From positions 6,624 through 70,623 of the forward strand of contig JAFUSR010000004.1 of the NCBI GenBank assembly GCA_017467585.1: DNA of 64,000 bases, read 5' to 3'. This DNA comes from Clostridia bacterium. Lineage in GTDB: Bacteria > Bacillota > Clostridia > Christensenellales > UBA1242. The translations under genes were made by a program, and so were the position numbers. Below, piece after piece: positions 1 through 64,000 of this stretch; within the stretch, counting starts at the first letter, position 1; the number at the start of each line of letters is the position of its first letter. The notes below the pieces were generated by a model, which ran no database searches, had not been told where the DNA came from, and was given only the letters and a program-made list of their open reading frames with translations.

Positions 1-71
1 AACAATAAACACAGTAACGAGCACTGTTGAAAGTCTTACAATTCTTTTAATCTTTTGTGGTGTCATAATTT

Positions 72-437
72 CTACCTTAAGAGATGCTTGCCAAATTTTG
101 TCTTTTTTATGCGGGCGAACATCTTTGTAAACACATTATATACCAAAAAATAAAACTTTGTAAAGAAAAAACCAATACTAATTTGTTCAATAACAATGCC
201 GAGAACCATTGCAACAATTAAATAAAAATAGACAATTCCTCCGGCAAGTTTGAGCAAAAAACCGCAAAAACATATGCCGCAGACGCAAAAATACACAAAA
301 TTTGCCGCGTTTGTAATGATAATATTATTTTTGAAAAGCAGCTTCAAAATTTTGCAACACTCATAACCTAACCCGCAAAACACACCCAAAAGAAAAAACT
401 GCAAAAACAATCCGCCACCAGCAAGACTCGAAAACAT
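72..437 (-). CDS. yabQ: Spore cortex biosynthesis protein YabQ-like membrane protein
   Basis: Small hydrophobic protein with FLLGVFCGLGYE pattern; overlaps the stop of the YabP-like gene, matching yabP-yabQ synteny. Confidence 0.75.
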   Translation of the reverse strand: MFSSLAGGGLFLQFFLLGVFCGLGYECCKILKLLFKNNIIITNAANFVYFCVCGICFCGFLLKLAGGIVYFYLIVAMVLGIVIEQISIGFFFTKFYFLVYNVFTKMFARIKKTKFGKHLLR

Positions 438-700
438 TATTTAAACAACCTTTTGAAAAATCCTTTTCCACCGAGTTCGTTTAAAAATTCAATTTTTGAA
501 ACAGAACCAGACAAAAGCAACAGCTTTTCTTCTGGAGAAAGTTTTTCTACCTTGAGCCCTGCTCCAAAAATTTGAACATTTCCATCGACAAGTTTTATCA
601 CTGCCGCCTTGTCGGTTGCAGAGAGAACCTCAACCACGCCCGTAATCTTTGTTTGATTTTTGTTTTCAACAACAAGTGTTGTCAGATTTTTTTGTTCCAT
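437..700 (-). CDS. yabP: Sporulation protein YabP/YqfC family
   Basis: 87 aa with KITGVVEVLS...IFGAGLKVEKLSPE...SGSVSKIEF and C-terminal GFFKRLFK typical of YabP; GAGG RBS upstream. Confidence 0.8.
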   Translation of the reverse strand: MEQKNLTTLVVENKNQTKITGVVEVLSATDKAAVIKLVDGNVQIFGAGLKVEKLSPEEKLLLLSGSVSKIEFLNELGGKGFFKRLFK

Positions 701-737
701 ATATCTTACCTCAGTTTAATATATGCAACAGCGAGTT

Positions 738-2948
738 TTAAAATGAACGGCCAGTAATCAAAAAGTCTTTAAGCAGTGTTTTTCGCTCCACACTGAACTT
801 GTTTTTAATCATATAATAAATGTTTCCGCTCTTTCCTATTAACACAACCATGTTTTTGGCTCTTGTTACTGCTGTGTATAACAAATTTTTGTTGTATAGT
901 TTTGGGTTTCCAGCAAGAATTGGAATTATTACAACCGGAAATTCACTGCCCTGGCTTTTGTGAATTGTTATGGCATAGGCAAGAGTTAGGTCTTCAATTT
1001 CAACAAGTGAATAGCCCGCTCTTCTGCCGTCATCGAAAGTGACATACATTGTGCTTGCAACAGTGTTGATTTGATCAATATAGCCGATGTCCCCATTAAA
1101 CACGCCCTGACCAAAAACAGTTATGTTGTTTTCTAATTTTGTCCACTCTTGCTCATAATTGTTCGACGTTTGCATAACCTTGTCGCCCAGTCGGAAAGTC
1201 CTTTTTCCAACAACCAATTCTGGCTTGTCGGCGCTTGGTGGGTTTAACGCTGCCTGCAGTTTTATGTTTGCGTTATCAACGCCTGCAAGCCCTGACTTCA
1301 TTGGGGCAATAACTTGAATATCTTTTGGCGAAATGTTTTTATATGCTGGAATTCGTTTTGAAACCATGTCTACAATTTCTTCAATAACAACTGCTGGTTC
1401 GAACTTGCTAGAATAGAAAAAGTCATCGCTCTTTTGAGCAAGGTCTGGCATTTCTCCATTATTGATTTTGTGAGCATTTACAATAATTTGACTGTTTTCG
1501 CCCTGCCTGAAGATTTGGCTCAGACAAACATAAGGAATTTCGTCGCTAGAAAGCATGTCGGCAAGAACATTGCCTGCACCGACACTTGGAAGTTGGTCTT
1601 TGTCGCCAACAAAAACAAGTTTTGTGCCAAGTTTTGTCGCCTTTAAAAGACTATACATTAAAAACACGTCGAGCATTGAAATTTCGTCAACGATAACAAC
1701 ATCTGTTTCAAGCGGGTTGTGTTCGTTTCTGGCAAAGGACAATTTGTTTTTTGAATAGCCCATTTCTAAAGCTCTATGAATTGTGCTTGCCGGCATTTGG
1801 GTTTGTTCTTCGAGTCTCTTTGCAGCCCTGCCTGTTGGGGCCATAAGCATAGACTTTTTGCCCATGCTTTCCAAAATGTATAACAGACACTTTATTATTG
1901 TTGTTTTTCCTGTTCCTGGGCCTCCGGTGATTATGCTAACTCCGCTTGCCACCGCGCAGCTTATGGCTTCTCGCTGAGTTTTGTGAAGAGTTATATTGTT
2001 TATTCGCTCATATTCTTGAATGAGCCTGTCTGTGTCGGCATGAGGTGTTGTATTGGTGTCTAAAAACAGTTTAAGTTTTGTGGCAATGTGTTTTTCCATT
2101 GTGTAGTTTTTGGTTGTGCAAACAGCCTCTTCTTGGTTATATTCAACCTTTTTGAGCAGGCCTTCAATGATGAGCATGGTTACTTGCCTTTCTACATCTC
2201 CCATCATCTCTTCGTTAAAGCCCAAAATTCCACAAGTTCCCGCAACTAAGTCTTTGATTAAAACAACAGTCGAACCTTGATTTTCTGCAAGCTCACTCAT
2301 GACATAGAGAACTCCGGCGCGAATTCGATATTCACTGTCTGGAGCAATGCCGAGTTTTGCAGCAATTTTATCAGCCGTTTTAAATCCAACACCATCGATA
2401 TCTTCAATTAACCTATATGGATTTGTTTGCAAAACCTCAATTGTTTTATGCTTATATTGTTCATAAATTTTCACTGCAAGACCAATTGTAACGTCATAGG
2501 CCTGCAAAAATATAACCGCTTCTTGCATCTTTTTTATGTCTTTATATGCACTGCCAATTTCAAGAGCTTTGCGCCTGCTAATTCCCTTAACCTTTTCAAG
2601 TTCTAGTGGCGATTTGTCGATAATTTCTAGTGTTTTTTCTCCGAACATGGCAACAATGTTTCTGCTTGTGGCTTCGCCAACTCCAGAAATCAAACCGGAC
2701 GCCAAATATTTTTCGATTGCTTCAACACTCGTTGGTTTTTTTATTTGAACTTTAGAAACTTCAAACTGCTCGCCATAGCGGTTATTTAGTTTAAACTCGC
2801 CGTCGAGTTCGAGAACCTCTGCTTCGCCAACAACAGGAAACTTGCCTGTGCATATCACAGGCTTTCCGCCAGACTCCAACTCAATTACGCAATAACCGGT
2901 TTCTAAATTTTTAAAGATTATTGACTTTATTGTTCCCGATAACTTCAT
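738..2948 (-). CDS. recD2: ATP-dependent RecD-like DNA helicase RecD2
   Basis: N-terminal OB/HhH region, Walker A GGPGTGKT, DEISM, GDKDQLPSVG, AYAITIHKSQGSEF, LYTAVTRA. Confidence 0.95.
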   Translation of the reverse strand: MKLSGTIKSIIFKNLETGYCVIELESGGKPVICTGKFPVVGEAEVLELDGEFKLNNRYGEQFEVSKVQIKKPTSVEAIEKYLASGLISGVGEATSRNIVAMFGEKTLEIIDKSPLELEKVKGISRRKALEIGSAYKDIKKMQEAVIFLQAYDVTIGLAVKIYEQYKHKTIEVLQTNPYRLIEDIDGVGFKTADKIAAKLGIAPDSEYRIRAGVLYVMSELAENQGSTVVLIKDLVAGTCGILGFNEEMMGDVERQVTMLIIEGLLKKVEYNQEEAVCTTKNYTMEKHIATKLKLFLDTNTTPHADTDRLIQEYERINNITLHKTQREAISCAVASGVSIITGGPGTGKTTIIKCLLYILESMGKKSMLMAPTGRAAKRLEEQTQMPASTIHRALEMGYSKNKLSFARNEHNPLETDVVIVDEISMLDVFLMYSLLKATKLGTKLVFVGDKDQLPSVGAGNVLADMLSSDEIPYVCLSQIFRQGENSQIIVNAHKINNGEMPDLAQKSDDFFYSSKFEPAVVIEEIVDMVSKRIPAYKNISPKDIQVIAPMKSGLAGVDNANIKLQAALNPPSADKPELVVGKRTFRLGDKVMQTSNNYEQEWTKLENNITVFGQGVFNGDIGYIDQINTVASTMYVTFDDGRRAGYSLVEIEDLTLAYAITIHKSQGSEFPVVIIPILAGNPKLYNKNLLYTAVTRAKNMVVLIGKSGNIYYMIKNKFSVERKTLLKDFLITGRSF

Positions 2949-2954
2949 GACTAT

Positions 2955-2983
2955 ATTTTATCTTATCTAAAAATTGTTGTCAA
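2955..2983 (-). promoter_or_regulatory. sigma-A promoter of recD2 (probably leaderless transcript)
   Basis: Minus strand TTGACA-17-TAAAAT-6nt-ATG, no SD. Confidence 0.7.
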
Positions 2984-3031
2984 TTGATATGGTTTTTGAA
3001 TATTTTTATTCAATTTTCACATTCTAAACAC

Positions 3032-3883
3032 ATGAAAAAAATTTTTGTTTGTTTAACTTTGTTTGTGTCGCTTTTTATGCTGGCCAACACAAAACCAATT
3101 TTTGTTTGCAAGACCTTGGCTCTTCAAACAGAAATTGAAAAAACTGGTGTTTCTGAAACAGCAAACAGCGAAAGGCAAGCCCTGCTTGCCATTGTTATTG
3201 ACGACTTTGGCGGCTGGGAACGTGCGGGTGTTAACGAGCTTCTTTCTAGCGACATTGCAATAACATGCGCCATTATGCCGTTTGTTGAAAACTCGCAGGC
3301 AGACTACGATGCAGCGGTGGCGAGCAATAAGGAAGTTATTTTGCACATGCCAATGCAGGCCCATGTTGGTTTGCCTGAAAGTTGGTATGGCCCAACATAT
3401 ATCAAAAACTACGACTCTCCAGAAGTTGCAACCCAAAAGTTAGAAAAATGTTTAAAAACCATGCCAGAGGCCAAGGGTTTTAACATTCATATTGGCTCTG
3501 GGGCCAGCCGAAACAAAAACCTGATGATGGCAATGTATGACTACGCAAACAAAAACAATCTTTTGTTTTTAGACAGTCGCACCAATCTTGGCGACAAATG
3601 TGAAGAGGCCAGCCACCAAACAGGCAGCATTTACCTTGGTCGCGATGTGTTTCTTGAACCGCACAAAAATCGCTCTTTTGAGGGCGTAACAAGACGCTTG
3701 AAAGAAGCAACAACAATTGCAAAAGAAAAGGGATATGCCATTGCAATTGGTCATGTTGGAGCCGAAGGTGGAGCGAACACAGCACGTGCAATTATAAATT
3801 TTGCCAAATCGCTCGACAGCGACGTTAAAATTGTTCCACTCTCTTCAATAAATAATTTTATCAAACAACATCAATATAGATAG
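3032..3883 (+). CDS. Divergent polysaccharide deacetylase family protein (YibQ-like), exported
   Basis: LAIVIDDFG, ILHMPMQ, FNIHIGS, FLDSRT, RDVFL, AIAIGH motifs; signal peptide MKKIFVCL..., so ATG 3032 preferred over 2984. Confidence 0.85.
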   Translation: MKKIFVCLTLFVSLFMLANTKPIFVCKTLALQTEIEKTGVSETANSERQALLAIVIDDFGGWERAGVNELLSSDIAITCAIMPFVENSQADYDAAVASNKEVILHMPMQAHVGLPESWYGPTYIKNYDSPEVATQKLEKCLKTMPEAKGFNIHIGSGASRNKNLMMAMYDYANKNNLLFLDSRTNLGDKCEEASHQTGSIYLGRDVFLEPHKNRSFEGVTRRLKEATTIAKEKGYAIAIGHVGAEGGANTARAIINFAKSLDSDVKIVPLSSINNFIKQHQYR

Positions 3884-3898
3884 AATTTTGTCTTATTT

Positions 3899-3905
3899 TG
3901 TCGAA
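3899..3905 (+). promoter_or_regulatory. Spo0A box upstream of spo0A
   Basis: TGTCGAA matches TGNCGAA; TTGACA at 3941-3946 just downstream. Confidence 0.55.
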
Positions 3906-4279
3906 CCGTTCAAAATTATTCAAAAATATTCAAAAAGGTCTTGACATAGTTTTTAGATTGTTATATTTTTGAATTGAACAAAATCACAAAGGACAAATTA
4001 TGAAGATTGTTTAAGCAAAAATTTATCAAAAAGCCGGCAATAAATTTTGCCTGCTTTTTAATTTGCTCTTTTTAAAACCACCTCAAAAAACAATCATTCA
4101 CAATTTGACAAATTTCTATTAAATTATGGCAAATTATGCAATTAGCGCCAGTCATAATTCGCGAAAATAGATAAAAATTTGTGTTATTATAAGTGAGTTG
4201 TTTGGTTTTTGAAAATAAAGGAAGAAAAACAAAAACCATTGACAAGTTATGTAAAAAAGGAGACAAAAAAACAGCATTT

Positions 4280-5047
4280 ATGGAAAAACAAATTAACATT
4301 ATTATTGCAAATGAAAACAATGAAGAGACAAAAGAACTCGTTGATGGGCTGACAAGAGAAAACTTGACAGTCGTTGCATCAGCAACAAACGGAAATGAGC
4401 TTTTGAGTGAGATAAATAATCATCCAGAAACAAACGTTGTGGTTTTAGACCTATTGCTTTCTGGCAAAGACGGATTTTCTGTTATTGAAGAGCTAAAACT
4501 TAAAAATTCTAAAATTAAATTTGTTGTAACAACCGCGCTCTCTAGTGCCACATTTGTCCAAAAGGCAATGGCGCTCGGCGTTGAATATTATATGTTAAAA
4601 TCAATAGACACAAACTGCCTTTGCGACAGAATTATGGATATTTTTGAACCTAAACAACCAGCATCAATTGAAGAAGAACCAAAACAAATTGATTCAAAAA
4701 CCAGAGAGCTAGAAGAAAAAATAACCAACATTTTTATAACCGTTGGAATTCCCGCTCACATTAAAGGTTATCAATTTTTGAGAGAGGCCATTAAAATGGC
4801 AATCAAAAAACCAGACATAATCAACAGCATAACAAAAGAACTCTACCCAAGCATCGCCTCGCATTTCGACACCTCCGCAAGCAAGGTTGAGCGCGCAATT
4901 CGCCACGCAATTGAAGTTGCGTGGAACCGCGGCAAGATTGAAAACATAAACAATGTGTTTGGAATTAGGGTTTATTCTAACAACGAAAAGCCAACAAATG
5001 GCGAGTTTATTGCTCTTGTTGCAGACAAAATGCTTCTTGAAGGCTAA
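4280..5047 (+). CDS. spo0A: Sporulation transcription factor Spo0A
   Basis: Receiver domain plus hallmark C-terminal domain GIPAHIKGYQFLREAI...SITKELYP...SKVERAIRHAIEVAW...KPTNGEFIALVADK; start MEKQINIII. Confidence 0.97.
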   Translation: MEKQINIIIANENNEETKELVDGLTRENLTVVASATNGNELLSEINNHPETNVVVLDLLLSGKDGFSVIEELKLKNSKIKFVVTTALSSATFVQKAMALGVEYYMLKSIDTNCLCDRIMDIFEPKQPASIEEEPKQIDSKTRELEEKITNIFITVGIPAHIKGYQFLREAIKMAIKKPDIINSITKELYPSIASHFDTSASKVERAIRHAIEVAWNRGKIENINNVFGIRVYSNNEKPTNGEFIALVADKMLLEG

Positions 5048-5188
5048 AAATATATATTTTTTGAAAAAAATTAAAAAAATAGTTTACTTGTTATATCTTT
5101 TGTTATAATATAGTCTCATGTTAGCAAGGCTATTCTATATTTTCATATAATACCACTAACATTATGCTTTATGCACAGGGAGAAAATT

Positions 5189-5719
5189 ATGCCAAAATAT
5201 AAAAAATGCCCAAGATGCGAACTGAACTATATTCCTGTTGAAGAAGAATATTGCCATGTTTGCAAGCAAGAATTGAAACTAGAAAAAAGTGAAGATGACG
5301 AAGATCTTGAAGTTTGCCCAGTTTGTGGAGTGAACTATATGCCAATCAACCAAACCATGTGCGACGATTGTTCAAAGCGCAAAAAAGAGAATAAGATGGA
5401 ATCTGAAGAAGACGAAGAAGACATCGACGAAGAAGACACAGACGACACATGGCAAAAGGACGATGTTGATCAACTCGACAAAGAAGACACTGGCGACGTT
5501 GAAGTTGTTTCTCTCAGTGAACTTGAGGAAGACGAAGAAGATGACGACATCGACGACAGCTTTGACGACGACGAAGATGGCGAATTCGGAAAGATGGACG
5601 ATTCGCAAGAGCAAGCCCCAGACGACGACTTTGAATATGTTGACCCAGACAGCGTTGAAATCACCGACGAAGATGAGGACGACGAAACTGACGACGAAGA
5701 CGATTCTGATGAAGAATAA
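5189..5719 (+). CDS. Hypothetical protein: two CxxC..CxxC zinc-ribbon repeats plus very acidic tail
   Basis: CPRC..CHVC and CPVC..CDDC; D/E-rich C-terminal ~100 aa; GGGAG RBS before ATG 5189. Confidence 0.75.
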   Translation: MPKYKKCPRCELNYIPVEEEYCHVCKQELKLEKSEDDEDLEVCPVCGVNYMPINQTMCDDCSKRKKENKMESEEDEEDIDEEDTDDTWQKDDVDQLDKEDTGDVEVVSLSELEEDEEDDDIDDSFDDDEDGEFGKMDDSQEQAPDDDFEYVDPDSVEITDEDEDDETDDEDDSDEE

Positions 5720-5742
5720 TCAACAAGAATTATTAACAAAAC

Positions 5743-5768
5743 AAAACACGGCACACGCCGTGTTTTTT
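5743..5768. terminator. Bidirectional intrinsic terminator
   Basis: AAAACACGGC-acac-GCCGTGTTTTTT between convergent genes. Confidence 0.8.
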
Positions 5769-5808
5769 GTTTGCTATTTTAGGTTTTTTTGTTTGCTATT
5801 TTCGGATT

Positions 5809-7011
5809 TTATTGAACCAAGAGTTTGTGATAAATGTGTTCGAGTTCTTCCCTGTCCATCAACACAGGAACGGGATATAATGGGTTTGCCTCGGCGTTTG
5901 CTGCCGTTGCAAGTTCGGCTATGTCGGTTTCGATAAGTTCTGGAAAGTTTGATTTAAACCCAAATGTAAAGTTTAAGCCCTCAATCCAATCTATTACACT
6001 TTGCGCCGCCTTTTCGTTTGAGGCAGAAGCATCTGCAAGGCCAACATATTTTGCAATTTGCGCAAGTTTTTTGTGTGCGCTTTCGCCATAACTTTTAAGC
6101 ATAACGGGCAAAATAACAGCATTTGCATAGCCATGGGCGATGTTATATTTTCCGCCGAGTGAGTGGGCGATTGCGTGAACATAGCCCACATAACTTCTGG
6201 TGAAGGCAACTCCAGCCAAATAGCTGGCCTCGAGCATATTCTTTCGCGCTTGATAATTGTTTCCGTTTTGATAAGCGCTAAGCAAGTTTTCTTTTATTAA
6301 CTTGATTGCCTTTAAACTGGCTTCTCTGGTCTTTTTTGTTGTTGCCCTGCCAATATATGCCTCAATTGCGTGAGTGAGGGCGTCCATGCCTGTGGCAGCG
6401 GTTGTAAACTTGCCAAGGCCAAGCGTTAACTCGGCGTCTAGCAGTGCAAGATGCGGAATTAAACTAAAATCGTTAATCGGATATTTTTTGTGGGTTTTGT
6501 CGTCGGTGATAACCGCGGTTACGGTAACTTCACTGCCAGTGCCCGCCGTTGTTGGAATAGCCACAAGCGGAGGTAGTTTTTTGTTTATTTTAAGAAGGCC
6601 CCTCATTCCCGCAACACTTTGGTTTGGGCGAACCGCACGGGCTCCTATCATCTTGGCACAGTCCATAACAGAACCGCCGCCTAGCGCAACAATGCAGTTG
6701 CAAGAATTGGCCTTATATTCTTTTAAACCCTCTTCAATTTGGCTGATGGTTGGGTTTGGCAAAACCTTGTCGAACACAAAATAATTTATGTCCATTTTTT
6801 TGAGTGTTTCTAAAAGGTTTTTTGTGAGCCCCAAGTCATTTAAAGTTTTGTCGGTTACAACAAGTGCTCGCCTTCCGCCGAGTTCTAAAAGGTCATAACC
6901 TAACTCTTCATAATCTTTAACCCTCTTTGGCTCGCGATATGGCAAAAGCGGCATTATTATTTTAAACATGCATTGAAATGTTCTGCAATAAGCTCTCTTC
7001 AAAAATTTCAT
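5809..7011 (-). CDS. Iron-containing alcohol dehydrogenase
   Basis: GGGSVMDCAK, AIPTTAGTGSE, GMDALTHAIEAY, HAIAHSLG, HGYANA. Confidence 0.93.
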   Translation of the reverse strand: MKFLKRAYCRTFQCMFKIIMPLLPYREPKRVKDYEELGYDLLELGGRRALVVTDKTLNDLGLTKNLLETLKKMDINYFVFDKVLPNPTISQIEEGLKEYKANSCNCIVALGGGSVMDCAKMIGARAVRPNQSVAGMRGLLKINKKLPPLVAIPTTAGTGSEVTVTAVITDDKTHKKYPINDFSLIPHLALLDAELTLGLGKFTTAATGMDALTHAIEAYIGRATTKKTREASLKAIKLIKENLLSAYQNGNNYQARKNMLEASYLAGVAFTRSYVGYVHAIAHSLGGKYNIAHGYANAVILPVMLKSYGESAHKKLAQIAKYVGLADASASNEKAAQSVIDWIEGLNFTFGFKSNFPELIETDIAELATAANAEANPLYPVPVLMDREELEHIYHKLLVQ

Positions 7012-7022
7012 GTTTGCCCCCC

Positions 7023-7424
7023 TTATTGTTCTTTTAAAATATCTTCCAAACTAACGGTGTTTAAATAGTCTGTAACAAGCGTGTTGAGTTTGTTCCAATA
7101 GCTGTGGGTTTTGCACTTGTCCACAATGTTGCATGGCATGTTTGGGTCAAGACAATCGATAACATAAAAATCGCCCTCTGCGGCCCTCATAATTTCGCCC
7201 ACAGATATTTGTGCTTTTGGCTTTTTTAGTGTGTAGCCGCCCTGCGCCCCACGAAAACTTTCAATCAAGCCTGCTTTAGAGAGCAGAGCCGCGATTTGCT
7301 CTAAATATTTTTCACTTATAGTTTGTCTTTCACTGATAGCTTTTATGCTCTGAATTTCGCCCTCGTGTTCGGCAAGATCCACCATAACGCGAAGCGCATA
7401 TCTGCTTTTGCTTGAAAACTTCAT
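7023..7424 (-). CDS. Rrf2 family transcriptional regulator (IscR-like)
   Basis: RYALRVMVDLA, ISEKYLEQI, RGAQGGY, three Cys plus His (C-x6-C-x5-C-x2-H); start MKFSSK. Confidence 0.9.
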   Translation of the reverse strand: MKFSSKSRYALRVMVDLAEHEGEIQSIKAISERQTISEKYLEQIAALLSKAGLIESFRGAQGGYTLKKPKAQISVGEIMRAAEGDFYVIDCLDPNMPCNIVDKCKTHSYWNKLNTLVTDYLNTVSLEDILKEQ

Positions 7425-7491
7425 TTTTTTAGCCCTCTCTTTTTCAAAAAAACGCAATTTTGACCGTTTTTGACTCATTTTTTGTTGATTT

Positions 7492-8070
7492 TTATTTGTT
7501 TTTGCAATAAATTCTGTAAACTAGTGGCAAATAAATTGCCGCTTTAACACTCAGTTTTTTGTTTTTGATAAAGTCTAAGACTTTTTCAATTTCAACTTTA
7601 AAAAACTTTATGTCTTCTTTCTCTTGCAAATTTTGCTTTCCAAACTTTTCAATTGTTGCCTCAAACACAACAGAACTTTCGTCTGTCATGCCCTCTGAAC
7701 TGAAACAAGCATCTGTGAGCTTTGTGATTTTTGAAACTTTTTCTGCGCCAATTTCTTCTTTAAGTTCGCGAAGAGCCGACTCCTCTTCTGTTTCGCCCTC
7801 ATCAACAAGCCCAGCAGGAAAACCCCACACATAATCGTTGATTGGATATCTAAATTCTTTGGTTAAAATTATTTTTGTCTTTTTGTTTTCAACAACATAA
7901 GGAATAATGACAACAGCGTCTGCTTTTGCACTGTTTGTTTTTGCAACCAAACTGTGCTCTGAATTTCGAGAAGACATGTCCCAAACTGTGCCATTTTCGT
8001 AGTACAATCTGTATAGGTTTAAAAACTTGTTACTTGTTTGTTTTTCAATTTTTTTAATTTTCATTTTCAC
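7492..8070 (-). CDS. NUDIX hydrolase (ADP-ribose pyrophosphatase-like)
   Basis: Nudix box PAGLVDEGETEEESALRELKEEIG; EFRYP and SEGMTDE motifs. Confidence 0.9.
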   Translation of the reverse strand: MKMKIKKIEKQTSNKFLNLYRLYYENGTVWDMSSRNSEHSLVAKTNSAKADAVVIIPYVVENKKTKIILTKEFRYPINDYVWGFPAGLVDEGETEEESALRELKEEIGAEKVSKITKLTDACFSSEGMTDESSVVFEATIEKFGKQNLQEKEDIKFFKVEIEKVLDFIKNKKLSVKAAIYLPLVYRIYCKNK

Positions 8071-8708
8071 CTCAGCCCCACGATAAACGTTGAAAGAACA
8101 TCTAAAAGTTTTTTATATTTTTCAAAACCTTGTTTGTGCCAAGCAATCTTGCTGTTAATTTCAATTTGAATTGTCCACAGATTATTAAATTTATTTTTCA
8201 TTGAGCCAGCGATTGTTCTTTCTCCCGCGCTGAAAGGAACGTCTAAATAAACATTAAATCCAGCACCTGCAAGAGACTTAACAAGCTCACGATAAATTTC
8301 GGTGTTTGTTTCAACATTTTTGCCTCCGTTAACACCAAGGTTAATGTCACATTTGCGTTCGGGGGCAAGACTGTGAATATCTAAAACATATTTAATGTTG
8401 TTTTGTTTGATATAGTTTATTAAATCTGATTTATAGCTAGAAACTTCGTCATAATTGGCATCATCACGATTATTTTTTGTCTTCACAATCGCATGACACT
8501 CACACAGCTTTTGCAAATGAAGAAGTGTGTTCACAGTTCCTGGCTCAGCATATTTTGGCTTGTTGTTGCGCCACTGTCTTACCCCATGTGGTGCAGACAA
8601 AATAACACTGCTGTTTTTGCCGCACAAAAAGACATGGTCTTTGTTTTTATGTTTGCTTAAAAACTCTTCTCTATCTTTCTTTATGCTTTCATGTGTTGTT
8701 GTTTTCAT
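8067..8708 (-). CDS. Hypothetical protein, N-formylglutamate amidohydrolase-like
   Basis: ILSAPHG, VLDIHS, IQIEIN motifs of the Zn-exopeptidase/FGase-like fold. Confidence 0.55.
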   Translation of the reverse strand: MKTTTHESIKKDREEFLSKHKNKDHVFLCGKNSSVILSAPHGVRQWRNNKPKYAEPGTVNTLLHLQKLCECHAIVKTKNNRDDANYDEVSSYKSDLINYIKQNNIKYVLDIHSLAPERKCDINLGVNGGKNVETNTEIYRELVKSLAGAGFNVYLDVPFSAGERTIAGSMKNKFNNLWTIQIEINSKIAWHKQGFEKYKKLLDVLSTFIVGLR

Positions 8709-8781
8709 AAATAAATTATACTATATGTTTTTTGTTGTCCGCAATAAAAAAGCACCACTTTTGTGGTGCACCATTTTATTT

Positions 8782-9255
8782 TTATTCTGCAACAATTTCG
8801 GCGTCTTTAACCCATTTTGCAAGGCTTTCTAAAGCTTTTTTGCATCCGTCCTTGCTAGCATAACCTTGTTCGCAGTTGCAAAGAAGTTCTCCATTTCTCG
8901 CAAACAGGCGATAACGATATTTTTCTGCTTTATCTAAATAAATTTCAAACTTAGGATTTGGCAATTCTTCGTGTTTTTTAAGTGTTAAGTCTTCAACGTG
9001 GGCTCCAACAGTTTTGCGAACACTCTCAATTCCGGCTTTGCAACCAGAAAGCGCTGCATATCCCGTTCCGCCACCAACAACAAGTGTTTCGCCATTGCTA
9101 ACAACCAAGCGGTAGTTATAAAACCCTTTTGCAGTTTTATAATAAACAAATTGTGCTTTTGGTTGTGTAACCTTTGCTGGGGCTTTTTCTTGTGCCTTTG
9201 GTTGTTTTTTTGCTGGGGCAGCCTTCTTTTGTGGTTTTGTTTGAATTTTTGCCAT
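8782..9255 (-). CDS. YegP/DUF1508 family protein (two repeats)
   Basis: Two FxxYxxxxxxYxYRLxxxNGE...GY...CK repeats; K/A/P/Q-rich N-terminus; GGAGG RBS. Confidence 0.85.
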   Translation of the reverse strand: MAKIQTKPQKKAAPAKKQPKAQEKAPAKVTQPKAQFVYYKTAKGFYNYRLVVSNGETLVVGGGTGYAALSGCKAGIESVRKTVGAHVEDLTLKKHEELPNPKFEIYLDKAEKYRYRLFARNGELLCNCEQGYASKDGCKKALESLAKWVKDAEIVAE

Positions 9256-9497
9256 AAATAAATCCTCCCTTATATGCCCTTATTATACTCTCTGTTGTCT
9301 GGTTTTCAAAACAAAACACAATATTTTTAAAAATTTTGTCAGTTTTTGTTAATATTATTATCAATATTATTAGTATTTTGCGGTTTTTGTGTGTTATTCT
9401 TTTTTTGAGGTTATCTTTATGAAACAGAAGAAAGAAAAAGAGGAGCAGGAATAATTCCTGCCCTTTTTTATTTGACAAAAAATTTCTCAAAAAACAC

Positions 9498-9527
9498 TTG
9501 AAACCCATTATATATGTGTGTTATAAT
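9498..9527 (+). promoter_or_regulatory. sigma-A promoter of tRNA-Ser
   Basis: TTGAAA-18-TATAAT with extended TG. Confidence 0.7.
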
Positions 9528-9537
9528 CATTTCACTT

Positions 9538-9628
9538 GGAGAGATACTCAAGAGGCCAAAGAGGGCACCCTGCTAAGGTGTTAGTACGAGCAATCGTAGC
9601 GCGGGTTCAAATCCCGCTCTCTCCGCCA
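9538..9628 (+). tRNA. tRNA-Ser (GCT)
   Basis: Acceptor GGAGAGA/TCTCTCC-G-CCA, anticodon stem GCACC/GGTGT with loop CTGCTAA, long variable arm, T-loop GGTTCAAATCC. Confidence 0.95.
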
Positions 9629-9633
9629 AGCGT

Positions 9634-9664
9634 AACCTAAATCGAACATCGGTTTAGGTTTTTT
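9634..9664 (+). terminator. Hairpin/terminator after tRNA-Ser
   Basis: AACCTAAATCGA-aca-TCGGTTTAGGTT followed by T-run. Confidence 0.75.
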
Positions 9665-9678
9665 GTTTTAATCAAACA

Positions 9679-9703
9679 AAAAGCCGGAACAATTCCGGCT
9701 TTT
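9679..9703 (-). terminator. Terminator of module-1 cargo gene
   Basis: AAAAGCCGGAA-caa-TTCCGGCTTTT adjacent to stop at 9705. Confidence 0.8.
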
Positions 9704-9704
9704 A

Positions 9705-10808
9705 TTAATGCTTAAATATAAATAATCCTGTTTCGAGATACAAAATAATAACTGTAAACACAAACAGCACAACCATAATTATATCCCAAAGGCTTGCCCT
9801 GGTCTTTCTTGTATACGACAACAGCAAAATAAGTGGTGCAGCAAATCCTAGATAAAAATTAAAACCAATGCCGTAAAACAAAAACCAAGGTGAAACATAA
9901 ATAAGGCCAAAGTCAATAGCACAAACAACAATCATGATAACCGCAGAAATTACACTAATTTCAAGAGAACTTCTGTTGCTTTTTGCGTAAGTGTCATATT
10001 CTTCTGGCGTTCCACCCCATTTTGCAAACAGAAATTGTCTTAATTTGATTATAAGTGCAACACCAAAGAAAATTGCATATATTGTTATTGATCTGCATGG
10101 CATAATTGCAAGAGCTGCAACTGGCAATTCCACAATACCAGTGTTATTGAGTCCATACAAAACCGTAGACCCAACAGCAAACAAAATAGGAATAATACAC
10201 ATGAACCTGAAAATTAAAATTGCACCATCTTTTTTTATCTTTTTTGGTGTATAAAACAAAAAGAAATAAAATAATGAAAACAACGACAAATCTACAAACA
10301 CGTTGTAGTTAATAACTTTGCCAAACACTTTTTTGGCAACCATATCAGCAAAGTCATATGCATCGGCAGTGCTTTCGCTAACAACTTTGCCAATGCCCAT
10401 AAGATATCTGTAAAACACAAGAATAACAAGCAAATAAATAAGAATAGCTATTGCAGAATAAATAATGAGCATTTTTTTGATTTTTTCTCTGCTAGTCATG
10501 ATAATGCAAAAGTTTGCTGCCAAAAACATAGGCAACGCAAAAATGGACAAAACTTCAAGCACATCTGCAACATCTTTTACACCGGCTGGAACTTCCACCA
10601 TTTTGTAAACCAAGTTTAAGCACACACAAACCTGTGCAAAAAACATCAAAACAAAGCCCAAAATTTTCATGGTTCTGCCAGAGAATATTCCACGATATTT
10701 CAAATCTGGCAAACCCATTAGTTTATCTATTCTTTGTCTGTTTTTGTTTGGAACAACAATTTGTGCTTGTTGTTCGTTTGTTTCAACAATGTTTTCTTTT
10801 GTTTCCAT
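9705..10808 (-). CDS. Hypothetical multi-pass membrane protein
   Basis: 367 aa with about nine hydrophobic segments; own promoter TTGCTA-17-TATAAT at 10843-10815. Confidence 0.75.
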   Translation of the reverse strand: METKENIVETNEQQAQIVVPNKNRQRIDKLMGLPDLKYRGIFSGRTMKILGFVLMFFAQVCVCLNLVYKMVEVPAGVKDVADVLEVLSIFALPMFLAANFCIIMTSREKIKKMLIIYSAIAILIYLLVILVFYRYLMGIGKVVSESTADAYDFADMVAKKVFGKVINYNVFVDLSLFSLFYFFLFYTPKKIKKDGAILIFRFMCIIPILFAVGSTVLYGLNNTGIVELPVAALAIMPCRSITIYAIFFGVALIIKLRQFLFAKWGGTPEEYDTYAKSNRSSLEISVISAVIMIVVCAIDFGLIYVSPWFLFYGIGFNFYLGFAAPLILLLSYTRKTRASLWDIIMVVLFVFTVIILYLETGLFIFKH

Positions 10809-10881
10809 ATTTTTATTATACCAAATTGTAAAACGTTTAGCAAGTTATGGGTTTTATTTTTAATTAGTTTGCTTTTTTATA

Positions 10882-10906
10882 GGTTCAAATCCCGCTCTCT
10901 CCGCCA
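10882..10906 (+). repeat. Exact direct repeat of tRNA-Ser 3' end (att-like core)
   Basis: GGTTCAAATCCCGCTCTCTCCGCCA identical to 9604-9628. Confidence 0.92.
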
Positions 10907-11079
10907 AAAGGAACTGCATTCTAATATGCGGTTCTTTTATTTCTGTCAAAATGGTGTTGCAGGTTTTGTCATACCGACTAAAAAAGTTAAACAAAAAACA
11001 CCACTTAACTATCTAAAGAAAAAATATATCCAGTATCTTTTACAAATAAAAAAATGGTTTAGCGATTGCTAAGCCTTTT

Positions 11080-11370
11080 TTATTTTAAATCTTCACAAGT
11101 AGTTTTTATAAGATTATTTAAATAATCAACATCATCTAAATTTTCAACCATATACATTGTTTTTGCACTCTCATAGGGTATTTCTTCAGCGAGTGAAAAG
11201 CCTTTATTTGAGTGTGTTTTTTTAATTAAAAATCTATCATCATATATACCGCCAAACAAGATACCATTATGATAAAGTAGAAATTCTCCCATCATTGCTT
11301 TGCAAGTAATATTATCAAGTTCTCTCAATTGTTCTAATATAAAATCTTTAAATTGGTTTGATGATGACAT
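11080..11370 (-). CDS. TfoX/Sxy N-terminal domain protein
   Basis: FKDFILEQL, KAMMGEFLLY, GGIYDDRFLIK, PYESAK pattern of small Firmicute TfoX_N proteins. Confidence 0.8.
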   Translation of the reverse strand: MSSSNQFKDFILEQLRELDNITCKAMMGEFLLYHNGILFGGIYDDRFLIKKTHSNKGFSLAEEIPYESAKTMYMVENLDDVDYLNNLIKTTCEDLK

Positions 11371-11383
11371 AAATTACCTTCTT

Positions 11384-12127
11384 TTATTTTATAAGTTTTT
11401 CAAAAGCATTTGCATTTAATATTGTGTTAGATATAAACTTTCCTTTATAAAAATTAGCCCAATTATTGAATATACAAGGAGCATTTTTTGCTTTCTCTAG
11501 GGTGTCAATTTTTACAAAATTCAATTTAATATTTTTATTGTTTGCATAATTTGACAATTCTTTAACTTCATACTCAACATAAGGACATTCGTTACTATAA
11601 TATATTGTAAAATCTTTATTCTCAATCTGCATTTTTCTAGCAGTGTCACTAAATTTAGGTGTTGGGCTGTTATCAAATTGTAAAGCAAGCAATTCATAAT
11701 CAGCTATTGTATCAACAACTTTGAATCCAAAGTGTTCAAAAAATGTTTTTTCTCCCAAAAATGGTTTTTTCTTTTTTGCTACAATATTGCAAAGGCCACT
11801 CATCTTCTTTGATTTAGCATCGTTTATTGCATATTCAAGTAATTCTTTCGCAATACCTTTTCCTTTAAAACTACCAGCAACCCATAAGCAATAAATATAT
11901 TCATAGTTTTTACCTAAAACAGGAGCCCAAGCAGTTTCTATTGGCTCATACTCAATAAATATCTTTCCACGAGCATTTAATTTGCGAAAGATATGACCGC
12001 CTTTTAGTTTGTCTTTAATCCATTCCTTTTTACAATTTACCCCTTCTTGATGTTTTGGGTCTCCTATAGCACAACAAATATGCTCATCTTCAATATTGTC
12101 TAATGTTAGATTTACAAAATCGTTCAT
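11384..12127 (-). CDS. GNAT acetyltransferase with YoaP domain
   Basis: EHICCAI, FIEYEP.E.AWAP, CLWVAGSFKGKG, C-terminal AKNAPCIFNNWANFYKGKF. Confidence 0.85.
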   Translation of the reverse strand: MNDFVNLTLDNIEDEHICCAIGDPKHQEGVNCKKEWIKDKLKGGHIFRKLNARGKIFIEYEPIETAWAPVLGKNYEYIYCLWVAGSFKGKGIAKELLEYAINDAKSKKMSGLCNIVAKKKKPFLGEKTFFEHFGFKVVDTIADYELLALQFDNSPTPKFSDTARKMQIENKDFTIYYSNECPYVEYEVKELSNYANNKNIKLNFVKIDTLEKAKNAPCIFNNWANFYKGKFISNTILNANAFEKLIK

Positions 12128-12215
12128 AATTTTCTCCTTAAAATAACAATTTGATTATAACATAAAATTTTTATTTTGTATAAATGTTTACCGAATTCAT
12201 TAAATAAAATTTATT

Positions 12216-12251
12216 TTTTACCGTTAGAATAGAATCCCTACTGTCCCGCCA
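12216..12251 (+). repeat. Degenerate tRNA-3'-end-like junction (att-like core 3)
   Basis: TTTTACCGTTAGAATAGAATCCCTACTGTCCCGCCA; same AAT-N12-GCCA spacing as tRNA end; followed by hairpin 12263-12293. Confidence 0.6.
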
Positions 12252-12473
12252 CAAGTGAACTGTACGCACACTCGTGAAAATGAGAAGTGTGTATTTTTCT
12301 TTTTACACGAATGTTTTGGTATCATTATTCCATTTGATAAACCCAATGTTGACAATGCTGGTTGGGAAAATTGGAAAACTAAAAAACGAGATGAATATGG
12401 AAACTTTTGTAAATAAATATAAAAAATAAAGAGAGAATGTGTTAATATTCTCTCTTCGTTAGTTTGTAGATTC

Positions 12474-13121
12474 TTATTCTATAAAATTCTCAATTTCTTT
12501 TTGTAGCAAACGAAAAACATTTGCAACTAAATATCCATCAGCAATTGCATGATTTAATCTTACAGTAACAGGCATCATGAAATGTCCATTTTCTTCTCTA
12601 TATTTTCCCCAATTTATAATTGGAGCAAAAAACAAATGTCCATCAGGCAACTCAATGTTTAATGAATCATATGAAAACCATGGGATATATGATGCATCAA
12701 ACCAGTTTGGGTGATTTTGCATGTCAAGGCCATATTCCCTCGTTTCTTTTGCTCTTTCTATATCTTTCAATGCATTTTTATAAAAAGTTGGATAATCATA
12801 ATAAAACTTCGTATATACAGGAGTGCAAGTTTCTGTATCATCATGAAAAACATATTGAGTTGGATTGATCACATCATAACAAATCAGTTTATCTTCTTTA
12901 TAGAGATATCCCATTTTGTAATCATCTCTTGAGTTAAGAACTTTTGACAGAATGTATAAAAAGTTTATATAAAACTTTGTTCCAGTTTTCTTTGAATATA
13001 AAACAAGATCAGTAACATTAATTCTTGCTGTTATTGAAGTTGAACATTTACAATCTTTAGAAAAATGTTCAAAGACTCCTTTTCTGTAGTATTTGTCTTT
13101 GTCTATAACTTTATAATTCAT
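12474..13121 (-). CDS. cat: Type A chloramphenicol O-acetyltransferase-like protein
   Basis: YYRKGVFEHF, SYIPWFSY, PIINWGKY, catalytic motif LNHAIADGY. Confidence 0.85.
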   Translation of the reverse strand: MNYKVIDKDKYYRKGVFEHFSKDCKCSTSITARINVTDLVLYSKKTGTKFYINFLYILSKVLNSRDDYKMGYLYKEDKLICYDVINPTQYVFHDDTETCTPVYTKFYYDYPTFYKNALKDIERAKETREYGLDMQNHPNWFDASYIPWFSYDSLNIELPDGHLFFAPIINWGKYREENGHFMMPVTVRLNHAIADGYLVANVFRLLQKEIENFIE

Positions 13122-13196
13122 AGTTTTTCTCCAATGTAATTACATTATAGCACAATATTGTTTATATTGTGTAAAAAAGATCTAACTTTTAAAAAA

Positions 13197-13231
13197 TTTT
13201 ACCGAGAGATAGAATTCTAATGCTCCCGCCA
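13197..13231 (+). repeat. Degenerate tRNA-3'-end-like junction (att-like core 4)
   Basis: TTTTACCGAGAGATAGAATTCTAATGCTCCCGCCA, about 27/36 identical to 12216-12251 by manual alignment; followed by perfect 12-bp inverted repeat 13231-13264. Confidence 0.6.
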
Positions 13232-13331
13232 ATCAAACTTAAATTAAGCTGATTAAGTTTGATTTGGGTTGTTTTGCGCTATTGTATTATTAGATAATTT
13301 AATTGTAACAAACAAAAAACTGAATAAAAAT

Positions 13332-13365
13332 AAAAATGGCCTAGCGAACAGCTAGGTCATTTTTT
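13332..13365 (-). terminator. Terminator of surface-protein gene
   Basis: AAAAATGGCCTAGC-gaaca-GCTAGGTCATTTTT. Confidence 0.8.
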
Positions 13366-13376
13366 ATGAATATTTA

Positions 13377-16106
13377 TTAAACTTTGTTTTTATCAGATTC
13401 AGCGAGTCTTGCCGCAGCCTCTTCTTTTGTTTTAAACACGTTGAATTTTAGTGCTCTGCCTATTCTGTTTCTGTGATTAATAACAATATACCATCTCTTT
13501 CTCTTTGCAAGCAAATAGATTGGCTTTATTTCTCCATAAACAAGTGTATATCTCTTAAAACACTTGCGTGCTACAAGCAAATATATTAAACAGAACAAGA
13601 TTAGTGCTCCTAAGAAAGAACCAATGGTTATTAATGTTACTTTAACATTGAAGTTATGAACAAGTGTCTTATATTCTGCCTCTGATTCTGTCAATGTCTC
13701 ATAGTTTGCAATCACTGTTTTTTCTTCTTCGGTCAAATCATCAAAGAATGCTCTTGCATCATCAATTAGCGCTTTAGATTCTTTTGTTCTTTCAACTGTG
13801 CCTATCTCTTCAATTTTTTGTGTTACAACTTCTGTTTTTGCTTTGCTGAACACTGTTTGTAAATCTTCAATTTGTTCTGCAATTTGTGCACTTGTTACGT
13901 TTGCTTTGTCAATAAAGTCATCTTGAGAAACAGCTCTTTCTGCCATCATGTCTGCATCAATATCTGCATAACCTTCTGCAATCTTTCCGTGATATGTGTC
14001 TACTTTTTCAATAAGTGCCAAAAGTTCTGCTTTGTCTACTTGAGCTATTGTCACTGTAAAGCTTGCTTCTGCAATTGCGTTGTAGTTGTCATTTCCAAGA
14101 GCTTTATAGAAAACTGTGTATGTTGTAGCAAAACGACCTTGTGGAATTGCCGAGTTATATTCTGTTGCAAATTCTTCTTCTGTGTCTGGGTTTGTGTATG
14201 TAATTTTGTAAACAATATCTCCAGAATCATTGTATCTAAGTTCACCAGCAGTAATCAGTGCAAGGTCTTCATTATTATAAATAAGTCCTTCAACTGCTGC
14301 AGGAAGAGTTGCATACTCCGCATTTGTTTTTGTGATAACAACTGTTTGGCTATTGCGATATGTTGTCCAACCTGTTTTTGTAACTTCAAAGTAAACTGTG
14401 TATGTTCCAACATTTGTATAAGTTGGAGCTTCTATAAGGTTATATGTTCCTTCATTTGTGCCATACATAACTGTTGCATCTGTTGGGTTTGTTGGAACAA
14501 CTGAAATTGTGTGTGCAGTTCTGTCATATTCTGCTTCATAGCCATCAAACGCAACAACCATGTTTTGTGTAAAGTAAGCATAAAGTGTTGGCGCACTATC
14601 TTTATCCCATGCTTTGCAACCATGACCAGCATTGTCTATATATTTATTTCCCGCACCATTTTCTTGGTCATAATATCCATCAAATGTGTATCCGTCAAGC
14701 GTTGGGACAGACACATTAGGAAGCATTGCATCATATGTTGCTGTAACTCCCGCGTCTCCGCCTTGACCTTCTCCATTATTGAATGTTAGGTCATAAGTTT
14801 TTGCTGTCCAATTTGCCGTGTATGTTCTGTTTCCAATTGAACCTTTTGCAACGCTTACGCTTTGATTGGTGTCACCAGAAAGTCCTGTTCCACTCCAACC
14901 CTTGAAGGTGTAACCTGTTCGAGTTGGGTTTGAAATTGTAAATGCGTTGGTTGTCACATTATATGAACTTGGATGTGTGGTTCCATGTGTTCCACCATTT
15001 AAGTTATATGTGATTGAATATGTTATCAAATCTGCACTGATTGTGCCAAAATCTACAGTTGTTGTGCCGACTGTTTGTGAGGAAACACGATAAATTGCGT
15101 TTTCTGTGTCTTCTGTTCCAGAAACAAGTGTCCAGTTTGATTTGTGTTTGTATCCTTTTGCAAGTTTTGCAAACGCATAAACTGTTGTGCCACTATTAAA
15201 CTTGCTTCCACTTGCGCTTCCACTTGTTGCATTTTGATTTGATGAAAGGTAAACTGAACTTATCCCAGTTCCAGCAGTTACATTAACTGCTTGTTCTGCA
15301 ATTTCCCATTGTGCTGTAAGATTGAGTGAGGATTTAGCTGTCGGTGTATCAAACTTGCTAAGTGTTGGTGCACCATTCGCATTATAATATTGAGTTGTTC
15401 CATTTGCGTCATAATATCCCAAAAATTTGTAGCCGGACTTTGTTGGGATATTTATAGAAGAGTAAGGAAAATAATAATTAACAGACGCATTATCACTTCC
15501 TCCAGAACCACCATCCTTATTAAAATTTATTGTTACTGGTTTACCATAATAATAATTAACATTCGTGAAAATATTAATGGTGTTTGCATTATTGTTTTTA
15601 ATAACATAAGTGACAACACTTGAAGAAGTGTCAAGTAGTTCTGCTTGATAAATTTCAGAGGAAGTGCTATCACCAGAAGCTCTTGCTATATAATTTGTTG
15701 TCGAAGAATTTTTGCTGCCGTGTGTTATTGACAATTCAATGGTCGCTTGTTCACTTCCATACACCCTTAAGCCAGCATATACTAGATATTTCACTGTAGT
15801 GCTATCGTTGTTTGTGATTGTTATTGATGCTCCAGCCGACAAAGAAAAAAATCTAGTATCTGATACTGTTTTTTCTGAGCCTCCACTCCACGACCAATTA
15901 TCTTTTGTTCCGCTTGTAGGACTATCTGCTATGCTGGTAAATAATAAACTTGCAGATTGTGTTTTATCGGTATCATAATCGCTTATTGCCGCATAAGCTG
16001 TGTTCGCGTTTGATGGAATGCCTAGAAAAGCAGCACCAGCCATAAGCACAAGAGCTATTGCAATCAAGCCACTAATCAGCCAATTTTTTCTTTTTGTTTT
16101 TTTCAT
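13377..16106 (-). CDS. Cell-surface protein with InlB B-repeat-like (Listeria-Bacteroides) domains and C-terminal membrane anchor
   Basis: Signal peptide MKKTKRKNW...AYA; three PTxxGYxFxG(Y/W)...AxW/F repeats; helical stalk; C-terminal TM plus basic tail; GGGAGG RBS before 16106. Confidence 0.8.
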   Translation of the reverse strand: MKKTKRKNWLISGLIAIALVLMAGAAFLGIPSNANTAYAAISDYDTDKTQSASLLFTSIADSPTSGTKDNWSWSGGSEKTVSDTRFFSLSAGASITITNNDSTTVKYLVYAGLRVYGSEQATIELSITHGSKNSSTTNYIARASGDSTSSEIYQAELLDTSSSVVTYVIKNNNANTINIFTNVNYYYGKPVTINFNKDGGSGGSDNASVNYYFPYSSINIPTKSGYKFLGYYDANGTTQYYNANGAPTLSKFDTPTAKSSLNLTAQWEIAEQAVNVTAGTGISSVYLSSNQNATSGSASGSKFNSGTTVYAFAKLAKGYKHKSNWTLVSGTEDTENAIYRVSSQTVGTTTVDFGTISADLITYSITYNLNGGTHGTTHPSSYNVTTNAFTISNPTRTGYTFKGWSGTGLSGDTNQSVSVAKGSIGNRTYTANWTAKTYDLTFNNGEGQGGDAGVTATYDAMLPNVSVPTLDGYTFDGYYDQENGAGNKYIDNAGHGCKAWDKDSAPTLYAYFTQNMVVAFDGYEAEYDRTAHTISVVPTNPTDATVMYGTNEGTYNLIEAPTYTNVGTYTVYFEVTKTGWTTYRNSQTVVITKTNAEYATLPAAVEGLIYNNEDLALITAGELRYNDSGDIVYKITYTNPDTEEEFATEYNSAIPQGRFATTYTVFYKALGNDNYNAIAEASFTVTIAQVDKAELLALIEKVDTYHGKIAEGYADIDADMMAERAVSQDDFIDKANVTSAQIAEQIEDLQTVFSKAKTEVVTQKIEEIGTVERTKESKALIDDARAFFDDLTEEEKTVIANYETLTESEAEYKTLVHNFNVKVTLITIGSFLGALILFCLIYLLVARKCFKRYTLVYGEIKPIYLLAKRKRWYIVINHRNRIGRALKFNVFKTKEEAAARLAESDKNKV

Positions 16107-16313
16107 TTTTTCCTCCCATTTTTTGTATAAAGAATTGATTATGAATATAGTTGCGCACATCAAGTATATCACATAAGTTTTGGTAATGTATCATTTTTTG
16201 ATTAAGTTTTCAATTTAATTCAATATGCTTGTTTTTTTGTAATAATTGCATTTAACTATTTACTTTGAAGCTGTTTTTGTGATACAATTTGGTTGAAAAG
16301 GATAACTTTTTAT

Positions 16314-16808
16314 ATGGAAGCAAAAAAAAGAAAATATCAGAGCATTCTTTTGTTGAGTGGAACGGCCCTCATTGTTTTTAGTATGTGGGATATTTTAAAA
16401 ATTATTTTTTCTTTCGTCTTTAGCCCAACTCAACAATTTATTATTATGGCGCTTTTCGATTTCAACGAACAAACCATTATCTACGCAATTATTATTTTTG
16501 CCCTGCTCGCCTTAATAGAATTTTTGATTAACTTGTTTATTGCACTGAGCGCAAAAGCCGAAGCTCGTGGAAAAAAGAAAAGTGTTTTTTATCTTGTTGT
16601 GTTATGCATTCTTCTTGCAGTTTTTGTTGCAAATTTTGTTTCTTCGCTAATTATATATATTCCCGCAATTACCGACATTCTCTCCGCTATCGACGCAATT
16701 ATTATGTCTGCGGTTAGTTTTGCGAGCATATTTGCCTTGACTGAAATTTTGATTTCTTCAATCGGGTTGCGCAAAATCAACAAAAAGGAGCAACAACAAT
16801 GCAATTAG
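16314..16808 (+). CDS. Hypothetical membrane protein (about 4 TM)
   Basis: Hydrophobic ORF overlapping the start of the next gene; start could be 16293 or 16314. Confidence 0.7.
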   Translation: MEAKKRKYQSILLLSGTALIVFSMWDILKIIFSFVFSPTQQFIIMALFDFNEQTIIYAIIIFALLALIEFLINLFIALSAKAEARGKKKSVFYLVVLCILLAVFVANFVSSLIIYIPAITDILSAIDAIIMSAVSFASIFALTEILISSIGLRKINKKEQQQCN

Positions 16809-17956
16809 ATTTTCACTATTATGCAACATATTGCAGCGCCTTTTTGGCAGGATATTCTCACAAGGAAAGCATGGAAATTTGTTATAGCGCGCAACTTGTT
16901 GACTGTATGTCTAAAACATTTTTAAAAAAGATAAAAGCCAGCCCTATTGCTGCAACAACTCAGCTTTCTCTTGAAATGGTTGATTCTAACAAAGACATTC
17001 TTGAGTTGCAAAACATAACAAGAATTTGGTCTTCTTTTCACTTTTTGCCTTATGACCTCTATGCTAATATTAAAGCACCAAAACCTTATAGAGATAAATA
17101 TAGACTGATTTGCAACACAAACAGCGACCTTCTTGTGAAAACCGTTAACTTGGCAAAAAAGAACGCAACTCTTCAGTCAACTGGAATTGCCATGCACGTT
17201 TTGGCAGACACTTGGGCACACAGGTACTTTGCTGGTGTTCCATCACTCGTTATTAACAACACAAACTCATATTTTTATGAGGTTACTTACAAAGATGGTC
17301 AAGAGCAAACAAGAAAAATCAAATTTAACAACAACCCTTTTAAAACTGACGACATTGAAAACGCAATCTACACAAAAAGCATGTTTCAAACAAGTGAAAA
17401 TGCAATTATGAACTTAGGACACGGTCGCGCAGGACATTTGCCTGACTACAGTTTTATGCGCTACAAATATATGCCTGCGTGGAATAAATATGAGGTTATA
17501 TTTAAAGACAACCCTTCTGACTATTATCATGCTTTTTGCCAAATGACCTATGCTCTTAAATTTTTGCATGGCGACAGAACCTCTTTTGAAAAAGACACTT
17601 ATGAGTTTGACCAGCTCAAAAAATATGAAAACAAAATAAAAGAAATATTAGAAAAACGCCAACTAGATTCTTGCAACGACTGGAAAGCTTTTGGTGAGAG
17701 TTTGTCTGGACAAACTATTGAACCTTTTGACCTTGGCAAATATGAAGAAGAATATGTTGCTGCAACAAAACAAGCCAAAGACGACACGTTTTTGGGCAAG
17801 TTTATAGAAGCCGCCATTGCTCAAAAAAGCATGGTTACAAATGAAATTGCGGATTCTAAAAACTTTCTTGCTGGCAGGTCTATAGACAGAAAGAAACGTC
17901 GAGCAAAACGTCTTAGCAAACTGCTAAAAAAGAATAAAAAACAGGGGGTGCAATAA
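16799..17956 (+). CDS. DUF6765-like protein, putative Zn-dependent phospholipase C/P1 nuclease-like fold
   Basis: N-terminal DFHYYATY, FHFLP, HVLADTWAH, LGHG..GHLPD motifs. Confidence 0.6.
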   Translation: MQLDFHYYATYCSAFLAGYSHKESMEICYSAQLVDCMSKTFLKKIKASPIAATTQLSLEMVDSNKDILELQNITRIWSSFHFLPYDLYANIKAPKPYRDKYRLICNTNSDLLVKTVNLAKKNATLQSTGIAMHVLADTWAHRYFAGVPSLVINNTNSYFYEVTYKDGQEQTRKIKFNNNPFKTDDIENAIYTKSMFQTSENAIMNLGHGRAGHLPDYSFMRYKYMPAWNKYEVIFKDNPSDYYHAFCQMTYALKFLHGDRTSFEKDTYEFDQLKKYENKIKEILEKRQLDSCNDWKAFGESLSGQTIEPFDLGKYEEEYVAATKQAKDDTFLGKFIEAAIAQKSMVTNEIADSKNFLAGRSIDRKKRRAKRLSKLLKKNKKQGVQ

Positions 17957-17957
17957 T

Positions 17958-18494
17958 ATGACCTTGTTTCAAAAAATAAAAAGTTGTTTAGCTGCTGCAC
18001 TAATGATGGCCATTATATTCATTTTGCTCTTTTTAGAAATAAATGGCCCCATGGTAATTATGTTAATTTTGGGCATATCTCTGTTGCTTTCTGGCTTAAA
18101 AGATTTGATTTACTTTTTTGCCATGGCAAGATATATGGTCGACGGACGCATAATTTTGTATAAGTCTATCTTATATTTGGATCTTGGGGCATTCACAATT
18201 AGCATGTTCGACATAAACCCTATTTATATCATGGTTTATCTGTTGATATTGTGCGTGTTCTATGGATTCTTGAGCATTATGAGAGCCAGAGAAATTAAAC
18301 GCTTGGGGTCTTCAACATCTTGGATTTTTAAATTGTCTGAAGGAATTGTTTATATTGTTGTTGCTGTTTTAGGTTTGATTTTTATAAGAAATCAAAACGT
18401 GGCAATAATAATATATTGCGCCGCACTATTCTTCTCTGCGGTTAACAAAATAATTGTTGCATTTAAGCCTCAACCAGTGTTTTTGACACAATAA
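17958..18494 (+). CDS. HdeD/DUF308-like membrane protein
   Basis: About six TM segments in a duplicated arrangement; 1-nt gap to upstream gene. Confidence 0.55.
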   Translation: MTLFQKIKSCLAAALMMAIIFILLFLEINGPMVIMLILGISLLLSGLKDLIYFFAMARYMVDGRIILYKSILYLDLGAFTISMFDINPIYIMVYLLILCVFYGFLSIMRAREIKRLGSSTSWIFKLSEGIVYIVVAVLGLIFIRNQNVAIIIYCAALFFSAVNKIIVAFKPQPVFLTQ

Positions 18495-18507
18495 CATTAA
18501 ACTCACA

Positions 18508-18544
18508 AACAGCATATGATGGGTTGTCATATGCTGTTTTTTTA
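18508..18544 (+). terminator. Intrinsic terminator
   Basis: AACAGCATATGA...TCATATGCTGTT followed by T-run. Confidence 0.8.
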
Positions 18545-18633
18545 TTATTATTTTGTCATACAACTACTCAAAAAGCATATACTATTTCGTATTATATTAT
18601 ATAGAAAAAAATATATAAATTTGTCGATTAATC

Positions 18634-18662
18634 TTGACTATCTTGCCTTGCTGGCGTATAAT
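18634..18662 (+). promoter_or_regulatory. sigma-A promoter of GGDEF gene
   Basis: TTGACT-17-TATAAT. Confidence 0.7.
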
Positions 18663-18687
18663 ACTACATCGTTTGGAGAATAAAACA

Positions 18688-19470
18688 TTGCTTAACTTAA
18701 AGAAAAAGAGATTTACAAGAGAACTTGCTAACATTTTTAATGATGTTTCGGTTGCCGACTCGCACGGCAATGTTTTTGTTGTGGAAAATGGAAAAGTTTT
18801 AACAAAAAAGGCAACCGACAAACTTGAACTTGACAGCATTTTGTCTAAAATTAATGAATGGCAAAACAAATCTGAATTGCAATGTTATGACGACGGATTT
18901 AAACAGTTTTTTTCTAAGGTGATATTGTTAGGAAAAGAACCGGTTGTTGTTGCCTTTAGCACAACAACGAAAGATGCTGTTGGCAACAATCTTTCTAAAA
19001 ATAATGTAGTTAAATTTGTTATGGAACACGACAAAAGGCTTTACACTGACAGTTTGACCGGAGTTTATAACAAGCTTTATTTGTCTAACTCTTTCGACGA
19101 CAAAAGAATTAGTGCTGTTGCCATGGTTGATGTTGACGACTTTAAAAAAATCAACGACAACTATGGGCACTTAATGGGTGACAAAATTTTGAAAGACATT
19201 GCAAGTGTTTTAAGTGATAGCGCAGCTGAATATGGAAAAGTTGTTCGCTTTGGTGGTGATGAATTTGTTATTGTGTTTGAAAACGTTGACAAAACCATTT
19301 TGCAGAAAATTGTTAGAAAAATCAACGAAAACATTGCAAAAATTGAAATTGATAACTTTTCTACCATTGTTTCTGTGAGCATTGGTGCGGTTTATGGAAC
19401 TGGAAAGCTGAACAATTTTATTGACAAAGCCGACAAAGTTATGTATCAACTAAAAAAGAACAAAAAATAA
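18688..19470 (+). CDS. GGDEF domain protein (diguanylate cyclase)
   Basis: DSLTGVYN, DVDDFKKINDNYGHLMGD, RFGGDEF; TTG start 18688 preceded by GGAG and downstream of promoter. Confidence 0.9.
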   Translation: MLNLKKKRFTRELANIFNDVSVADSHGNVFVVENGKVLTKKATDKLELDSILSKINEWQNKSELQCYDDGFKQFFSKVILLGKEPVVVAFSTTTKDAVGNNLSKNNVVKFVMEHDKRLYTDSLTGVYNKLYLSNSFDDKRISAVAMVDVDDFKKINDNYGHLMGDKILKDIASVLSDSAAEYGKVVRFGGDEFVIVFENVDKTILQKIVRKINENIAKIEIDNFSTIVSVSIGAVYGTGKLNNFIDKADKVMYQLKKNKK

Positions 19471-19624
19471 TAAACAATAAAACAAAAAGCCAAGCTTGAT
19501 TAAGTTTGGTTTTTTTGTTATGAAAATGCATATTTATATTCTTTAAACTGTCTATTATGCGTTGTTTTTGCGCTCTCTTTGTGGTATAATATTTAGTGTG
19601 AAAAATTAATCGAGAGATAAAACA

Positions 19625-20827
19625 ATGGATAATTTTCAAAACAAAAAATTGAATGTTGGACTTTTTATTGACACCTATTTTCCTATGGTTGATGGTGTTA
19701 TCAACGTTGTGGATAACTATGCAAGAAACCTTCAGGACTATTGCAACTTAACTGTGTTTGCTCCTGTTGGCAGAAAGCCTTTTGACGACAGCAAACTGCC
19801 CTATAAGGTTGTTAGGTGCAAAAAGAAATTTCCTATTTTCTTTTTAGACTACGACCTTCCTACCCCTGCTTTTGACAAAGAATTTAAAAAGGCAATCGAC
19901 GAAGCAAACCTCGACATTGTTCATATTCATTCACCTTTTACCATTGGCAAACTCGGAATCAAATACGCCAAGGAACACAACATTCCGGTTGTTGCAACAC
20001 TGCACAGTCAGTTTAAAAAAGACTTTAAGCGCGCAGTAAAGCTTGCTGGTGTTGCTAACATTATGATGAAAATTGTTATTGACACGCTCAACAAGTGTGA
20101 TGAATGCTGGGCGGTTAACGACGGCGTTGATAAACTGTTTAGAGATGAATATAAACTCAAAGCGCCAATCGCAATGCAATATAACGCAACCGACCTTGTT
20201 CCAACAGAATTCTCTAAAGAAGAAATCGAAGAATTTGACAAAAAATATAACATTGCCAGCGATGATAAGGTCTTTTGCTTTGTTGGTCGCATGACCATTT
20301 TGAAAAATCTTCCTTTTTTGATAGAATCGTTAAAATTTGTTAAAGACTCTGGAATTAAATTCAAAATGCTTATGGTAGGAACAGGAACCGACACAAAAAG
20401 GCTTAAAAAACAGGTTAAAAAATTAGGCCTTGAAAATGAAATTTTGTTTGTTGGCAGAATAACCGACACACGGCAAAAGTCTTTGGTTTTTGCAAGAAGC
20501 GATTTGTTTTTGTTTCCTTCTTATTACGACACAGACGGACTTGTTAAATATGAGGCGGCCTGCTTTAACACCCCTACTGTTTCGATTAAAGACTTTTTAA
20601 CTGCCTCAAACTTAACCGACGGAAGAAATGCATATCTTTCGGACAATAGCACAAAAAACTATGCAGAAAAAATAATAGAGGCTGTTTCTAACCCTGAAAA
20701 ATATAACGAAATTTCAAAAAATTGCCACAACGATTTATATCGAACATGGAAAGATTCTGCTTTGAAGGTTTTTGGAGACTATCAAAGACTAATTGAGCAA
20801 AAGAAAAAAGAAATAGGAACAAACTAA
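19625..20827 (+). CDS. GT4 glycosyltransferase (1,2-diacylglycerol glucosyltransferase-like)
   Basis: FIDTYFPMVDGV, DIVHIHSPF, FVGR, DLFLFPSYYDTDGLVKYEAA. Confidence 0.88.
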   Translation: MDNFQNKKLNVGLFIDTYFPMVDGVINVVDNYARNLQDYCNLTVFAPVGRKPFDDSKLPYKVVRCKKKFPIFFLDYDLPTPAFDKEFKKAIDEANLDIVHIHSPFTIGKLGIKYAKEHNIPVVATLHSQFKKDFKRAVKLAGVANIMMKIVIDTLNKCDECWAVNDGVDKLFRDEYKLKAPIAMQYNATDLVPTEFSKEEIEEFDKKYNIASDDKVFCFVGRMTILKNLPFLIESLKFVKDSGIKFKMLMVGTGTDTKRLKKQVKKLGLENEILFVGRITDTRQKSLVFARSDLFLFPSYYDTDGLVKYEAACFNTPTVSIKDFLTASNLTDGRNAYLSDNSTKNYAEKIIEAVSNPEKYNEISKNCHNDLYRTWKDSALKVFGDYQRLIEQKKKEIGTN

Positions 20828-20884
20828 ACAATTTTAGTTTATTTTGTTTGTAAACAATGATATAATTATTTCATAAAATAAAAG

Positions 20885-22081
20885 GTGCATATCGTGGAGA
20901 AAAGCAGCAAGATTTTTAAAAACAAAAAAGTTGTTGCAAGACATTCTGGTCTTGAGTCTTTTGCTGAATTTAACTACACAAAATCACCAAAAATAACCGA
21001 ACAAGCAACAAAAAAGAAAAAGAAAAAAACATCTTGGATTTTTTTGATAATAAACATCGCAATTGTTGCAGGCATCTTTATTTATCAATTCTGTTTTGGC
21101 GAAACAAAACCGCTGTCTGAGCTGTTTGCTGAACGACCATATTACAGATTTTTCTTTATTTCTCTTGGTGCAATTGCTTTTTTCTATTTGCTATATGCAA
21201 TTGGCTATTCAATTATGCTGAAAATAACAACTGGAAAGTTTAATTTTTGGCTCGGCCTTCAGTTTGCTGTTGTTGGGAAATATTGGGACAGCATAACCCC
21301 TTTTGGCAGTGGCGGACAGTTTGCACAAATTGCACACGGAATTAAAAAGGGCGTTAGCCAAGAAGACACAACAAGCATTGTTGTTGGAAAATATATGATT
21401 AGCATGATTGCCTTTGTTGTTCTTGGAATTATTGCATTGTTTATTCCGATGGAAACATTTACTTCAGGAATTGTTATTAAGGTTCTTGCTGGCGTTGGTG
21501 TTGGAATCAATGTTTTGCTCACTCTTTTTATTTGGCTAGTTTCTATCAACCGCAAATTGTGTTCAGTTATTGTTTTGGGCGGAATTAAACTTTTGCACAA
21601 AATCAAAATTATTAAAAACTACAATCGCGCAGTGTTTAAATCTATGCGCTTTATTAAGCAATATCAAAAAGCGTTTAAATATTTAATTAAAAAACCTTGG
21701 GCTGTTATTGGACAACTCTTTATCTGCATTTTGGAGTGGTTAACACTTGCACTTGTGGCATATCTCATTTATCTTGCATTTAACTTCCCTAACCTTTCTG
21801 TTGGCCCTGTTCCAATTATTGCTATGTCTATTCTTTGCACATTTGCAACATCTTATTTTCCTATTCCTGGCGGAAGCGGAATGGCAGAAGTATCTTTCGC
21901 AGCACTATTTGCAAAGCTATTTACAGACGGAACAAACTTTTGGGCACTAATTTTGTGGAGAGTGTTCACCTATTATATCTTTATTATAATTGGATTCATT
22001 TTTACCATTGGCGACTCGTTTGTTGCAAAAAAAGAAATCAAAAAGAAAGAACAACAAAACAAAGAAAAAGAACAGGCTTAA
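20885..22081 (+). CDS. Lysylphosphatidylglycerol synthase TM-region / flippase-like protein
   Basis: ITPFGSGGQ, PIPGGSGMAE, LWRVFTYY motifs; exact start uncertain. Confidence 0.85.
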   Translation: MHIVEKSSKIFKNKKVVARHSGLESFAEFNYTKSPKITEQATKKKKKKTSWIFLIINIAIVAGIFIYQFCFGETKPLSELFAERPYYRFFFISLGAIAFFYLLYAIGYSIMLKITTGKFNFWLGLQFAVVGKYWDSITPFGSGGQFAQIAHGIKKGVSQEDTTSIVVGKYMISMIAFVVLGIIALFIPMETFTSGIVIKVLAGVGVGINVLLTLFIWLVSINRKLCSVIVLGGIKLLHKIKIIKNYNRAVFKSMRFIKQYQKAFKYLIKKPWAVIGQLFICILEWLTLALVAYLIYLAFNFPNLSVGPVPIIAMSILCTFATSYFPIPGGSGMAEVSFAALFAKLFTDGTNFWALILWRVFTYYIFIIIGFIFTIGDSFVAKKEIKKKEQQNKEKEQA

Positions 22082-22182
22082 GTGCCTGTTCTTTTTTGAT
22101 TGTTTAATATTGCCAAAACAAGTGTTTTGATGTATAATATATACAATAAAAAATGTGCAAAATTGTTTAGGGGTGAAAACTT

Positions 22183-23424
22183 ATGGCAATAAAATTTGAC
22201 ATGAAAGTAAAGAAGAAAAGAAAGGATCTTGCTGAAGATTTTTTAAATATGGCAGATAACAGCCAAATGCAATTTCAAAGAACCAAAACTCTTGAGCACA
22301 ATCATGTTTCTGACCAAATCAAAAACGCTCTTTCTGGAGAGGATTTTACCCTTCATATCGATGGTGAAGACTATTCTGGTTTAAAGGGTCACTCTGAAGA
22401 CGAGGTAAACAAAATCATTGGATACTTATTGAAGGAACTCGGACGTGCAGGAAGCCAAGAAGAATATGACAAAATAAAAAAATTAGTTCAACTTTTTTAT
22501 GCCGAACTTGAAGAAACACAAGAAGAGCCACAAGTTGTTGAAGCTGATAAAAAGACCTCAAAGAGCAGTAATTCTAACAAAAGCCTTACTGAACAACAAC
22601 TAAAGGACAACGACCGCTCAGAATACGCCAAACAAAAATTAACTGGCAAGTCTCAAACAATTCAACCAACCATTGACACAAGCAAATTCGACGGGCTAAG
22701 TCAAGAAGAACTTATGGCTTGTTTTAAACCAGACTATTTTTATTCTCTTTCTAAGGATGAGCAACTGTCTCTTTACCAAACCTGCACAAACAGATATTTG
22801 TTGAGTCAAGGAGTCAGTCCTTGTGCTATTGTTTTAGAAGACATGGCATTAAATGACAGAACTATTGAATTTGGTTGCTACCGCCCTAACCGCGGAGCTA
22901 TTTATTTGAATAAAAATCTTTTTGATAACATTTTTGAACTTGCTGGAGCGCTCAACCCATTTTTTCCACTAAAACTTCTTGAAACGGTTATTCATGAGGC
23001 TCGCCACCGCGTTCAATTTGCCATGTTTGAGAGCAATCCGTCAAACGCGGCTGAACGCGAAATTCAACTGTCAATGATGCACAGTCAGTCGAATATGTCT
23101 TATGCTCAGTATCTTGCAGAAGCGGACGAATTAGACGCAAGAAACGCCGCCCTCGCCTATATGAGAGAAGGCGCTGAACTTTCTGGCAGCAGAGACATGG
23201 AAGAGTTTTATTGCGCAGCCAAATCTCGCGAAATGGGAAATCCAAAGGCTTCGACCACCACAACTATGAGAGATGCTTGTGCAGACATTTATGACGAGCG
23301 CATTGGAAGAGAAATGCTTGATCGCGTTAACATGTCTGCGGCAAAGAGAACTATCGAGCAAATGATGAATATGCTGCACGGACAAACGTTTGGATATTCC
23401 ACAGCACGAGTAAAAAGACTATAA
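22183..23424 (+). CDS. Hypothetical protein with HExxH zinc-metallopeptidase motif
   Basis: ETVIHEARHRVQ and downstream Y...ELDAR; no signal peptide; own RBS and terminator. Confidence 0.65.
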   Translation: MAIKFDMKVKKKRKDLAEDFLNMADNSQMQFQRTKTLEHNHVSDQIKNALSGEDFTLHIDGEDYSGLKGHSEDEVNKIIGYLLKELGRAGSQEEYDKIKKLVQLFYAELEETQEEPQVVEADKKTSKSSNSNKSLTEQQLKDNDRSEYAKQKLTGKSQTIQPTIDTSKFDGLSQEELMACFKPDYFYSLSKDEQLSLYQTCTNRYLLSQGVSPCAIVLEDMALNDRTIEFGCYRPNRGAIYLNKNLFDNIFELAGALNPFFPLKLLETVIHEARHRVQFAMFESNPSNAAEREIQLSMMHSQSNMSYAQYLAEADELDARNAALAYMREGAELSGSRDMEEFYCAAKSREMGNPKASTTTTMRDACADIYDERIGREMLDRVNMSAAKRTIEQMMNMLHGQTFGYSTARVKRL

Positions 23425-23434
23425 AAAACAATAA

Positions 23435-23468
23435 AAAAGAAACATGTTGGTGCATGTTTCTTTTTTTG
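23435..23468. terminator. Bidirectional terminator
   Basis: AAAAGAAACATG...CATGTTTCTTTT between convergent genes. Confidence 0.8.
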
Positions 23469-23473
23469 TTCTT

Positions 23474-23977
23474 TTAATTTTCTGACTGAAGATTTTGTTG
23501 GCTGTTTGTCTCTTCTTTTGACTCAACTTTGTTTTCTGGTTCTACCTTCTTTTCGCGAAAAACAACATATTTGCTCCACAAAAATTCAGTGATAAAGTTA
23601 ACAATCATTGTGAGCCCGAGAATGATATATTCGTTCCAGTGTGCGCTCTCTAGTGCAACTCCCCACCAGATAGAAAGTGGTGTAAACACTGCGTAATACG
23701 CCAAAACTTCAAGCATGGCAATTGGAATGTTGTTTGCAGATTTAAATGTAAACTTTCTGTTAAAGGTAAAGTTCCATAAAACTGAAAGTATCAGTGAAAT
23801 AAAATATGACCAGCCATATTTTTGGCCAATATCGCGAATTATCCATTCATTTAAAACAGTAAAACTTAAAACTTGAACAACCCCTGCAGAAATAGAAAAA
23901 AGTGTAAACTTAACAGCTTGCCAAATTGTTTTATTCTTCTCTTCTTTATGCTTGTTTTCTTGTGTTGTCTGCTCCAT
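23474..23977 (-). CDS. GtrA family membrane protein
   Basis: VKFTLFSISAG, WNFTFNRKFTFKS, NF..EFLWSKYVVF; GGGAG RBS before 23977. Confidence 0.85.
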   Translation of the reverse strand: MEQTTQENKHKEEKNKTIWQAVKFTLFSISAGVVQVLSFTVLNEWIIRDIGQKYGWSYFISLILSVLWNFTFNRKFTFKSANNIPIAMLEVLAYYAVFTPLSIWWGVALESAHWNEYIILGLTMIVNFITEFLWSKYVVFREKKVEPENKVESKEETNSQQNLQSEN

Positions 23978-24066
23978 AGTGTTCTCCCATATAAAAGCAG
24001 TATAACACAATATGGGTTTGTTGACAAACAAATTTAAAGTTCAAAAAAAACGGCCGAAGCCGTTTT

Positions 24067-24639
24067 TTACATTGAAATAATATAATCAATAAGCTTTGAG
24101 TTGTCTATTGTTATTTTCATTGGATTATTTTGATACGCACCATAAGAGGTTGTTTTAAAAAAGATGTTAATATCTCTAAAATTCTTTTCCGAGCCAAGAA
24201 CAAACATCAGTCCATAATAGCCATTTGCTGTGACAAGCTTTGCATCGCCTTCGTAATACACAATTTGATTTTGTGGAGTGTCAAAGGTGAGTTCAATGCA
24301 ATAATTTGCTTGTTTAAGCGAGTTTGTGAACGATACCGCTGAACTAGACAAGTCTTGTTCAACAATCATCTTTGGATTCTTTTGGTTATATAGCAGTTTT
24401 AACAAGCTATAACTCAAAGATTCATCAATCAATTTCATAACCTCTGCATAGACGGCAGAATCTTTTTCAAAGTTGTCTATGTTGTTTTTCTTTTTTGCTG
24501 TAACACTCTTTTCAAACACTGTTACACTTGAAGCTGATGAATAATTCAATTGATATTTTGGTTTAACGCACGCCAGCGAAATCATAACCGCAATAACCGC
24601 CACCAAAATAGCACAAGCTCCAATTAAAAATTTCTTCAT
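24067..24639 (-). CDS. Hypothetical exported protein / possible lipoprotein
   Basis: Signal MKKFLIG...SLAC; 11 nt downstream of ftsH. Confidence 0.65.
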   Translation of the reverse strand: MKKFLIGACAILVAVIAVMISLACVKPKYQLNYSSASSVTVFEKSVTAKKKNNIDNFEKDSAVYAEVMKLIDESLSYSLLKLLYNQKNPKMIVEQDLSSSAVSFTNSLKQANYCIELTFDTPQNQIVYYEGDAKLVTANGYYGLMFVLGSEKNFRDINIFFKTTSYGAYQNNPMKITIDNSKLIDYIISM

Positions 24640-24650
24640 GTTTTGTTTCC

Positions 24651-26801
24651 TTATTCGGCTTTATCTTCTTTTTTTGTGGTTCTTGTTGCAGACCTTTTTG
24701 TTGCTGACGCCACCTTTGAATTGGTCTTTTTTGTTGTTGATTGTTTCTCTGTTTTTTCTGTGTTTTTTGTTGAAGTTGATTTTCTTTTTGCAGGAGCTTT
24801 TTTCTTCTCAGCAGTTTTAGGTTGTTCAGCTTTGTCTTCCACAGTTTTTTCTGCTTTTTGTTTTGCAGAAGAAGCCTCTTTTTGCTCTGCCTTTTTAATC
24901 AGTTCATCAACATCGATTGTTTTTTTCTGTTCGGCGTTTTCTTTCTTTTCAATTTCTGTCAAGATTTCTTCTTTAGTTTTGCCTTGCATAATCATGTCTA
25001 CTTCATCTTGATAGATTGTTTCTTTTTCAAGAAGCAGTTCAACCATGGTTTCGAGTTTTGCTCTGTTGTCGCTCAAAATCTTTTCGGCTTGTTTTGAGCA
25101 CTCATCTAAAATCTTTTTAACTTCTTCGTCGATAGCGGCAGCTGTTGTTTCGCTATATTCGTTTCTCTTTGCATAGTCTCTGCCGATAAACACTTCGTTT
25201 CCGTCTGATCCAAAGTGAACAAGACCAAGTTTTTCGCTCATTCCCCACTCTGTAACCATGCTTCTAGCAATGCTGGTTGCTCTTTCTATATCGTTAGATG
25301 CACCTGTGCTAATATCATATAAGAATAGTTTTTCTGCGGTTCTTCCGCCAAGCATCATGGTGATTGTTGCGAGAAGTTTGTTCTTCATCATGTGCTTCTC
25401 ATCTTTTTCTGGACGAGACAAAGTATATCCGCCAGCACCACCACGAGGAACAATGCTAACTTCGTGAATTGTGTCATTGTTTTTTATGCACTTGCCAATG
25501 ATTGCATGACCAGACTCGTGAACAGCTGTTATTCTCTTGTCTTCTTCACTCATAACATAACTGCGCTTTTGTGGGCCCATTGTGACCTTTGCAATCGCAT
25601 TGTTTATGTCTTCCATTTTTATTTCTTTTTGCTTTTGCTTTGCTGCAAAAAGAGCAGCTTCGTTAAGCATGTTTTCAAGATCAGCTCCAGTAAATCCGCT
25701 TGTTATTCTAGCAATGTTTCTAAGGTTGACATCGCCACCAAGAGGTTTGTTTTTTGCATGAACCTTTAAAATTTCTTCTCTGCCTTTAACGTCTGGCATG
25801 TTAATGTAAACACGTCTATCAAATCGGCCTGGGCGCAACAATGCTGGGTCGAGAATGTCTACACGGATTGTTGCAGCAAGAACAATGATTCCTTCGTTCA
25901 CTTCAAACCCATCCATCTGAACGAGAAGTTGGTTAAGAGTTTGTTCTCTTTCGTCGCTGCCACCACCAAGGCCGGCGCCACGTTGACGACCAACCGCATC
26001 AATTTCATCGATAAAAATGATGCATGGTTTTGCTTTTTTTGCTGTTTCAAACAAATCTCTAACTCTTGATGCACCAACACCAACATAAAGTTCCATAAAG
26101 TCACTGCCGCTTATGGTAAAGAACGGAACATTTGCTTCTCCTGCGCAGGCTTTTGCAAGAAGAGTTTTTCCTGTTCCTGGAGGGCCAACCAAAAGAACAC
26201 CTTTTGGAATTCTAGCACCAAGCTTAGAAAACTTGTCTGGGTCTTTCAAAAATTCAATAATCTCTTCTAGTTCTGCCTTCTCTTCGTCGGCACCGGCAAC
26301 ATCGGCAAATTTAACTTTGCTTGGCATTATTCTTGCACGGTTTTTAACAAAATCTAAACCAGACCTGTTTGCTGCACCAACAGAGCGCAACAACCACCTG
26401 AATAACACCACAAGAGCAATAACGCTCAAAATAGGATATAACAAATTCAAGAAGTTAAATGTTGCTGCAGAGCCGACAACAATTTTTAAGTTGGTTGTGT
26501 CATAAACTCCATCATATAAATCTGTCAAAAGTTTTTGACCATATCCAAAGTTGTTATGAACCCAATAATATTTTCCATCAGTATATTTCGCAACAATAAA
26601 GTCATTTGTAAATTCAATTCTAGTTACTGTGCCAGAAGATAGTTTTTCTTTTAAATCTAATGGGTCAACTTCGGTTCCCCTTCTTCCTGTGTTAAAAAAC
26701 CACATAACAATGAGTGCAACAACCAAAAGAGCGATGCAAATAACAATTCCTCTGAATAGCGATTGTTTCATTGGGTTTTCATTTTTTCTATTTTCTTCCA
26801 A
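24651..26801 (-). CDS. ftsH: ATP-dependent zinc metalloprotease FtsH
   Basis: Two N-terminal TMs, [33 protein letters not shown]; TTG start with AAGGAG RBS; K-rich tail. Confidence 0.96.
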
Positions 26802-27010
26802 AATGCAATCTCCTTAATAAGCAATATACATTAATGTATATTCAATTTATGAAATTATATTATCACAACTTGGTGCTTTTATCAATCAAAAAAATAATTA
26901 AATTTTATTGATAACCTTTTAAAAAATAATCACAAACAATAAAACCTTCACGGCAAGGTAATCTATTTTGTAAATATTTTTTATTTTTCAATATTTTTTG
27001 TCGTTTTAAC

Positions 27011-27493
27011 TTAAACAGCAAGTGCATTAACAATTTTGTTAATAACAAATTCTTGTTTAGCTAAAAACTCATTTGGATTTTCTGTTATATCAACCTTTAA
27101 AAGAATAGAATAATCCCCAAAAGACTTTTTATTAACATACCCGGCAGCAACAGTTGCAACCCTTTTTGAAACAAGAATGCCACTTTCTGACCTAGAAAAA
27201 GTTCTGCAATTGTCAATAAGGACAATTTTGGCAGAGGAATGTTTCTTTTCAACAAAGTTCATAAAATCAACTAAATTGTCTGGGACAATAGGGAACTGTT
27301 TTCCACCATAAATGAAAAACTTTTTATTTTTTTGTTTCAGCCTTTCAGAAAGAATCGAGGAGAAATTGTCATACCAAATCTTATGATTGCCAACACAAAA
27401 GAAAACAATTTCTTTATTTTTCTCTTTCAAAAGAAATTTGTTTAGGTCCTCAACAGATTTATCAATCAATTTAGAATAAATATTAGTTGTCAT
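27011..27493 (-). CDS. Divergent YyaC/DUF1256 spore protease-like protein
   Basis: IVFFCVG.....D, IYG...PI, IVLID, FGDYSI resemble YyaC; lies downstream of parB on the same strand as in other Firmicutes. Confidence 0.55.
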   Translation of the reverse strand: MTTNIYSKLIDKSVEDLNKFLLKEKNKEIVFFCVGNHKIWYDNFSSILSERLKQKNKKFFIYGGKQFPIVPDNLVDFMNFVEKKHSSAKIVLIDNCRTFSRSESGILVSKRVATVAAGYVNKKSFGDYSILLKVDITENPNEFLAKQEFVINKIVNALAV

Positions 27494-27687
27494 ATTTTAA
27501 TTGTTTACATGCGTAAGCACTTTATTCACTAAAAATGATATGATTTTAAAAACAAATTAATTATTTTTGCGCATAATTTATTAAAAACACTGAAAATTTT
27601 AATATTAAAAGTAAATTTTTGCAATTTTTCTTTACAATGGATTTAAACATATATTATAATATATTTATGAGAACACAGGAGATATAT

Positions 27688-27701
27688 AGAACATATGTTC
27701 T
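27688..27701. promoter_or_regulatory. Putative LexA (DinR) SOS box
   Basis: Perfect palindrome AGAACATATGTTCT (GAAC-N4-GTTC) between TATAAT (27655-27660) and ATG 27712. Confidence 0.6.
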
Positions 27702-27711
27702 ATAAACAATT

Positions 27712-28491
27712 ATGAACTGGTTTGATGCGATTATAATTGTTATATTGCTGATATTCATGGCCTTTGGAATAAAAAAAGGCTTTATGTTTTCAGTAATTGA
27801 TATGTTTGGTTTTTTTGTTAACTTTGTAGTTGCCGTATTTTTGACCGGCCCTATTCGCAGTTTACTTGGCGTCATGGGAATGGAAAGCTCAATCGGCAAT
27901 GGGCTGTTTGGTCACTACGCTGGTGTTGGAAGTGGATTCACTACAAATTTAATTGAATATAAACAAACTTATGGTGACGGCGTAATAGATTATGTAAGCG
28001 ACTCAATTAATGGAAGTTCAATGACCGGTTTTGGCAAAAAGTTATTTAACGGCATTATTAATGATAAATTGCCAACCAAAATTGATGCTGCAATTGAAGC
28101 GGGCAAAACAGATTTAACATTGGCAGACATTATTAGTAAATCTCTTGCACAATTTATCACTGTTGTATGTGCGTTTATTATCGCCTTTTTGCTCATCTAT
28201 GGATTATTACTGCTGCTTAAGTTGATTTGTAAAGAAATTCAAAAATCTTCTTTTGCTAGCATATTCGACAAGATATTTGGTGGTGTGTTTGGAATAGTTC
28301 GTGGATTTATGTTTATTGTTCTATTCTTTGCGGTTCTTTCATTCTTCTCAGACAACGGCCTTCTCGGTGGAATAATTGGATATATCAACCAATCTGCAAT
28401 AGGCCATTGGCTGCGGGATAGTGTGAACACGTTTATGGTTAAATATATAGACATTAAACAGTTTATTATCGATATTCTAAATAAAATATAA
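27712..28491 (+). CDS. CvpA family (colicin V production) membrane protein
   Basis: MNWFDAIIIVIL...GIKKGF and DKIFGGVFGIVRG motifs. Confidence 0.85.
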   Translation: MNWFDAIIIVILLIFMAFGIKKGFMFSVIDMFGFFVNFVVAVFLTGPIRSLLGVMGMESSIGNGLFGHYAGVGSGFTTNLIEYKQTYGDGVIDYVSDSINGSSMTGFGKKLFNGIINDKLPTKIDAAIEAGKTDLTLADIISKSLAQFITVVCAFIIAFLLIYGLLLLLKLICKEIQKSSFASIFDKIFGGVFGIVRGFMFIVLFFAVLSFFSDNGLLGGIIGYINQSAIGHWLRDSVNTFMVKYIDIKQFIIDILNKI

Positions 28492-28536
28492 CAAAAACAA
28501 TGAAAGCTGGATTTAACCAGCTTTTTTATTTGTCAT

Positions 28537-28552
28537 TGTTTCACGTGAAACA
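28537..28552. promoter_or_regulatory. parS site 1
   Basis: TGTTTCACGTGAAACA. Confidence 0.95.
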
Positions 28553-28575
28553 TTTGTTAATTGTTTTGTAAATAT

Positions 28576-28591
28576 TGTTTCACGTGAAACA
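28576..28591. promoter_or_regulatory. parS site 2
   Basis: TGTTTCACGTGAAACA. Confidence 0.95.
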
Positions 28592-28614
28592 TTTATCTTT
28601 TATCTCAGTACCAT

Positions 28615-28630
28615 TGTTTCACGTGAAACA
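28615..28630. promoter_or_regulatory. parS site 3
   Basis: TGTTTCACGTGAAACA inside a longer palindrome 28609-28636. Confidence 0.95.
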
Positions 28631-28799
28631 ATGGTATTTTTAAACGATAAAGTATTCGTTAAACTTGTCAAAATTTAAAATTAGAACGTCTCGATTCGAA
28701 ATATTGTGAGCGCACAATGGTTTTGTTTAAAAAATCGCATATTTTTGATATTTTAACAATAAAAAAGCATGCTTTTGGCATGCTTAACTGTTTTTGTTG

Positions 28800-29711
28800 C
28801 TATTTGTTTAATATATCATAAATTCTTTGCAAATCATCTTGATTATAGTAATTTATAATTATTCTTCCTTTTTTTTCTGTTCCTATAACACTTACTTTTG
28901 TTGCAAGTGCTTTGTTAAGTTGCTCGGCAAATGCTTTAAACTCAACACTTACCTCTTCTTTTTTTGCACCGGTTGCTTTTTTATTTAGCTTTTTAATGAG
29001 ATTTTCAAGATCGCGAACACTCATTCTCTTTTCAACAACCTTAAGTGCAAGTTCTTTTTGTAATTTTTCATCTTCTATAGTAACAAGTGTGCGCGCATGA
29101 CCTGCTGAAAGCTTATTTAAAAGAATTAAATCAATAATTTGCTGTGGCAATGTTAACAGGCGCAACGTGTTGGCAACCGCTGAACGGCTCTTTCCTATTT
29201 TGTCTGCGACCTTTTCTTGGGTCATGTTGTAAGTAGTCATAAGCTCTTTAATAGCCTGCGCAGATTCAATTGGATTTAAATCTTCTCTTTGCAAGTTTTC
29301 AATGATGGCTATTTCTGCTATTTGTTGTGGTGTATAATCTTTTATCACAACGGGAACCGTTTTAATTTTAGCTTTAATTGCAGCCCTCCATCTACGCTCG
29401 CCGGCTACTATTGTGTATCTTTCACCATTTGCAACAACAATTAGAGGTTGAATAATTCCGTGTGTTTTTATTGACTGCGCCAGCTCGCCAAGTGCTTTTT
29501 CTTCAAAATTTCTTCTTGGTTGAGCAGGATTTCTGTCGATAAGTCCTATTTCAACCTCAACTGGTTTTGTAACAGAAACTTCTTTAACAACCTTTTTTTC
29601 AACTATTTTTTCTTCTTTCTTTAATTCTTTTTTAGGTTCTTCATCTTCTAGAGATAGATTGTAATCCCCAAACAGACTGTTTAAACCTCTTCCTAATCCT
29701 CTTTTTTCCAT
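28800..29711 (-). CDS. parB: Chromosome partitioning protein ParB/Spo0J
   Basis: RGLGRGL, QPRRNF, IVAGERRWRAA, IENLQREDLNPIE, GKSRSAVANTLRLL, GHARTL. Confidence 0.96.
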   Translation of the reverse strand: MEKRGLGRGLNSLFGDYNLSLEDEEPKKELKKEEKIVEKKVVKEVSVTKPVEVEIGLIDRNPAQPRRNFEEKALGELAQSIKTHGIIQPLIVVANGERYTIVAGERRWRAAIKAKIKTVPVVIKDYTPQQIAEIAIIENLQREDLNPIESAQAIKELMTTYNMTQEKVADKIGKSRSAVANTLRLLTLPQQIIDLILLNKLSAGHARTLVTIEDEKLQKELALKVVEKRMSVRDLENLIKKLNKKATGAKKEEVSVEFKAFAEQLNKALATKVSVIGTEKKGRIIINYYNQDDLQRIYDILNK

Positions 29712-29721
29712 GATTTACCTC

Positions 29722-30525
29722 TTAATTTATCTTTTTTACTCTAAGTTTTTTAAATTTATCATGATTTTTTGTTAAAATTTCTTCAGTTAATTTTAAATAA
29801 GCTTGTGATCCTGTACAATTTTTATCATACAAATATACTGGCATTCCATAACTAGGAGATTCCGCAAGTCTAACATTTCTTGGAATTGAAGTTTCAAACA
29901 CAGCATTTCCAAAGAATTTAATTATTTCGTCTGCCACCTGCTTTCCTAAATTGCTTCTAGAATCTCTCATTGTGAGAACAACACCTTCTATTTGAAGGTC
30001 TGGATTTAAACCTGTTTTTTTGATTAATCTGATTGAATTCATTAATTGGCTTAATCCCTCAAGAGAAAAGAATTCGCACTGCATAGGAATGCAAACACTA
30101 TCAGCCGCTGTAAGCGCATTTACAGTGATGAGCCCTAGCGAAGGTGGACAATCGATGGTTATATAATCATAACTATTTTTAATTTTGTCAATAATTCTTT
30201 TAAACACTCTTTCTCTGTCTTTTTTGCCAACTAGTTCAACTTCAACACCAGCCAAATCAATGTTCGCTGGAAGCAAATCTAAGCCGTCTATATTGGTTTT
30301 TACAACAGCTTCTTCTGGTAAACAGTCTTCAGAAATAACTTGATATATTGAGTTAACTTCTGAATTTTTTTGAACACCAAGTCCGCTTGTGGCGTTTCCT
30401 TGAGGATCAATGTCTATCATAAGAACTTTTTTGCCCATAAGCGCCATATATGCCGCAATATTCAAACATGTTGTGGTTTTTCCTACTCCACCTTTTTGAT
30501 TGGCAAAAGCAATAATTTTACCCAT
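29722..30525 (-). CDS. soj: Chromosome partitioning ATPase ParA/Soj
   Basis: NQKGGVGKTT, DIDPQGNATSGLG, IDCPPSLG, IPRNVRLAESPS. Confidence 0.96.
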   Translation of the reverse strand: MGKIIAFANQKGGVGKTTTCLNIAAYMALMGKKVLMIDIDPQGNATSGLGVQKNSEVNSIYQVISEDCLPEEAVVKTNIDGLDLLPANIDLAGVEVELVGKKDRERVFKRIIDKIKNSYDYITIDCPPSLGLITVNALTAADSVCIPMQCEFFSLEGLSQLMNSIRLIKKTGLNPDLQIEGVVLTMRDSRSNLGKQVADEIIKFFGNAVFETSIPRNVRLAESPSYGMPVYLYDKNCTGSQAYLKLTEEILTKNHDKFKKLRVKKIN

Positions 30526-30744
30526 AATGTCTCCTACTTATATATAAGTATAATACTATATATTAATATAACAATATAATATAACATTTTTTGAGTTTAG
30601 GCAATTAATTTTTATTCTAAATAACAATTAAACAATAAAAAATAATCTATTCGCAAAATATTTATTTAAAAACACGCAATAAAAAACGCAAAATATGAAC
30701 TTTTGCGTTAAAATTTAGCCTTGCGGCTTAAAATATTGTTTATT

Positions 30745-31332
30745 TTATGTTAAATTTAGATTAATTTTTACCATACCTTGTTCTCGCGAACACAACGGAC
30801 ACTTTTTCCATGCTTTTTTGCTTGACTCTTGATATCCACAGTTGTTACACTTCCACAATGTTTTTTCTGAAGATGTGTATAACGAATCCTCTTTTAATTT
30901 GCAGTAAAGTTTTTGTAGTATTACATTGTGGTTTGATTCGATATCTGCAATAATTGTTAATTTTTTTGCAATATCCTCAAAACCCTCTTTTTTTGCTGTT
31001 TTTGCAAAGGCCGGATAAACCGTCTGTGCTTGAAAATCTTCGTTTTCTGCCTTTATTTTAAGCATTTCTATAAGTGGCGCATGCGCCATTGGATATGAAG
31101 CCTTGATGTCAACCTTTAAATTTTTGTCATCTGCATTTTGAGAAATGTAGTCGTAAAATATTTTTGCGTGTGCCATTTCATTTGTTGCAAGAGCTTTTAG
31201 AATGGTTGCAACTCCAGATTGTTTATTTTGAGTTGCCTCATCTGCCATATATTGATATTTAGCACCATCTTGGCATTCACTAGCAAATGCTCTTGTCAAA
31301 TTTTTTAATGTTTCTGAATTTTTAAACTCCAT
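30745..31332 (-). CDS. Rubrerythrin family protein
   Basis: TLKNLTRAFASE, ExxH pairs (EMAH, ESNH), AKKEGF, C-terminal WKCNNCGY...CPLC. Confidence 0.9.
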   Translation of the reverse strand: MEFKNSETLKNLTRAFASECQDGAKYQYMADEATQNKQSGVATILKALATNEMAHAKIFYDYISQNADDKNLKVDIKASYPMAHAPLIEMLKIKAENEDFQAQTVYPAFAKTAKKEGFEDIAKKLTIIADIESNHNVILQKLYCKLKEDSLYTSSEKTLWKCNNCGYQESSKKAWKKCPLCSREQGMVKINLNLT

Positions 31333-31545
31333 TATTATTTATCTCCTTTAATAAAATTGTTTCCAAACATTTTAATTTTATACTTCTTTTCAAAAATAAC
31401 ATTTAAAATGTATATTTTTACTATTTAATTGATGTATTTTTGCATTTTTATAATTTTTTGTGGCGTTTTTTCATAATTTTATATTTATTAAATAAGTTAC
31501 TCTTTATGTTTGACATGTTTTTGTGAAACTGGTTATAATTTAATT

Positions 31546-33303
31546 ATGAAAAAAGTGCAAAAGCAGCAAAAATCTTTTAAAATAGTCTCATATTTGTCAA
31601 AACATAAATTGGCAATATTTTTTGTTCCTGTTTTAAAGGCTATTGGTGCTGTTACTGAAGTTATTATTCCCCTATTAATGAGTTACATTATTGATATTGG
31701 AATAAAAAATAACGACATCGCTTATATTTGGAAATTTTCTGCTCTGATTCTTGCGCTGAGCATTGTTGCCATTGTTGCCGACATCTGTGGCCAATATTTC
31801 GCTGCAAAAGCAACTGAAAGAATGGCTCGAGACATGAGGCACGACATTTTTGCCCACATTAACGATTTAAGCCACGCAGAGCTTGATAAGTTTTCAACAA
31901 CTGGCCTTTTAAATAGAACTGTTGAAGATGTTTATCAAATTAAAACAGGCGTTGGAAGCTTGCTTAGAACTGCCATTAGAATTCCTTTTTTAATTGCTGG
32001 CTCTCTTGTTATGGCCATGACAATAAACATAAAACTTAGTTTGATTTTTTTGGTTGTTAGTCCTGTTTTAATTGGCGCTGTTTTGCTCATTATGAAAAGG
32101 GTTAGCCCACTCTTGAAACTCAGCAAAGACAAACTCGACAAAACTAGCAATGTAACAAGAGAAAATTTAACTGGTGTTAGGGTTGTTAGAGCTTTTAATA
32201 AGCAAAATTTTGAAGCAAAAAGATTTCAAACAGCCAACTACGAGCTTGTTAACACTCAACAAAAGATTGCTGCATGGGGTGCTATTTTGCCATCTCTGAT
32301 TTACACAATTGTTAACTTTGCTATTATTGCAATTTTGTATTTTGGTGGTTTTGAGGTTAATATTGGCGGAATTTCTCAAGGTAACTTAATTGCCTTTATC
32401 AACTATTTCACTCGTATTTCTGCAGCTCTTGTTGCAATTGCACGACTAATCACAATCTACACAAGAATGTCGGCTTCATCTAACAGAATAGATGAGATTT
32501 TATCATTAAAAAATTCAATAAAAGACCCTGCAAAACCTGTTGAAATAAATTTTGATAACCCAAATCTTTCTGGTGTTGTTTTTGAAAATGTATCATTTAG
32601 TTATAATAACATTAAAGATGTTGTTTCAAACCTTTCGATCAAAGTTGAACCTGGGCAAACAATTGGTGTTATTGGCGGAACAGGATCTGGAAAAAGCAGC
32701 ATTGTTTATCTTATTCCTAGATTTTATGATGCAACAAAGGGCAATGTTTTGGTTGGTGGCGAAAACGTAAAAAAATATAGGGTTTCAGACTTAAGAAAAA
32801 TTATTGGAATTGTTCCTCAAAATCCAACACTTTTTGAAGGAACAATTGAAAGCAACTTAAAGTGGAGAAAACCTGACGCAACCGAAGAAGATATGATTCG
32901 CGCTCTTAAAATTAGTCAAAGCTATGACTTTGTTAAAGAATATCCTGACTTTTTGAAACACAAAGTAGATAGGGGTGGGACAAACTTTTCTGGCGGTCAA
33001 AAACAACGCTTAACAATTGCTCGTGCCCTTGTTGACAACCCTAAAATTTTAATATTGGACGATTCAACAAGCGCCCTAGATTTTGCCACAGACACAAAGC
33101 TTAGAAAAGCAATAAAAACCCATCTTGTTAACACCACAACATTCATTGTTTCACAAAGGACTAACTCTCTTCGTGATGCTGACCAAATTATTGTTCTAGA
33201 CAACGGAAATATTGTTGACATTGGAAAACATGAAGAACTTCTTGAACGTTGTTCTGTTTATGCAGAAATTCACCAGTCTCAGAACAAGGAGGTGAAGAAA
33301 TAA
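31546..33303 (+). CDS. Heterodimeric ABC exporter, subunit with non-canonical catalytic residues
   Basis: TMD+NBD; GGTGSGKS, FSGGQ, ILDD (D for catalytic E), VSQR (Q for H); promoter TTGACA-18-TATAAT at 31510-31539. Confidence 0.92.
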   Translation: MKKVQKQQKSFKIVSYLSKHKLAIFFVPVLKAIGAVTEVIIPLLMSYIIDIGIKNNDIAYIWKFSALILALSIVAIVADICGQYFAAKATERMARDMRHDIFAHINDLSHAELDKFSTTGLLNRTVEDVYQIKTGVGSLLRTAIRIPFLIAGSLVMAMTINIKLSLIFLVVSPVLIGAVLLIMKRVSPLLKLSKDKLDKTSNVTRENLTGVRVVRAFNKQNFEAKRFQTANYELVNTQQKIAAWGAILPSLIYTIVNFAIIAILYFGGFEVNIGGISQGNLIAFINYFTRISAALVAIARLITIYTRMSASSNRIDEILSLKNSIKDPAKPVEINFDNPNLSGVVFENVSFSYNNIKDVVSNLSIKVEPGQTIGVIGGTGSGKSSIVYLIPRFYDATKGNVLVGGENVKKYRVSDLRKIIGIVPQNPTLFEGTIESNLKWRKPDATEEDMIRALKISQSYDFVKEYPDFLKHKVDRGGTNFSGGQKQRLTIARALVDNPKILILDDSTSALDFATDTKLRKAIKTHLVNTTTFIVSQRTNSLRDADQIIVLDNGNIVDIGKHEELLERCSVYAEIHQSQNKEVKK

Positions 33304-35117
33304 TGGCAAACGAAAGATTATCTTCTCTTCAAATGAGACAATCTCTTGAACAGAGAGTTAAAAACAAAATAAATAAACATCGTTCAGCACTATATTCAAT
33401 AAAAAAAGTTTTTGTCTATGCAAAAGAATATAGGGCATATATTTATTTAGCTATTCTTGCTGATGTTATAAGTTCTGTTTTTGAACTTTTAACACCAATC
33501 TTTTTAGGCAGATGCATAAACAACATAGTAGGGGTTGGCAACGTAGATTTTAGCGGGCTTACAACAAACTCTATATATTTGATTATCTTTGTAATTTTAG
33601 GGCAGGTAACAAACTTTTTGGCTTCTTATTGGCTAAATGCTTTCACATATAAGGCATCTTACAAAATAAGGGCTCTATTGTTTGAAAAATTCAACTCATT
33701 GCCACTATCTTTTATTGACTCTTCTAGCCACGGAGACCTTTTAAGTCGAATGATTAACGACATCGACACAATGACCGATGGCTTTTTGGAAAGCATTGCA
33801 TCTGTTCTCTCTGGTGTTATGACTGTTATTGGAACAATTATTGCAATGTTTATTATGAACATTGAACTTGCAATAATTATTACTATTTTAACACCAATGA
33901 GTCTGCTATTTACTTTATACTTTGTTAAGAGGGCAAAGAAATTTTATAAAGCGGAAGTTACCATGCAAGGAACACTTTCTGGTTACCTTGAAGAATATAT
34001 TGGCGGAGAGAGGGTTGTTAAGGCATTCAATCACGAAAAAGACAGCATATCAGATTTCGACAAGGTTAATGAAGATTATTTGAAAGTAAGCATTAAGGCA
34101 AATTATTATGGAAACCTATCAAACCCAACAACAAGATTTATTAACTCTGTTGTTTATGGCGTGGTAGGACTTGTTGGTGCACTCGAAGCAATTAGAGGTA
34201 GTATTTCTGTTGGTGTTATATCTTCATTCCTTTCTTACTCAAACAGTTTTGGAAGACCATTTAACGACATAAGTGATAACATAAGCGACATTCAGGCCGC
34301 ATTTGCTGCATCTTCGAGAGTGTTTGCTGTTCTTGAAGAATCAGATGAACCATCTGATGAAAAACTCCCTAACATGACAGATTGTGATGGTAGTGTTAAT
34401 TTAACAAACGTTTATTTTAGTTATATTCCAAAAGTTAAACTTATTCAAAACTTTAACTTGGATGTAAAACCTGGCCAAAAGATAGCAATTGTTGGACCAA
34501 CTGGCTGCGGCAAGAGCACTCTTATTAACCTTTTAATGAGGTTCTACGACACAAACAGCGGAACAATTTCTGTTAGTGGAAACGACATAAAAACAATAAC
34601 AAGAGACAGCCTAAGAAGCAACTACGGAATGGTTTTGCAAGAAACATGGCTTTTTAATTCAACCATTAGAGAAAATATTGCTTACGGAAACCCAAACGTT
34701 CCACTTTCAGATGTCATTGAGGCTGCCAAACTTGCTGGTGTTGACGAATTTATTCAAAAGATGCCTCAGCAATATGACACAATTGTTTCAGAGGGGGGAA
34801 GCAATCTGTCGCAAGGTGAAAAACAGCTCTTGTGTATTGCAAGAATTATGCTTCTAAAGCCACCAATGTTAATTTTAGACGAAGCAACCAGCAACATAGA
34901 CACTAGAACAGAACAAAAAATTCAAGCTGCTTTTGAAACAATGATGAAGGGCAGAACTTCATTTATTGTTGCTCACAGGCTTTCAACAATTACAAACGCT
35001 GACACCATTTTGGTTATGAACAAAGGAAATGTTATTGAACAAGGAACTCATGCTGAACTTCTCGCAAAAAAAGGGTTCTATGCAAACCTTTATAACAGCC
35101 AATTTGAAAAAGTATAA
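33303..35117 (+). CDS. Heterodimeric ABC exporter, consensus catalytic subunit
   Basis: TMD+NBD; GPTGCGKS, LSQGE, ILDEATS, VAHRL; TAATG overlap with GGAGGTG RBS. Confidence 0.92.
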   Translation: MANERLSSLQMRQSLEQRVKNKINKHRSALYSIKKVFVYAKEYRAYIYLAILADVISSVFELLTPIFLGRCINNIVGVGNVDFSGLTTNSIYLIIFVILGQVTNFLASYWLNAFTYKASYKIRALLFEKFNSLPLSFIDSSSHGDLLSRMINDIDTMTDGFLESIASVLSGVMTVIGTIIAMFIMNIELAIIITILTPMSLLFTLYFVKRAKKFYKAEVTMQGTLSGYLEEYIGGERVVKAFNHEKDSISDFDKVNEDYLKVSIKANYYGNLSNPTTRFINSVVYGVVGLVGALEAIRGSISVGVISSFLSYSNSFGRPFNDISDNISDIQAAFAASSRVFAVLEESDEPSDEKLPNMTDCDGSVNLTNVYFSYIPKVKLIQNFNLDVKPGQKIAIVGPTGCGKSTLINLLMRFYDTNSGTISVSGNDIKTITRDSLRSNYGMVLQETWLFNSTIRENIAYGNPNVPLSDVIEAAKLAGVDEFIQKMPQQYDTIVSEGGSNLSQGEKQLLCIARIMLLKPPMLILDEATSNIDTRTEQKIQAAFETMMKGRTSFIVAHRLSTITNADTILVMNKGNVIEQGTHAELLAKKGFYANLYNSQFEKV

Positions 35118-35293
35118 TACTAGCCGAAATCGACTAGTATTTTTTTATCATGGTTTAGATAAAATGTTTTTTTGTTGTAGTTATTGTATTAGGCATTGTT
35201 AATATGTTAATAACTCGAATTTAGTTATAAAAAATAACAGATTTATACGTTTAAAATTCACAAAAGTTATGTTTCAATTTTAAACAATGATTG

Positions 35294-36178
35294 TTAGTTA
35301 TTATTTTCAATTTGGCAATCTTTAAAATAATATTTTAATATGTCTTCAAAAGAGTAGTTTTGACTCGCCAAAATGTTTGCTCCCCACTGACTTAAACCAA
35401 CTCCGTGACCATAACCTCTTCCGGAAAACTCAACAGTGTTTTCTTTTATGCTGATTTTGTCTATAGCACAACTTTTTAAAATTGTGCTACCAACGGCAAG
35501 TCTAAAAGCATTTGCGTTGACTTCGACGCCACCCACAACAAAAGTTTTTGCTCTGCCTGAACTATCAACACTTCCAACAACAAAAGAATTTAAACTTGCC
35601 AAGTTTTTGTTTAGTTTTTTCATGGCGAACAAGATTTCAGATTTTTCTATTTCTGCACTCCAACTATAATTCTTGCTGTTGTTTTCATTTTCTAAACTCT
35701 CAACTATGGCATAACCTTTTGCTTCTTCTCCAAACACATCTTGTGGCAAACTTGTTTTGCCTGCGGCGTTGCTGCAGAAATATGGCAAAAAGACCTCGCC
35801 ATCAATTTTTAGAATTTTGCCTTTAGTGTTAGACGAGTATTCACCAATCTTATCAGGAATTGTGTTTGTGTAGGCCTGAGCTTCGCTAATGTCGTTAGAA
35901 ATGTCTGCCCCTGAATATTTGCTAGTTTTGTTTTTTAGAAACCATGTAGCATATGTTCTAGCTATTATGCTTTGAGCTTCTATTGCACTTTTTGAAAAAC
36001 TTTCATCAATTTCAGCAGCTGTTACTCCTGCAACATAGTCTTCAAAATCAAGCTCAACAATCTTTTGAGTGTTAATGTCATACATTTTTATCTTTTGATT
36101 TTGCGACGAGCAAGAAACCAGTGGGGCAGCTAAAACGACAACTAAAAAAGAAATAACAAAATATTGGAAAATTTTCAT
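35294..36178 (-). CDS. SpoIID/LytB domain protein
   Basis: EDYVAGVTAAE, AQSIIARTY, GRGYGHGVGLSQWGA, ILKYYF; N-terminal signal ending LVSC. Confidence 0.9.
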   Translation of the reverse strand: MKIFQYFVISFLVVVLAAPLVSCSSQNQKIKMYDINTQKIVELDFEDYVAGVTAAEIDESFSKSAIEAQSIIARTYATWFLKNKTSKYSGADISNDISEAQAYTNTIPDKIGEYSSNTKGKILKIDGEVFLPYFCSNAAGKTSLPQDVFGEEAKGYAIVESLENENNSKNYSWSAEIEKSEILFAMKKLNKNLASLNSFVVGSVDSSGRAKTFVVGGVEVNANAFRLAVGSTILKSCAIDKISIKENTVEFSGRGYGHGVGLSQWGANILASQNYSFEDILKYYFKDCQIENNN

Positions 36179-36265
36179 AATTTTAGTTTGTTTAAATTTT
36201 AAAAGAATATTCAATAAACACCATTTCATTTGACAATTTATGGTTAAAATATATATATTAAATCT

Positions 36266-38725
36266 ATGAGAAACAAGCTTGTTATAATACTTTCTTTAAC
36301 GCTGATTATTGTTGGTGGATTTTGTCTTGGAATATTTTTTAAATCTAACAGCAAAATTTCTGTTTCTGTGTATAACCCAATAACAAATTCAACAAGAACA
36401 GTAGAAGCGAATGGCGGAAATAAATTTAGTGACATTCTTTCGGGAGACAACATAGACGGTTACGACGTTGAAGGCTATTATTACGACAGAGAATTGAAAA
36501 ACAAAATTAAAAGTGAAGACCTTATAACAAATTCAACAACGGTTTATGTGGGATATGTTCAAAACACAAGTTCCACACAGTTTGATTCTGACATTGTTGG
36601 TGTAAAATATACTGGAGAATTGTCTCAAACAACACTAAAAAAACTAGTTAATTATTCATATGTTGACATTTCTTCAGCAACAGGAAATTTAGTTTTTGAA
36701 GAAAATAACAACTCTCTTGAAAAACTGGTTGTTGGAAACGCAGATTCTATTTCAGGAATAAATAACTATTCAAAATTGCAAACAGTTGATTTGGGTGAAA
36801 TTCAAATTTTAACAAATTGTTTCAACAGTTGTACAGAACTGAAAAATGTTGGCCTATTAGATTGCATTGAAATAGAAAACTGCTTCAATGATGGCGGAGA
36901 AATTTTAGATTTGAAATTAGGGAAAAATGTTTTTCAAATTACTTCTAGTTTTAAAAGAACATTTTTAAAAACCATTTCTAGTCAATCATCAAAATATAAT
37001 GTTTTAAATAACATCATATATGAAAAAAATGGAAACAATTTAAAAGTTATTAAAGCTGCTGAAACAAACGGAAACATAACTTTTAATTCAGATACAACAG
37101 AAATTGGAGAATATGCTTTTTTTGGTGAGCAAAAAATTAAAGAGGTTGTGGCAAAAGAAAAGTTAATAAAAATTGGTGCACACGCCTTTGAAAATTCTTC
37201 AATAACAAAACTCGATTTGTCTGAGAATTTGCCTCCACTAGAGATTTTTGAAAGTGCTTTTTGCGGAGCAAAAAATTTAACCCAAATTTCGCTCGGAACC
37301 TACATAAGAAAAATTTATGATAAGGCATTTTATGGTGTGTCTGTTGAACATATAGATCTTTCTTCTTGCAGTCTTCTTTCAGAAATTGGAGACTATTCTT
37401 TTGCAGCCAACAAAGCGCTTAAAAAAATAACTTTTTCTGCTGGGAACATAGTTCTTGGAGTGGGGGCTTTTAAAGATTGTGAAAATCTGACAGAAATTAA
37501 AAACTTAATGTCAAATTCAATTTCAAAGCAGTGTTTTATGAACTGTAAAAAACTTTCAACAATTTCAAACATTCAGTCTGTTACTATGATTGATGAATTT
37601 GGGTTTTATGGCTGTGAAAGCTTGGCTAACACCAATGCATTTGTTGATGTTGTGTCTGTAAGAAAAAAGGCCTTTGCAAAATGCTTGCAATTAACATCTG
37701 CACAACTTCCACGACTTGTTTCTTTTGAGGAATATTCATTTGAAGATTGTGAAAATCTGACAGAAATTAAAAGCAATCAAAACATTTCTGATTCAAGCTT
37801 TTTAGCGTTTGAGAACTGTGAAAACCTTTCATTGTTAAATTTGGTTAGCACAAACTATGTTATAGAAAATGGAGTAGTTTATTCTCAAGACAGGTCAAAA
37901 CTAATTTATTGTTTGCCTAACATCGATGCAACAACATTTAACATTTTGTCAACTGTTGAATCGGTAGAAAACAGATTTTTGTCTGCCGCAAAAAACTTGC
38001 AACAAATAACCACAGAAAGCTCACATTTTTATGTGGTTGATGGTGTTTTATATTCTTCTGCAGACAATTCTTTGGTTTGTTATCCTAGGGCAAAAGAAGG
38101 ATCTTCTTTTACAGTGGCAGAAAGCGCCAAAACAATTTTGAGTAACTCTTTTGTTAAAACAAACAATCTTAAAACTTTAAACATTAATTCAAACATAGAA
38201 AAAATAGAAAATGGCTCACTTGTGAAAATGCCTGTGTTAGAGACATTAAACACATGTTTTCTTGGAGAATCTAGCGAAAAGATTGAAACAGGCTTTTTAG
38301 GTTGGATTTTTGGCTCAAAAACAAATCTTGAAAACGACCTAAATGTTCCAGAATCATTAAAATATGTTAAAGTGACAGACCAATCAACTTTTATAGACAG
38401 GGCGTTTTATGGTTGCAGAGATCTTTTGGAAATAACTGTTCAAAACACAACCGAAGTTAGTGAAGCAATGTTTTTTGGCTGCAGCAAACTAATAAGAGTT
38501 AGATTAGGACAAATCACAAAATTTAATTCTTATGCGCTTTCGGCATGCACAAGTTTGACAAGAATGTATATTAAATATTCCCCAGACGTAACAATAAAAG
38601 ATAATGCATTTTATAACATGGCTTCTAGCATAAAAGTTTACGTTTCTGGAATATCTTCACCAACAGAACTTGCGAACTATAAGGCCTTGTTTAAAAAATC
38701 TAACTGGGATTACATTTCTTACTGA
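36266..38725 (+). CDS. BspA-type leucine-rich repeat surface protein
   Basis: N-terminal TM anchor, one B-repeat-like module, many IGxxAFxxCxxL repeats and NYVIENGVVYS/VVDGVLYS motifs. Confidence 0.85.
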   Translation: MRNKLVIILSLTLIIVGGFCLGIFFKSNSKISVSVYNPITNSTRTVEANGGNKFSDILSGDNIDGYDVEGYYYDRELKNKIKSEDLITNSTTVYVGYVQNTSSTQFDSDIVGVKYTGELSQTTLKKLVNYSYVDISSATGNLVFEENNNSLEKLVVGNADSISGINNYSKLQTVDLGEIQILTNCFNSCTELKNVGLLDCIEIENCFNDGGEILDLKLGKNVFQITSSFKRTFLKTISSQSSKYNVLNNIIYEKNGNNLKVIKAAETNGNITFNSDTTEIGEYAFFGEQKIKEVVAKEKLIKIGAHAFENSSITKLDLSENLPPLEIFESAFCGAKNLTQISLGTYIRKIYDKAFYGVSVEHIDLSSCSLLSEIGDYSFAANKALKKITFSAGNIVLGVGAFKDCENLTEIKNLMSNSISKQCFMNCKKLSTISNIQSVTMIDEFGFYGCESLANTNAFVDVVSVRKKAFAKCLQLTSAQLPRLVSFEEYSFEDCENLTEIKSNQNISDSSFLAFENCENLSLLNLVSTNYVIENGVVYSQDRSKLIYCLPNIDATTFNILSTVESVENRFLSAAKNLQQITTESSHFYVVDGVLYSSADNSLVCYPRAKEGSSFTVAESAKTILSNSFVKTNNLKTLNINSNIEKIENGSLVKMPVLETLNTCFLGESSEKIETGFLGWIFGSKTNLENDLNVPESLKYVKVTDQSTFIDRAFYGCRDLLEITVQNTTEVSEAMFFGCSKLIRVRLGQITKFNSYALSACTSLTRMYIKYSPDVTIKDNAFYNMASSIKVYVSGISSPTELANYKALFKKSNWDYISY

Positions 38726-38790
38726 TAACATATTTTAAAAAAGTTGCGAGAACAAAAAATAGATGATAAAATGTTAAATGGAGAAGCACG

Positions 38791-40197
38791 ATGAATATTG
38801 TTGTTCCAGAGGAAATAATTGAGCTATCAGAAATTTTTGAAAAACACGGCGAAAAATTGTATATTGTCGGCGGGTTTGTTCGTGATGCAATTATGGAAAT
38901 CTACAGTGCGGAAAAAAACGATATTGACTTAGCTTCGTCTTGCAAACCACAAAAAGTGGTTCAAATTTTAAAGAATACAAGGTTTCAAACTGATGATTCT
39001 AACGCCAAATATGGTGCCGTTGTTATTTATGGAGATAAAAGATATGAACACACCACATTTAGAAGAGAAAATTATAATTTAAACGGTGAACACAACCCAA
39101 CAGGTGTTGAGTTTGTAAAAGACATCAGAGAAGATGCTTTAAGACGTGATTTTACCATCAACGCAATATATTATGACATTGAAAGAAAAGAAATTGTTGA
39201 CCCAGTTTTTGGTGTTCAAGACATAAAAAACAAAAAAATTGTTTGTCCTGCTGGTGCAGAAGCGTCGTTTAGCGAAGATGCAGAAAGAATTTTAAGAATG
39301 ATTAGATTTATGAATTCTTTTGGTTTTTTGGCAGACGAAAGAACTCTTGAAGCGGCATTAAAACACAGCGCAGGAGTTTCTAATTTAACAAACACAAGAA
39401 TTAGAAATGAATTCGATAAAATGCTTGTTTGTGACACGTTTTATCCATATAACAAAGAAAGCAAATATGCTCATGCAAAATGTTTAATCATGCTTGGACA
39501 ATTTGGTTTGTGGAAGTATATTTTGCCAGCAATTGACGAAATTCAAGAATCAACAATTTTAGACAACAAACAAGAACCACTTTATATTCATTTGATTAAT
39601 GCAGTGAGTGTTTGCGAACCAGAGGCAAGGCTTGCTTGTTTGATGCACGACGTTGGAAAGGTTTACACAAAAACACATTCAAACAATTTTAATTTTAGCA
39701 AAGAATGGGCAGATATTATCATTGAACAAAATTTAGGAAGCCAGGGTCTTGGCTATCCAAAAAGTGTTGTTGAAAAAACAAAAAGAATTGTTGCTGCAAA
39801 TGATTTTGACAAACATGGTTGGACAAGTAAAAAAGAAATTAGAAAGTTTATAAAAAATAACTTGGAAGATTTTGAAGACATATGTGCTCTTAAAGATGCA
39901 ATTTCATTGGAAAACACAGACTACACAAAAACTTCAACAATAGCAAACAGGTGGAGAAGAGTTTATCACAAAATGATAAAAAATAACACACCAACTACAT
40001 TAAAAGAATTGAATATTGATGGCAACGACATTATTGAGGCTGTGCCAGAAATTAAAATTGAAAAAGTGGGTGCCATGTTAAACAACTTGTTAGAATATTG
40101 CTTAAACCATCCGAAAGCTAACACCAAAGAATTGTTGAAATTAAGAGCAATAAAAGTTGCAAATAAAAACAGAGAAGAATATTTAGAAAAAGAGTAA
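38791..40197 (+). CDS. cca: CCA tRNA nucleotidyltransferase / poly(A) polymerase family
   Basis: VGGFVRD, DID, EHTTFR, DALRRDFTINA, EDAERILR, HDVGK, LNIDGNDI. Confidence 0.85.
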   Translation: MNIVVPEEIIELSEIFEKHGEKLYIVGGFVRDAIMEIYSAEKNDIDLASSCKPQKVVQILKNTRFQTDDSNAKYGAVVIYGDKRYEHTTFRRENYNLNGEHNPTGVEFVKDIREDALRRDFTINAIYYDIERKEIVDPVFGVQDIKNKKIVCPAGAEASFSEDAERILRMIRFMNSFGFLADERTLEAALKHSAGVSNLTNTRIRNEFDKMLVCDTFYPYNKESKYAHAKCLIMLGQFGLWKYILPAIDEIQESTILDNKQEPLYIHLINAVSVCEPEARLACLMHDVGKVYTKTHSNNFNFSKEWADIIIEQNLGSQGLGYPKSVVEKTKRIVAANDFDKHGWTSKKEIRKFIKNNLEDFEDICALKDAISLENTDYTKTSTIANRWRRVYHKMIKNNTPTTLKELNIDGNDIIEAVPEIKIEKVGAMLNNLLEYCLNHPKANTKELLKLRAIKVANKNREEYLEKE

Positions 40198-40320
40198 ATT
40201 GTATAGAAACGCTTTAAAATCAACAAAACATACAAATTAAATAATTTTTAATAAATTGGTAAAATAAAATATTATCGACAAAATTTGATAAAAACAAACA
40301 ATATAACAAATACTATAATC

Positions 40321-41502
40321 GTGAAAAGATTAACGGTGGTATTTGTTATTTTTTTATCAATGTTTTTGGGGTTTGTGACAAACGAAACATCTAATTTTTC
40401 AATGGCGGAAAACTTGACTGCGGAATATAATGGACAAAAACTTGAACTAGATATATCTAAAATTGATGTGGACAGTTTTGTTAGAAAGCAATATTTAAAT
40501 AAAAATCTTGATGAAAGGTTGATGGTTGCAAACAAACTCTTGGCGATGGGTTTTTCGGTTGATGAAGTACTAGATTATGTTTTTCCAAATTTCCGCAAAA
40601 GTTTAGATGATTTTGCAGAAAAGGTGGATGTGGAGCCCACAAATGCCATGCCAATCAGTGCAAAAAACTGCAAAATTGAATTTAAAAAGGAGAAAAATGG
40701 CTTAAAAATTGATAAAAATTTAACAAAACTGCGATTTTTGACTGGGCAGCAAATTTTGATTGAGTCTAAAATTGTCTCACCAAAAGTGACTCTGGGCGAT
40801 ATTAAAAACAAATTTTTGAAATGTGGCGAATTTTCAACTAAGTTTTCAACTTCGACAGAGGGGCGTGTTAACAATATTAGGTTAGCAGTTGATGCGATAG
40901 ATGGAAAAATTGTTAAAAAGGGTGAAACGTTTAGCTTTAATGAAGCAACTGGGGCTAGAAGTGAACAAAAAGGTTACAAGTCTGCAAAGATTATTGTGAA
41001 CGGCAGATATGTTGAAGGGTTTGGTGGTGGTGTTTGTCAAGTTAGTTCAACGCTTTATAATGCGGCGATTATGTCGGGTCTTAAAATAACTGAGGTTCAT
41101 CCGCATAGTTTGCCATCTTTTTATGTTGAACCGTGTTTTGATGCAATGGTTAATTCTGGAAGTGCAGATCTAAAAATTTATAACCAAACAGATGCTGACT
41201 ATTTGATTACGGCTTGCGCTGATAAAGGAGTGTGTAGGGTTGTCATCTACGGCGTTCCGCCAGAATGTACCATTGTTCGCAGGTTCGAAAAATTTGAAGA
41301 AAACAAGCCGGAAGATGATATTGTTGTCGATGGTGAAGAATATGGTTTGGCGCCTGGTGAGGAAAAAAGAATCTCGTGGGGAGCGGATGGGTTTAAGTCG
41401 AAGGGTTACATTGATTATTACCGCGACGGAGTTCTGATTAAGAGCGAGCAGATTCGAAATGATGTCTACAAGCCTAAACGAGGAGTGGTGGCCAAAGGAT
41501 AA
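40321..41502 (+). CDS. VanW family protein with C-terminal G5-like domain
   Basis: RVNNIRLA, FSFNEATG, GGGVCQVSSTLYNA, HS..YV...DA; GTG start followed by signal-like segment. Confidence 0.88.
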   Translation: MKRLTVVFVIFLSMFLGFVTNETSNFSMAENLTAEYNGQKLELDISKIDVDSFVRKQYLNKNLDERLMVANKLLAMGFSVDEVLDYVFPNFRKSLDDFAEKVDVEPTNAMPISAKNCKIEFKKEKNGLKIDKNLTKLRFLTGQQILIESKIVSPKVTLGDIKNKFLKCGEFSTKFSTSTEGRVNNIRLAVDAIDGKIVKKGETFSFNEATGARSEQKGYKSAKIIVNGRYVEGFGGGVCQVSSTLYNAAIMSGLKITEVHPHSLPSFYVEPCFDAMVNSGSADLKIYNQTDADYLITACADKGVCRVVIYGVPPECTIVRRFEKFEENKPEDDIVVDGEEYGLAPGEEKRISWGADGFKSKGYIDYYRDGVLIKSEQIRNDVYKPKRGVVAKG

Positions 41503-41511
41503 ACAAATTTT

Positions 41512-41547
41512 AAAGAAACAGACGGTTGTTGACTGTCTGTTTTTTCT
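41512..41547 (+). terminator. Intrinsic terminator after VanW gene
   Basis: AAACAGACGGT...ACTGTCTGTTTTTT. Confidence 0.75.
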
Positions 41548-41582
41548 TGTTAAATCTAGTCGAAACAATGATGTGTAAACGC

Positions 41583-41611
41583 TTGACATTTTTTAGCTAT
41601 TTTGTTAAAAT
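41583..41611 (+). promoter_or_regulatory. sigma-A promoter of giant surface protein gene
   Basis: TTGACA-17-TAAAAT with extended TG. Confidence 0.7.
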
Positions 41612-41842
41612 ATGTATACAAGTTAACCAAAAACTACAAAATAGCAAATAAAAATTTAACAAAAAATGAGTCGAAAAAGCTGTTTTAGTGGTGAATTTTA
41701 GTGGTTGACTTGTGACAAATGCGGTTTTTTATAAAAAAAGCTTTCTCTATGCGAAAAATTCGATAAAAAACTACATTTTTAGTGGTGTAAATAATAAATA
41801 TTTATTATTAAAGCACCCAAACTATAAAAAATAGGTGGAATT

Positions 41843-44800
41843 ATGGACAGAGACACAACAACACAAACTACTTACAGAGATTATTCATCTGATACTAACA
41901 AGAAGGGGATGAGCCGAAGAACGAGATTGCTTCTGATAATTTTCAGCAGTATCTTTTTCTTGGCTGCTGTCATTGTTCCAATTGTTATCTTTACTCGTGG
42001 AACAGATAAGTCTGTAACCGAAGAAAGAAACGTTGGTGACTTTTTGATGCGCTATGTTCTCGAACGAGATCAGAACAATAATGTCGTGGATGAATACTAC
42101 GAGATTATTCGTTATACTGGCTCTAGCAAGAACGTTGTTATTCCTGCGACCGTCGGCAATGTTAAAGTTGTGTCTGTGCTCGACGGAGCATTTAGCTCTT
42201 CAAGTCGTGAATTTAACAAGTCTATCGAAAGCATTACTGTGGCAAAAGACGACAGAAATGACTCATATAACCTTGTTTCGATTGGAAACAGTGCGTTTAA
42301 TGGTTGTGAGGCCCTCTCTACTTTTACGATTCCAGATAGCGTAGAAACTGTCGGCGCTTATGCGTTTACTGGTTCTGGAATTCAAAACCTTGTTATTAAC
42401 GATGCTTCTGTCCTTAAATTTGACAAAAACTCTCTTGTTGATGCAAACAGTTTGACAACTGTTACTATTGTTGGTGCTTCATCTCAAATTAACAGAGACT
42501 TAAACCTTAACAGTGACACCATTGAAAATGTCGATGTTAAAGCTGCGTCTGTTAACTTTGGTGGAGCTGCTCTTACAGGTCTTACAAATTTCCACACCCT
42601 TAGCGTATATAACATCAGCAGTGATAACTTCACTATTGATGCTTCTAACTTTGAAGATTCTAACATCACAACACTTAACATTTATTTTGCGGAAGAACAT
42701 TTAACCAAGAGATTTATGGAAAAGTTCCAAGCCGTTGGTTCTTACATTGAAGAGATTAACTTGGCTGGTGGAATCACTTATCTTGATGCTGGCTCTCTTA
42801 GCTATTTTACAAGACTTAAAAAGGTTGCGTTTACTGATAACGCAACTGTTGATATTTCTGTTCTTGGTGCGCAAACTTATAACTCTCAAATTTTCCAATA
42901 TTATCATTCAACAGACACTGCGTTTGGTGGCTACGATGATGTTGACGGAACAGATTATGTTATGAGATTGATGAACTTAGATAACAGAAACGTTTTGTCT
43001 TCAAGATTTTTGAACTTGTTTAAAACAAGTCAAGTAAAACGCGTTGATCTTCCTGAAAATATCACAGAGGTCGATGATAACGCATTTGTTAGATACATCA
43101 ACTTGACAAACCTAAACTTTGGAAGAAACAGCAAGATTATCAGAATTGGTACCGACGCCTTTGGTAGTACAGATATCGACAGCCAAACAGTTAACATTTC
43201 AGGACTTGTTGTAACAGGACCTGTTTCTGTTGGAAACCTAGATGATGAATCTAGAGTATACACAGAATTTAACACCTCAAGTGGTAGATATGCTGCCCGC
43301 TATTCTTACAATGGTGAAACAACCAAGGGTTCATATAAAGTTACGGTTAACTTAAAAGTTATTCTTGAGCCTGTTAGACCAAATGTTTCTTTCCCAACTG
43401 TTGAGGATATCGGAACAGAAAACAACCAAAGAAATGGTGAATCTTTTGACGTTGCCTACAACGCTTCAATTTTGAATGCTCTTAAACAAAAAGGTTTTAC
43501 ACAAGAAGCATTATTTAAAAACACCGATGCAAGAAATATCAACTGGCATTTGGATGGCTGGTATCTTGATGAGGACTATCAAACAGAACTAACTGATGAT
43601 GTTTTGATGACAGAAGAGTATAGCGGTGGGGTTGTTGTTTACGCAAAATGGAGTGTGCTAAACAATCGTGAATTCAACGTGCTTTATTATTATCAAACAG
43701 TTGACAAGTCTGGCTATGAACAACGTGGTTCAGTAACTGTTGACTCGTTTGCTCCAAACGATTATGTTGATTTGATGACGGTTGATGCCGTTTCTAAAGT
43801 TGAGCCAGGATATACCATAAAGACTGCTGCTGCATCATCTAGCGACACACAATATTCTGTGCTTACTGGATATAACACAATCAAAAATAATAACACACAC
43901 CACTTTGTTATTTACTTCAACAGAAATGAATATTCCATCACATTTAACGACAATGTTCAAGAATATTCAATCAACCCAGCATCATTTGTTGATGGAACAG
44001 ACTTGGAAAAGTATAACAAAATTGTGTTTAAGTCAGACATAACCCTTCCAGTGATGGAAAGAGCTGGTTATGAATTTAAAGGTTGGACAACAACACAAAA
44101 TGGTCAGGTTGTTTACACTGATACACTTTCTTATTCTTACACATCAAATATAACTCTCTATGCTGTTTGGGAGGCTCAAACAGTTGAGGTTCGTGTAGAA
44201 ATTCAAAGAGAAATTGCTCAAACAGAACAAGGCTATGAATTTAGTTCTGGTGGTGGAACTCTTGTGTTTGAAGACCTTTTCTATGCTGATCAATTGATGT
44301 CTGATGTCTATAACCAAATAGACTCTTTAAGACCAGACGCTGTTAAGGGCTATAAATATTACAAGGCAGAAGTTGAAGAGAACGCTAGAGTGTCTGGAGA
44401 CAAGGCAAACAACATTATTGTTGTTAAGTATATTAAGAAATTATATAGTATTAAAGTTAATTTGAATGATCATGGAAGTGCATCTCACGAGACTGCAAAC
44501 CCATATTCTCCTATGACTAAAACATATAAATACCTCGACAGTATTGGTGTTTGGGCAGAGGCTGAAAGACATGGATATAAGTTTAATTCTTGGTTCTATG
44601 ATTCTGCATGCACAAAACAAGTTGGTGTAGACGACCAAATTGGAACAAACGCAAACCTTCCAGAAAATCTTTCTGAATTTACCATTTACGCTGGATGGGA
44701 AAGAGAGAATTTTGTTGTTGCATTCAGCTCTAACTTTGGAACACCAACAGTAACAGACAGAACATATGGCTATGACGACGAAGGAACACTTCCTCCTTCA

Positions 44801-47800
44801 TTTACACGCAGTGGCTATTCGTTTGTTGGTTGGTCACTGTCTGAGACCGGCGAAGTTGAATATGTGTTCGACGGAACAAAAATTAGCTACGTAGATGTGA
44901 ATAGACTCTATGAAGATTATTTGTTGCATAAAGTTGATGACAAGTTAAACATGTATGCACAATGGAAGGCAAATAAATATAATTTCCGCTTCCATTCAAA
45001 CACAGAATCAGAATCAACAAGCAATGCTAGCATAGTTCTTAACGAAACACCACTCAACATGAATATTTTTGAAAGACCAGGATATAACCTTGTTGGTTAT
45101 AACAGCAGAGAAGATGGAACTGGTGTTTCTATTAAAACTAGTGAAGAACTTTATAACTATATTTTGACACATCTAGATGAATATGCAGAAGCTCAACTTC
45201 TTAGTCTTTACACAGAGTGGGAAGCTCGCGATGACACAAAATATAGAATAAACATAAAATTGCAAACACTCAATCCAGAGTCATATGAAGATGCTAATGC
45301 AATAATTATTCAAACGGGAACAACAGACACAGTTGTTGACTCGAGTGATGTTCTTGAATTGATATCTTCAAACTATGGCACTTATGTTAACGGATTTAGT
45401 TATGAAAGAATGGAGTCTAACAATCAATTTAAGATTGCTGGCGACGAGACTCTAGAAATCAATGTATATTATCAAAGAAGATCAATAAAAGTTAAAGTTT
45501 TGGTTCACGAAGATAGTGTTAACTGCGTTATTGTTGGGCTTGAAGGTGAACATGTAACATATGACGATGTTGAAGATCAATATTTAGTTGTGTTTGGCAG
45601 TGAATATACAATTACTGCAGTGCCTGTTGATGGATATGTATTTGATGCATGGAAAGTTGATTCAGTAACTGTTGGAACAACTGAAAATCTTCACTTTGTT
45701 GTTGATGGTGTTGATGACATAACTTATGTTGCCAATGTTATTTCAAAACGTTGGACAGTTTCTTATGACGGCAACGGGGCAACAGAAGGTGAGGTTGCAT
45801 CAACCTATCTTACCTATAATGTTATTGGAAATCTTGCTGAAAACGCATTTGTTAAACATGGCTACACATTTAAAGGTTGGTCAGAAGATGCCGATTCTGT
45901 GTTTGGTGTAGACGACGAGCATATTTATTCAAATGCACTTGCTGTTGAAACAGTAAATGAACTTTATGCAATTACTCATGGAGAAAGCTTGCAACTATAT
46001 GCAATTTGGCAAGCAAATTCATTTGTTATTACGCTCACTGAAAAGGAAGACGATGTTGATGCAGAAGCAACAATAGATGTTCTTTATGATGGTTCTGCTG
46101 TTCTTCCTGACAGTGAAGAAATTTCTGACTTTATTAAACATGGTTACACACTTGTTGCTTGGAAACTCTCAGAGGAAACAGAATTCGCTCCTGCTTATCA
46201 ATTAACCGTTGATGAAATAAATGCGCTCTATGACATTTATGAAGAGTCTGAAGAGCCAAAGGCAGTTAAACTATTTGCAAGATATGAAGCAAATTCATTT
46301 GCTTTGACTTATACTGCGGGAACAGGTGTTGGTGCAAACAAAACAGTTGTTGCTTATTATGACGACAATGAATTTGTTCTTGAAACAGCCGCAACAGCAA
46401 ACTTTGCTAAAACAGGTTACACATTTGACAAATGGACATATAACAACGGAACGACCGATGTTGAAGTTTCTGGTTCAGGAACAACTTTGGTAAATGGTCT
46501 TTATGACTATGTTACAGAAAATAATCTTAGTGGATTAACATTGGTTGCCAACTGGACCGCAAACCACTATATTGTTAAATTTGTTGGTGTAAAAGCAGTT
46601 CTTGATGATGGCTCACAAACATTGAGTGAGTTAACTCTTCTTGATGACGTTTTGTCAGACACAGAGGTTCAATATCATGCTGCAACAGGAACAGAAGACG
46701 CTTATTATTATATTGAATGTGTTTATGATCAAACATTGAAACTCGCTAAAAACTATTATAAACTTGGTGAAGAATATAATGGTGAAAGCGCATATAAGTT
46801 CTCGGCATGGAGAAATAGAACAACACTTTTAACATATGCTGCAGAAACTGAGGGACTTAAAAACCTAACAGCAGAGGCTGATGGCGTTGTTGAATTTGAA
46901 ACCGTTTGGCAACAAGGTTCAACAGAATATCGATTCAGAGCATGGCTTGAGCAACTTGACGGAAGCTATGTTGAGGTTGATATTAATGATGAAAACTATT
47001 TAAAATATTATACATCTTATATAAGTGGTTATTTCACAACTGATGAAACAATTAATAATATTAGTGTTGTAACTGATCAACTCGTTGTTCCAGGATTCAA
47101 CTATGCTGGAGAGTATTATACAAACCAAGAAAACAACGAGTTAAAAGTTACCGAAAGCACACTTTTGATAACTCTTAAATATCAAAGAGATGTTTATAGT
47201 GTTGTTATTGACGACCAAAATGGCTCAATCGAACTTGAAACAACAGATGGCCTTGGTGTTAGACTTATTGATGAAAATCAATATGAAATTAAATTTGGTG
47301 CCATTCTTAACGCAAGCGCTGAAGCAAAAACTGGATATCTTGTTCGTGGATATGTTGTTAATGGCGAAGTTATTCCATCTTCAGACACAGTATATACAAT
47401 CACAGATGAATATAACTATGGCGAAGCAACAATTTCGCTTGATGTAGACCCAATTGAATTTGTTGTTGAATATTTCGATGGCGACAATTCACTTCTGTCG
47501 GTTGACTATTCTTACGATTCTGGTGCAAATCTTTATATTGCTCCAAAAGTTGGTTACTCATTTAGTGGTTGGAAATACACAAAGGGTGGCAGCGACTTAG
47601 ACATTGTTTATAACGCATTAGAAAATGCCGCATTTGAAGTTGATCGCGACATTATTAATGAGTTGTTTGCTCGCGCAGGATATGACGAAGAAACAGAGAA
47701 ATATGTCTCAAAATTATATGCGGGATATGAAGCAATTGAATATAAGGTGTTCTTTGACCCAGCAGAGGGTTCGATAAGAGGTGAACATCAACAAACTCTT

Positions 47801-50800
47801 GTTACTGTTATGTATGGTGAAGAATATAACATTTCAACATATATTTCAGAATTCTATCGCAAAGGTTATCACATAATCAATTTCGTTGCAGTTAACTCAA
47901 ACGAAGGCGAAATTAAATTTGACAGCACGAATGGTGACAGCCTTGCAGAAAAAGCAAAAACATCTAATTATACATTTATTAACCTTACAAGCATTTCAGG
48001 GGCAACAGTAACTGTTTCTCCAGTTTGGGAAGCAGACACATTTGCAGTTGTTTACAAGGCTAACCAGGGCAGTGGCGCTGATGTTGAAGAGTTGTGGCAA
48101 TATGAAACAACCGAAGGAATTGAATTCTATGATGGACACACATTTGCTCACGAAGGATACACATTAATTGGTTGGAGCGTTTCTCCTGATGCAACACAAG
48201 CAACATATGTTATTGGAGAAGATGCAACAGAAGTTACTGTGGCAATTGTTGCAGATCTTTATGAGTTATATCTTGCGAGTGACAACGAACAAGCAGTTCT
48301 TTATGCTGTTTGGAGAGCAAATAAATATAAGGTTTATTATCTAGCTCAAGAACACGCTGGAGCATCAACAACTGTTGATGATGTTGTTGTTGACCCAGTT
48401 GGATTTGAAAAAGATGACAACGGTTATTATATTGAATATACATACGACCAAGAATATGTGTTTGCAGACAACTTCTACATCTTGGAAGGATATAATTTCG
48501 TTGGCTGGTTGTTTGATGAACAAACATATATTGCTGGCGATGTGCTTAGCAACTTAACAAGTGCTGCTGATGGTGTTGTTGAAATTTACACAATTTGGCA
48601 AGCTAAGACATTTGCTGTTGAATATAATTCAAACAAACCAGAGGCAAATAATGGTGAAGTTGAAGGACAAATAGAAAACGGACTTGCTACTTTTGACGCA
48701 TCATTTGTTGTGTCAAATGAACAATATTCATTGTTTGGTTACACATTTGGCGGATTTGCAGAAGAGGGTGAAACAACTGCTCTTGGAGAAGTTTCTGCCG
48801 CTGGCGTAAATCAATGGTTTAGAGATCTTTATAATGAAGAAACAGGAGATGCTGACAACAAAGTTCTTTATGCTATTTGGGCAGCAAACCAGGTTGAAGT
48901 TAGCTACAACGCAAACACAGGTTCATATGCATCAACCGTTACTCAAAGAACAATTACATATTCTTATGATCAACAAGATGCACGATATATCGCAAACCCA
49001 ACAAAACAAGGTTACACATTTGTTGGTTACAATGTAAGTGCAGAGGCTGTTGTTGCTGATTATATTGTTCCAGCAACAGGCGAATTTGTTCAAGAAGAGG
49101 TAAATCGCATTTATGCTTATGCTTCTGAACAAACAGAAAACCCAGCTCCATATGAGATTACTCTTTATGCAATTTGGCAAGCAAATTCATATACAATCAC
49201 ATTTGACGAAAACACTCCAGCATATGCAACTGTTAGTCAAACTGCAGAATCTGCTGAGGTTGTGTTTGATCAGTCATTAGAAGGATTGTATGTTGCCCGT
49301 GCAAACGGTTATACATTTGTTGGATATTATACCGATAGTGCAGCAGGAGACAGATTGTTTAATCAAACAGGTGAACTTGTTGCTTCTGTTGATGGCTATA
49401 CTGACGCTTCTGCAAATTGGATTCATGCAGACGACGCAACAGTTTATGCAAGATATGAAATAAACAATTATAATTTAACTGTTCACATTGATGAACATTT
49501 TGATGCTGCAACATTGGTTGTTAAAGTAGACAATCAGATTGTTAGCCCAGAATCTGTTGAAAACGGAAATTATATTTATACAATTGAATTCCACAAGACT
49601 GCAGAGATTTCACTTTCTACAATTGCGGGTTACACATTTGCAGCAAATGCCGTTGTAAACGATGGATTGCAAGCTCTTGAATTTGAAACAAACACAAACT
49701 CACAAATAACAAGCTTGACAACTCCACTAAGCTATGTTGTTGACGCAACAGAAAATGAAGTTCAAAACAATATTGAATTCAATTCTCTTGCAATTCTCTA
49801 TGAAATTACAATTAACACAAACGGAAATGTTGCAAACGCTGTCGTAAATGGTGGGGAAATTTCAGTTTCTCACGATGGAGACACATGGAAATTTAATGAT
49901 TACTATGGAAATGTTGCAAATATTTATATTACAACTGCCGATGGTTACTACATTAGTGCAGCAACTGGACTAGATGTTGCAAACGTAATTAAAGAAGATA
50001 ACACTTATAGCAAGATTACGGAAGACTTTACCATTAGCTATGTTGCCAGCCAAAACATTATTAATTTGACAATTGTTGCATATTATTATCAAATTAATAT
50101 AGATGCAGGTGCACAAAATGCGAAAATTGCAATAAAATATGAGGTAAATGGTGAACAAATTACCTCAGAATCTGCAAATTCAGCTGTTGTTTATGCAGAA
50201 TATAATGCAAAAACATTGAGATATAAGGTTGAAAATGAATATTATCTTGTTAAAGAAATCATCACAACCTATGCTGGTTACACTGCAAACAGCGTTGTTG
50301 ATCAACTTGATGAAACCCTTGTCTATGTTTCTGCAGATGGTGAAAAACTAAACACAACACTTATTAATTCATGGAGCAAGGTTTCTAACGAAGCAACAAA
50401 TGCAGTTGTTAGATATACTCCAAATGCCGACACAATTTACACTGTTAAATTCATGAAGAAAGTTCTTGGAGAAGACTCTTTTGTTGAGTCTGGTTTAACA
50501 ATGCAGTTCCATGGAGAAACTGACTCCGAGATCACTTATCAAATGATTATCAATGAATTGCAGGCTTCTGGTGCGTCATTCCCAACAATCACCGGATTTG
50601 ATCGCGACACTGATGATCAAACAAAATTTGCAGCCCTCAATGGAGTTGTCACAATCAATGGTGATGGTTCTAGTGAAGTGGAAATTAATTATGTGAGAGA
50701 ATTCTATGCTCTTAACATTGTGGTTTATTCTCAAGATGCGTTTGGCAACTACATTAAAGACAGCGTTTCTGGTGGAACGATTACAACTGCTGCACAAACA

Positions 50801-53800
50801 TATGAATATGAATATTTGGTTGAACTTACATCTATTGCAAACACTGGTTTCCAAGAAGCAGTATGGTATAAGTCTTTTGACCCAGACACCAAAACTGGAG
50901 AACTTGCAGAAAACTTTGAAATAACAGCTCAAACAAACTTGGTTGCTGTGTTCTCTAGAAGAATTTATTCACTTTCTCTTGTAACAATGTGGCAAGAAAT
51001 TGCTGATGCAGTAAATGGCTCTTATGTTGTCTACACTCTTGGCGACCTTGTTTCAGGCAGTGGTGACTACAGATTTGGTCAAGCGGTTACTATTACCAAC
51101 CTAGACAAAACAGGCTTTACCTTTGAAGGTTTTTATGCAGATGAATTGATGCAAGGAGATGCTGTTTCTGTTGTTGGCTACACAATGCCAAGCGAGAACA
51201 CAGTTCTTTATGCAAAATATACAAGACAATCATTTGTTGTTACACTCGAAGCAGACAGGGGTATTGCAAGCGCAAACCTTTCAGAAACAATCGGTGTTAC
51301 CGAGGTTGAAGAGGGCGTTTCGTATGATGTGTTCTATGGTGTGACATTTGATGTTTTATTTGAGGTTAGAACAGGTTATGCAGAAACAGTGATAACCTTG
51401 TCTAACGACATCGAAAATCCAATTGAAATTGAAGATGGCGTAAACTCTTATGAAATTGCTTATAACTATTTGCAAGATATAACAATTTCAATTGAAACAG
51501 TTGCTCAAGACGTTGGTTATGTTGTTGAAGTTTATCTTCAAAACATGACAAGCACCGACAATAACAACTTTGTTAACAACTACACAAAATTTGGTGCAGA
51601 TCAAAGAGTTTCTGCCTACACCGACCAAACAGTTACAATTTCTGAAATCCTTGAATTGTTTGAAAGCGCAATCACAGGCTCAACATATTATGCATATAGC
51701 ATAAATGGTGCGTCAGAAATTCTTGTTTCAGCAGGACAAAACGATTCGTTTGTTGTTGCAGGAGAAGGAACAGATGTTGTTAAACTTTACACAATTAGAA
51801 ATGTTTATAGAGTTGAAGTTGCCGAAAGAGGCGATTTGGGCGGCGTTGGCTCGTTAAACATTGCAATTGCCGAGGGCGAGAACCTTGGATATATTGTAGA
51901 GAGTGGCGAAGGATATGCTGAGGTTCGTTATGGCTCAGAACTTACAATAACAATCGTGCTGAAGAGAGGATATAAGTTTGACGAAACAGCCCTTGTTTAT
52001 GAAGGCTTGGCTGATGCAACACACAATGTAACTGTTGAATCAGATGTTCAAACTGCACTATGCTCAACTGGCAGAGTAACTGCTGATGGAACAATTTCTA
52101 TTAATTCAGTTGCTAAACAATATACAATTGAATTTAATGCAAACAGCAATCCTGTTATAGACAGAATTGTTACTGGTGAAGTTGAGTCTCAAACCGCAAC
52201 AATTGGTCAAGAGCTAAAACTCAACAAAAATCAATTTGAAACTGATGGTTTCACATTCCTTGGCTGGTCAGAAATTTCAATGAGTACCATTGCAATTTTT
52301 GCAGATGAAGATACTGTCGATGTTGATAACATATTTGGTTTCTATACCAGTGTTGGTGAAAATGGAACACTTACACTTTATGCGGTATGGCAGGCTAAGA
52401 CAATCGCCGTTGAATATTACAACCAAGATGGCGAAAAGGTTGCTGAGGATGAATTTACATTCTCTAGAGATGCCGTTGCTGCAGAAGCTGCAAACAGAGT
52501 AGGTTTTGAATTTAACAATTGGGTTCTCTCTGTTGATGAGACATTTGTTCTTGGCTCTGGTGAAGAACTTTCAAGCACAAAAGTTAACAGACTTTATAGA
52601 CTTCTTGTTGAAAAGAATCAAACAAAAGCTGTGTTTAATGCTAGTTACACAGGCCTTAACATTGATATCAACATTCAACAATATGTTTTGAAATTAAATG
52701 GAATTAATGTTGAAGACAAGTCTTCAGCTGCAAGTTATCAACACATTTCAAGCGAAGTTGTTTATAACGAAACAAAAGCTGATGAAGACTTTATTTATAA
52801 CAACATTAAAAATTCTTCACAAATTGTGTTAGAAGGATTCACCCCTTATGCTTATCAGGCAAAAGATGGTTCATTTAAGACTTTTGCAAGTGCAGGTTCT
52901 AATAAGTTTAATCCTAACTTAGATGGTTCAGAAATCTTAATAATCTATTACACAAGAAATGCTTACACAATAACCGTTGTTCCAAACAATGGACTTTCAA
53001 CAAACCCAACATTTGATGCATATTATGGATCAAACCTTATTGCAAACATAAATGCACAAAACTTTGGATTTGTTAAAAATGGATATTCTCTTGTTGGTTA
53101 TAAATATAACGGAGAAGAGGTGGCTCAAGAAGCAACAGTTATTGCTGAGCCAATGGAAGTTTCTGCTGAGTGGGAAGCAGACACCTTTACAGTGTCTATA
53201 AGCGCCAATGGTGGAGTTCTTGTTGATTCAGAAGCACAAACAAGTTTTGTCGCAACATTTGACAATAATGATGGACTCACATTTGACACAGGTCTGTTTG
53301 AAAGAGTTGGCTATATCTTTGTTGGATATGGCAACACCCCAGATGCAGCCTTTGATTCAGTGTTTACTTCTGCAAACAAAGCCACGGTTAACTCTTGGTA
53401 TAACGAAGCAAATGTTGGTAAAGACGGAATAAAAGTTATCTATGCAATTTGGAGCGCTCGTTATTTCAACTTGAGCATTGCAAGTGGAGATGAGAACTCT
53501 TCAAGTGCTGCAACAATTGCGTTTACTTATGGTTCAACAACATTATCTCTTGACGAAGTGGCAAACAAACTTTATGTTCGCTATGGAAGCAACAAGATAT
53601 ACTTTGGAACAAACCTTGTTGACCAAAGAAATGCGGCAAATGAAATCGACTCAATTGAAGCAACCAGACATGGCTATACAATTGCTGGTTTTGCTGACAA
53701 TGGAACATTCTATATTAATGAAAGTGAAAACTTGCTTCTTGCAAACTATGCTCAAACAGAAGATTTATCTCTTGTTGCTGAGTGGATTGCGGAGACAAGA

Positions 53801-56800
53801 ATGTTGCAAGTTCTTGTTGACGCAAGAGTTGCAACAGTTGTGGCTGAACTGGGTGGATCAACCGTTGAACCATCTAGCGTAAGCAATAACATTTATACAT
53901 ATTCTGTTTACTACGAGGCAGAGGTGCTTGTTACTGCCACAACAGCAACAGGATATAGCTTTATTGCTGGCATAACCGGAGCGACATATTCAAACAACGA
54001 TAAACAAGTTGATGTTGAAATTGTAATACTTGATTCTAACAGCATTTCTCTTAGAACAGAAGCTGATACATTCTCAATTAAATATAACAGCAACAGAAGT
54101 GAATCTACAGTTGTTGTTCCTGATAACACAACTGCAATTTATGGATTGTCGTTAACACTTTCAACAAATGTTACAGGAAATGAGACTGTTCTTGGTTATC
54201 ACTTTGCTGGTTGGACCACTGAACAAGATGGCACAGAAATAATTTCTAACAACATTTCAGCTGAAACAGTTCAGGCGTGGTATGCCGAAACTGGAGTAGG
54301 AAAGGGCGGAATTAAGAATGTTTATGCCGTTTGGGAGGCAGATACCTTTACTGTTGAATTTAACACAGACGGTGGAAATAACTTGGATAGCATTACTGCA
54401 ACATATGGTGCAGATTCGTTTAATGCCGAATTGCCAAGCGCAACTAAACATGGTTACAACTTTACTCAATGGTATGCAGAAGCCGAGAAAGAAAACGTGA
54501 TTGCAGACGATGCAGAATCTATAACACGTTTGTATAACAAATATTTTGCGGCAGGCAAAGAAGGAGCCGTAACAATTTATGCCGCATATGAAGAGGCAAC
54601 CTTTAATGTTGGCTTTGATGCAGACCCAGTGTCAGCAGAATATGAAGACAAGACTCTCTCATATGGAAATGGCGCCGAAATTTATGTCGATGCAGAGCAA
54701 AACCCATCACGCCAAGGTTACGACTTTGTTGGCTGGACAGTGAATGGTGAAACTGTTATTTCTGCGCTCGACGCAAGTGATGGCTCAATTGATGCAGAAA
54801 CTGTTAATGCGCTTTATGACTTGTGGGAAGAATATAAAGATGCCGACGACCTTCTTATTCTTGTTGCAAGCTATACAGAACGTTATGATACAGAATATAA
54901 AATCACTGTTTTGGTTGACGACGCCGAAGGCACAAGCAATGTTCAATATCAAAACATAATTATTGCCACAGGCAGAACAAATGCTGAAATCACATTTGAA
55001 ACAGTTAGAGAGGTTGCCGAAAGACAATATCTTGAACTTGCAGACACAGACAAGTTTGTGATTGTTGATGGTTGGATTGATGCTTCTGCAACAATTGCTG
55101 CAGACAATTCTTCTGTTGCACGAATTAGATATCAACGCGCACGCAAGAGTGTTTCAGTTTCTGTTCAAACAGAAAACTTAGATGGAACATATGGCGAAGC
55201 TACAGAACCAGTTAGCACTGGCTCTGCTGCTGGTGAAGGCGGCTCAGTTTCTATCAACGGCAACCTGACTAAATATGGTGCAAAACTTAGTGATATTCTT
55301 TCTGCTAGTGCAAGTTCTGGTTATCAACTAGAAGGATATTACATAAACGGCGAAAGAGTTGTTGCTGGTTACACAATTTCTGGCGACGTTGCGGTTGTTG
55401 CAAGATTTGCCCGCAAAACATATTCAATCACTGTAATTCAACAGTATCAAACAGTTGAAGATGTTTTGTCTGGCACTTATTCAACCGATGCAGAACATGT
55501 TGCAGGAACAAGCGAAGTTACTGCTGAATATAAGTTCGGTGAATTGCTTTCTAATGTTGCTGTTACAAGAATGGTTAACCCTGGCTTTGAATATGTTGGT
55601 GCTCTCACTGCAGAAGGAGCTGCATTTACAAGCGCAGACGTTGTTGTTGACGGAACAAACACAATTATTGCAAGATTTGCAAGACAAACAGTTTCTGCAA
55701 CAATTTCTTATGACGGAACAATGGTTTCTGCCGAAGATATTAAAATTATTGGTTCTAACGCAAGACCAAATGACCATTCAATTGCAATTTCTAACGATGC
55801 GTTTACAATAATCTATGGCGAAGCTTACGTTCTTCAAATCAAAACAATCGCTGGTTATGTTGTTTCTGATGTTACAGTAAATGGTGATTCGGTTACCGTA
55901 ACCGATGTAACACCAGCTGGCGACACAACATTTATTAAATCTTACACAGTGTCAGAAACTGCTGGCACAGGCCTTAATATTGAAATTATTTCTGGGGCAA
56001 ACACAGAAGTAACTTATGTCATTCACTATATGACACAAGGTGTTGATGGTGCATATGTAGACTTTGAACAAGTAACTTACAACAATGGTATTACTGGTCA
56101 AACAAAATTAATTAGCACCTTCACAAGCGCAACCGAAGTTGCAAAAACAGAGGGACTTGCAGAGAAACTTGCAAGCAAAACATATCTTGGTTGGGCAAGA
56201 AATGCAACTTCTGCTGATAACCTCTCAAGAACAACAGCATTTGTTATTGCTGGTGATGGAACAACCGAAATCTATTTATATTACAAACAATTTACATTTA
56301 CAGTAAGCGCTTACGGCGAGGGCACAATCAGCCAAGCTCACCTTTATGGCGCAACTCCAAGAACAATCGAAAGCACAATTTCTGGTGCTAGTTCAATTTC
56401 AACACTATTCTACGAAGATAATGTTGTTCTTACAATCAATGTTGAACATGGTTACAAATTAACAGCTTTGAGCCTCAACGACATTGATGTTGATGTTCAA
56501 AGTGTTGTTGTGGTTCCAGACGGAACAAACACCTATGAACAATATAGATTTACATTCAATGTTGCAGATTATGCAACAGGCCTTGTTGATAACGATATTT
56601 TTGAAATTGTCAACACACTCGAAGCAAACATTTATACTGTTGAATTCTATGCATTTGATGCAGATAGTGAAGCAACACCACTTGCAACACAAAATATCAG
56701 TGTTGGTTCTACAGTAACTCTTACTGCCGGCGAAGACATAACTGGTCTTGCTATTGGAGGTTATGATTTTGCTGGTTGGGCAACCGCTGCAGGAAGCCGC

Positions 56801-59800
56801 ATTGGCAGCTACGCGTATGCTGATGGAGCAGAAGTTATCAACCTTTCACGTGAAGAAAACGGAATTGTTAAGTTGTATGCAAGATATACTGCGCAACAAT
56901 ATTCAGTAACATTTGATTATGACAACGGAACAGAAAACGAAGTTAAATATTATTCTGTTGACGAAACAACAAAAGAAATTGAACTTGGCTCTGCCGCAAA
57001 ATATGGTTACACATTTACCGGTTGGACACTTGTTACCGAAACAGATAGTGCAGAGATTGATTCAACTGGCTTGAAACTTTTGGTATCTGCAAACGCATAT
57101 CAAAACTACGAAGTTAAAGCATTATATACAGAAAACAAGGTTGTTGTAACCTATGATGGAAATTATGAAGGTGCAACAAGCACAACAATTGAATATAACT
57201 TTGATGATAGCCAAACAGACAGCTTCCCAGAATTTGTTCGTGGTGGATACGACTTTGTTGCTTGGCTTGATGACTCAGACGCAATCAATGAATTTAATAT
57301 TCACTCACTTTATGCTCGTGCTCTTGAAAAAGCAGGGGGTGTTGTAACAAACGGAAGAGTTTCCTTGTCGCTCAACGCAGAGTGGGAAGCTCGCAACGAC
57401 ACACCATTTAACATTTCACTTGTGTTCCCTAAGTTTGGAACCCCAGCTACACAAACAATTCAAATTTCTGGCTATGGCACAACAGATTCTGAAATAACCA
57501 TTTCTCTTGTTCAGGGCTTCATAACTGCCAACGCATCAGCAATTGAAACAGAACTTGGCGAACTCATGATTGGCTTTGAAATGGCTGCTGACACAGATTT
57601 TGGCGGCGCAACCATATCTGGAGAAGAAGTTGTCACTGTTGAAGTAGAGTACTTGCGCAAGCAATTCACATTGACACTTGTTGAAAAATATATGAACCTT
57701 TCTGGTGAATATGTTGTTGGAACCGAGGGTGGTTCGTTTGATCAAACACCAAACACTGTTCTCTACAACGCTTCACTCACCGAGCTTTTAGCAAACACAG
57801 CCGCAACAGGATTCACTCTTGCTGGCTTTGTTGACCACAAGGGAACAGAATATGCTGCAAACGCCGACATTCATATGCTTGCAGAAGACACAACAATCTA
57901 TGGATTGTTCGAAAGAAACACACACTCAGTAACATTTGCAAGCATTACACAAACTTATGCTGAGGCTCTTGCTGGAGGATACTCTCAAAACTGCGATGCG
58001 ACAAATGGTGGAACATTTGATGTTGTTGGTTCAGAAACATCAACAATTTCTAACGTGTTCTTTGGCACGCTTATTAGCAGCTTATATACCTATGAAGCTC
58101 ACTATGGCTTTGAATTTGCCGGCCTTTACGATGGCGAAACAAGACTTGCAGACGATGCAACTGTTGTTGATGCCGACAAGACCTACCAAATCAGATTTAA
58201 CAGACTTGTTATTGTTGTAAACGTTAACTACGACAGTGATTATATTAAGACTGTTACCATCACCGGTGATGGTGTTCAAGACCACACAGATGGCGGAAAC
58301 CAAGGTTCTCGCGCAAGAATTGGTTCTGGAATTTCTAGATTCTCTTCAGATGCAACAATGGCTGTTGCTAAGTTTGATGTTGCTTATGGAACAAGCGCAA
58401 CAATTACAATTGTTACACACAGCGGTTATCAACTTGAAAGCTTGAGCTTGAACGGCGTTCTTGTTAACCCAGACGAAATTCACGAAACTGGCGACTATCT
58501 TCAATATACTTACACTTACACATTTGATAACTTATATATTGACCTTGTTATTAACGCAAGCACAAAATCTTATGAATATACACCATATAAGATTTATGTT
58601 TATGAGCAACAACTTAATGGAACATATATTGAAACAATACACAAAGTTGTTGACGGGGAAGATGAATACATCGCTGAATATTACGAACTTGTTGGTCCAA
58701 CAGACTATAACGTAGTCATCAGCACATTGCAACAATATTCAGCTGCAAGGCCTGGCTATCACTTTGTTGGTTGGAAGTATACTGACAGTGCAACAGTGTT
58801 GACAAATATCAACAATGATGCCTCTGGTTCGTTCTCAATTAAAGGAAATGGCACATCGGTTGCTCAATTGTTCTTTGATAGAGATATTTATGATGTGACA
58901 TTTACTTATGCTGAAGATGCTTTGGCAGGAGTTTCTAATCCTCAAATTTCTGGCGAATATGGTGTGACTGCTTCTACAGTTATGTTTGGTGCAGCAGTTA
59001 CATTCTCTGCTACAGTTGCAGCAGGATATACACTGGGCTCAATTACTCCAAACTCAAGAGAACAAGTTGTTGCCTATGAAAACGGAAAAGCAGAATTTGT
59101 TGTTGAAACACTTGCTGCTGGTGCAACAAGCTATGTAATTCAAATTAACGCAACAGCAAACAAATATAATGTTTATTATCATTCGTTCGACCAAACAGCT
59201 TCAACAGAGGCTGGCAACTATGTTGCTCGTGATGAGTTTACTTATGCAAGAGCTCAAAACTTAAAAGCTTACAGCGAAATGCAAGCCGAGCTCGAAATTG
59301 ATGGATATGTGTTTAATGGTTGGGTAAATGCTGCTGATCACACAGCAACATCTAAACTTCTTGAAAGAACATATGCTGACGAACAATCAGTTGTTAGTCT
59401 TTCAACTGGCGAAGCTGTTCATTTGTGGGCAGTTTACCTTCCAAATTCTTACACGGTAACATATGTTTATGACAATGGAACAGCAAATCTTGTTGAAACA
59501 TATCAAACATCAGAAGACGACAGAACAATCAATTTGACCGCTCCAACAAAATATGGTTACACATTTGCTAACTGGACTCTTGCTGATGGCGACACAACTG
59601 CTTCAGTTGAAGGCTTGGTTCTCACAATCAACAGAGACACTGACGACAACCACACACTCACAGCAAACTACTTGGCAAACAAGGTTGTTGTGACCTATGA
59701 TGCAAGTTCTAAAAATGGTGTTGCTGGAACAGTTTCTCCTGTAAGCAAGGAATACACTTACGACAGCGCAGATGAAGAATCTTTCCCAACAGCAGCAATT

Positions 59801-62800
59801 GATGGTTACGATTTCAACGGTTGGGATGTGACTGTAGATGAAGTTACAACACTTTTAACCGATCTTGTTATTAACGACTTATACGACTACGCAATTGCTA
59901 GTGGTGCAACAGTAACAAACGGCAAAGTTGCTCTTACACTGGTTGCAAACTACACTGCAAGAACAGACACAAAATATAAAATTCAAGTTAAACTTCAAGA
60001 CTTAGATGTCCTTGAAACTGCAGAAACATATACTTTGGCTGCAGAAGTAGACGGCGAGGGAACAACCGACACGGATGTTACATATGCTAATGTTCTCAAC
60101 TTTGTTCTTGCTGATGAAGATGCCGCTGGCATGCTTACAGGATTTACTGTTGTTTCTGCAGGGGCATTTGCTGAAGACAACGCAAACCTCAACATTGCGG
60201 GCAACGGATCAACTGTTGTTGTTCTTAGATACACAAGAAACACATATACACTCACAATTGTTAACACAACAATGGGTCTAGATGGCGAATATGTTGAAAG
60301 CGACGAAGGCGGAATTCTTCCTTCGTTGGATGGGGAAACAACAAGACCTCTTACAATTCCATATGATGCAGTTTTGACAATTCTTGACGCTTCTCAAGGT
60401 GATGCTGAACCAGGATTCACATACAGAGGAATCTTTGATGCAGAAGGAACAGAATATACAGCTTCTAGCAAGATGCCAGCTAGAGACTTGACTGTTTATG
60501 CAAGATTCGAAAGAGATAAGTATACAATTACATTTGAAGGAAAAACACAAAGCGTTTCTGCGGCAGAGACTTCTACTTATGACATTAATGTTTCTGCAAC
60601 CGAAGGCGGTGAACTTTCTGTTTCAACAGTAAGCGATGTTTATTTTGGAACAATGGTTTATGATTTGGTTGAAATTACAACCTTTACTGGCTACACATAT
60701 GAAGGATTGTTTGACGAAGATGGGGATCTTGTTGCAAGTGATGCAACAATCACCGGCGAGACAACATATGTTGCAAGATTTACAAGAAACAAGATTTCAG
60801 TTTCTGTTTCTTATAACGCAAACTATATTACAGCTTCAACTGTTGATATTCTTGTTTTAGGATTGTCAACAAAAGACGGCAGTGTGTTTAAAGTTCCTTA
60901 TGGAGCAGAAGCAACACTTGTGTTTACAACTGTTTCTGGTTATATTTTGGATTCTGTTAAATTTAACGGAACCGATGAAACCATTGCAAATTCAGAAGTA
61001 ACTCCTAGCGCAAACAACTTGGTTTATGATTATGCTCATGAATTTGTAAACAACTATACCGAACTTGCAATTAACATCTTAACAAAGGGATATGAACATA
61101 CTCCATATAAAGTATACGTTTATGAACAACAATTAGATGGCTCATATTTGCAAGTAGACATTGACCAAACAACAGAGGGAACAACCGACAGCTCAGTTAT
61201 TGTAAGTTCTCTCGCAAAATATGGCGTTGCACACACAGGATTCCACTTTGCTGGTTGGAATTTGACGGGCGCAACAGCTTCTAGTGCTACATATAATTCA
61301 GACGCTCAAGGCACGTTCTTGATTTCTGGTGATGGCGAAAGATGCGTTTACTTATATTTCAACAGAGATGTTTATAACATTACATTCTCTTATAACGCCG
61401 CTGCTACAATCAGTGTGTCTAACCCTGTTCTTGCAGCAACAGCAGGATTGACTCAAGTTGATGGTGCATATCAAGTTATGTATGGAACAACATTGTCACT
61501 TACTGCAACTGTTTCTAGAGGATATACAATCACACAAATCAACCCTAATGCTCAAGGCGAAATTGATTATAACGCAGAGGGAACACAATTTGTTGTTTCA
61601 ACTCTTGCAAGTGGTGCAAATAACTATAACATTTTGATTGAGGCTCAGGCTAACACATATAATGTTAACTATCACAAATTTAACACAGCAGCTGTTCTTG
61701 AAACAGATGCAGTGGCATATGATCAAGATTATACACTTAGAGCATATGCTTCGTTTGTTGATGGAACAACAGAAATTCTTGCAATCGGTGGCTACACATT
61801 TGCAGGTTGGACAAGAGACAACTCTGGCTCTAAACTCACAGCAGCAACATATGGTGATGCTGAATCTGTTAAGAATCTTGGATATCAAGAAGGAGAAAGC
61901 GTAGACCTTTATCCTGTTTACACGGCCGGTTCATACACAATTACATATGTCTATAACAATGGTGCTGCAAATGCAGAAACAACTTATGCCGTTCAAGAAT
62001 CAGACAGAATAATCACTCTTGAAACACCAGTTAAATATGGTTACACATTCACAGAGTGGACTGCAGACAACACCACAGGTCTTACAATTTCTGGAAATCA
62101 AATTACTGTTGCTGCAGATCAATATGCAAACAGAATAATCACTGCAAATTATTATAAAAACACAGTTACTGTTACTTATGATGCAGGCTCTGGTAACATT
62201 GGTGGAAATCAAACAAAAGTTGTGACATATACTTATGACTCACAAACTCCATCAGATGAATTCCCAGTTGCAACTTACGATGGTTATATCTTTGTTGATT
62301 GGTCAGTAACTGTTGGTGGAGAAGCTAAGCACGAAACTTCTCTCAACATTAACAGACTCTATGACTATGCAATTTCTAATGGTGCAACAATAACAAATAG
62401 AAATGTTAATATCACACTTGTTGCTGTTTGGATACCAGATCCTAACACAGAATATACAATCAACGCTGTTCTTGCTGGTGTTGATCAAACTGTTGTTGAA
62501 CAAACAAAAACAACAACTGGTAAAGGTTTGACAGACTCAGACGTTGCTTATGCTGATGTTGTTGCCTTTGTTCAAGAGAACTTGGCTAGTGACATTGTTG
62601 GCTTTGAATTTGAATCACAATCAGCATTTGAAGCAAACAACACAAACAGAAACATTAATGGTAACAAGTCTACCGTTGTTACAATTCACCTTACAAGAAA
62701 GAGTTATACACTTACTGTAACCAACATGACAATGGGCCTTGATGGTGCATATACACAAAGCATTGTTGGTGGACAAGTAAATGGCTCTAATGGAGAAACA

Positions 62801-64000
62801 CAAAAACAATTCACAGTAACCTATGGAGCACTGCTTGCAGACCTCGTTGCAACCAACAACCCAGGATTTAAGGCAGCAGTATTTACTGATGGAACAACAA
62901 CATATACCTCAGCAAGCAGAATGCCAGCAGGCGCTCTCAACTTAGCGGCAAGATTCGAAAGAGAAAAATATACAATTACATTTACAAGAATTTCTCAAAC
63001 TGTTGCAGAAACAGGAACAACATCGTTCACAAAACAATGTGTAGACACAGTTTCTGCTCAAGAACCAGTTCTTGTTGGTGGTACAATTTCTGTAACTGAG
63101 GTTGCAAACGTTTATTATGGAACAAACGTTAAAAACCTTGTTGCTGTTGAAGCATACGACGGATTTACATTCGTTGGTCTTTGGGATGGCAGCGATTACA
63201 TAACAGATTCAACAACAACTCCTGCAGAAAACAAGACATATGTTGCAAGATTCAGCAGAAAATCTATTGCGACAAGTGTTGGATATGATTCAGCTCACTT
63301 TAGCTCAGTAACAATCAAATTAGATGGCGAAACATCTAACCTTTCTAGCACCGACACAACCGTGGGAACAAAAGTAACAAAAGCCTTCAATATTCCTTAT
63401 GGTGCAAGAGCAACAATAACAATTGTTACACAAAGTGGTTATGAATTAAATCAACTTAAATTTAACGACACAGTTATTTCTAGCTCAAGCATAATTGAAA
63501 CAGTAGAGAACTTGGTATATACCTATACCTATACCTTTACTAATGCTCACCTTGATCTTGTTGTGGATATTTCAGGAAAAGCCCATGCAACAACACCTTA
63601 TACTATAACTGTTCACAAGCAAAATCTTGACGGAACCTATACAAACGAAACAGCAGTAGAACACAATGGTCCTACAGGCTCAGCTGTTGCAATTAATGCT
63701 CTTAGCGAATACACCGCTCCAGCAGGCTACTTCTTCGTTGGTTGGAAAGAAACAATCAGTGATGAACTTAATGCTGACGCAACAGATTCGTTCATTATAA
63801 ATGGTTATGGCACATCAACAGCTCATCTCTATTTCAACAGACAAGTTTATGCAGTAAGCTTCTCTTATAACGATGCCGCTGCAATCAGTGTAACAAACCC
63901 AACTCTTGCTGTTGGAACAGGTGTTACAAAAATTGAAAACACATTCTATGTTACATATGGTGCAACAGTTGCGTTCTCTGCAACAACCAGAGCAGGATAT
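41843..64000 (+). CDS. Giant repetitive surface protein (>=7386 aa, runs off the window): N-terminal TM anchor, BspA-type LRR region, many InlB B-repeat-like modules
   Basis: ATG 41843 with AGGTGG RBS; reads MDRDTTT...RRTRLLLIIFSSIFFLAAVIVPIVIF...YTGSSKNVVIPATVG; recurring GYxFxGW...LYAxW; same frame gives ATVAFSATTRAGY at 63962-64000; the ORF track lists no terminated ORF in this frame, consistent with no stop. Confidence 0.92.
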   Translation, partial: MDRDTTTQTTYRDYSSDTNKKGMSRRTRLLLIIFSSIFFLAAVIVPIVIFTRGTDKSVTEERNVGDFLMRYVLERDQNNNVVDEYYEIIRYTGSSKNVVIPATVGNVKVVSVLDGAFSSSSREFNKSIESITVAKDDRNDSYNLVSIGNSAFNGCEALSTFTIPDSVETVGAYAFTGSGIQNLVINDASVLKFDKNSLVDANSLTTVTIVGASSQINRDLNLNSDTIENVDVKAASVNFGGAALTGLTNFHTLSVYNISSDNFTIDASNFEDSNITTLNIYFAEEHLTKRFMEKFQAVGSYIEEINLAGGITYLDAGSLSYFTRLKKVAFTDNATVDISVLGAQTYNSQIFQYYHSTDTAFGGYDDVDGTDYVMRLMNLDNRNVLSSRFLNLFKTSQVKRVDLPENITEVDDNAFVRYINLTNLNFGRNSKIIRIGTDAFGSTDIDSQTVNISGLVVTGPVSVGNLDDESRVYTEFNTSSGRYAARYSYNGETTKGSYKVTVNLKVILEPVRPNVSFPTVEDIGTENNQRNGESFDVAYNASILNALKQKGFTQEALFKNTDARNINWHLDGWYLDEDYQTELTDDVLMTEEYSGGVVVYAKWSVLNNREFNVLYYYQTVDKSGYEQRGSVTVDSFAPNDYVDLMTVDAVSKVEPGYTIKTAAASSSDTQYSVLTGYNTIKNNNTHHFVIYFNRNEYSITFNDNVQEYSINPASFVDGTDLEKYNKIVFKSDITLPVMERAGYEFKGWTTTQNGQVVYTDTLSYSYTSNITLYAVWEAQTVEVRVEIQREIAQTEQGYEFSSGGGTLVFEDLFYADQLMSDVYNQIDSLRPDAVKGYKYYKAEVEENARVSGDKANNIIVVKYIKKLYSIKVNLNDHGSASHETANPYSPMTKTYKYLDSIGVWAEAERHGYKFNSWFYDSACTKQVGVDDQIGTNANLPENLSEFTIYAGWERENFVVAFSSNFGTPTVTDRTYGYDDEGTLPPSFTRSGYSFVGWSLSETGEVEYVFDGTKISYVDVNRLYEDYLLHKVDDKLNMYAQWKANKYNFRFHSNTESESTSNASIVLNETPLNMNIFERPGYNLVGYNSREDGTGVSIKTSEELYNYILTHLDEYAEAQLLSLYTEWEARDDTKYRINIKLQTLNPESYEDANAIIIQTGTTDTVVDSSDVLELISSNYGTYVNGFSYERMESNNQFKIAGDETLEINVYYQRRSIKVKVLVHEDSVNCVIVGLEGEHVTYDDVEDQYLVVFGSEYTITAVPVDGYVFDAWKVDSVTVGTTENLHFVVDGVDDITYVANVISKRWTVSYDGNGATEGEVASTYLTYNVIGNLAENAFVKHGYTFKGWSEDADSVFGVDDEHIYSNALAVETVNELYAITHGESLQLYAIWQANSFVITLTEKEDDVDAEATIDVLYDGSAVLPDSEEISDFIKHGYTLVAWKLSEETEFAPAYQLTVDEINALYDIYEESEEPKAVKLFARYEANSFALTYTAGTGVGANKTVVAYYDDNEFVLETAATANFAKTGYTFDKWTYNNGTTDVEVSGSGTTLVNGLYDYVTENNLSGLTLVANWTANHYIVKFVGVKAVLDDGSQTLSELTLLDDVLSDTEVQYHAATGTEDAYYYIECVYDQTLKLAKNYYKLGEEYNGESAYKFSAWRNRTTLLTYAAETEGLKNLTAEADGVVEFETVWQQGSTEYRFRAWLEQLDGSYVEVDINDENYLKYYTSYISGYFTTDETINNISVVTDQLVVPGFNYAGEYYTNQENNELKVTESTLLITLKYQRDVYSVVIDDQNGSIELETTDGLGVRLIDENQYEIKFGAILNASAEAKTGYLVRGYVVNGEVIPSSDTVYTITDEYNYGEATISLDVDPIEFVVEYFDGDNSLLSVDYSYDSGANLYIAPKVGYSFSGWKYTKGGSDLDIVYNALENAAFEVDRDIINELFARAGYDEETEKYVSKLYAGYEAIEYKVFFDPAEGSIRGEHQQTLVTVMYGEEYNISTYISEFYRKGYHIINFVAVNSNEGEIKFDSTNGDSLAEKAKTSNYTFINLTSISGATVTVSPVWEADTFAVVYKANQGSGADVEELWQYETTEGIEFYDGHTFAHEGYTLIGWSVSPDATQATYVIGEDATEVTVAIVADLYELYLASDNEQAVLYAVWRANKYKVYYLAQEHAGASTTVDDVVVDPVGFEKDDNGYYIEYTYDQEYVFADNFYILEGYNFVGWLFDEQTYIAGDVLSNLTSAADGVVEIYTIWQAKTFAVEYNSNKPEANNGEVEGQIENGLATFDASFVVSNEQYSLFGYTFGGFAEEGETTALGEVSAAGVNQWFRDLYNEETGDADNKVLYAIWAANQVEVSYNANTGSYASTVTQRTITYSYDQQDARYIANPTKQGYTFVGYNVSAEAVVADYIVPATGEFVQEEVNRIYAYASEQTENPAPYEITLYAIWQANSYTITFDENTPAYATVSQTAESAEVVFDQSLEGLYVARANGYTFVGYYTDSAAGDRLFNQTGELVASVDGYTDASANWIHADDATVYARYEINNYNLTVHIDEHFDAATLVVKVDNQIVSPESVENGNYIYTIEFHKTAEISLSTIAGYTFAANAVVNDGLQALEFETNTNSQITSLTTPLSYVVDATENEVQNNIEFNSLAILYEITINTNGNVANAVVNGGEISVSHDGDTWKFNDYYGNVANIYITTADGYYISAATGLDVANVIKEDNTYSKITEDFTISYVASQNIINLTIVAYYYQINIDAGAQNAKIAIKYEVNGEQITSESANSAVVYAEYNAKTLRYKVENEYYLVKEIITTYAGYTANSVVDQLDETLVYVSADGEKLNTTLINSWSKVSNEATNAVVRYTPNADTIYTVKFMKKVLGEDSFVESGLTMQFHGETDSEITYQMIINELQASGASFPTITGFDRDTDDQTKFAALNGVVTINGDGSSEVEINYVREFYALNIVVYSQDAFGNYIKDSVSGGTITTAAQTYEYEYLVELTSIANTGFQEAVWYKSFDPDTKTGELAENFEITAQTNLVAVFSRRIYSLSLVTMWQEIADAVNGSYVVYTLGDLVSGSGDYRFGQAVTITNLDKTGFTFEGFYADELMQGDAVSVVGYTMPSENTVLYAKYTRQSFVVTLEADRGIASANLSETIGVTEVEEGVSYDVFYGVTFDVLFEVRTGYAETVITLSNDIENPIEIEDGVNSYEIAYNYLQDITISIETVAQDVGYVVEVYLQNMTSTDNNNFVNNYTKFGADQRVSAYTDQTVTISEILELFESAITGSTYYAYSINGASEILVSAGQNDSFVVAGEGTDVVKLYTIRNVYRVEVAERGDLGGVGSLNIAIAEGENLGYIVESGEGYAEVRYGSELTITIVLKRGYKFDETALVYEGLADATHNVTVESDVQTALCSTGRVTADGTISINSVAKQYTIEFNANSNPVIDRIVTGEVESQTATIGQELKLNKNQFETDGFTFLGWSEISMSTIAIFADEDTVDVDNIFGFYTSVGENGTLTLYAVWQAKTIAVEYYNQDGEKVAEDEFTFSRDAVAAEAANRVGFEFNNWVLSVDETFVLGSGEELSSTKVNRLYRLLVEKNQTKAVFNASYTGLNIDINIQQYVLKLNGINVEDKSSAASYQHISSEVVYNETKADEDFIYNNIKNSSQIVLEGFTPYAYQAKDGSFKTFASAGSNKFNPNLDGSEILIIYYTRNAYTITVVPNNGLSTNPTFDAYYGSNLIANINAQNFGFVKNGYSLVGYKYNGEEVAQEATVIAEPMEVSAEWEADTFTVSISANGGVLVDSEAQTSFVATFDNNDGLTFDTGLFERVGYIFVGYGNTPDAAFDSVFTSANKATVNSWYNEANVGKDGIKVIYAIWSARYFNLSIASGDENSSSAATIAFTYGSTTLSLDEVANKLYVRYGSNKIYFGTNLVDQRNAANEIDSIEATRHGYTIAGFADNGTFYINESENLLLANYAQTEDLSLVAEWIAETRMLQVLVDARVATVVAELGGSTVEPSSVSNNIYTYSVYYEAEVLVTATTATGYSFIAGITGATYSNNDKQVDVEIVILDSNSISLRTEADTFSIKYNSNRSESTVVVPDNTTAIYGLSLTLSTNVTGNETVLGYHFAGWTTEQDGTEIISNNISAETVQAWYAETGVGKGGIKNVYAVWEADTFTVEFNTDGGNNLDSITATYGADSFNAELPSATKHGYNFTQWYAEAEKENVIADDAESITRLYNKYFAAGKEGAVTIYAAYEEATFNVGFDADPVSAEYEDKTLSYGNGAEIYVDAEQNPSRQGYDFVGWTVNGETVISALDASDGSIDAETVNALYDLWEEYKDADDLLILVASYTERYDTEYKITVLVDDAEGTSNVQYQNIIIATGRTNAEITFETVREVAERQYLELADTDKFVIVDGWIDASATIAADNSSVARIRYQRARKSVSVSVQTENLDGTYGEATEPVSTGSAAGEGGSVSINGNLTKYGAKLSDILSASASSGYQLEGYYINGERVVAGYTISGDVAVVARFARKTYSITVIQQYQTVEDVLSGTYSTDAEHVAGTSEVTAEYKFGELLSNVAVTRMVNPGFEYVGALTAEGAAFTSADVVVDGTNTIIARFARQTVSATISYDGTMVSAEDIKIIGSNARPNDHSIAISNDAFTIIYGEAYVLQIKTIAGYVVSDVTVNGDSVTVTDVTPAGDTTFIKSYTVSETAGTGLNIEIISGANTEVTYVIHYMTQGVDGAYVDFEQVTYNNGITGQTKLISTFTSATEVAKTEGLAEKLASKTYLGWARNATSADNLSRTTAFVIAGDGTTEIYLYYKQFTFTVSAYGEGTISQAHLYGATPRTIESTISGASSISTLFYEDNVVLTINVEHGYKLTALSLNDIDVDVQSVVVVPDGTNTYEQYRFTFNVADYATGLVDNDIFEIVNTLEANIYTVEFYAFDADSEATPLATQNISVGSTVTLTAGEDITGLAIGGYDFAGWATAAGSRIGSYAYADGAEVINLSREENGIVKLYARYTAQQYSVTFDYDNGTENEVKYYSVDETTKEIELGSAAKYGYTFTGWTLVTETDSAEIDSTGLKLLVSANAYQNYEVKALYTENKVVVTYDGNYEGATSTTIEYNFDDSQTDSFPEFVRGGYDFVAWLDDSDAINEFNIHSLYARALEKAGGVVTNGRVSLSLNAEWEARNDTPFNISLVFPKFGTPATQTIQISGYGTTDSEITISLVQGFITANASAIETELGELMIGFEMAADTDFGGATISGEEVVTVEVEYLRKQFTLTLVEKYMNLSGEYVVGTEGGSFDQTPNTVLYNASLTELLANTAATGFTLAGFVDHKGTEYAANADIHMLAEDTTIYGLFERNTHSVTFASITQTYAEALAGGYSQNCDATNGGTFDVVGSETSTISNVFFGTLISSLYTYEAHYGFEFAGLYDGETRLADDATVVDADKTYQIRFNRLVIVVNVNYDSDYIKTVTITGDGVQDHTDGGNQGSRARIGSGISRFSSDATMAVAKFDVAYGTSATITIVTHSGYQLESLSLNGVLVNPDEIHETGDYLQYTYTYTFDNLYIDLVINASTKSYEYTPYKIYVYEQQLNGTYIETIHKVVDGEDEYIAEYYELVGPTDYNVVISTLQQYSAARPGYHFVGWKYTDSATVLTNINNDASGSFSIKGNGTSVAQLFFDRDIYDVTFTYAEDALAGVSNPQISGEYGVTASTVMFGAAVTFSATVAAGYTLGSITPNSREQVVAYENGKAEFVVETLAAGATSYVIQINATANKYNVYYHSFDQTASTEAGNYVARDEFTYARAQNLKAYSEMQAELEIDGYVFNGWVNAADHTATSKLLERTYADEQSVVSLSTGEAVHLWAVYLPNSYTVTYVYDNGTANLVETYQTSEDDRTINLTAPTKYGYTFANWTLADGDTTASVEGLVLTINRDTDDNHTLTANYLANKVVVTYDASSKNGVAGTVSPVSKEYTYDSADEESFPTAAIDGYDFNGWDVTVDEVTTLLTDLVINDLYDYAIASGATVTNGKVALTLVANYTARTDTKYKIQVKLQDLDVLETAETYTLAAEVDGEGTTDTDVTYANVLNFVLADEDAAGMLTGFTVVSAGAFAEDNANLNIAGNGSTVVVLRYTRNTYTLTIVNTTMGLDGEYVESDEGGILPSLDGETTRPLTIPYDAVLTILDASQGDAEPGFTYRGIFDAEGTEYTASSKMPARDLTVYARFERDKYTITFEGKTQSVSAAETSTYDINVSATEGGELSVSTVSDVYFGTMVYDLVEITTFTGYTYEGLFDEDGDLVASDATITGETTYVARFTRNKISVSVSYNANYITASTVDILVLGLSTKDGSVFKVPYGAEATLVFTTVSGYILDSVKFNGTDETIANSEVTPSANNLVYDYAHEFVNNYTELAINILTKGYEHTPYKVYVYEQQLDGSYLQVDIDQTTEGTTDSSVIVSSLAKYGVAHTGFHFAGWNLTGATASSATYNSDAQGTFLISGDGERCVYLYFNRDVYNITFSYNAAATISVSNPVLAATAGLTQVDGAYQVMYGTTLSLTATVSRGYTITQINPNAQGEIDYNAEGTQFVVSTLASGANNYNILIEAQANTYNVNYHKFNTAAVLETDAVAYDQDYTLRAYASFVDGTTEILAIGGYTFAGWTRDNSGSKLTAATYGDAESVKNLGYQEGESVDLYPVYTAGSYTITYVYNNGAANAETTYAVQESDRIITLETPVKYGYTFTEWTADNTTGLTISGNQITVAADQYANRIITANYYKNTVTVTYDAGSGNIGGNQTKVVTYTYDSQTPSDEFPVATYDGYIFVDWSVTVGGEAKHETSLNINRLYDYAISNGATITNRNVNITLVAVWIPDPNTEYTINAVLAGVDQTVVEQTKTTTGKGLTDSDVAYADVVAFVQENLASDIVGFEFESQSAFEANNTNRNINGNKSTVVTIHLTRKSYTLTVTNMTMGLDGAYTQSIVGGQVNGSNGETQKQFTVTYGALLADLVATNNPGFKAAVFTDGTTTYTSASRMPAGALNLAARFEREKYTITFTRISQTVAETGTTSFTKQCVDTVSAQEPVLVGGTISVTEVANVYYGTNVKNLVAVEAYDGFTFVGLWDGSDYITDSTTTPAENKTYVARFSRKSIATSVGYDSAHFSSVTIKLDGETSNLSSTDTTVGTKVTKAFNIPYGARATITIVTQSGYELNQLKFNDTVISSSSIIETVENLVYTYTYTFTNAHLDLVVDISGKAHATTPYTITVHKQNLDGTYTNETAVEHNGPTGSAVAINALSEYTAPAGYFFVGWKETISDELNADATDSFIINGYGTSTAHLYFNRQVYAVSFSYNDAAAISVTNPTLAVGTGVTKIENTFYVTYGATVAFSATTRAGY
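54446..64000 (+). repeat. Diverged ~2.5-kb tandem super-repeats inside the giant gene
   Basis: AAA(C/T)ATGGTTACA anchor at 54446, 56999, 59549, 62033; second anchor near 58581, 61101, 63594. Confidence 0.75.

Follow-up and report, generated by a model that had tools for sequence, protein, structure and literature searches.

Small gene modules stacked at a tRNA-Ser 3' end in a Clostridia genome are probably miniature derivatives of large serine recombinase elements

In a 64,000-nt stretch of the small genome of a rumen Clostridia bacterium (hereafter the window; C2:6624-70623 of genome G000), a tRNA-Ser gene is followed by a row of small gene modules whose boundaries end in CCGCCA, which raises the question of what kind of system assembled them. 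A sequence-only reading had proposed an integron-like array of cassettes captured one after another at the tRNA end by a recombinase encoded elsewhere. We think it rather probable that large serine recombinase (LSR) elements gave rise to the modules, as miniature derivatives that have no recombinase gene and are probably moved in trans, and that the locus is an accretion array comparable to those of SCC and CIMEs.

The tRNA-Ser(GCT) gene (9538-9628, plus strand) is the sole tRNA found by ARAGORN in the window, a call with which Rfam concurs (54.4 bits), and is preceded by a TG-extended promoter-like site with 11 of 12 consensus matches (9498-9527, plus strand). It stands at the head of the same locus in 19 relatives, and its 3' end (..TCTCTCCGCCA) is the attachment site of the array, functionally attB-like. 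The last 25 nt of the gene are repeated exactly at 10882-10906, these being the only two copies in the 973-kb genome when up to three mismatches are allowed, and two CCCGCCA cores follow, ending at 12251 and 13231. The four junctions, the exact copy and the distances between successive cores (1278, 1345 and 980 bp) were thus confirmed by ARAGORN, Rfam and motif search. The heptamer YCCGCCA, found at all four junctions, is not rare on its own, since it occurs 20 times on both strands of the window versus 3.5 expected from shuffles; within 3.7 kb, four copies lie on the same strand, each at a gene boundary. The hairpins directly 3' of the four cores, which the sequence-only reading had also described, all fold, at -13.8, -15.8, -15.7 and -14.4 kcal/mol in order (z-scores of -4.6, -7.2, -2.9 and -5.0). 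Terminator-like sites are more frequent in the array region than expected (10 versus 3.2), and promoter-like sites overall are without enrichment (33 versus 33.3).

Each module combines a hairpin-bearing left end, a terminator, cargo on the minus strand, a promoter-like site and a core. Module 1 (9629-10906, 1278 bp) contains a hairpin (9634-9660), a minus-strand terminator (9679-9703), a 367-aa multi-pass membrane-like ORF with no family match (9705-10808, minus strand), a promoter-like site (10815-10843, minus strand) and, as its right end, the exact copy of the tRNA 3' end. Module 2 (10907-12251, 1345 bp) has a left end of what we call the hairpin2 type (10907 to about 11015), a plus-strand terminator (11056-11075), two minus-strand ORFs, TfoX_N (11080-11370) and GNAT+YoaP (11384-12127), a minus-strand promoter-like site (12154-12182) and a right end (about 12223-12251) in which a relic of an LSR gene 3' end runs into the core. 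The left end of module 3 (12252-13231, 980 bp) is an 'hs' element, a hairpin with a conserved tail (12252 to about 12422); a two-way terminator (12428-12457, both strands), a minus-strand CAT ORF (12474-13121) of 'CatA-like family 3', not bona fide CatA, a minus-strand promoter-like site (13144-13173) and a second LSR-end relic with its core (about 13197-13231) complete the unit. The promoter-like sites that end the three modules are all TG-extended -10 sites, as had been claimed, and the predicted second terminators were likewise found, the fourth lying in the flank 3' of the last core (13232-13376). This flank holds a hairpin (13236-13270) and the terminator (13340-13356, minus strand) of the gene for a surface protein with Listeria-Bacteroides repeats (13377-16172, minus strand). 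That gene had been counted as a fourth, adhesin-bearing cassette; it is 88% identical in the congener G004 and has a homolog 3' of the array in G077, and is a conserved neighbour that closes the array rather than a cassette. No recombinase ORF was found within 9629-13231, in keeping with the earlier observation that the array lacks an integrase, and an Rfam scan of 9300-13500 (E<=0.1) returned no family besides the tRNA.

Resemblance to an integron is limited to a fixed platform where small cassettes accumulate, disappear and change order at short cores beside a hairpin site. The locus differs in having no IntI, attI/Pc or shared promoter and, by the Rfam scan, no attC, in cassettes that are self-promoted, self-terminated and face the platform, and in sites whose sources are a tRNA end and the end of an LSR gene, so that the integron likeness of the sequence-only reading was not upheld. 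A classic tRNA island of a tyrosine integrase, or an integron-type system with its integrase elsewhere, is in our judgement extremely unlikely. The 25-nt direct repeat flanking module 1 is the usual signature of such islands, and a 16.3-kb island of that kind is present in this genome at tRNA-Leu(aag); nevertheless, the genome has just three PF00589 genes (C2:330025, C2:335769 and C2:547840), of which two adjoin tRNA-Leu genes and none is near tRNA-Ser, and the cores other than module 1's 25-nt copy have only 6-7 nt in common with the tRNA and are LSR ends. The cassettes are also unlike those of integrons in that each has a promoter-like site of its own and is oriented against the tRNA. Two specific candidates were rejected: the Islander signature (a tRNA gene and its displaced 3' fragment with a tyrosine integrase between), of which the 25-nt fragment is present with no integrase in 9629-10906, and promoterless integron cassettes, given minus-strand cargo with its own TG-extended -10 sites and terminators and no Rfam match but the tRNA.

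The degenerate cores had been taken for old, decayed tRNA ends, with the exact copy marking the newest insertion. This dating was not borne out, since the degenerate cores match LSR gene ends: of the 29 nt up to 12251, 24 are the same as in the terminal stretch of the G114 LSR gene, and the 12251 and 13231 cores are similar to one another and to the 3' ends of LSR genes rather than to a decayed tRNA end, indicating that they are element-borne half-sites. The LSR ORFs of G077, G163, G099 and G160 also read through a ..CCGCCA core. At its other extremity, module 2 is 80% identical over 134 nt to the sequence that follows tRNA-Ser(tga) where the G114 element begins. It therefore carries both ends of that 23-kb element, in which tRNA-Ser(tga) and a hairpin2-type flank are followed by Rep, PcfJ/K, LexA-like and LSR genes and the core. 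The same design recurs in a 4.96-kb element in G160 and a 12.4-kb element in G025, and G000 itself has a 6.8-kb element at tRNA-Ser(tga), in which the ORF of the 505-aa LSR extends across a CCCCGCCA core. The Resolvase, Recombinase and zinc-ribbon domains (PF00239, PF07508 and PF13408) are present in the C4 LSR of G000 and in the G114 LSR, and the modules of the window keep only about 30 nt of an LSR gene.

Association of these recombinases with tRNA genes extends through the family, where LSR homologs were found in 72 of 151 genomes. Among 30 family LSR loci, the stop codon lies inside a convergent tRNA gene in 11 (tRNA-Ser in seven of these), in seven the reading frame passes through a tRNA-like core in the orientation of the tRNA, and one lies 53 nt from tRNA-Ser(gct). 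LSR attachment sites are about 40-50 bp long, with inverted half-sites and a central 2-bp crossover. Read by eye, the reconstructed junction of the G000 LSR element has a 9-bp terminal inverted repeat in a 46-bp span around ..CC/CGCCA, and the joined ends of module 2 have a 7-bp inverted repeat in a 46-bp span with the same geometry around the same letters. Descent from LSR elements does not account for the exact 25-nt tRNA copy at 10882-10906, which is unlike an LSR-type arm; no tRNA-end copy was found within 20 kb of three convergent-class LSR elements.

Are the modules then no more than scars? The sequence-only reading had named, as a finding that would tell against it, that each module be a deletion remnant of a large integrase-bearing island, and as to origin this is what the two G114 ends of module 2 indicate; yet the miniatures appear to spread as units. 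If they did not, successive full-size LSR elements would have decayed in place to about 1 kb and become immobile, genome differences would reflect independent integrations and deletions, and the sharing of module 3 described below would reflect transfer of a larger tract. We regard this graveyard as rather unlikely, with observations on both sides. It agrees with the homology of module ends to the ends of 5-23-kb LSR elements and with the LSR complement of G000: its LSR element at tRNA-Ser(TGA) is not of the cognate type. No cognate (G114/G077-type) LSR was found in this genome, which is 93% complete; its two LSRs are 33-38% identical to that type and have a different arm, and the only copies of the TAGAAT..CCCGCCA arm are those at the two cores. 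On the other hand, independent decay would have to halt repeatedly at the same 30-40 nt or so of the LSR end while leaving the left end intact, and the arms at 12251 and 13231 and in G105, G194 and G229 all begin alike (TTTACCG..).

The same ends recur in relatives with other cargo and in other order. In G077, an LSR and core are followed by an hs end with a Vat-family acetyltransferase (1250 bp), a core, a hairpin2 flank (104 nt), a decayed core and the surface protein; this order of hs and hairpin2 is opposite to that in G000 and could reflect order of arrival, as a graveyard would have it. G194 has a hairpin2 flank, TfoX and core adjoining an LSR, so that the arrays of G077 and G194 mix recombinase-bearing and recombinase-less units, and G247 has two hs ends 1181 bp apart. 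An hs end with terminator and GNAT gene lies between two cores in G229 and again, at tRNA-Ser(gga), in the foreign MAG contig L050 of higher GC; no LSR gene was found in the 8.4 kb of that contig examined, and such a cassette in a foreign host is difficult to explain by decay in place. By our own count among the matches listed, hs ends are present in at least about 35, and hairpin2 ends in at least about 24, of 400 other family genomes, and across genomes the arrays are found at the 3' ends of tRNA-Ser(gct), tRNA-Ser(tga) and tRNA-Ser(gga). The GNAT gene by itself is simply widespread, with 460 relatives among genome contigs whose homology is confined to the ORF, and a tRNA-Ser adjoins just one of 80 such loci examined.

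Variation between genomes falls largely at the cores. In the congener G004, the tRNA-Ser gene is joined straight to sequence right of the 12251 core (window 12246-12402, 87.5%), modules 1 and 2 (9629-12251) being missing from core to core. Among assembled rumen contigs, matched at 88% likeness, a 3333-nt contig of run X5 passes from the tRNA into module 2 (joint 9630 to 10909, side of 164 nt), with module 1 absent exactly between the repeats; a run X4 contig has the same joint (side of 24 nt), and runs X4 and X7, from two studies, have a joint from 12245 to 9623 that goes back 2623 positions with six shared letters (sides of 23 and 41 nt), although the two joints with sides below 30 nt can stem from other organisms. 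This last joint connects the right end of module 2 through a core to the left end of module 1, as would be expected if the tRNA core had recombined with the 12251 core, and its core-mediated form in two studies is another point against immobile scars. Module 3 is present core to core in G105, another genus, behind tRNA-Ser(TGA), with identities of 89% (window 12246-12588) and 95% (window 12490-13239), compared with only 65% for a nearby membrane-gene homolog. Its likeness stops at the left-hand core and no more than 8 nt from the right-hand one, so that a unit of the same extent is found behind different tRNA-Ser genes in the two genera, between flanks that are unlike on either side, which also argues against decay in place. 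The sequence-only reading had looked for gain, loss, reordering and sharing of modules at the cores and for the same cassettes behind other tRNAs, and both were observed (G004, X4, X5, X7 and G105). One variant, loss of the cat segment in G004 and in an X6 contig (breakpoints about 12391-12402 and 13304-13318), is off-core, as a graveyard would allow. What stood of the cassette-capture reading is that the modules are discrete, core-bounded units that vary and are shared at those cores, in an array that has no recombinase gene inside it and lies at a recombinase attachment site in the tRNA-Ser 3' end. Homologs of the module 1 gene are found beyond the arrays of G105 and G077, on their downstream side, and in G004 at a non-tRNA locus; to judge from these placements, module 1 may be native flank rather than a cassette.

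Such exchanges might also be produced by homologous recombination, with the tRNA end, the hs or hairpin2 flanks and the short arms anchoring natural transformation and cargo being swapped without a site-specific enzyme. The flanks are 75-88% conserved over 100-170 nt across genera, module 1 could be lost through the 25-nt repeats, and G000 has DprA and ComM-like genes plus TfoX. We nevertheless consider this very unlikely: the right-hand anchor is only about 35 nt and varies between modules, the identity of module 3 ends at the core on one side and no more than 8 nt from it on the other, only 6 nt are shared at the module 2 to module 1 joint, and the arms are LSR gene ends in arrays that contain LSR genes.

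In the preferred reading, that of LSR-derived miniatures, the LSR family would target the 3' end of tRNA-Ser genes and the array would accrete at the LSR attachment site. A module would keep just three parts: a left end with a hairpin that doubles as tRNA terminator and a conserved flank of hs or hairpin2 type, a middle with one or two self-promoted and self-terminated cargo genes, and a right end in which the final 30-40 nt or so of the LSR gene lead into the ..CCGCCA core. Integration beside the tRNA would remake a reusable tRNA-plus-flank junction, and elements and mini-elements could therefore stack; each internal junction, a right end plus the next left end, would have an attP-like make-up. 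Recombination between the tRNA junction and an internal junction could then excise, duplicate, re-insert or reorder blocks of modules, catalyzed by a cognate LSR acting in trans from a co-resident or visiting element. Canonical serine integrases recombine attP with attB only, and reversal needs a directionality factor. The anatomy, the homology of the ends to LSR elements, the link of LSRs to tRNA genes, the core-bounded variation and the sharing between genera are observed; we infer that an LSR acts on the mini-modules in trans without need for such a factor, that crossover takes place within or next to CCGCCA and, from the arrays themselves, that an occupied site is used again.

Tn4451-type elements (TnpX/TndX) offer a precedent for this reversible behaviour, since one LSR is described as excising and integrating a small cat-bearing element with a 2-bp crossover and no directionality factor (PMC5704250); they differ in having their own recombinase and low target specificity, and are neither tRNA-directed nor arrayed. 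The nearest known systems are SCC/pseudo-SCC and CIME accretion. In SCC of staphylococci, as presented in PMC10581047, Ccr large serine recombinases act at the rlmH 3' end and some cassettes without a recombinase use Ccr in trans; shared features are the large-type serine recombinase, insertion at the 3' end of a conserved gene that stays active, a short repeat at every junction, tandem stacking and often resistance-type cargo (PMC10581047). Tandem cassettes bounded by short repeats, some without a recombinase, are what we find here. The target, however, is the tRNA-Ser 3' end and not rlmH, the recombinase is encoded by an ORF that extends across the attachment site, a unit measures about 1 kb and holds one gene, compared with tens of kb in SCC, and the hosts are reduced-genome gut Firmicutes. 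Membership in the Ccr family was rejected, as the best NCBIfam matches of the G000 LSR (CcrB, 145.6 bits against a cut-off of 900; CcrA, 107 against 700) place it in the large serine recombinase superfamily only. CIMEs have lost integration and transfer genes and kept attL and attR, and new elements integrate alongside, leading to tandem arrays and composite excision (PMC5704250). Module 2, with both element ends and no integration or transfer genes, corresponds to this pattern, and stacked, decayed elements with both ends are likewise seen in site-specific accretion of the ICESt1/ICESt3 type in Streptococcus (PMC5704250). As for mobilisation in cis or trans by a related functional element, the core-bounded gain, loss and reordering and the core-to-core sharing between genera give indirect support. 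CIMEs have been described from tyrosine integrases and conjugative elements, whereas the ends here are LSR-derived, and units here are much smaller, one miniature frame having different cargo in different genomes. Tycheposons of Prochlorococcus are also cargo elements at tRNA genes, with partial tRNAs between tandem elements, degenerate remnants deeper and tandem junctions in cultures (10.1101/2020.12.28.424599); 910 of 937 are reported there to carry tyrosine recombinases and they are multi-kb with replication genes, whereas junctions here are LSR ends and units are one-gene miniatures.

A bolder reading, which we put forward tentatively as possible but doubtful, is a third natural cassette-capture platform beside integrons and SCC, in which an LSR clade uses its own coding end as half an attachment site and tRNA-Ser 3' ends as a reusable landing pad. 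The occupied site would stay attB-like because the cassette left end mimics the native tRNA flank, and the integrase alone, with no directionality factor, could cut out, copy, put back and rearrange cassettes that each hold one self-expressed gene, between genera as well as between tRNA-Ser isoacceptors.

According to the Islander paper of 2014, no serine-recombinase targeting of tRNA genes was known; serine recombinases aimed at tRNA genes are documented here, and such arrays would escape island finders that rely on the presence of a tyrosine integrase. If the reversible, factor-free behaviour is true, the enzymes, together with their short sites, would be attractive as tools for recombination. 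For the organisms themselves, the preferred reading implies that ruminant-gut bacteria whose genomes measure about 1 Mb exchange accessory genes one at a time, at a constant position where insertion does no harm. Acetyltransferases (CatA-like, Vat-family and GNAT) and surface or membrane proteins are among the cargo observed, and the arrays would allow the flow of resistance-type genes through livestock microbiomes to be traced.

The sole tRNA gene of the window is tRNA-Ser(gct) at 9538-9628, and behind it, in the source genome G000 (973,583 bp in 4 contigs, 37% G+C, rated 93% complete; the window is C2:6624-70623), stand three modules at 9629-10906, 10907-12251 and 12252-13231. The last 25 nt of the tRNA are copied exactly at 10882-10906, with no further copy in G000 at up to 3 mismatches, and CCCGCCA ends at 12251 and 13231. 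Each of the four cores, ending at 9628, 10906, 12251 and 13231, is directly followed by a hairpin (z = -4.6, -7.2, -2.9 and -5.0), past which a module runs through a terminator-like site and one or two minus-strand genes to a TG-extended -10 site. The cargo comprises a 367-aa membrane-like protein without a family match (module 1), TfoX_N and GNAT+YoaP (module 2) and a CAT-fold protein assigned by NCBIfam to 'CatA-like family 3' and not to true CatA (module 3). Since cores, hairpins, terminators and -10 sites were found where the sequence-only reading, which proposed an integron-like cassette array at the tRNA-Ser end, had placed them, its description of the locus was accurate, and the tRNA, 25-nt copy and cargo layout were likewise reproduced. 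The gene at 13377-16172, for a surface protein, is not a module but a conserved neighbour. Neither the hairpins nor hs, the left end of module 3, match an Rfam family.

Upstream of the tRNA, positions 9420-9455 hold an 11-codon stub (MKQKKEKEEQE and a stop) of an ABC-transporter gene that is full length there, right after a DUF1508 gene, in two related metagenome contigs without tRNA-Ser. Using the DUF1508 gene as an anchor for strain variants yielded only 2 short metagenome contigs, and because the ABC-transporter gene takes the place of the tRNA locus in both, they are uninformative on the array.

The degenerate cores are ends of genes for large serine recombinases (LSRs). The arms left of 12251 and 13231 are alike, occur nowhere else in G000 and both match LSR gene 3' ends of relatives; of the 29 nt up to 12251, 24 are the same as in the LSR gene end of relative G114. 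LSR homologs are present in 72 of 151 family genomes, and in G077, G163, G099, G025, G160 and G000 itself the LSR ORF runs through the ..CCGCCA core in the tRNA orientation. At the 30 loci examined, the LSR read through a same-orientation tRNA-like core in 7, had its stop codon within a convergent tRNA gene in 11 (7 tRNA-Ser; the others Lys, Ala, Val and Asn) and lay 53 nt from tRNA-Ser(gct) in 1. A further 80 LSR relatives were fetched, 68 of which extend at least 30 nt past the stop; a convergent tRNA sits at the stop in 6 of these 68 (Asn, Lys, Glu). No free attP was demonstrable among the 80, and a search of IMG/VR for an unintegrated attP with the exact core plus hs pattern gave 0 matches. 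One fetched contig, L185, ends with an LSR end, CCCGCCA and the beginning of a flank like hairpin2, the left end of module 2.

Intact elements are built as tRNA-Ser, left flank, interior, LSR and core. They measure 23 kb in G114 (with rolling-circle Rep, PcfJ/PcfK, a LexA-like repressor and an LRR surface protein), 12.4 kb in G025, 6.8 kb at tRNA-Ser(tga) on contig C4 of G000 and 4.96 kb in G160. Module 2 has both G114-type ends, since its left 134 nt share 80% identity with the flank that follows the tRNA in G114 and its right end is the LSR relic, and in G077 the same two ends lie merely 104 nt apart with nothing between. The array is located at an LSR attachment site, and its modules carry both ends of LSR elements. 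A rival reading takes the array as a graveyard of full LSR elements decayed in place. In a tblastn search of 30 LSR proteins against positions 9001-17000, a single match was better than E=0.009 (residues 453-521 of the protein from locus L134 to 10737-10979, E=4.8e-7), and since it is due to the core and hairpin2 flank, a longer LSR pseudogene in this interval was rejected. Elsewhere in G000, a second LSR at C2:460920-463479 (502 aa, 33% identical to the C4 LSR) lies directly after a rolling-circle Rep gene (PF23343) and before comM and dprA; the 23-kb element of G114 likewise pairs Rep with an LSR.

The modules are discrete between cores: it is at the cores that they differ between close strains and are shared among genera. 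In G004, a congener, the sequence that follows the 12251 core (12246-12402, 87.5%) comes straight after the tRNA, so that modules 1 and 2 (2623 bp) are missing exactly core-to-core. Contigs from four ruminant-gut runs of four studies (X4-X7) were aligned to 8000-17000 at 88% likeness, and the parts covered by contigs were interpreted. One joint, 9630 to 10909, cuts out module 1 with the 25-nt repeats as its precise borders (X5, side 164 in a contig of 3333 nt; X4, side 24), and another, 12245 to 9623, steps back 2623 and connects the right end of module 2, by way of a core, with the left end of module 1, with 6 shared letters (X4, side 23; X7, side 41); joints at less than 95% likeness or with sides shorter than 30 nt may stem from other organisms, and the solid ones are those of X5 and X7. 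The proposal that variation would break at the cores was therefore upheld for the loss of modules 1 and 2, the loss of module 1 and the module 2 to module 1 joint, but not for the cat segment, which is deleted off-core by a joint 12391 to 13304 (X6, side 38) and is also missing in G004, with breakpoints 12402 to 13318.

The module ends also occur with other cargo and in other order. When the hs (about 12232-12405) and hairpin2 (10882-11015) left ends were searched as DNA against 401 family genomes, hs was placed in at least about 35 other genomes and hairpin2 in at least about 24, by hand count among the matches listed, with multiple copies often 1-5 kb apart on one contig. G077 reads LSR, core, hs with a Vat-family acetyltransferase, core, hairpin2 flank, decayed core and surface protein, the reverse of the order of module types in the window; G194 has an LSR, a core and, farther on, a hairpin2 flank with TfoX and a core; G229 has hs, terminator and GNAT between two cores (1049 bp); and G247 has two hs ends with 1181 bp between them. 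Cassettes were also found behind other tRNAs, where the sequence-only reading had proposed to look. The hs, terminator and GNAT cassette of G229 type lies behind tRNA-Ser(gga) in L050, a locus from a Clostridia MAG of higher GC, where 20 nt of that tRNA end are copied exactly, and module 3 lies behind tRNA-Ser(tga) in G105, of a different genus (89% over 12246-12588, 95% over 12490-13239). The G105 identity begins at the left core and ends 8 nt beyond the right core, with unlike flanks on either side, and the module 1 gene has a homolog nearby of only 65% identity. The hs element is kept over about 130-170 nt, yet with 1-nt indels and a 66-nt insertion among copies. A small ORF within it (12255-12416) was rejected as a gene, its frame being interrupted in G004 by a 1-nt indel and in other copies by further indels and the 66-nt insertion; because of these breaks, hs is, judging from its aligned copies, a conserved non-coding end.

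The GNAT gene was also used as a cassette tracer. Among its 460 relatives, 80 loci were fetched; homology was confined to the ORF and only L050 adjoined a tRNA-Ser, so the gene alone was rejected as a cassette marker. GNAT+YoaP (11384-12127) is an unusually conserved, widely exchanged gene: the 460 relatives lie in one-genome-per-species contigs, the best 80 of the 460 are 79-91% identical and come from MAGs labelled Clostridia, Bacilli, Erysipelotrichaceae, Mollicutes and one Bacteroidaceae, and its summed contig depth reached 487x in a bovine run, with the remainder of the locus at about 5x.

Other tRNA-linked elements lie outside the window in G000. A second tRNA-Ser array (C4:27130-36393 plus C3:24362-24454) begins with a decayed full tRNA-Ser(tga) copy, 2.1 kb in which MFS and HIT genes lie, the intact tRNA-Ser(tga) and the 6.8-kb LSR element, and ends with the core CCCCGCCA, a 269-nt mini-module that contains an inverted copy of a T-arm, and 20 nt identical to the 3' end of tRNA-Ser(cga). 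This mini-module's first ~190 nt also follow tRNA-Ser(cga) on C3, and L050 has a similar one of 164 nt. A classic 16.3-kb island at C2:335518-351902 opens with tRNA-Leu(aag), followed by a tyrosine integrase gene, and closes at the far side with 20 nt that repeat the tRNA 3' end exactly; another tyrosine integrase adjoins tRNA-Leu(caa), 5 kb from that integrase locus. Finally, a GC-rich element of ~165 nt, conserved and with an A/T-rich palindrome at its end, immediately precedes each of five different tRNA genes (Asn, Thr-cgt, Leu-taa, Lys-ttt twice in tandem, and possibly Ile), at C2:204229-204488, C2:515962-516221, C2:588820-589095, C2:681464-681908 and C3:107-327. A copy of the tRNA's first ~19 nt precedes every one at a spacing of 184-187 nt, and the element, which matches no Rfam family, resembles a miniature element that inserted into the D-loop and duplicated the 5' end of the tRNA.

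All left ends begin with a similar motif a few bases past the core (..GAACTG.. or ..AAC..), so the tRNA junction would remain usable after every insertion. If each internal junction, in which a left end adjoins an LSR-type arm, behaves like attP, any of these junctions could serve a cognate LSR as recombination partner for the tRNA junction. Such a reaction would cover the empty site of G004, the contig without module 1 and the module 2 to module 1 joint, whether the last stems from a circle, from tandem duplication or from reinsertion. GTTC or GTTA lies at -29 to -26 from the core end in LSR-type arms and GTTC at -24 to -21 in the tRNA, a 5-nt offset that we take to be reminiscent of the attP/attB half-site offset of serine integrases. 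Standard serine integrases are not known to reuse occupied sites, which is at odds with this model. The off-core deletion of the cat segment does not fit core recombination either. The exact 25-nt copy is unlike an LSR-type arm and is not accounted for by the LSR-element model: an origin from LSR elements of the convergent class was rejected, as three such elements had no tRNA-end copy (at least 14 nt) within 20 kb, and no second copy of the last 20 nt (up to 4 mismatches) was found downstream of tRNA-Ser(gct) in 19 relatives by a search blind to LSR-type cores. In G105 and G077 the module 1 gene belongs to the downstream flank, and in G004 it has another location, so module 1 may be native DNA that was displaced. 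The Tn4451 recombinase is a precedent for an enzyme that both integrates and excises with no directionality factor (PMC5704250).

The array works similarly to SCC and pseudo-SCC composite islands (PMC10581047) and to CIME accretion (PMC5704250), and is similar in layout to tycheposon arrays (preprint 10.1101/2020.12.28.424599). It is like an integron in function only, and where tested it belonged to neither the integron nor the SCC family. The Islander paper (PMC4383910) gives serine recombinases targeting tRNA genes as not known as of 2014, and the literature searched contained no description of LSR-derived one-gene cassettes at tRNA-Ser, of which later work or paper supplements may hold cases. 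Since no LSR with a matching arm was found in G000, a 93% complete genome, the modules of this organism may be stranded.

What the first reader, a model, noticed from the sequence alone, without database searches (positions are those of the whole stretch)
41843..64000. Giant (>22 kb, >=7386 aa) surface protein gene missed by the ORF track
Seen: one frame with sensible protein at both ends and at points sampled between, occupying a third of the window and not finished. Short cytoplasmic N-terminus, basic residues, one TM helix, BspA-like LRRs (~42.1-43.2 kb), then a long chain of beta-rich GYxFxGW/LYAxW modules, strongly D/E/T/V/Y-rich. Known: BspA LRRs and InlB B-repeats occur in host- or cell-binding surface proteins. 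Unusual: the LRR region sits next to the N-terminal hydrophobic segment, so either that segment is cleaved and the anchor lies beyond the window, or the protein is N-anchored with an unseen distal C-terminal domain. Inference: a very long adhesin or surface filament.
Basis: partly seen in the sequence, partly recalled or inferred. Interest (0 to 1): 0.75.

Follow-up and report, generated by a model that had tools for sequence, protein, structure and literature searches.

The report
Giant LRR-headed surface fibre gene
A real, unfinished gene of more than 7,386 codons in a spore-forming Clostridia-type bacterium encodes a huge acidic surface protein, with a leucine-rich-repeat head followed by about 70 small beta-rich stalk domains; giant proteins of this kind have already been noted in gut Clostridia.

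Summary
Frame +2 from 41843 to 64000 is open for 7,386 codons with no stop. The other five frames carry 225-796 stops. The gene was "missed" only because an ORF list without open ends skips ORFs that run off the window.

The protein has a 28-residue basic N-terminal tail, one hydrophobic segment (aa 29-50), BspA-type LRR_5 repeats (aa ~140-450), and then about 67 recognisable Flg_new/InlB-B-repeat-like domains. Fifteen of these form a ~95-aa subtype with no Pfam or PDB match.

It is not a repeat-collapse artefact. There are no DNA tandem repeats, and adjacent domains are at most 29% identical. An independent Lachnospiraceae MAG contig carries a collinear homologue over aa 1749-5964.

The best reading is a megadalton fibrillar adhesin-like surface protein. 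Clostridial giants with Listeria-Bacteroides repeats and LRRs are already in print, so this is a new member of a known kind, of moderate interest.

The parts
41513..41545 (+). Terminator-like hairpin plus U-run after the upstream VanW/G5 gene (40285-41502)
   Evidence: RNA fold of 41495-41560: -18.7 kcal/mol, z = -3.55, 2 of 200 shuffles fold as well. The consensus scan did not call it.
41583..41611 (+). Sigma-70/sigma-A type promoter-like site, TTGACA-17-TAAAAT with an extended TG
   Evidence: 11 of 12 hexamer matches. It is the only site found in 41300-42000, where shuffles give a mean of 2.1, so this is a consensus match and not proof.
41612..41842 (+). Roughly 230-nt leader, if the promoter is real; it holds three copies of TTTTAGTGGTG/T at 41683, 41696 and 41777
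   Evidence: Fold of 41612-41860: z = -5.07, 0 of 200 shuffles as good. No meaningful Rfam match at E <= 1. Motif positions.
41833..41838 (+). Shine-Dalgarno AGGTGG, 4 nt before the ATG
   Evidence: Read from the sequence.
41843..64000 (+). Giant ORF, 7386 codons, unfinished at the window end
   Evidence: GC3 of 0.25 lies within the 0.23-0.37 range of eight neighbouring genes.
41843..41992 (+). N-terminal tail (aa 1-28, ending KKGMSRRTR) and the single hydrophobic segment (aa 29-50): an export signal or a signal-anchor
   Evidence: Kyte-Doolittle scan: the only 19-residue windows above 1.8 in all 7386 aa start at aa 26-37. There is no A-x-A site; T-R-G at aa 51-53 is a possible weak cleavage site by my reading. 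No signal-peptide predictor was available.
42260..43192 (+). BspA-type leucine-rich repeat (LRR_5) region, aa ~140-450: the putative binding head
   Evidence: Pfam LRR_5 at 80.1 bits against a 27.7 cut-off. Sub-pieces mapped. PDB relatives: 4fs7 (6e-18), 4gt6 (2e-11), 4h09, 6mlx, 4cp6.
43640..64000 (+). Array of about 67 recognisable small beta-rich domains (aa ~600-7386): 55 Flg_new-like 'type A' envelopes and 15 'type B' envelopes, 3 of them coincident
   Evidence: HMMs built from the protein itself. 87.8% of aa 600-7386 is covered, leaving five uncovered stretches of 78-211 aa. The type A profile hits the InlB B-repeat 2y5p at E = 1.7e-4.
54182..64000 (+). Four successive ~830-855-aa super-repeat blocks of about 10 domains each: 54182-56746, 56747-59290, 59291-61777 and 61778-64000 (the last cut by the window end)
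   Evidence: Self-BLAST, alignments A1 and A2, pairwise identities of 38-43% among the last three, and a tree.

Best explanation
The gene encodes a megadalton cell-surface fibre of the fibrillar adhesin-like kind in a spore-forming, low-GC Bacillota (Clostridia-type) bacterium.

Shown: it is a real, native-looking gene with its own promoter-like site and ribosome-binding site. The product has one N-terminal hydrophobic export or anchor segment, a BspA-type LRR module directly after it, and then an unbroken chain of about 70 InlB-B-repeat-like domains of ~85-95 aa with almost no linkers. It is uniformly acidic and nearly free of cysteine. The domain order is conserved over more than 4,200 residues in a distant relative.

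Inferred: the chain is exported through Sec by the N-terminal segment. The beta-grasp-type domains form a long stalk. At 3-4 nm per domain, which is my estimate and was not computed here, the part in the window would span roughly 0.2-0.3 micrometres. The LRR module is the ligand-binding head.

My preferred orientation, at about 55:30 over the reverse, follows the usual Firmicutes layout: the N-terminal segment serves export, the LRR head sits at the distal tip, and an anchor lies beyond the window end. That anchor could be a C-terminal membrane helix, as in the 931-aa Flg_new protein of the same window, or a wall-binding module.

The gene appears to have grown by duplication of ~2.5-kb, ten-domain blocks at its 3' side.
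For: A real gene: 0 stops in 7386 codons against 225-796 in the other frames; Shine-Dalgarno and ATG; the same start in an independent database gene call; GC3 like the neighbours.

Not an assembly artefact: Tandem Repeats Finder returned 0 rows; the longest direct DNA repeats are <= 67 nt at <= 84% identity; 21 adjacent type A pairs average 20.0% identity, maximum 28.9%. Locus L025, from contig CAYTHL010000003.1 of an uncultured Lachnospiraceae MAG, is a single frame of 4361 codons open at both ends. It is collinear with aa 1749-5964 at 28% identity over 4546 columns and 1154 bits, with 19-43% identity in every 100-aa window.

Domains: LRR_5, Flg_new, Flg_new_2 and TIGR02543 above their cut-offs; PDB BspA-type LRR structures; InlB B-repeat.

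Surface location: a single N-terminal hydrophobic segment with basic residues before it; pI 4.05-4.99 in all fifteen 500-aa windows; 8 Cys in 7386 residues.

Literature: the fibrillar adhesin-like definition, and the N-terminal adhesive domain with C-terminal anchor in Firmicutes (PMC8286594); Flg_new as a stalk domain (PMC9210967); the B-repeat as a beta-grasp-like fold (PMC8900821); beta-grasp domains acting as spacer or projection ('periscope') domains (10.1101/2024.12.31.630911); Clostridial giants with these domains (10.1101/2023.11.21.568195).

Growth by block duplication: in the tree of six blocks, window 4114-4968 pairs with L025 2487-3333 (100/100), and L025 3334-4201 is sister to the window's three last blocks (99/99).
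Against: No function was tested, and no binding partner is known for this LRR module.

The C-terminus, and therefore any anchor, is outside the window. It could not be recovered: searches found no longer version.

The hydrophobic segment is 22 residues long with no A-x-A site, which fits an uncleaved signal-anchor at least as well as a cleaved signal peptide. That favours the reverse orientation.

Sequence features suggest N-terminal anchoring in some proteins of this broad class. Loci L014 and L030 have lipobox N-termini and no C-terminal hydrophobic segment. L011 has a cytoplasmic zinc-ribbon-like N-terminus and a single mid-protein hydrophobic segment, and it ends in LRRs. Only 3 of 18 complete Flg_new ORFs in the fetched loci have a C-terminal hydrophobic segment, and 0 of 18 have a sortase motif. 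No sortase gene is among the window's ORFs scanned.

The fold of the domains and the rod shape are inferred from family membership only. Fifteen 'type B' domains have no Pfam hit (the 8 submitted) and no PDB match (profile of 14 of them), and their link to Flg_new is weak (hhalign probability 16%).
Confidence: 0.6

Rival explanations
1. The same fibre in the reverse orientation. The N-terminal segment is an uncleaved signal-anchor (type II), so the LRR module sits at the membrane under or in the wall as a base. The stalk then carries an unseen C-terminal domain outward as the working end.
For: The hydrophobic segment is 22 residues long, with six basic residues just before it and no A-x-A site. 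N-terminal anchoring is suggested by sequence features in relatives of this broad class: lipobox N-termini in L014 and L030 with no C-terminal hydrophobic segment, and L011 with a cytoplasmic zinc-ribbon-like N-terminus, one mid-protein hydrophobic segment, and LRRs at its C-terminus. The neighbouring 819-aa LRR_5 protein has an N-terminal hydrophobic segment and no C-terminal one. No sortase is in the window.
Against: Only about 90 residues separate the helix from the LRRs, so the one module with a known ligand-binding role would be buried under the wall. [quoted passage not shown] The 931-aa Flg_new protein in the same window has a signal peptide plus a C-terminal membrane helix.
Confidence: 0.28
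2. Not an adhesin proper but a secreted or loosely attached scaffold or 'fibrillar enzyme'. The Flg_new chain would space or present a catalytic or carbohydrate-binding domain lying beyond the window, or would build extracellular matrix.
For: Flg_new stalks occur on a potential fibrillar enzyme (PMC9210967). The type A profile also hits an exo-alpha-sialidase chain in the PDB (10qi, E = 0.0066). Precomputed Pfam lists of distant relatives include peptidase S8 (PF00082) and dockerin or cohesin.
Against: No catalytic or carbohydrate-binding family reaches significance in the 7386 residues seen. The collinear relative L025 also shows only Flg_new and Flg_new_2.
Confidence: 0.08
3. A contact-dependent delivery filament with a variable C-terminal toxin domain beyond the window, working like CdiA or other polymorphic toxin systems.
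For: Only the general resemblance, which I recall from memory: a very long filament with an unseen C-terminus.
Against: No toxin-associated, pretoxin, RHS, LXG or haemagglutinin-repeat family was found. No immunity-like small gene can be seen because the 3' end is missing. Flg_new stalks are not known to me in such systems.
Confidence: 0.03
4. An assembly artefact or decaying pseudogene: a chimeric or collapsed repeat region that happens to stay open.
For: The protein database holds only a 2087-aa piece of it, ending where the window has no stop. The reason for this is not explained.
Against: There are 0 stops in 7386 codons, no near-identical DNA repeats, an independent collinear homologue over aa 1749-5964, and native codon usage.
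Confidence: 0.01

Closest known systems
Giant Clostridia proteins of 10,000-30,000 aa from mammalian gut metagenomes, carrying Listeria-Bacteroides repeat domains and leucine-rich repeats (West-Roberts et al., bioRxiv 10.1101/2023.11.21.568195, section 12 read in full)
   Same: The class Clostridia, giant size, the same two domain families, and a proposed role in adhesion to other cells' surfaces.
   Different: That paper gives no anatomy for these proteins in the text I read, and its supplements could not be opened. Here the length is only a lower bound (>= 7386 aa). Whether this very protein is in their set is unknown.
Fibrillar adhesin-like proteins of Firmicutes (Monzon et al., PMC8286594 and PMC9210967; passages read)
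   Same: A terminal adhesive-type domain (LRR), a long stalk of repeated small domains (Flg_new is named a stalk domain), and an N-terminal position of the head.
   Different: It is far longer than typical members. No anchor has been seen. Adhesion has not been shown.
Listeria internalin B (InlB) and its B-repeat (PDB 2y5p, 1m9s; PMC8900821 passages)
   Same: An LRR module followed by a B-repeat-type domain. The type A domain profile hits the InlB B-repeat (E = 1.7e-4).
   Different: The LRRs are of the BspA/LRR_5 type, not the internalin type. There is no internalin cap or inter-repeat domain. It has about 70 repeats instead of one, and no GW modules have been seen.
Periscope proteins (SasG, Rib, Sgo0707; PMC9704523 passages)
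   Same: A rod-like stalk of tandem small domains, including beta-grasp folds, that projects a head from a Gram-positive surface.
   Different: The defining near-identity of repeats at the DNA level is absent: adjacent domains are <= 28.9% identical and there are no DNA tandem repeats. Length switching by recombination is therefore not expected.
Giant1-5 proteins of Apilactobacillus kunkeei (PMC12863079; abstract and section 12 read)
   Same: Extracellular proteins of 3,000-8,000 aa in a Gram-positive bacterium, with a binding-type domain at the N-terminus, an elongated body, and no dedicated secretion genes nearby.
   Different: Those have a beta-solenoid head, mostly alpha-helical repeat rods, and C-terminal SH3b-like wall attachment with no membrane helices. 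This one has an LRR head, a beta-domain stalk, an N-terminal hydrophobic segment, and an unknown C-terminus.
BspA-type LRR surface proteins (Pfam LRR_5; solved examples 4fs7, 4gt6, 4h09, 6mlx TpLRR, 4cp6 PcpA)
   Same: The N-terminal module matches this family by Pfam and by PDB sequence search.
   Different: Identity to the nearest database relatives is low: <= 31-37% over <= 18% of the N-terminal 620 aa for the top hits. The neighbouring LRR_5 gene is not a close paralogue (22% identity, E = 9e-4).

Membership tests
Pfam LRR_5 (BspA-type leucine-rich repeat) | Match to the family HMM above the gathering score | tested here: met
   80.1 bits against a 27.7 cut-off for aa 1-1500. Sub-pieces score 42.0 and 30.5 bits. 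PDB LRR_5-type structures are hit, best 4fs7 at E = 6.2e-18.
Pfam Flg_new / Flg_new_2 and NCBIfam TIGR02543 (Listeria-Bacteroides repeat, InlB B-repeat) | Match to the family HMMs above the curated cut-offs | tested here: met
   Flg_new scores 112, 72.7, 73.7 and 30.5 bits in four of five pieces (cut-off 27), and 22.9 bits in the fifth. Flg_new_2 scores 51.6-59.1 bits in four of five pieces (cut-off 23.6). TIGR02543 matches in four of five pieces.
Pfam Flg_new (InlB B-repeat) | Beta-grasp-like fold of the domain | not tested
Only the sequence-profile match to 2y5p is available (E = 1.7e-4).
Fibrillar adhesin-like proteins (definition in PMC8286594) | Extracellular | tested here: inconclusive
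   There is one N-terminal hydrophobic segment with basic residues before it, the protein is acidic throughout, and it has 8 Cys. No signal-peptide or topology predictor and no proteomics were available.
Fibrillar adhesin-like proteins (definition in PMC8286594) | Adhesive region, usually at a terminus | tested here: inconclusive
   An LRR_5 module is present at aa ~140-450, at the N-terminus. Binding was not tested.
Fibrillar adhesin-like proteins (definition in PMC8286594) | Stalk-like region of repeated domains forming a rod | tested here: inconclusive
   About 67 tandem domains lie with envelope gaps of mostly -9 to +12 residues. The rod shape was not modelled.
Fibrillar adhesin-like proteins (definition in PMC8286594) | Surface-anchoring motif or domain | not testable with these tools
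   The C-terminus lies beyond the window, and no longer version was found. The N-terminal helix is the only candidate seen.
Periscope proteins (PMC9704523) | Tandem repeats of very high identity at the coding-sequence level, allowing variation in repeat number | tested here: not met
   Tandem Repeats Finder returned 0 rows. Direct DNA repeats are <= 67 nt at <= 84% identity. The 630 type A pairs average 18.6% identity, and the 21 adjacent pairs reach at most 28.9%.
Listeria internalins | Internalin-type N-terminal cap, LRR and inter-repeat (Ig-like) region | tested here: not met
   Pfam finds LRR_5 (plus weak LRR_8 below the cut-off) and no internalin cap or LRR-adjacent family at E <= 0.01.
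Sortase-anchored LPXTG surface proteins | C-terminal LPXTG-type motif, hydrophobic stretch and basic tail | not testable with these tools
   The C-terminus is not in the window. No sortase family was found among the window ORFs scanned.
Omnitrophota-type giant proteins (10.1101/2023.11.21.568195) | Numerous transmembrane regions and divergent SecA DEAD helicase domains | tested here: not met
   There is one hydrophobic segment in 7386 aa and no SecA family hit. This applies to the part seen.

The most novel reading that the evidence does not exclude
The protein is the visible two-thirds or less of a fibre of more than 10,000 aa that is held in the membrane by its N-terminus. It would define, together with the Lachnospiraceae homologue, a distinct family of fixed-architecture megadalton fibres. 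In that family the order of more than 50 non-identical domains has been kept since the two lineages split. A ~95-aa 'type B' module would be a domain family not yet in Pfam. An unseen distal C-terminal module would do the real work a quarter of a micrometre from the cell. Expression would be governed by the structured ~230-nt leader with its three TTTTAGTGGTG boxes.
Probability: 0.12. Interest if true: 0.6.

Novelty: new member of a known kind. Interest (0 to 1): 0.35.

Why it matters
Genes like this take up a large share of a small genome's coding budget. Here, more than 22 kb goes to one protein. They are routinely broken or dropped by assemblers, gene callers and ORF lists. The protein database used here holds only a 2087-aa stump of this one.

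A conserved domain order across roughly 4,200 residues at only 28% identity argues that the whole length is under selection, not just the head. If the head's ligand were found, it would say how an uncultured spore-former attaches in its habitat.

For annotation practice, the lesson is simple: ORFs that run off a window or contig end must be listed.

Tried and rejected
**Finding the rest of the gene**
- A genome-contig scan with aa 6900-7386 matched 63 pattern stretches, but none was a relative.
- A protein search with aa 1-620 among proteins of 4062-12926 aa gave 11 distant hits, none the same protein.
Redone with the 620-aa piece, it searched lengths 1086-3100 aa and found only the 2087-aa stump P0013.
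- A search with aa 6600-7386 among proteins of 4062-12926 aa gave 2 unrelated hits.
- An HMMER search of 1.84 billion representatives with aa 6187-7386 gave 2097 hits at E <= 1e-3. The best was 30% identical and there was no self piece.
- Lengths of 3100-4062 aa and above 12926 aa were never searched for the N-terminus.

**Relatives**
- Of 280 fetched proteins, the best single BLAST alignment to the giant scored 218 bits.
- Of the 10 largest other locus ORFs, 7 gave at most 93 bits and 3 gave nothing at E <= 1e-10.
- tblastn against plasmids gave 2 weak hits.

**Structure**

**Type B domain**
- No Pfam hit at E <= 1 makes sense, and there is no PDB hit below E = 0.34.
- hhalign against type A gave only a boundary artefact or a weak in-register match at 16% probability.
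- The uncovered stretch aa 2643-3056 and the region aa 460-693 gave no PDB match.

**Other checks**
- A riboswitch in the leader was looked for, and no credible Rfam match appeared.
- Local paralogy of the LRR head with the 819-aa neighbour was rejected (22% identity).
- Hydrophobic-end statistics on 129 LRR_5 homologues (54 N-terminal only, 1 C-terminal only, 2 both, 72 none) said nothing about anchoring.
- No complex prediction was run, because no binding claim is made.
- Taxonomy beyond 'spore-forming Bacillota' could not be fixed.
Full report

Yes. With open ends allowed, the ORF list gives 41843..64000 on the + strand: 7386 codons, an ATG start and no stop before the window ends. The translation has no stop. 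Over the same 22,158 bases the other five frames have 249, 796, 225, 453 and 509 stops, so the open frame is far beyond chance.

An AGGTGG Shine-Dalgarno sequence sits 4 nt before the ATG. A database gene call, P0013, uses the same start. Third-position GC is 0.25, inside the 0.23-0.37 range of eight other genes in the window, so the gene looks native.

The ORF disappears from the list when open-ended ORFs are not requested.

**2. Is it an assembly artefact?**

Very unlikely, for three reasons.
- Tandem Repeats Finder finds nothing in the gene.
- The longest direct DNA repeats are 67 nt at 70% identity or shorter ones at <= 84%.
- At protein level, 630 pairs of type A domains average 18.6% identity, and the 21 adjacent pairs average 20.0% with a maximum of 28.9%.

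Independent support comes from locus L025. This is bases 1-13084 of the 50,662-bp contig CAYTHL010000003.1, from an uncultured Lachnospiraceae MAG. It is one reading frame of 4361 codons, open at both locus ends. It aligns in a single collinear BLAST segment with residues 1749-5964 of the window protein: 28% identity over 4546 columns, 1154 bits. Identity is 19-43% in every 100-residue window, with few gaps.

No other sequence came close. The best single alignment among 280 fetched database proteins scored 218 bits. The ten largest other locus ORFs gave at most 93 bits.

**3. Anatomy**

- *N-terminus.* Residues 1-28 are polar and end in KKGMSRRTR. Residues 29-50 are the only hydrophobic stretch in the 7386 residues.
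- *LRR head.* LRR_5 (BspA-type) matches fall at aa 142-196, 203-281 (weak) and 390-450. The region hits solved BspA-type LRR proteins: 4fs7 (E = 6e-18), 4gt6, 4h09, 6mlx and 4cp6.
- *Domain array.* From about aa 600 the rest is an array of small domains. HMMs built from the protein itself find 55 Flg_new-like 'type A' envelopes and 15 strong 'type B' envelopes of ~95 aa. Three of these coincide, giving about 67 distinct domains. They cover 87.8% of aa 600-7386, and five uncovered stretches of 78-211 aa could hold a few more. Envelope gaps are mostly -9 to +12 residues, so there are practically no linkers.
- *Family assignment.* Pfam puts Flg_new and Flg_new_2 above cut-off in four of five pieces. 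NCBIfam TIGR02543 does the same. The type A profile hits the InlB B-repeat (2y5p, E = 1.7e-4).
- *Type B.* The type B consensus is TxYxI...QxLdGxY...GxTDxxV...GF...FxIxGDGs...LyY. It has no Pfam match that makes sense at E <= 1 and no PDB match. Its alignment to type A is in register but weak (probability 16%). It occurs in only 7 of 283 fetched proteins, against 165 of 283 for type A. I take it to be a divergent B-repeat relative, but this is not shown.
- *Bulk properties.* The part in the window weighs 810.7 kDa, has pI 4.2, and is acidic in all fifteen 500-residue windows. It has 8 cysteines.

**4. Internal history**

From about aa 4114 the protein is built of ~830-855-aa blocks of about ten domains each. 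The last three blocks are 38-43% identical to each other. They are 32-33% identical to L025's block 3334-4201 and 22-26% identical to the earlier blocks.

In a maximum-likelihood tree of the six blocks, window 4114-4968 pairs with L025 2487-3333 (100/100), and L025 3334-4201 is sister to the window's three last blocks (99/99). The first block duplication therefore predates the split of the two lineages. The triplication came after it, or was homogenised by gene conversion. The caveats are that there are only six rows, the root is a midpoint root, and L025 is cut by its contig end.

**5. Surroundings**

The window is ordinary chromosome from a spore-forming Bacillota. It carries YabQ, RecD2, Spo0A, FtsH, YyaC, ParB, ParA, rubrerythrin, two ABC exporters, SpoIID, a CCA/poly(A)-polymerase family enzyme and a VanW/G5 protein. 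There is no sortase, accessory Sec system, or type-specific secretion gene.

Two other surface-type genes are present.
- An 819-aa LRR_5 protein at 36266-38725 has only an N-terminal hydrophobic segment. It is not a close paralogue of the giant's head.
- A 931-aa Flg_new protein at 13377-16172 (-) has a signal peptide and a C-terminal membrane helix.

The upstream VanW gene ends in a terminator-like hairpin. A near-consensus promoter-like site at 41583-41611 would give a ~230-nt leader. That leader folds unusually well (z = -5.07) and matches no Rfam family.

**6. How it most likely works**

The shown facts are the export or anchor segment, the LRR module, the linker-less chain of B-repeat-type domains, the acidic low-cysteine composition, and the conservation of domain order. 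These fit the published properties of fibrillar adhesin-like proteins (PMC8286594, passages).
- Flg_new is explicitly treated as a stalk domain (PMC9210967, passages).
- The B-repeat is a beta-grasp-like fold (PMC8900821, passages).
- Beta-grasp domains are described as spacers that project functional domains from the cell (10.1101/2024.12.31.630911, passages).
- Flg_new-rich proteins are considered gut adhesin-like proteins (PMC9723798, passages).

I infer a Sec-exported fibre. If each domain adds 3-4 nm, which is my estimate and was not computed, the visible part would reach 0.2-0.3 micrometres.

Orientation is the open point.
- For 'head at the tip, anchor at the unseen C-terminus' speak the Firmicutes norm, the 931-aa neighbour, and the fact that a buried LRR head would make little sense.
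- For 'N-anchored' speak the long hydrophobic segment without an A-x-A site, the N-anchor-type features (lipoboxes; a cytoplasmic zinc-ribbon-like N-terminus) seen in L014, L030 and L011, and the lack of a sortase gene in the window.

I put these at about 55% and 30%.

**7. Comparison with what is known**

West-Roberts et al. (10.1101/2023.11.21.568195, section 12 read in full) already note Clostridial proteins of 10,000-30,000 aa from mammalian gut metagenomes, with Listeria-Bacteroides repeats and leucine-rich repeats, and suggest adhesion. The kind is therefore known.

This protein is not a Periscope protein, because the repeats are not near-identical (definition in PMC9704523). It is not an internalin, because the LRR type is wrong and there is no cap or inter-repeat region. 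It is not an Omnitrophota-type giant, because it has one hydrophobic segment and no SecA domain.

It resembles the A. kunkeei Giants in plan, but not in folds or attachment (PMC12863079). A full-text search for papers holding both 'Flg_new' and 'LRR_5' found none. That says little, since most authors use other names.

**8. What stayed open**

The stop codon and C-terminus were not found. The protein database holds only a 2087-aa piece identical to the N-terminus, on a 157,643-bp contig. That piece ends at window base 48103, where the window has no stop, and I cannot explain this.

No structure could be predicted. No cluster look-up or Atlas search was possible. The metagenome and viral contig collections and bioRxiv supplements were closed. 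The organism is placed only as a spore-forming Bacillota, and the nearest relative of the gene is in a Lachnospiraceae MAG.

**9. Verdict**

This is a new member of a known kind. Interest is moderate (0.35): a well-preserved example of a megadalton Flg_new fibre with a conserved domain order, a possible new domain subtype and a structured leader, but nothing that overturns expectations.

Noticed in passing
window 41612-41842: The putative ~230-nt leader of the giant gene folds much better than shuffles (z = -5.07, 0 of 200 as good). It holds three copies of TTTTAGTGGTG/T within 105 nt, at 41683, 41696 and 41777. Window-wide the motif is not enriched (4 matches against 2.5 expected). No Rfam family fits. 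It may be a regulatory leader or a set of protein-binding boxes.
   Followed up: partly
window 41843-48103: The protein database holds a 2087-aa protein (P0013, on a 157,643-bp contig) identical to residues 1-2087 of the ORF. It ends where the window has no stop, no N and no long repeat. Either another assembly's contig ends there, or a gene caller cut the gene. This is unexplained.
   Followed up: partly
window 13377-16172 (-): A second Flg_new/TIGR02543 surface protein of 931 aa, with an N-terminal signal peptide-like segment and a C-terminal hydrophobic helix plus a basic tail. It shows that C-terminal membrane anchoring of Flg_new proteins occurs in this organism.
   Followed up: partly
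window 36266-38725 (+): An 819-aa BspA-type LRR_5 protein (195 bits) with only an N-terminal hydrophobic segment, two genes upstream of the giant gene. It is only 22% identical to the giant's head.
   Followed up: yes
window 28800-36000: Cumulative GC skew has its minimum at about 30-36 kb, beside parB (28800-29711) and parA (29722-30525). Most larger ORFs to the left are on the - strand and those to the right are on the + strand. This looks like a replication-origin-proximal region, with the giant gene on the leading strand about 10 kb away. No dnaA was seen in the window.
   Followed up: no
window 12474-13121 (-): A CatA-like O-acetyltransferase, family 3 (413.8 bits against a cut-off of 275), next to a GNAT/YoaP-like acetyltransferase at 11384-12127.
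   Followed up: no
L014 5576-16867, L030 3314-9883, L012 6494-20965: Flg_new proteins of 2186 to more than 4824 aa also occur in Acholeplasmataceae and Izemoplasmatales MAGs. L014 and L030 start with lipobox-type signals (…LVSCG…) and have no C-terminal hydrophobic segment. By sequence features, N-terminal anchoring of such giants would exist in lineages that I recall as wall-less.
   Followed up: partly
window 18634-24031: A GGDEF diguanylate cyclase (18634-19470), a GT4 glycosyltransferase (19625-20827), a flippase-like membrane protein (20885-22081) and a GtrA-like protein (23474-24031, - strand) lie about 18-23 kb upstream. A link to regulation or glycosylation of surface proteins is conceivable but was not examined.
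   Followed up: no
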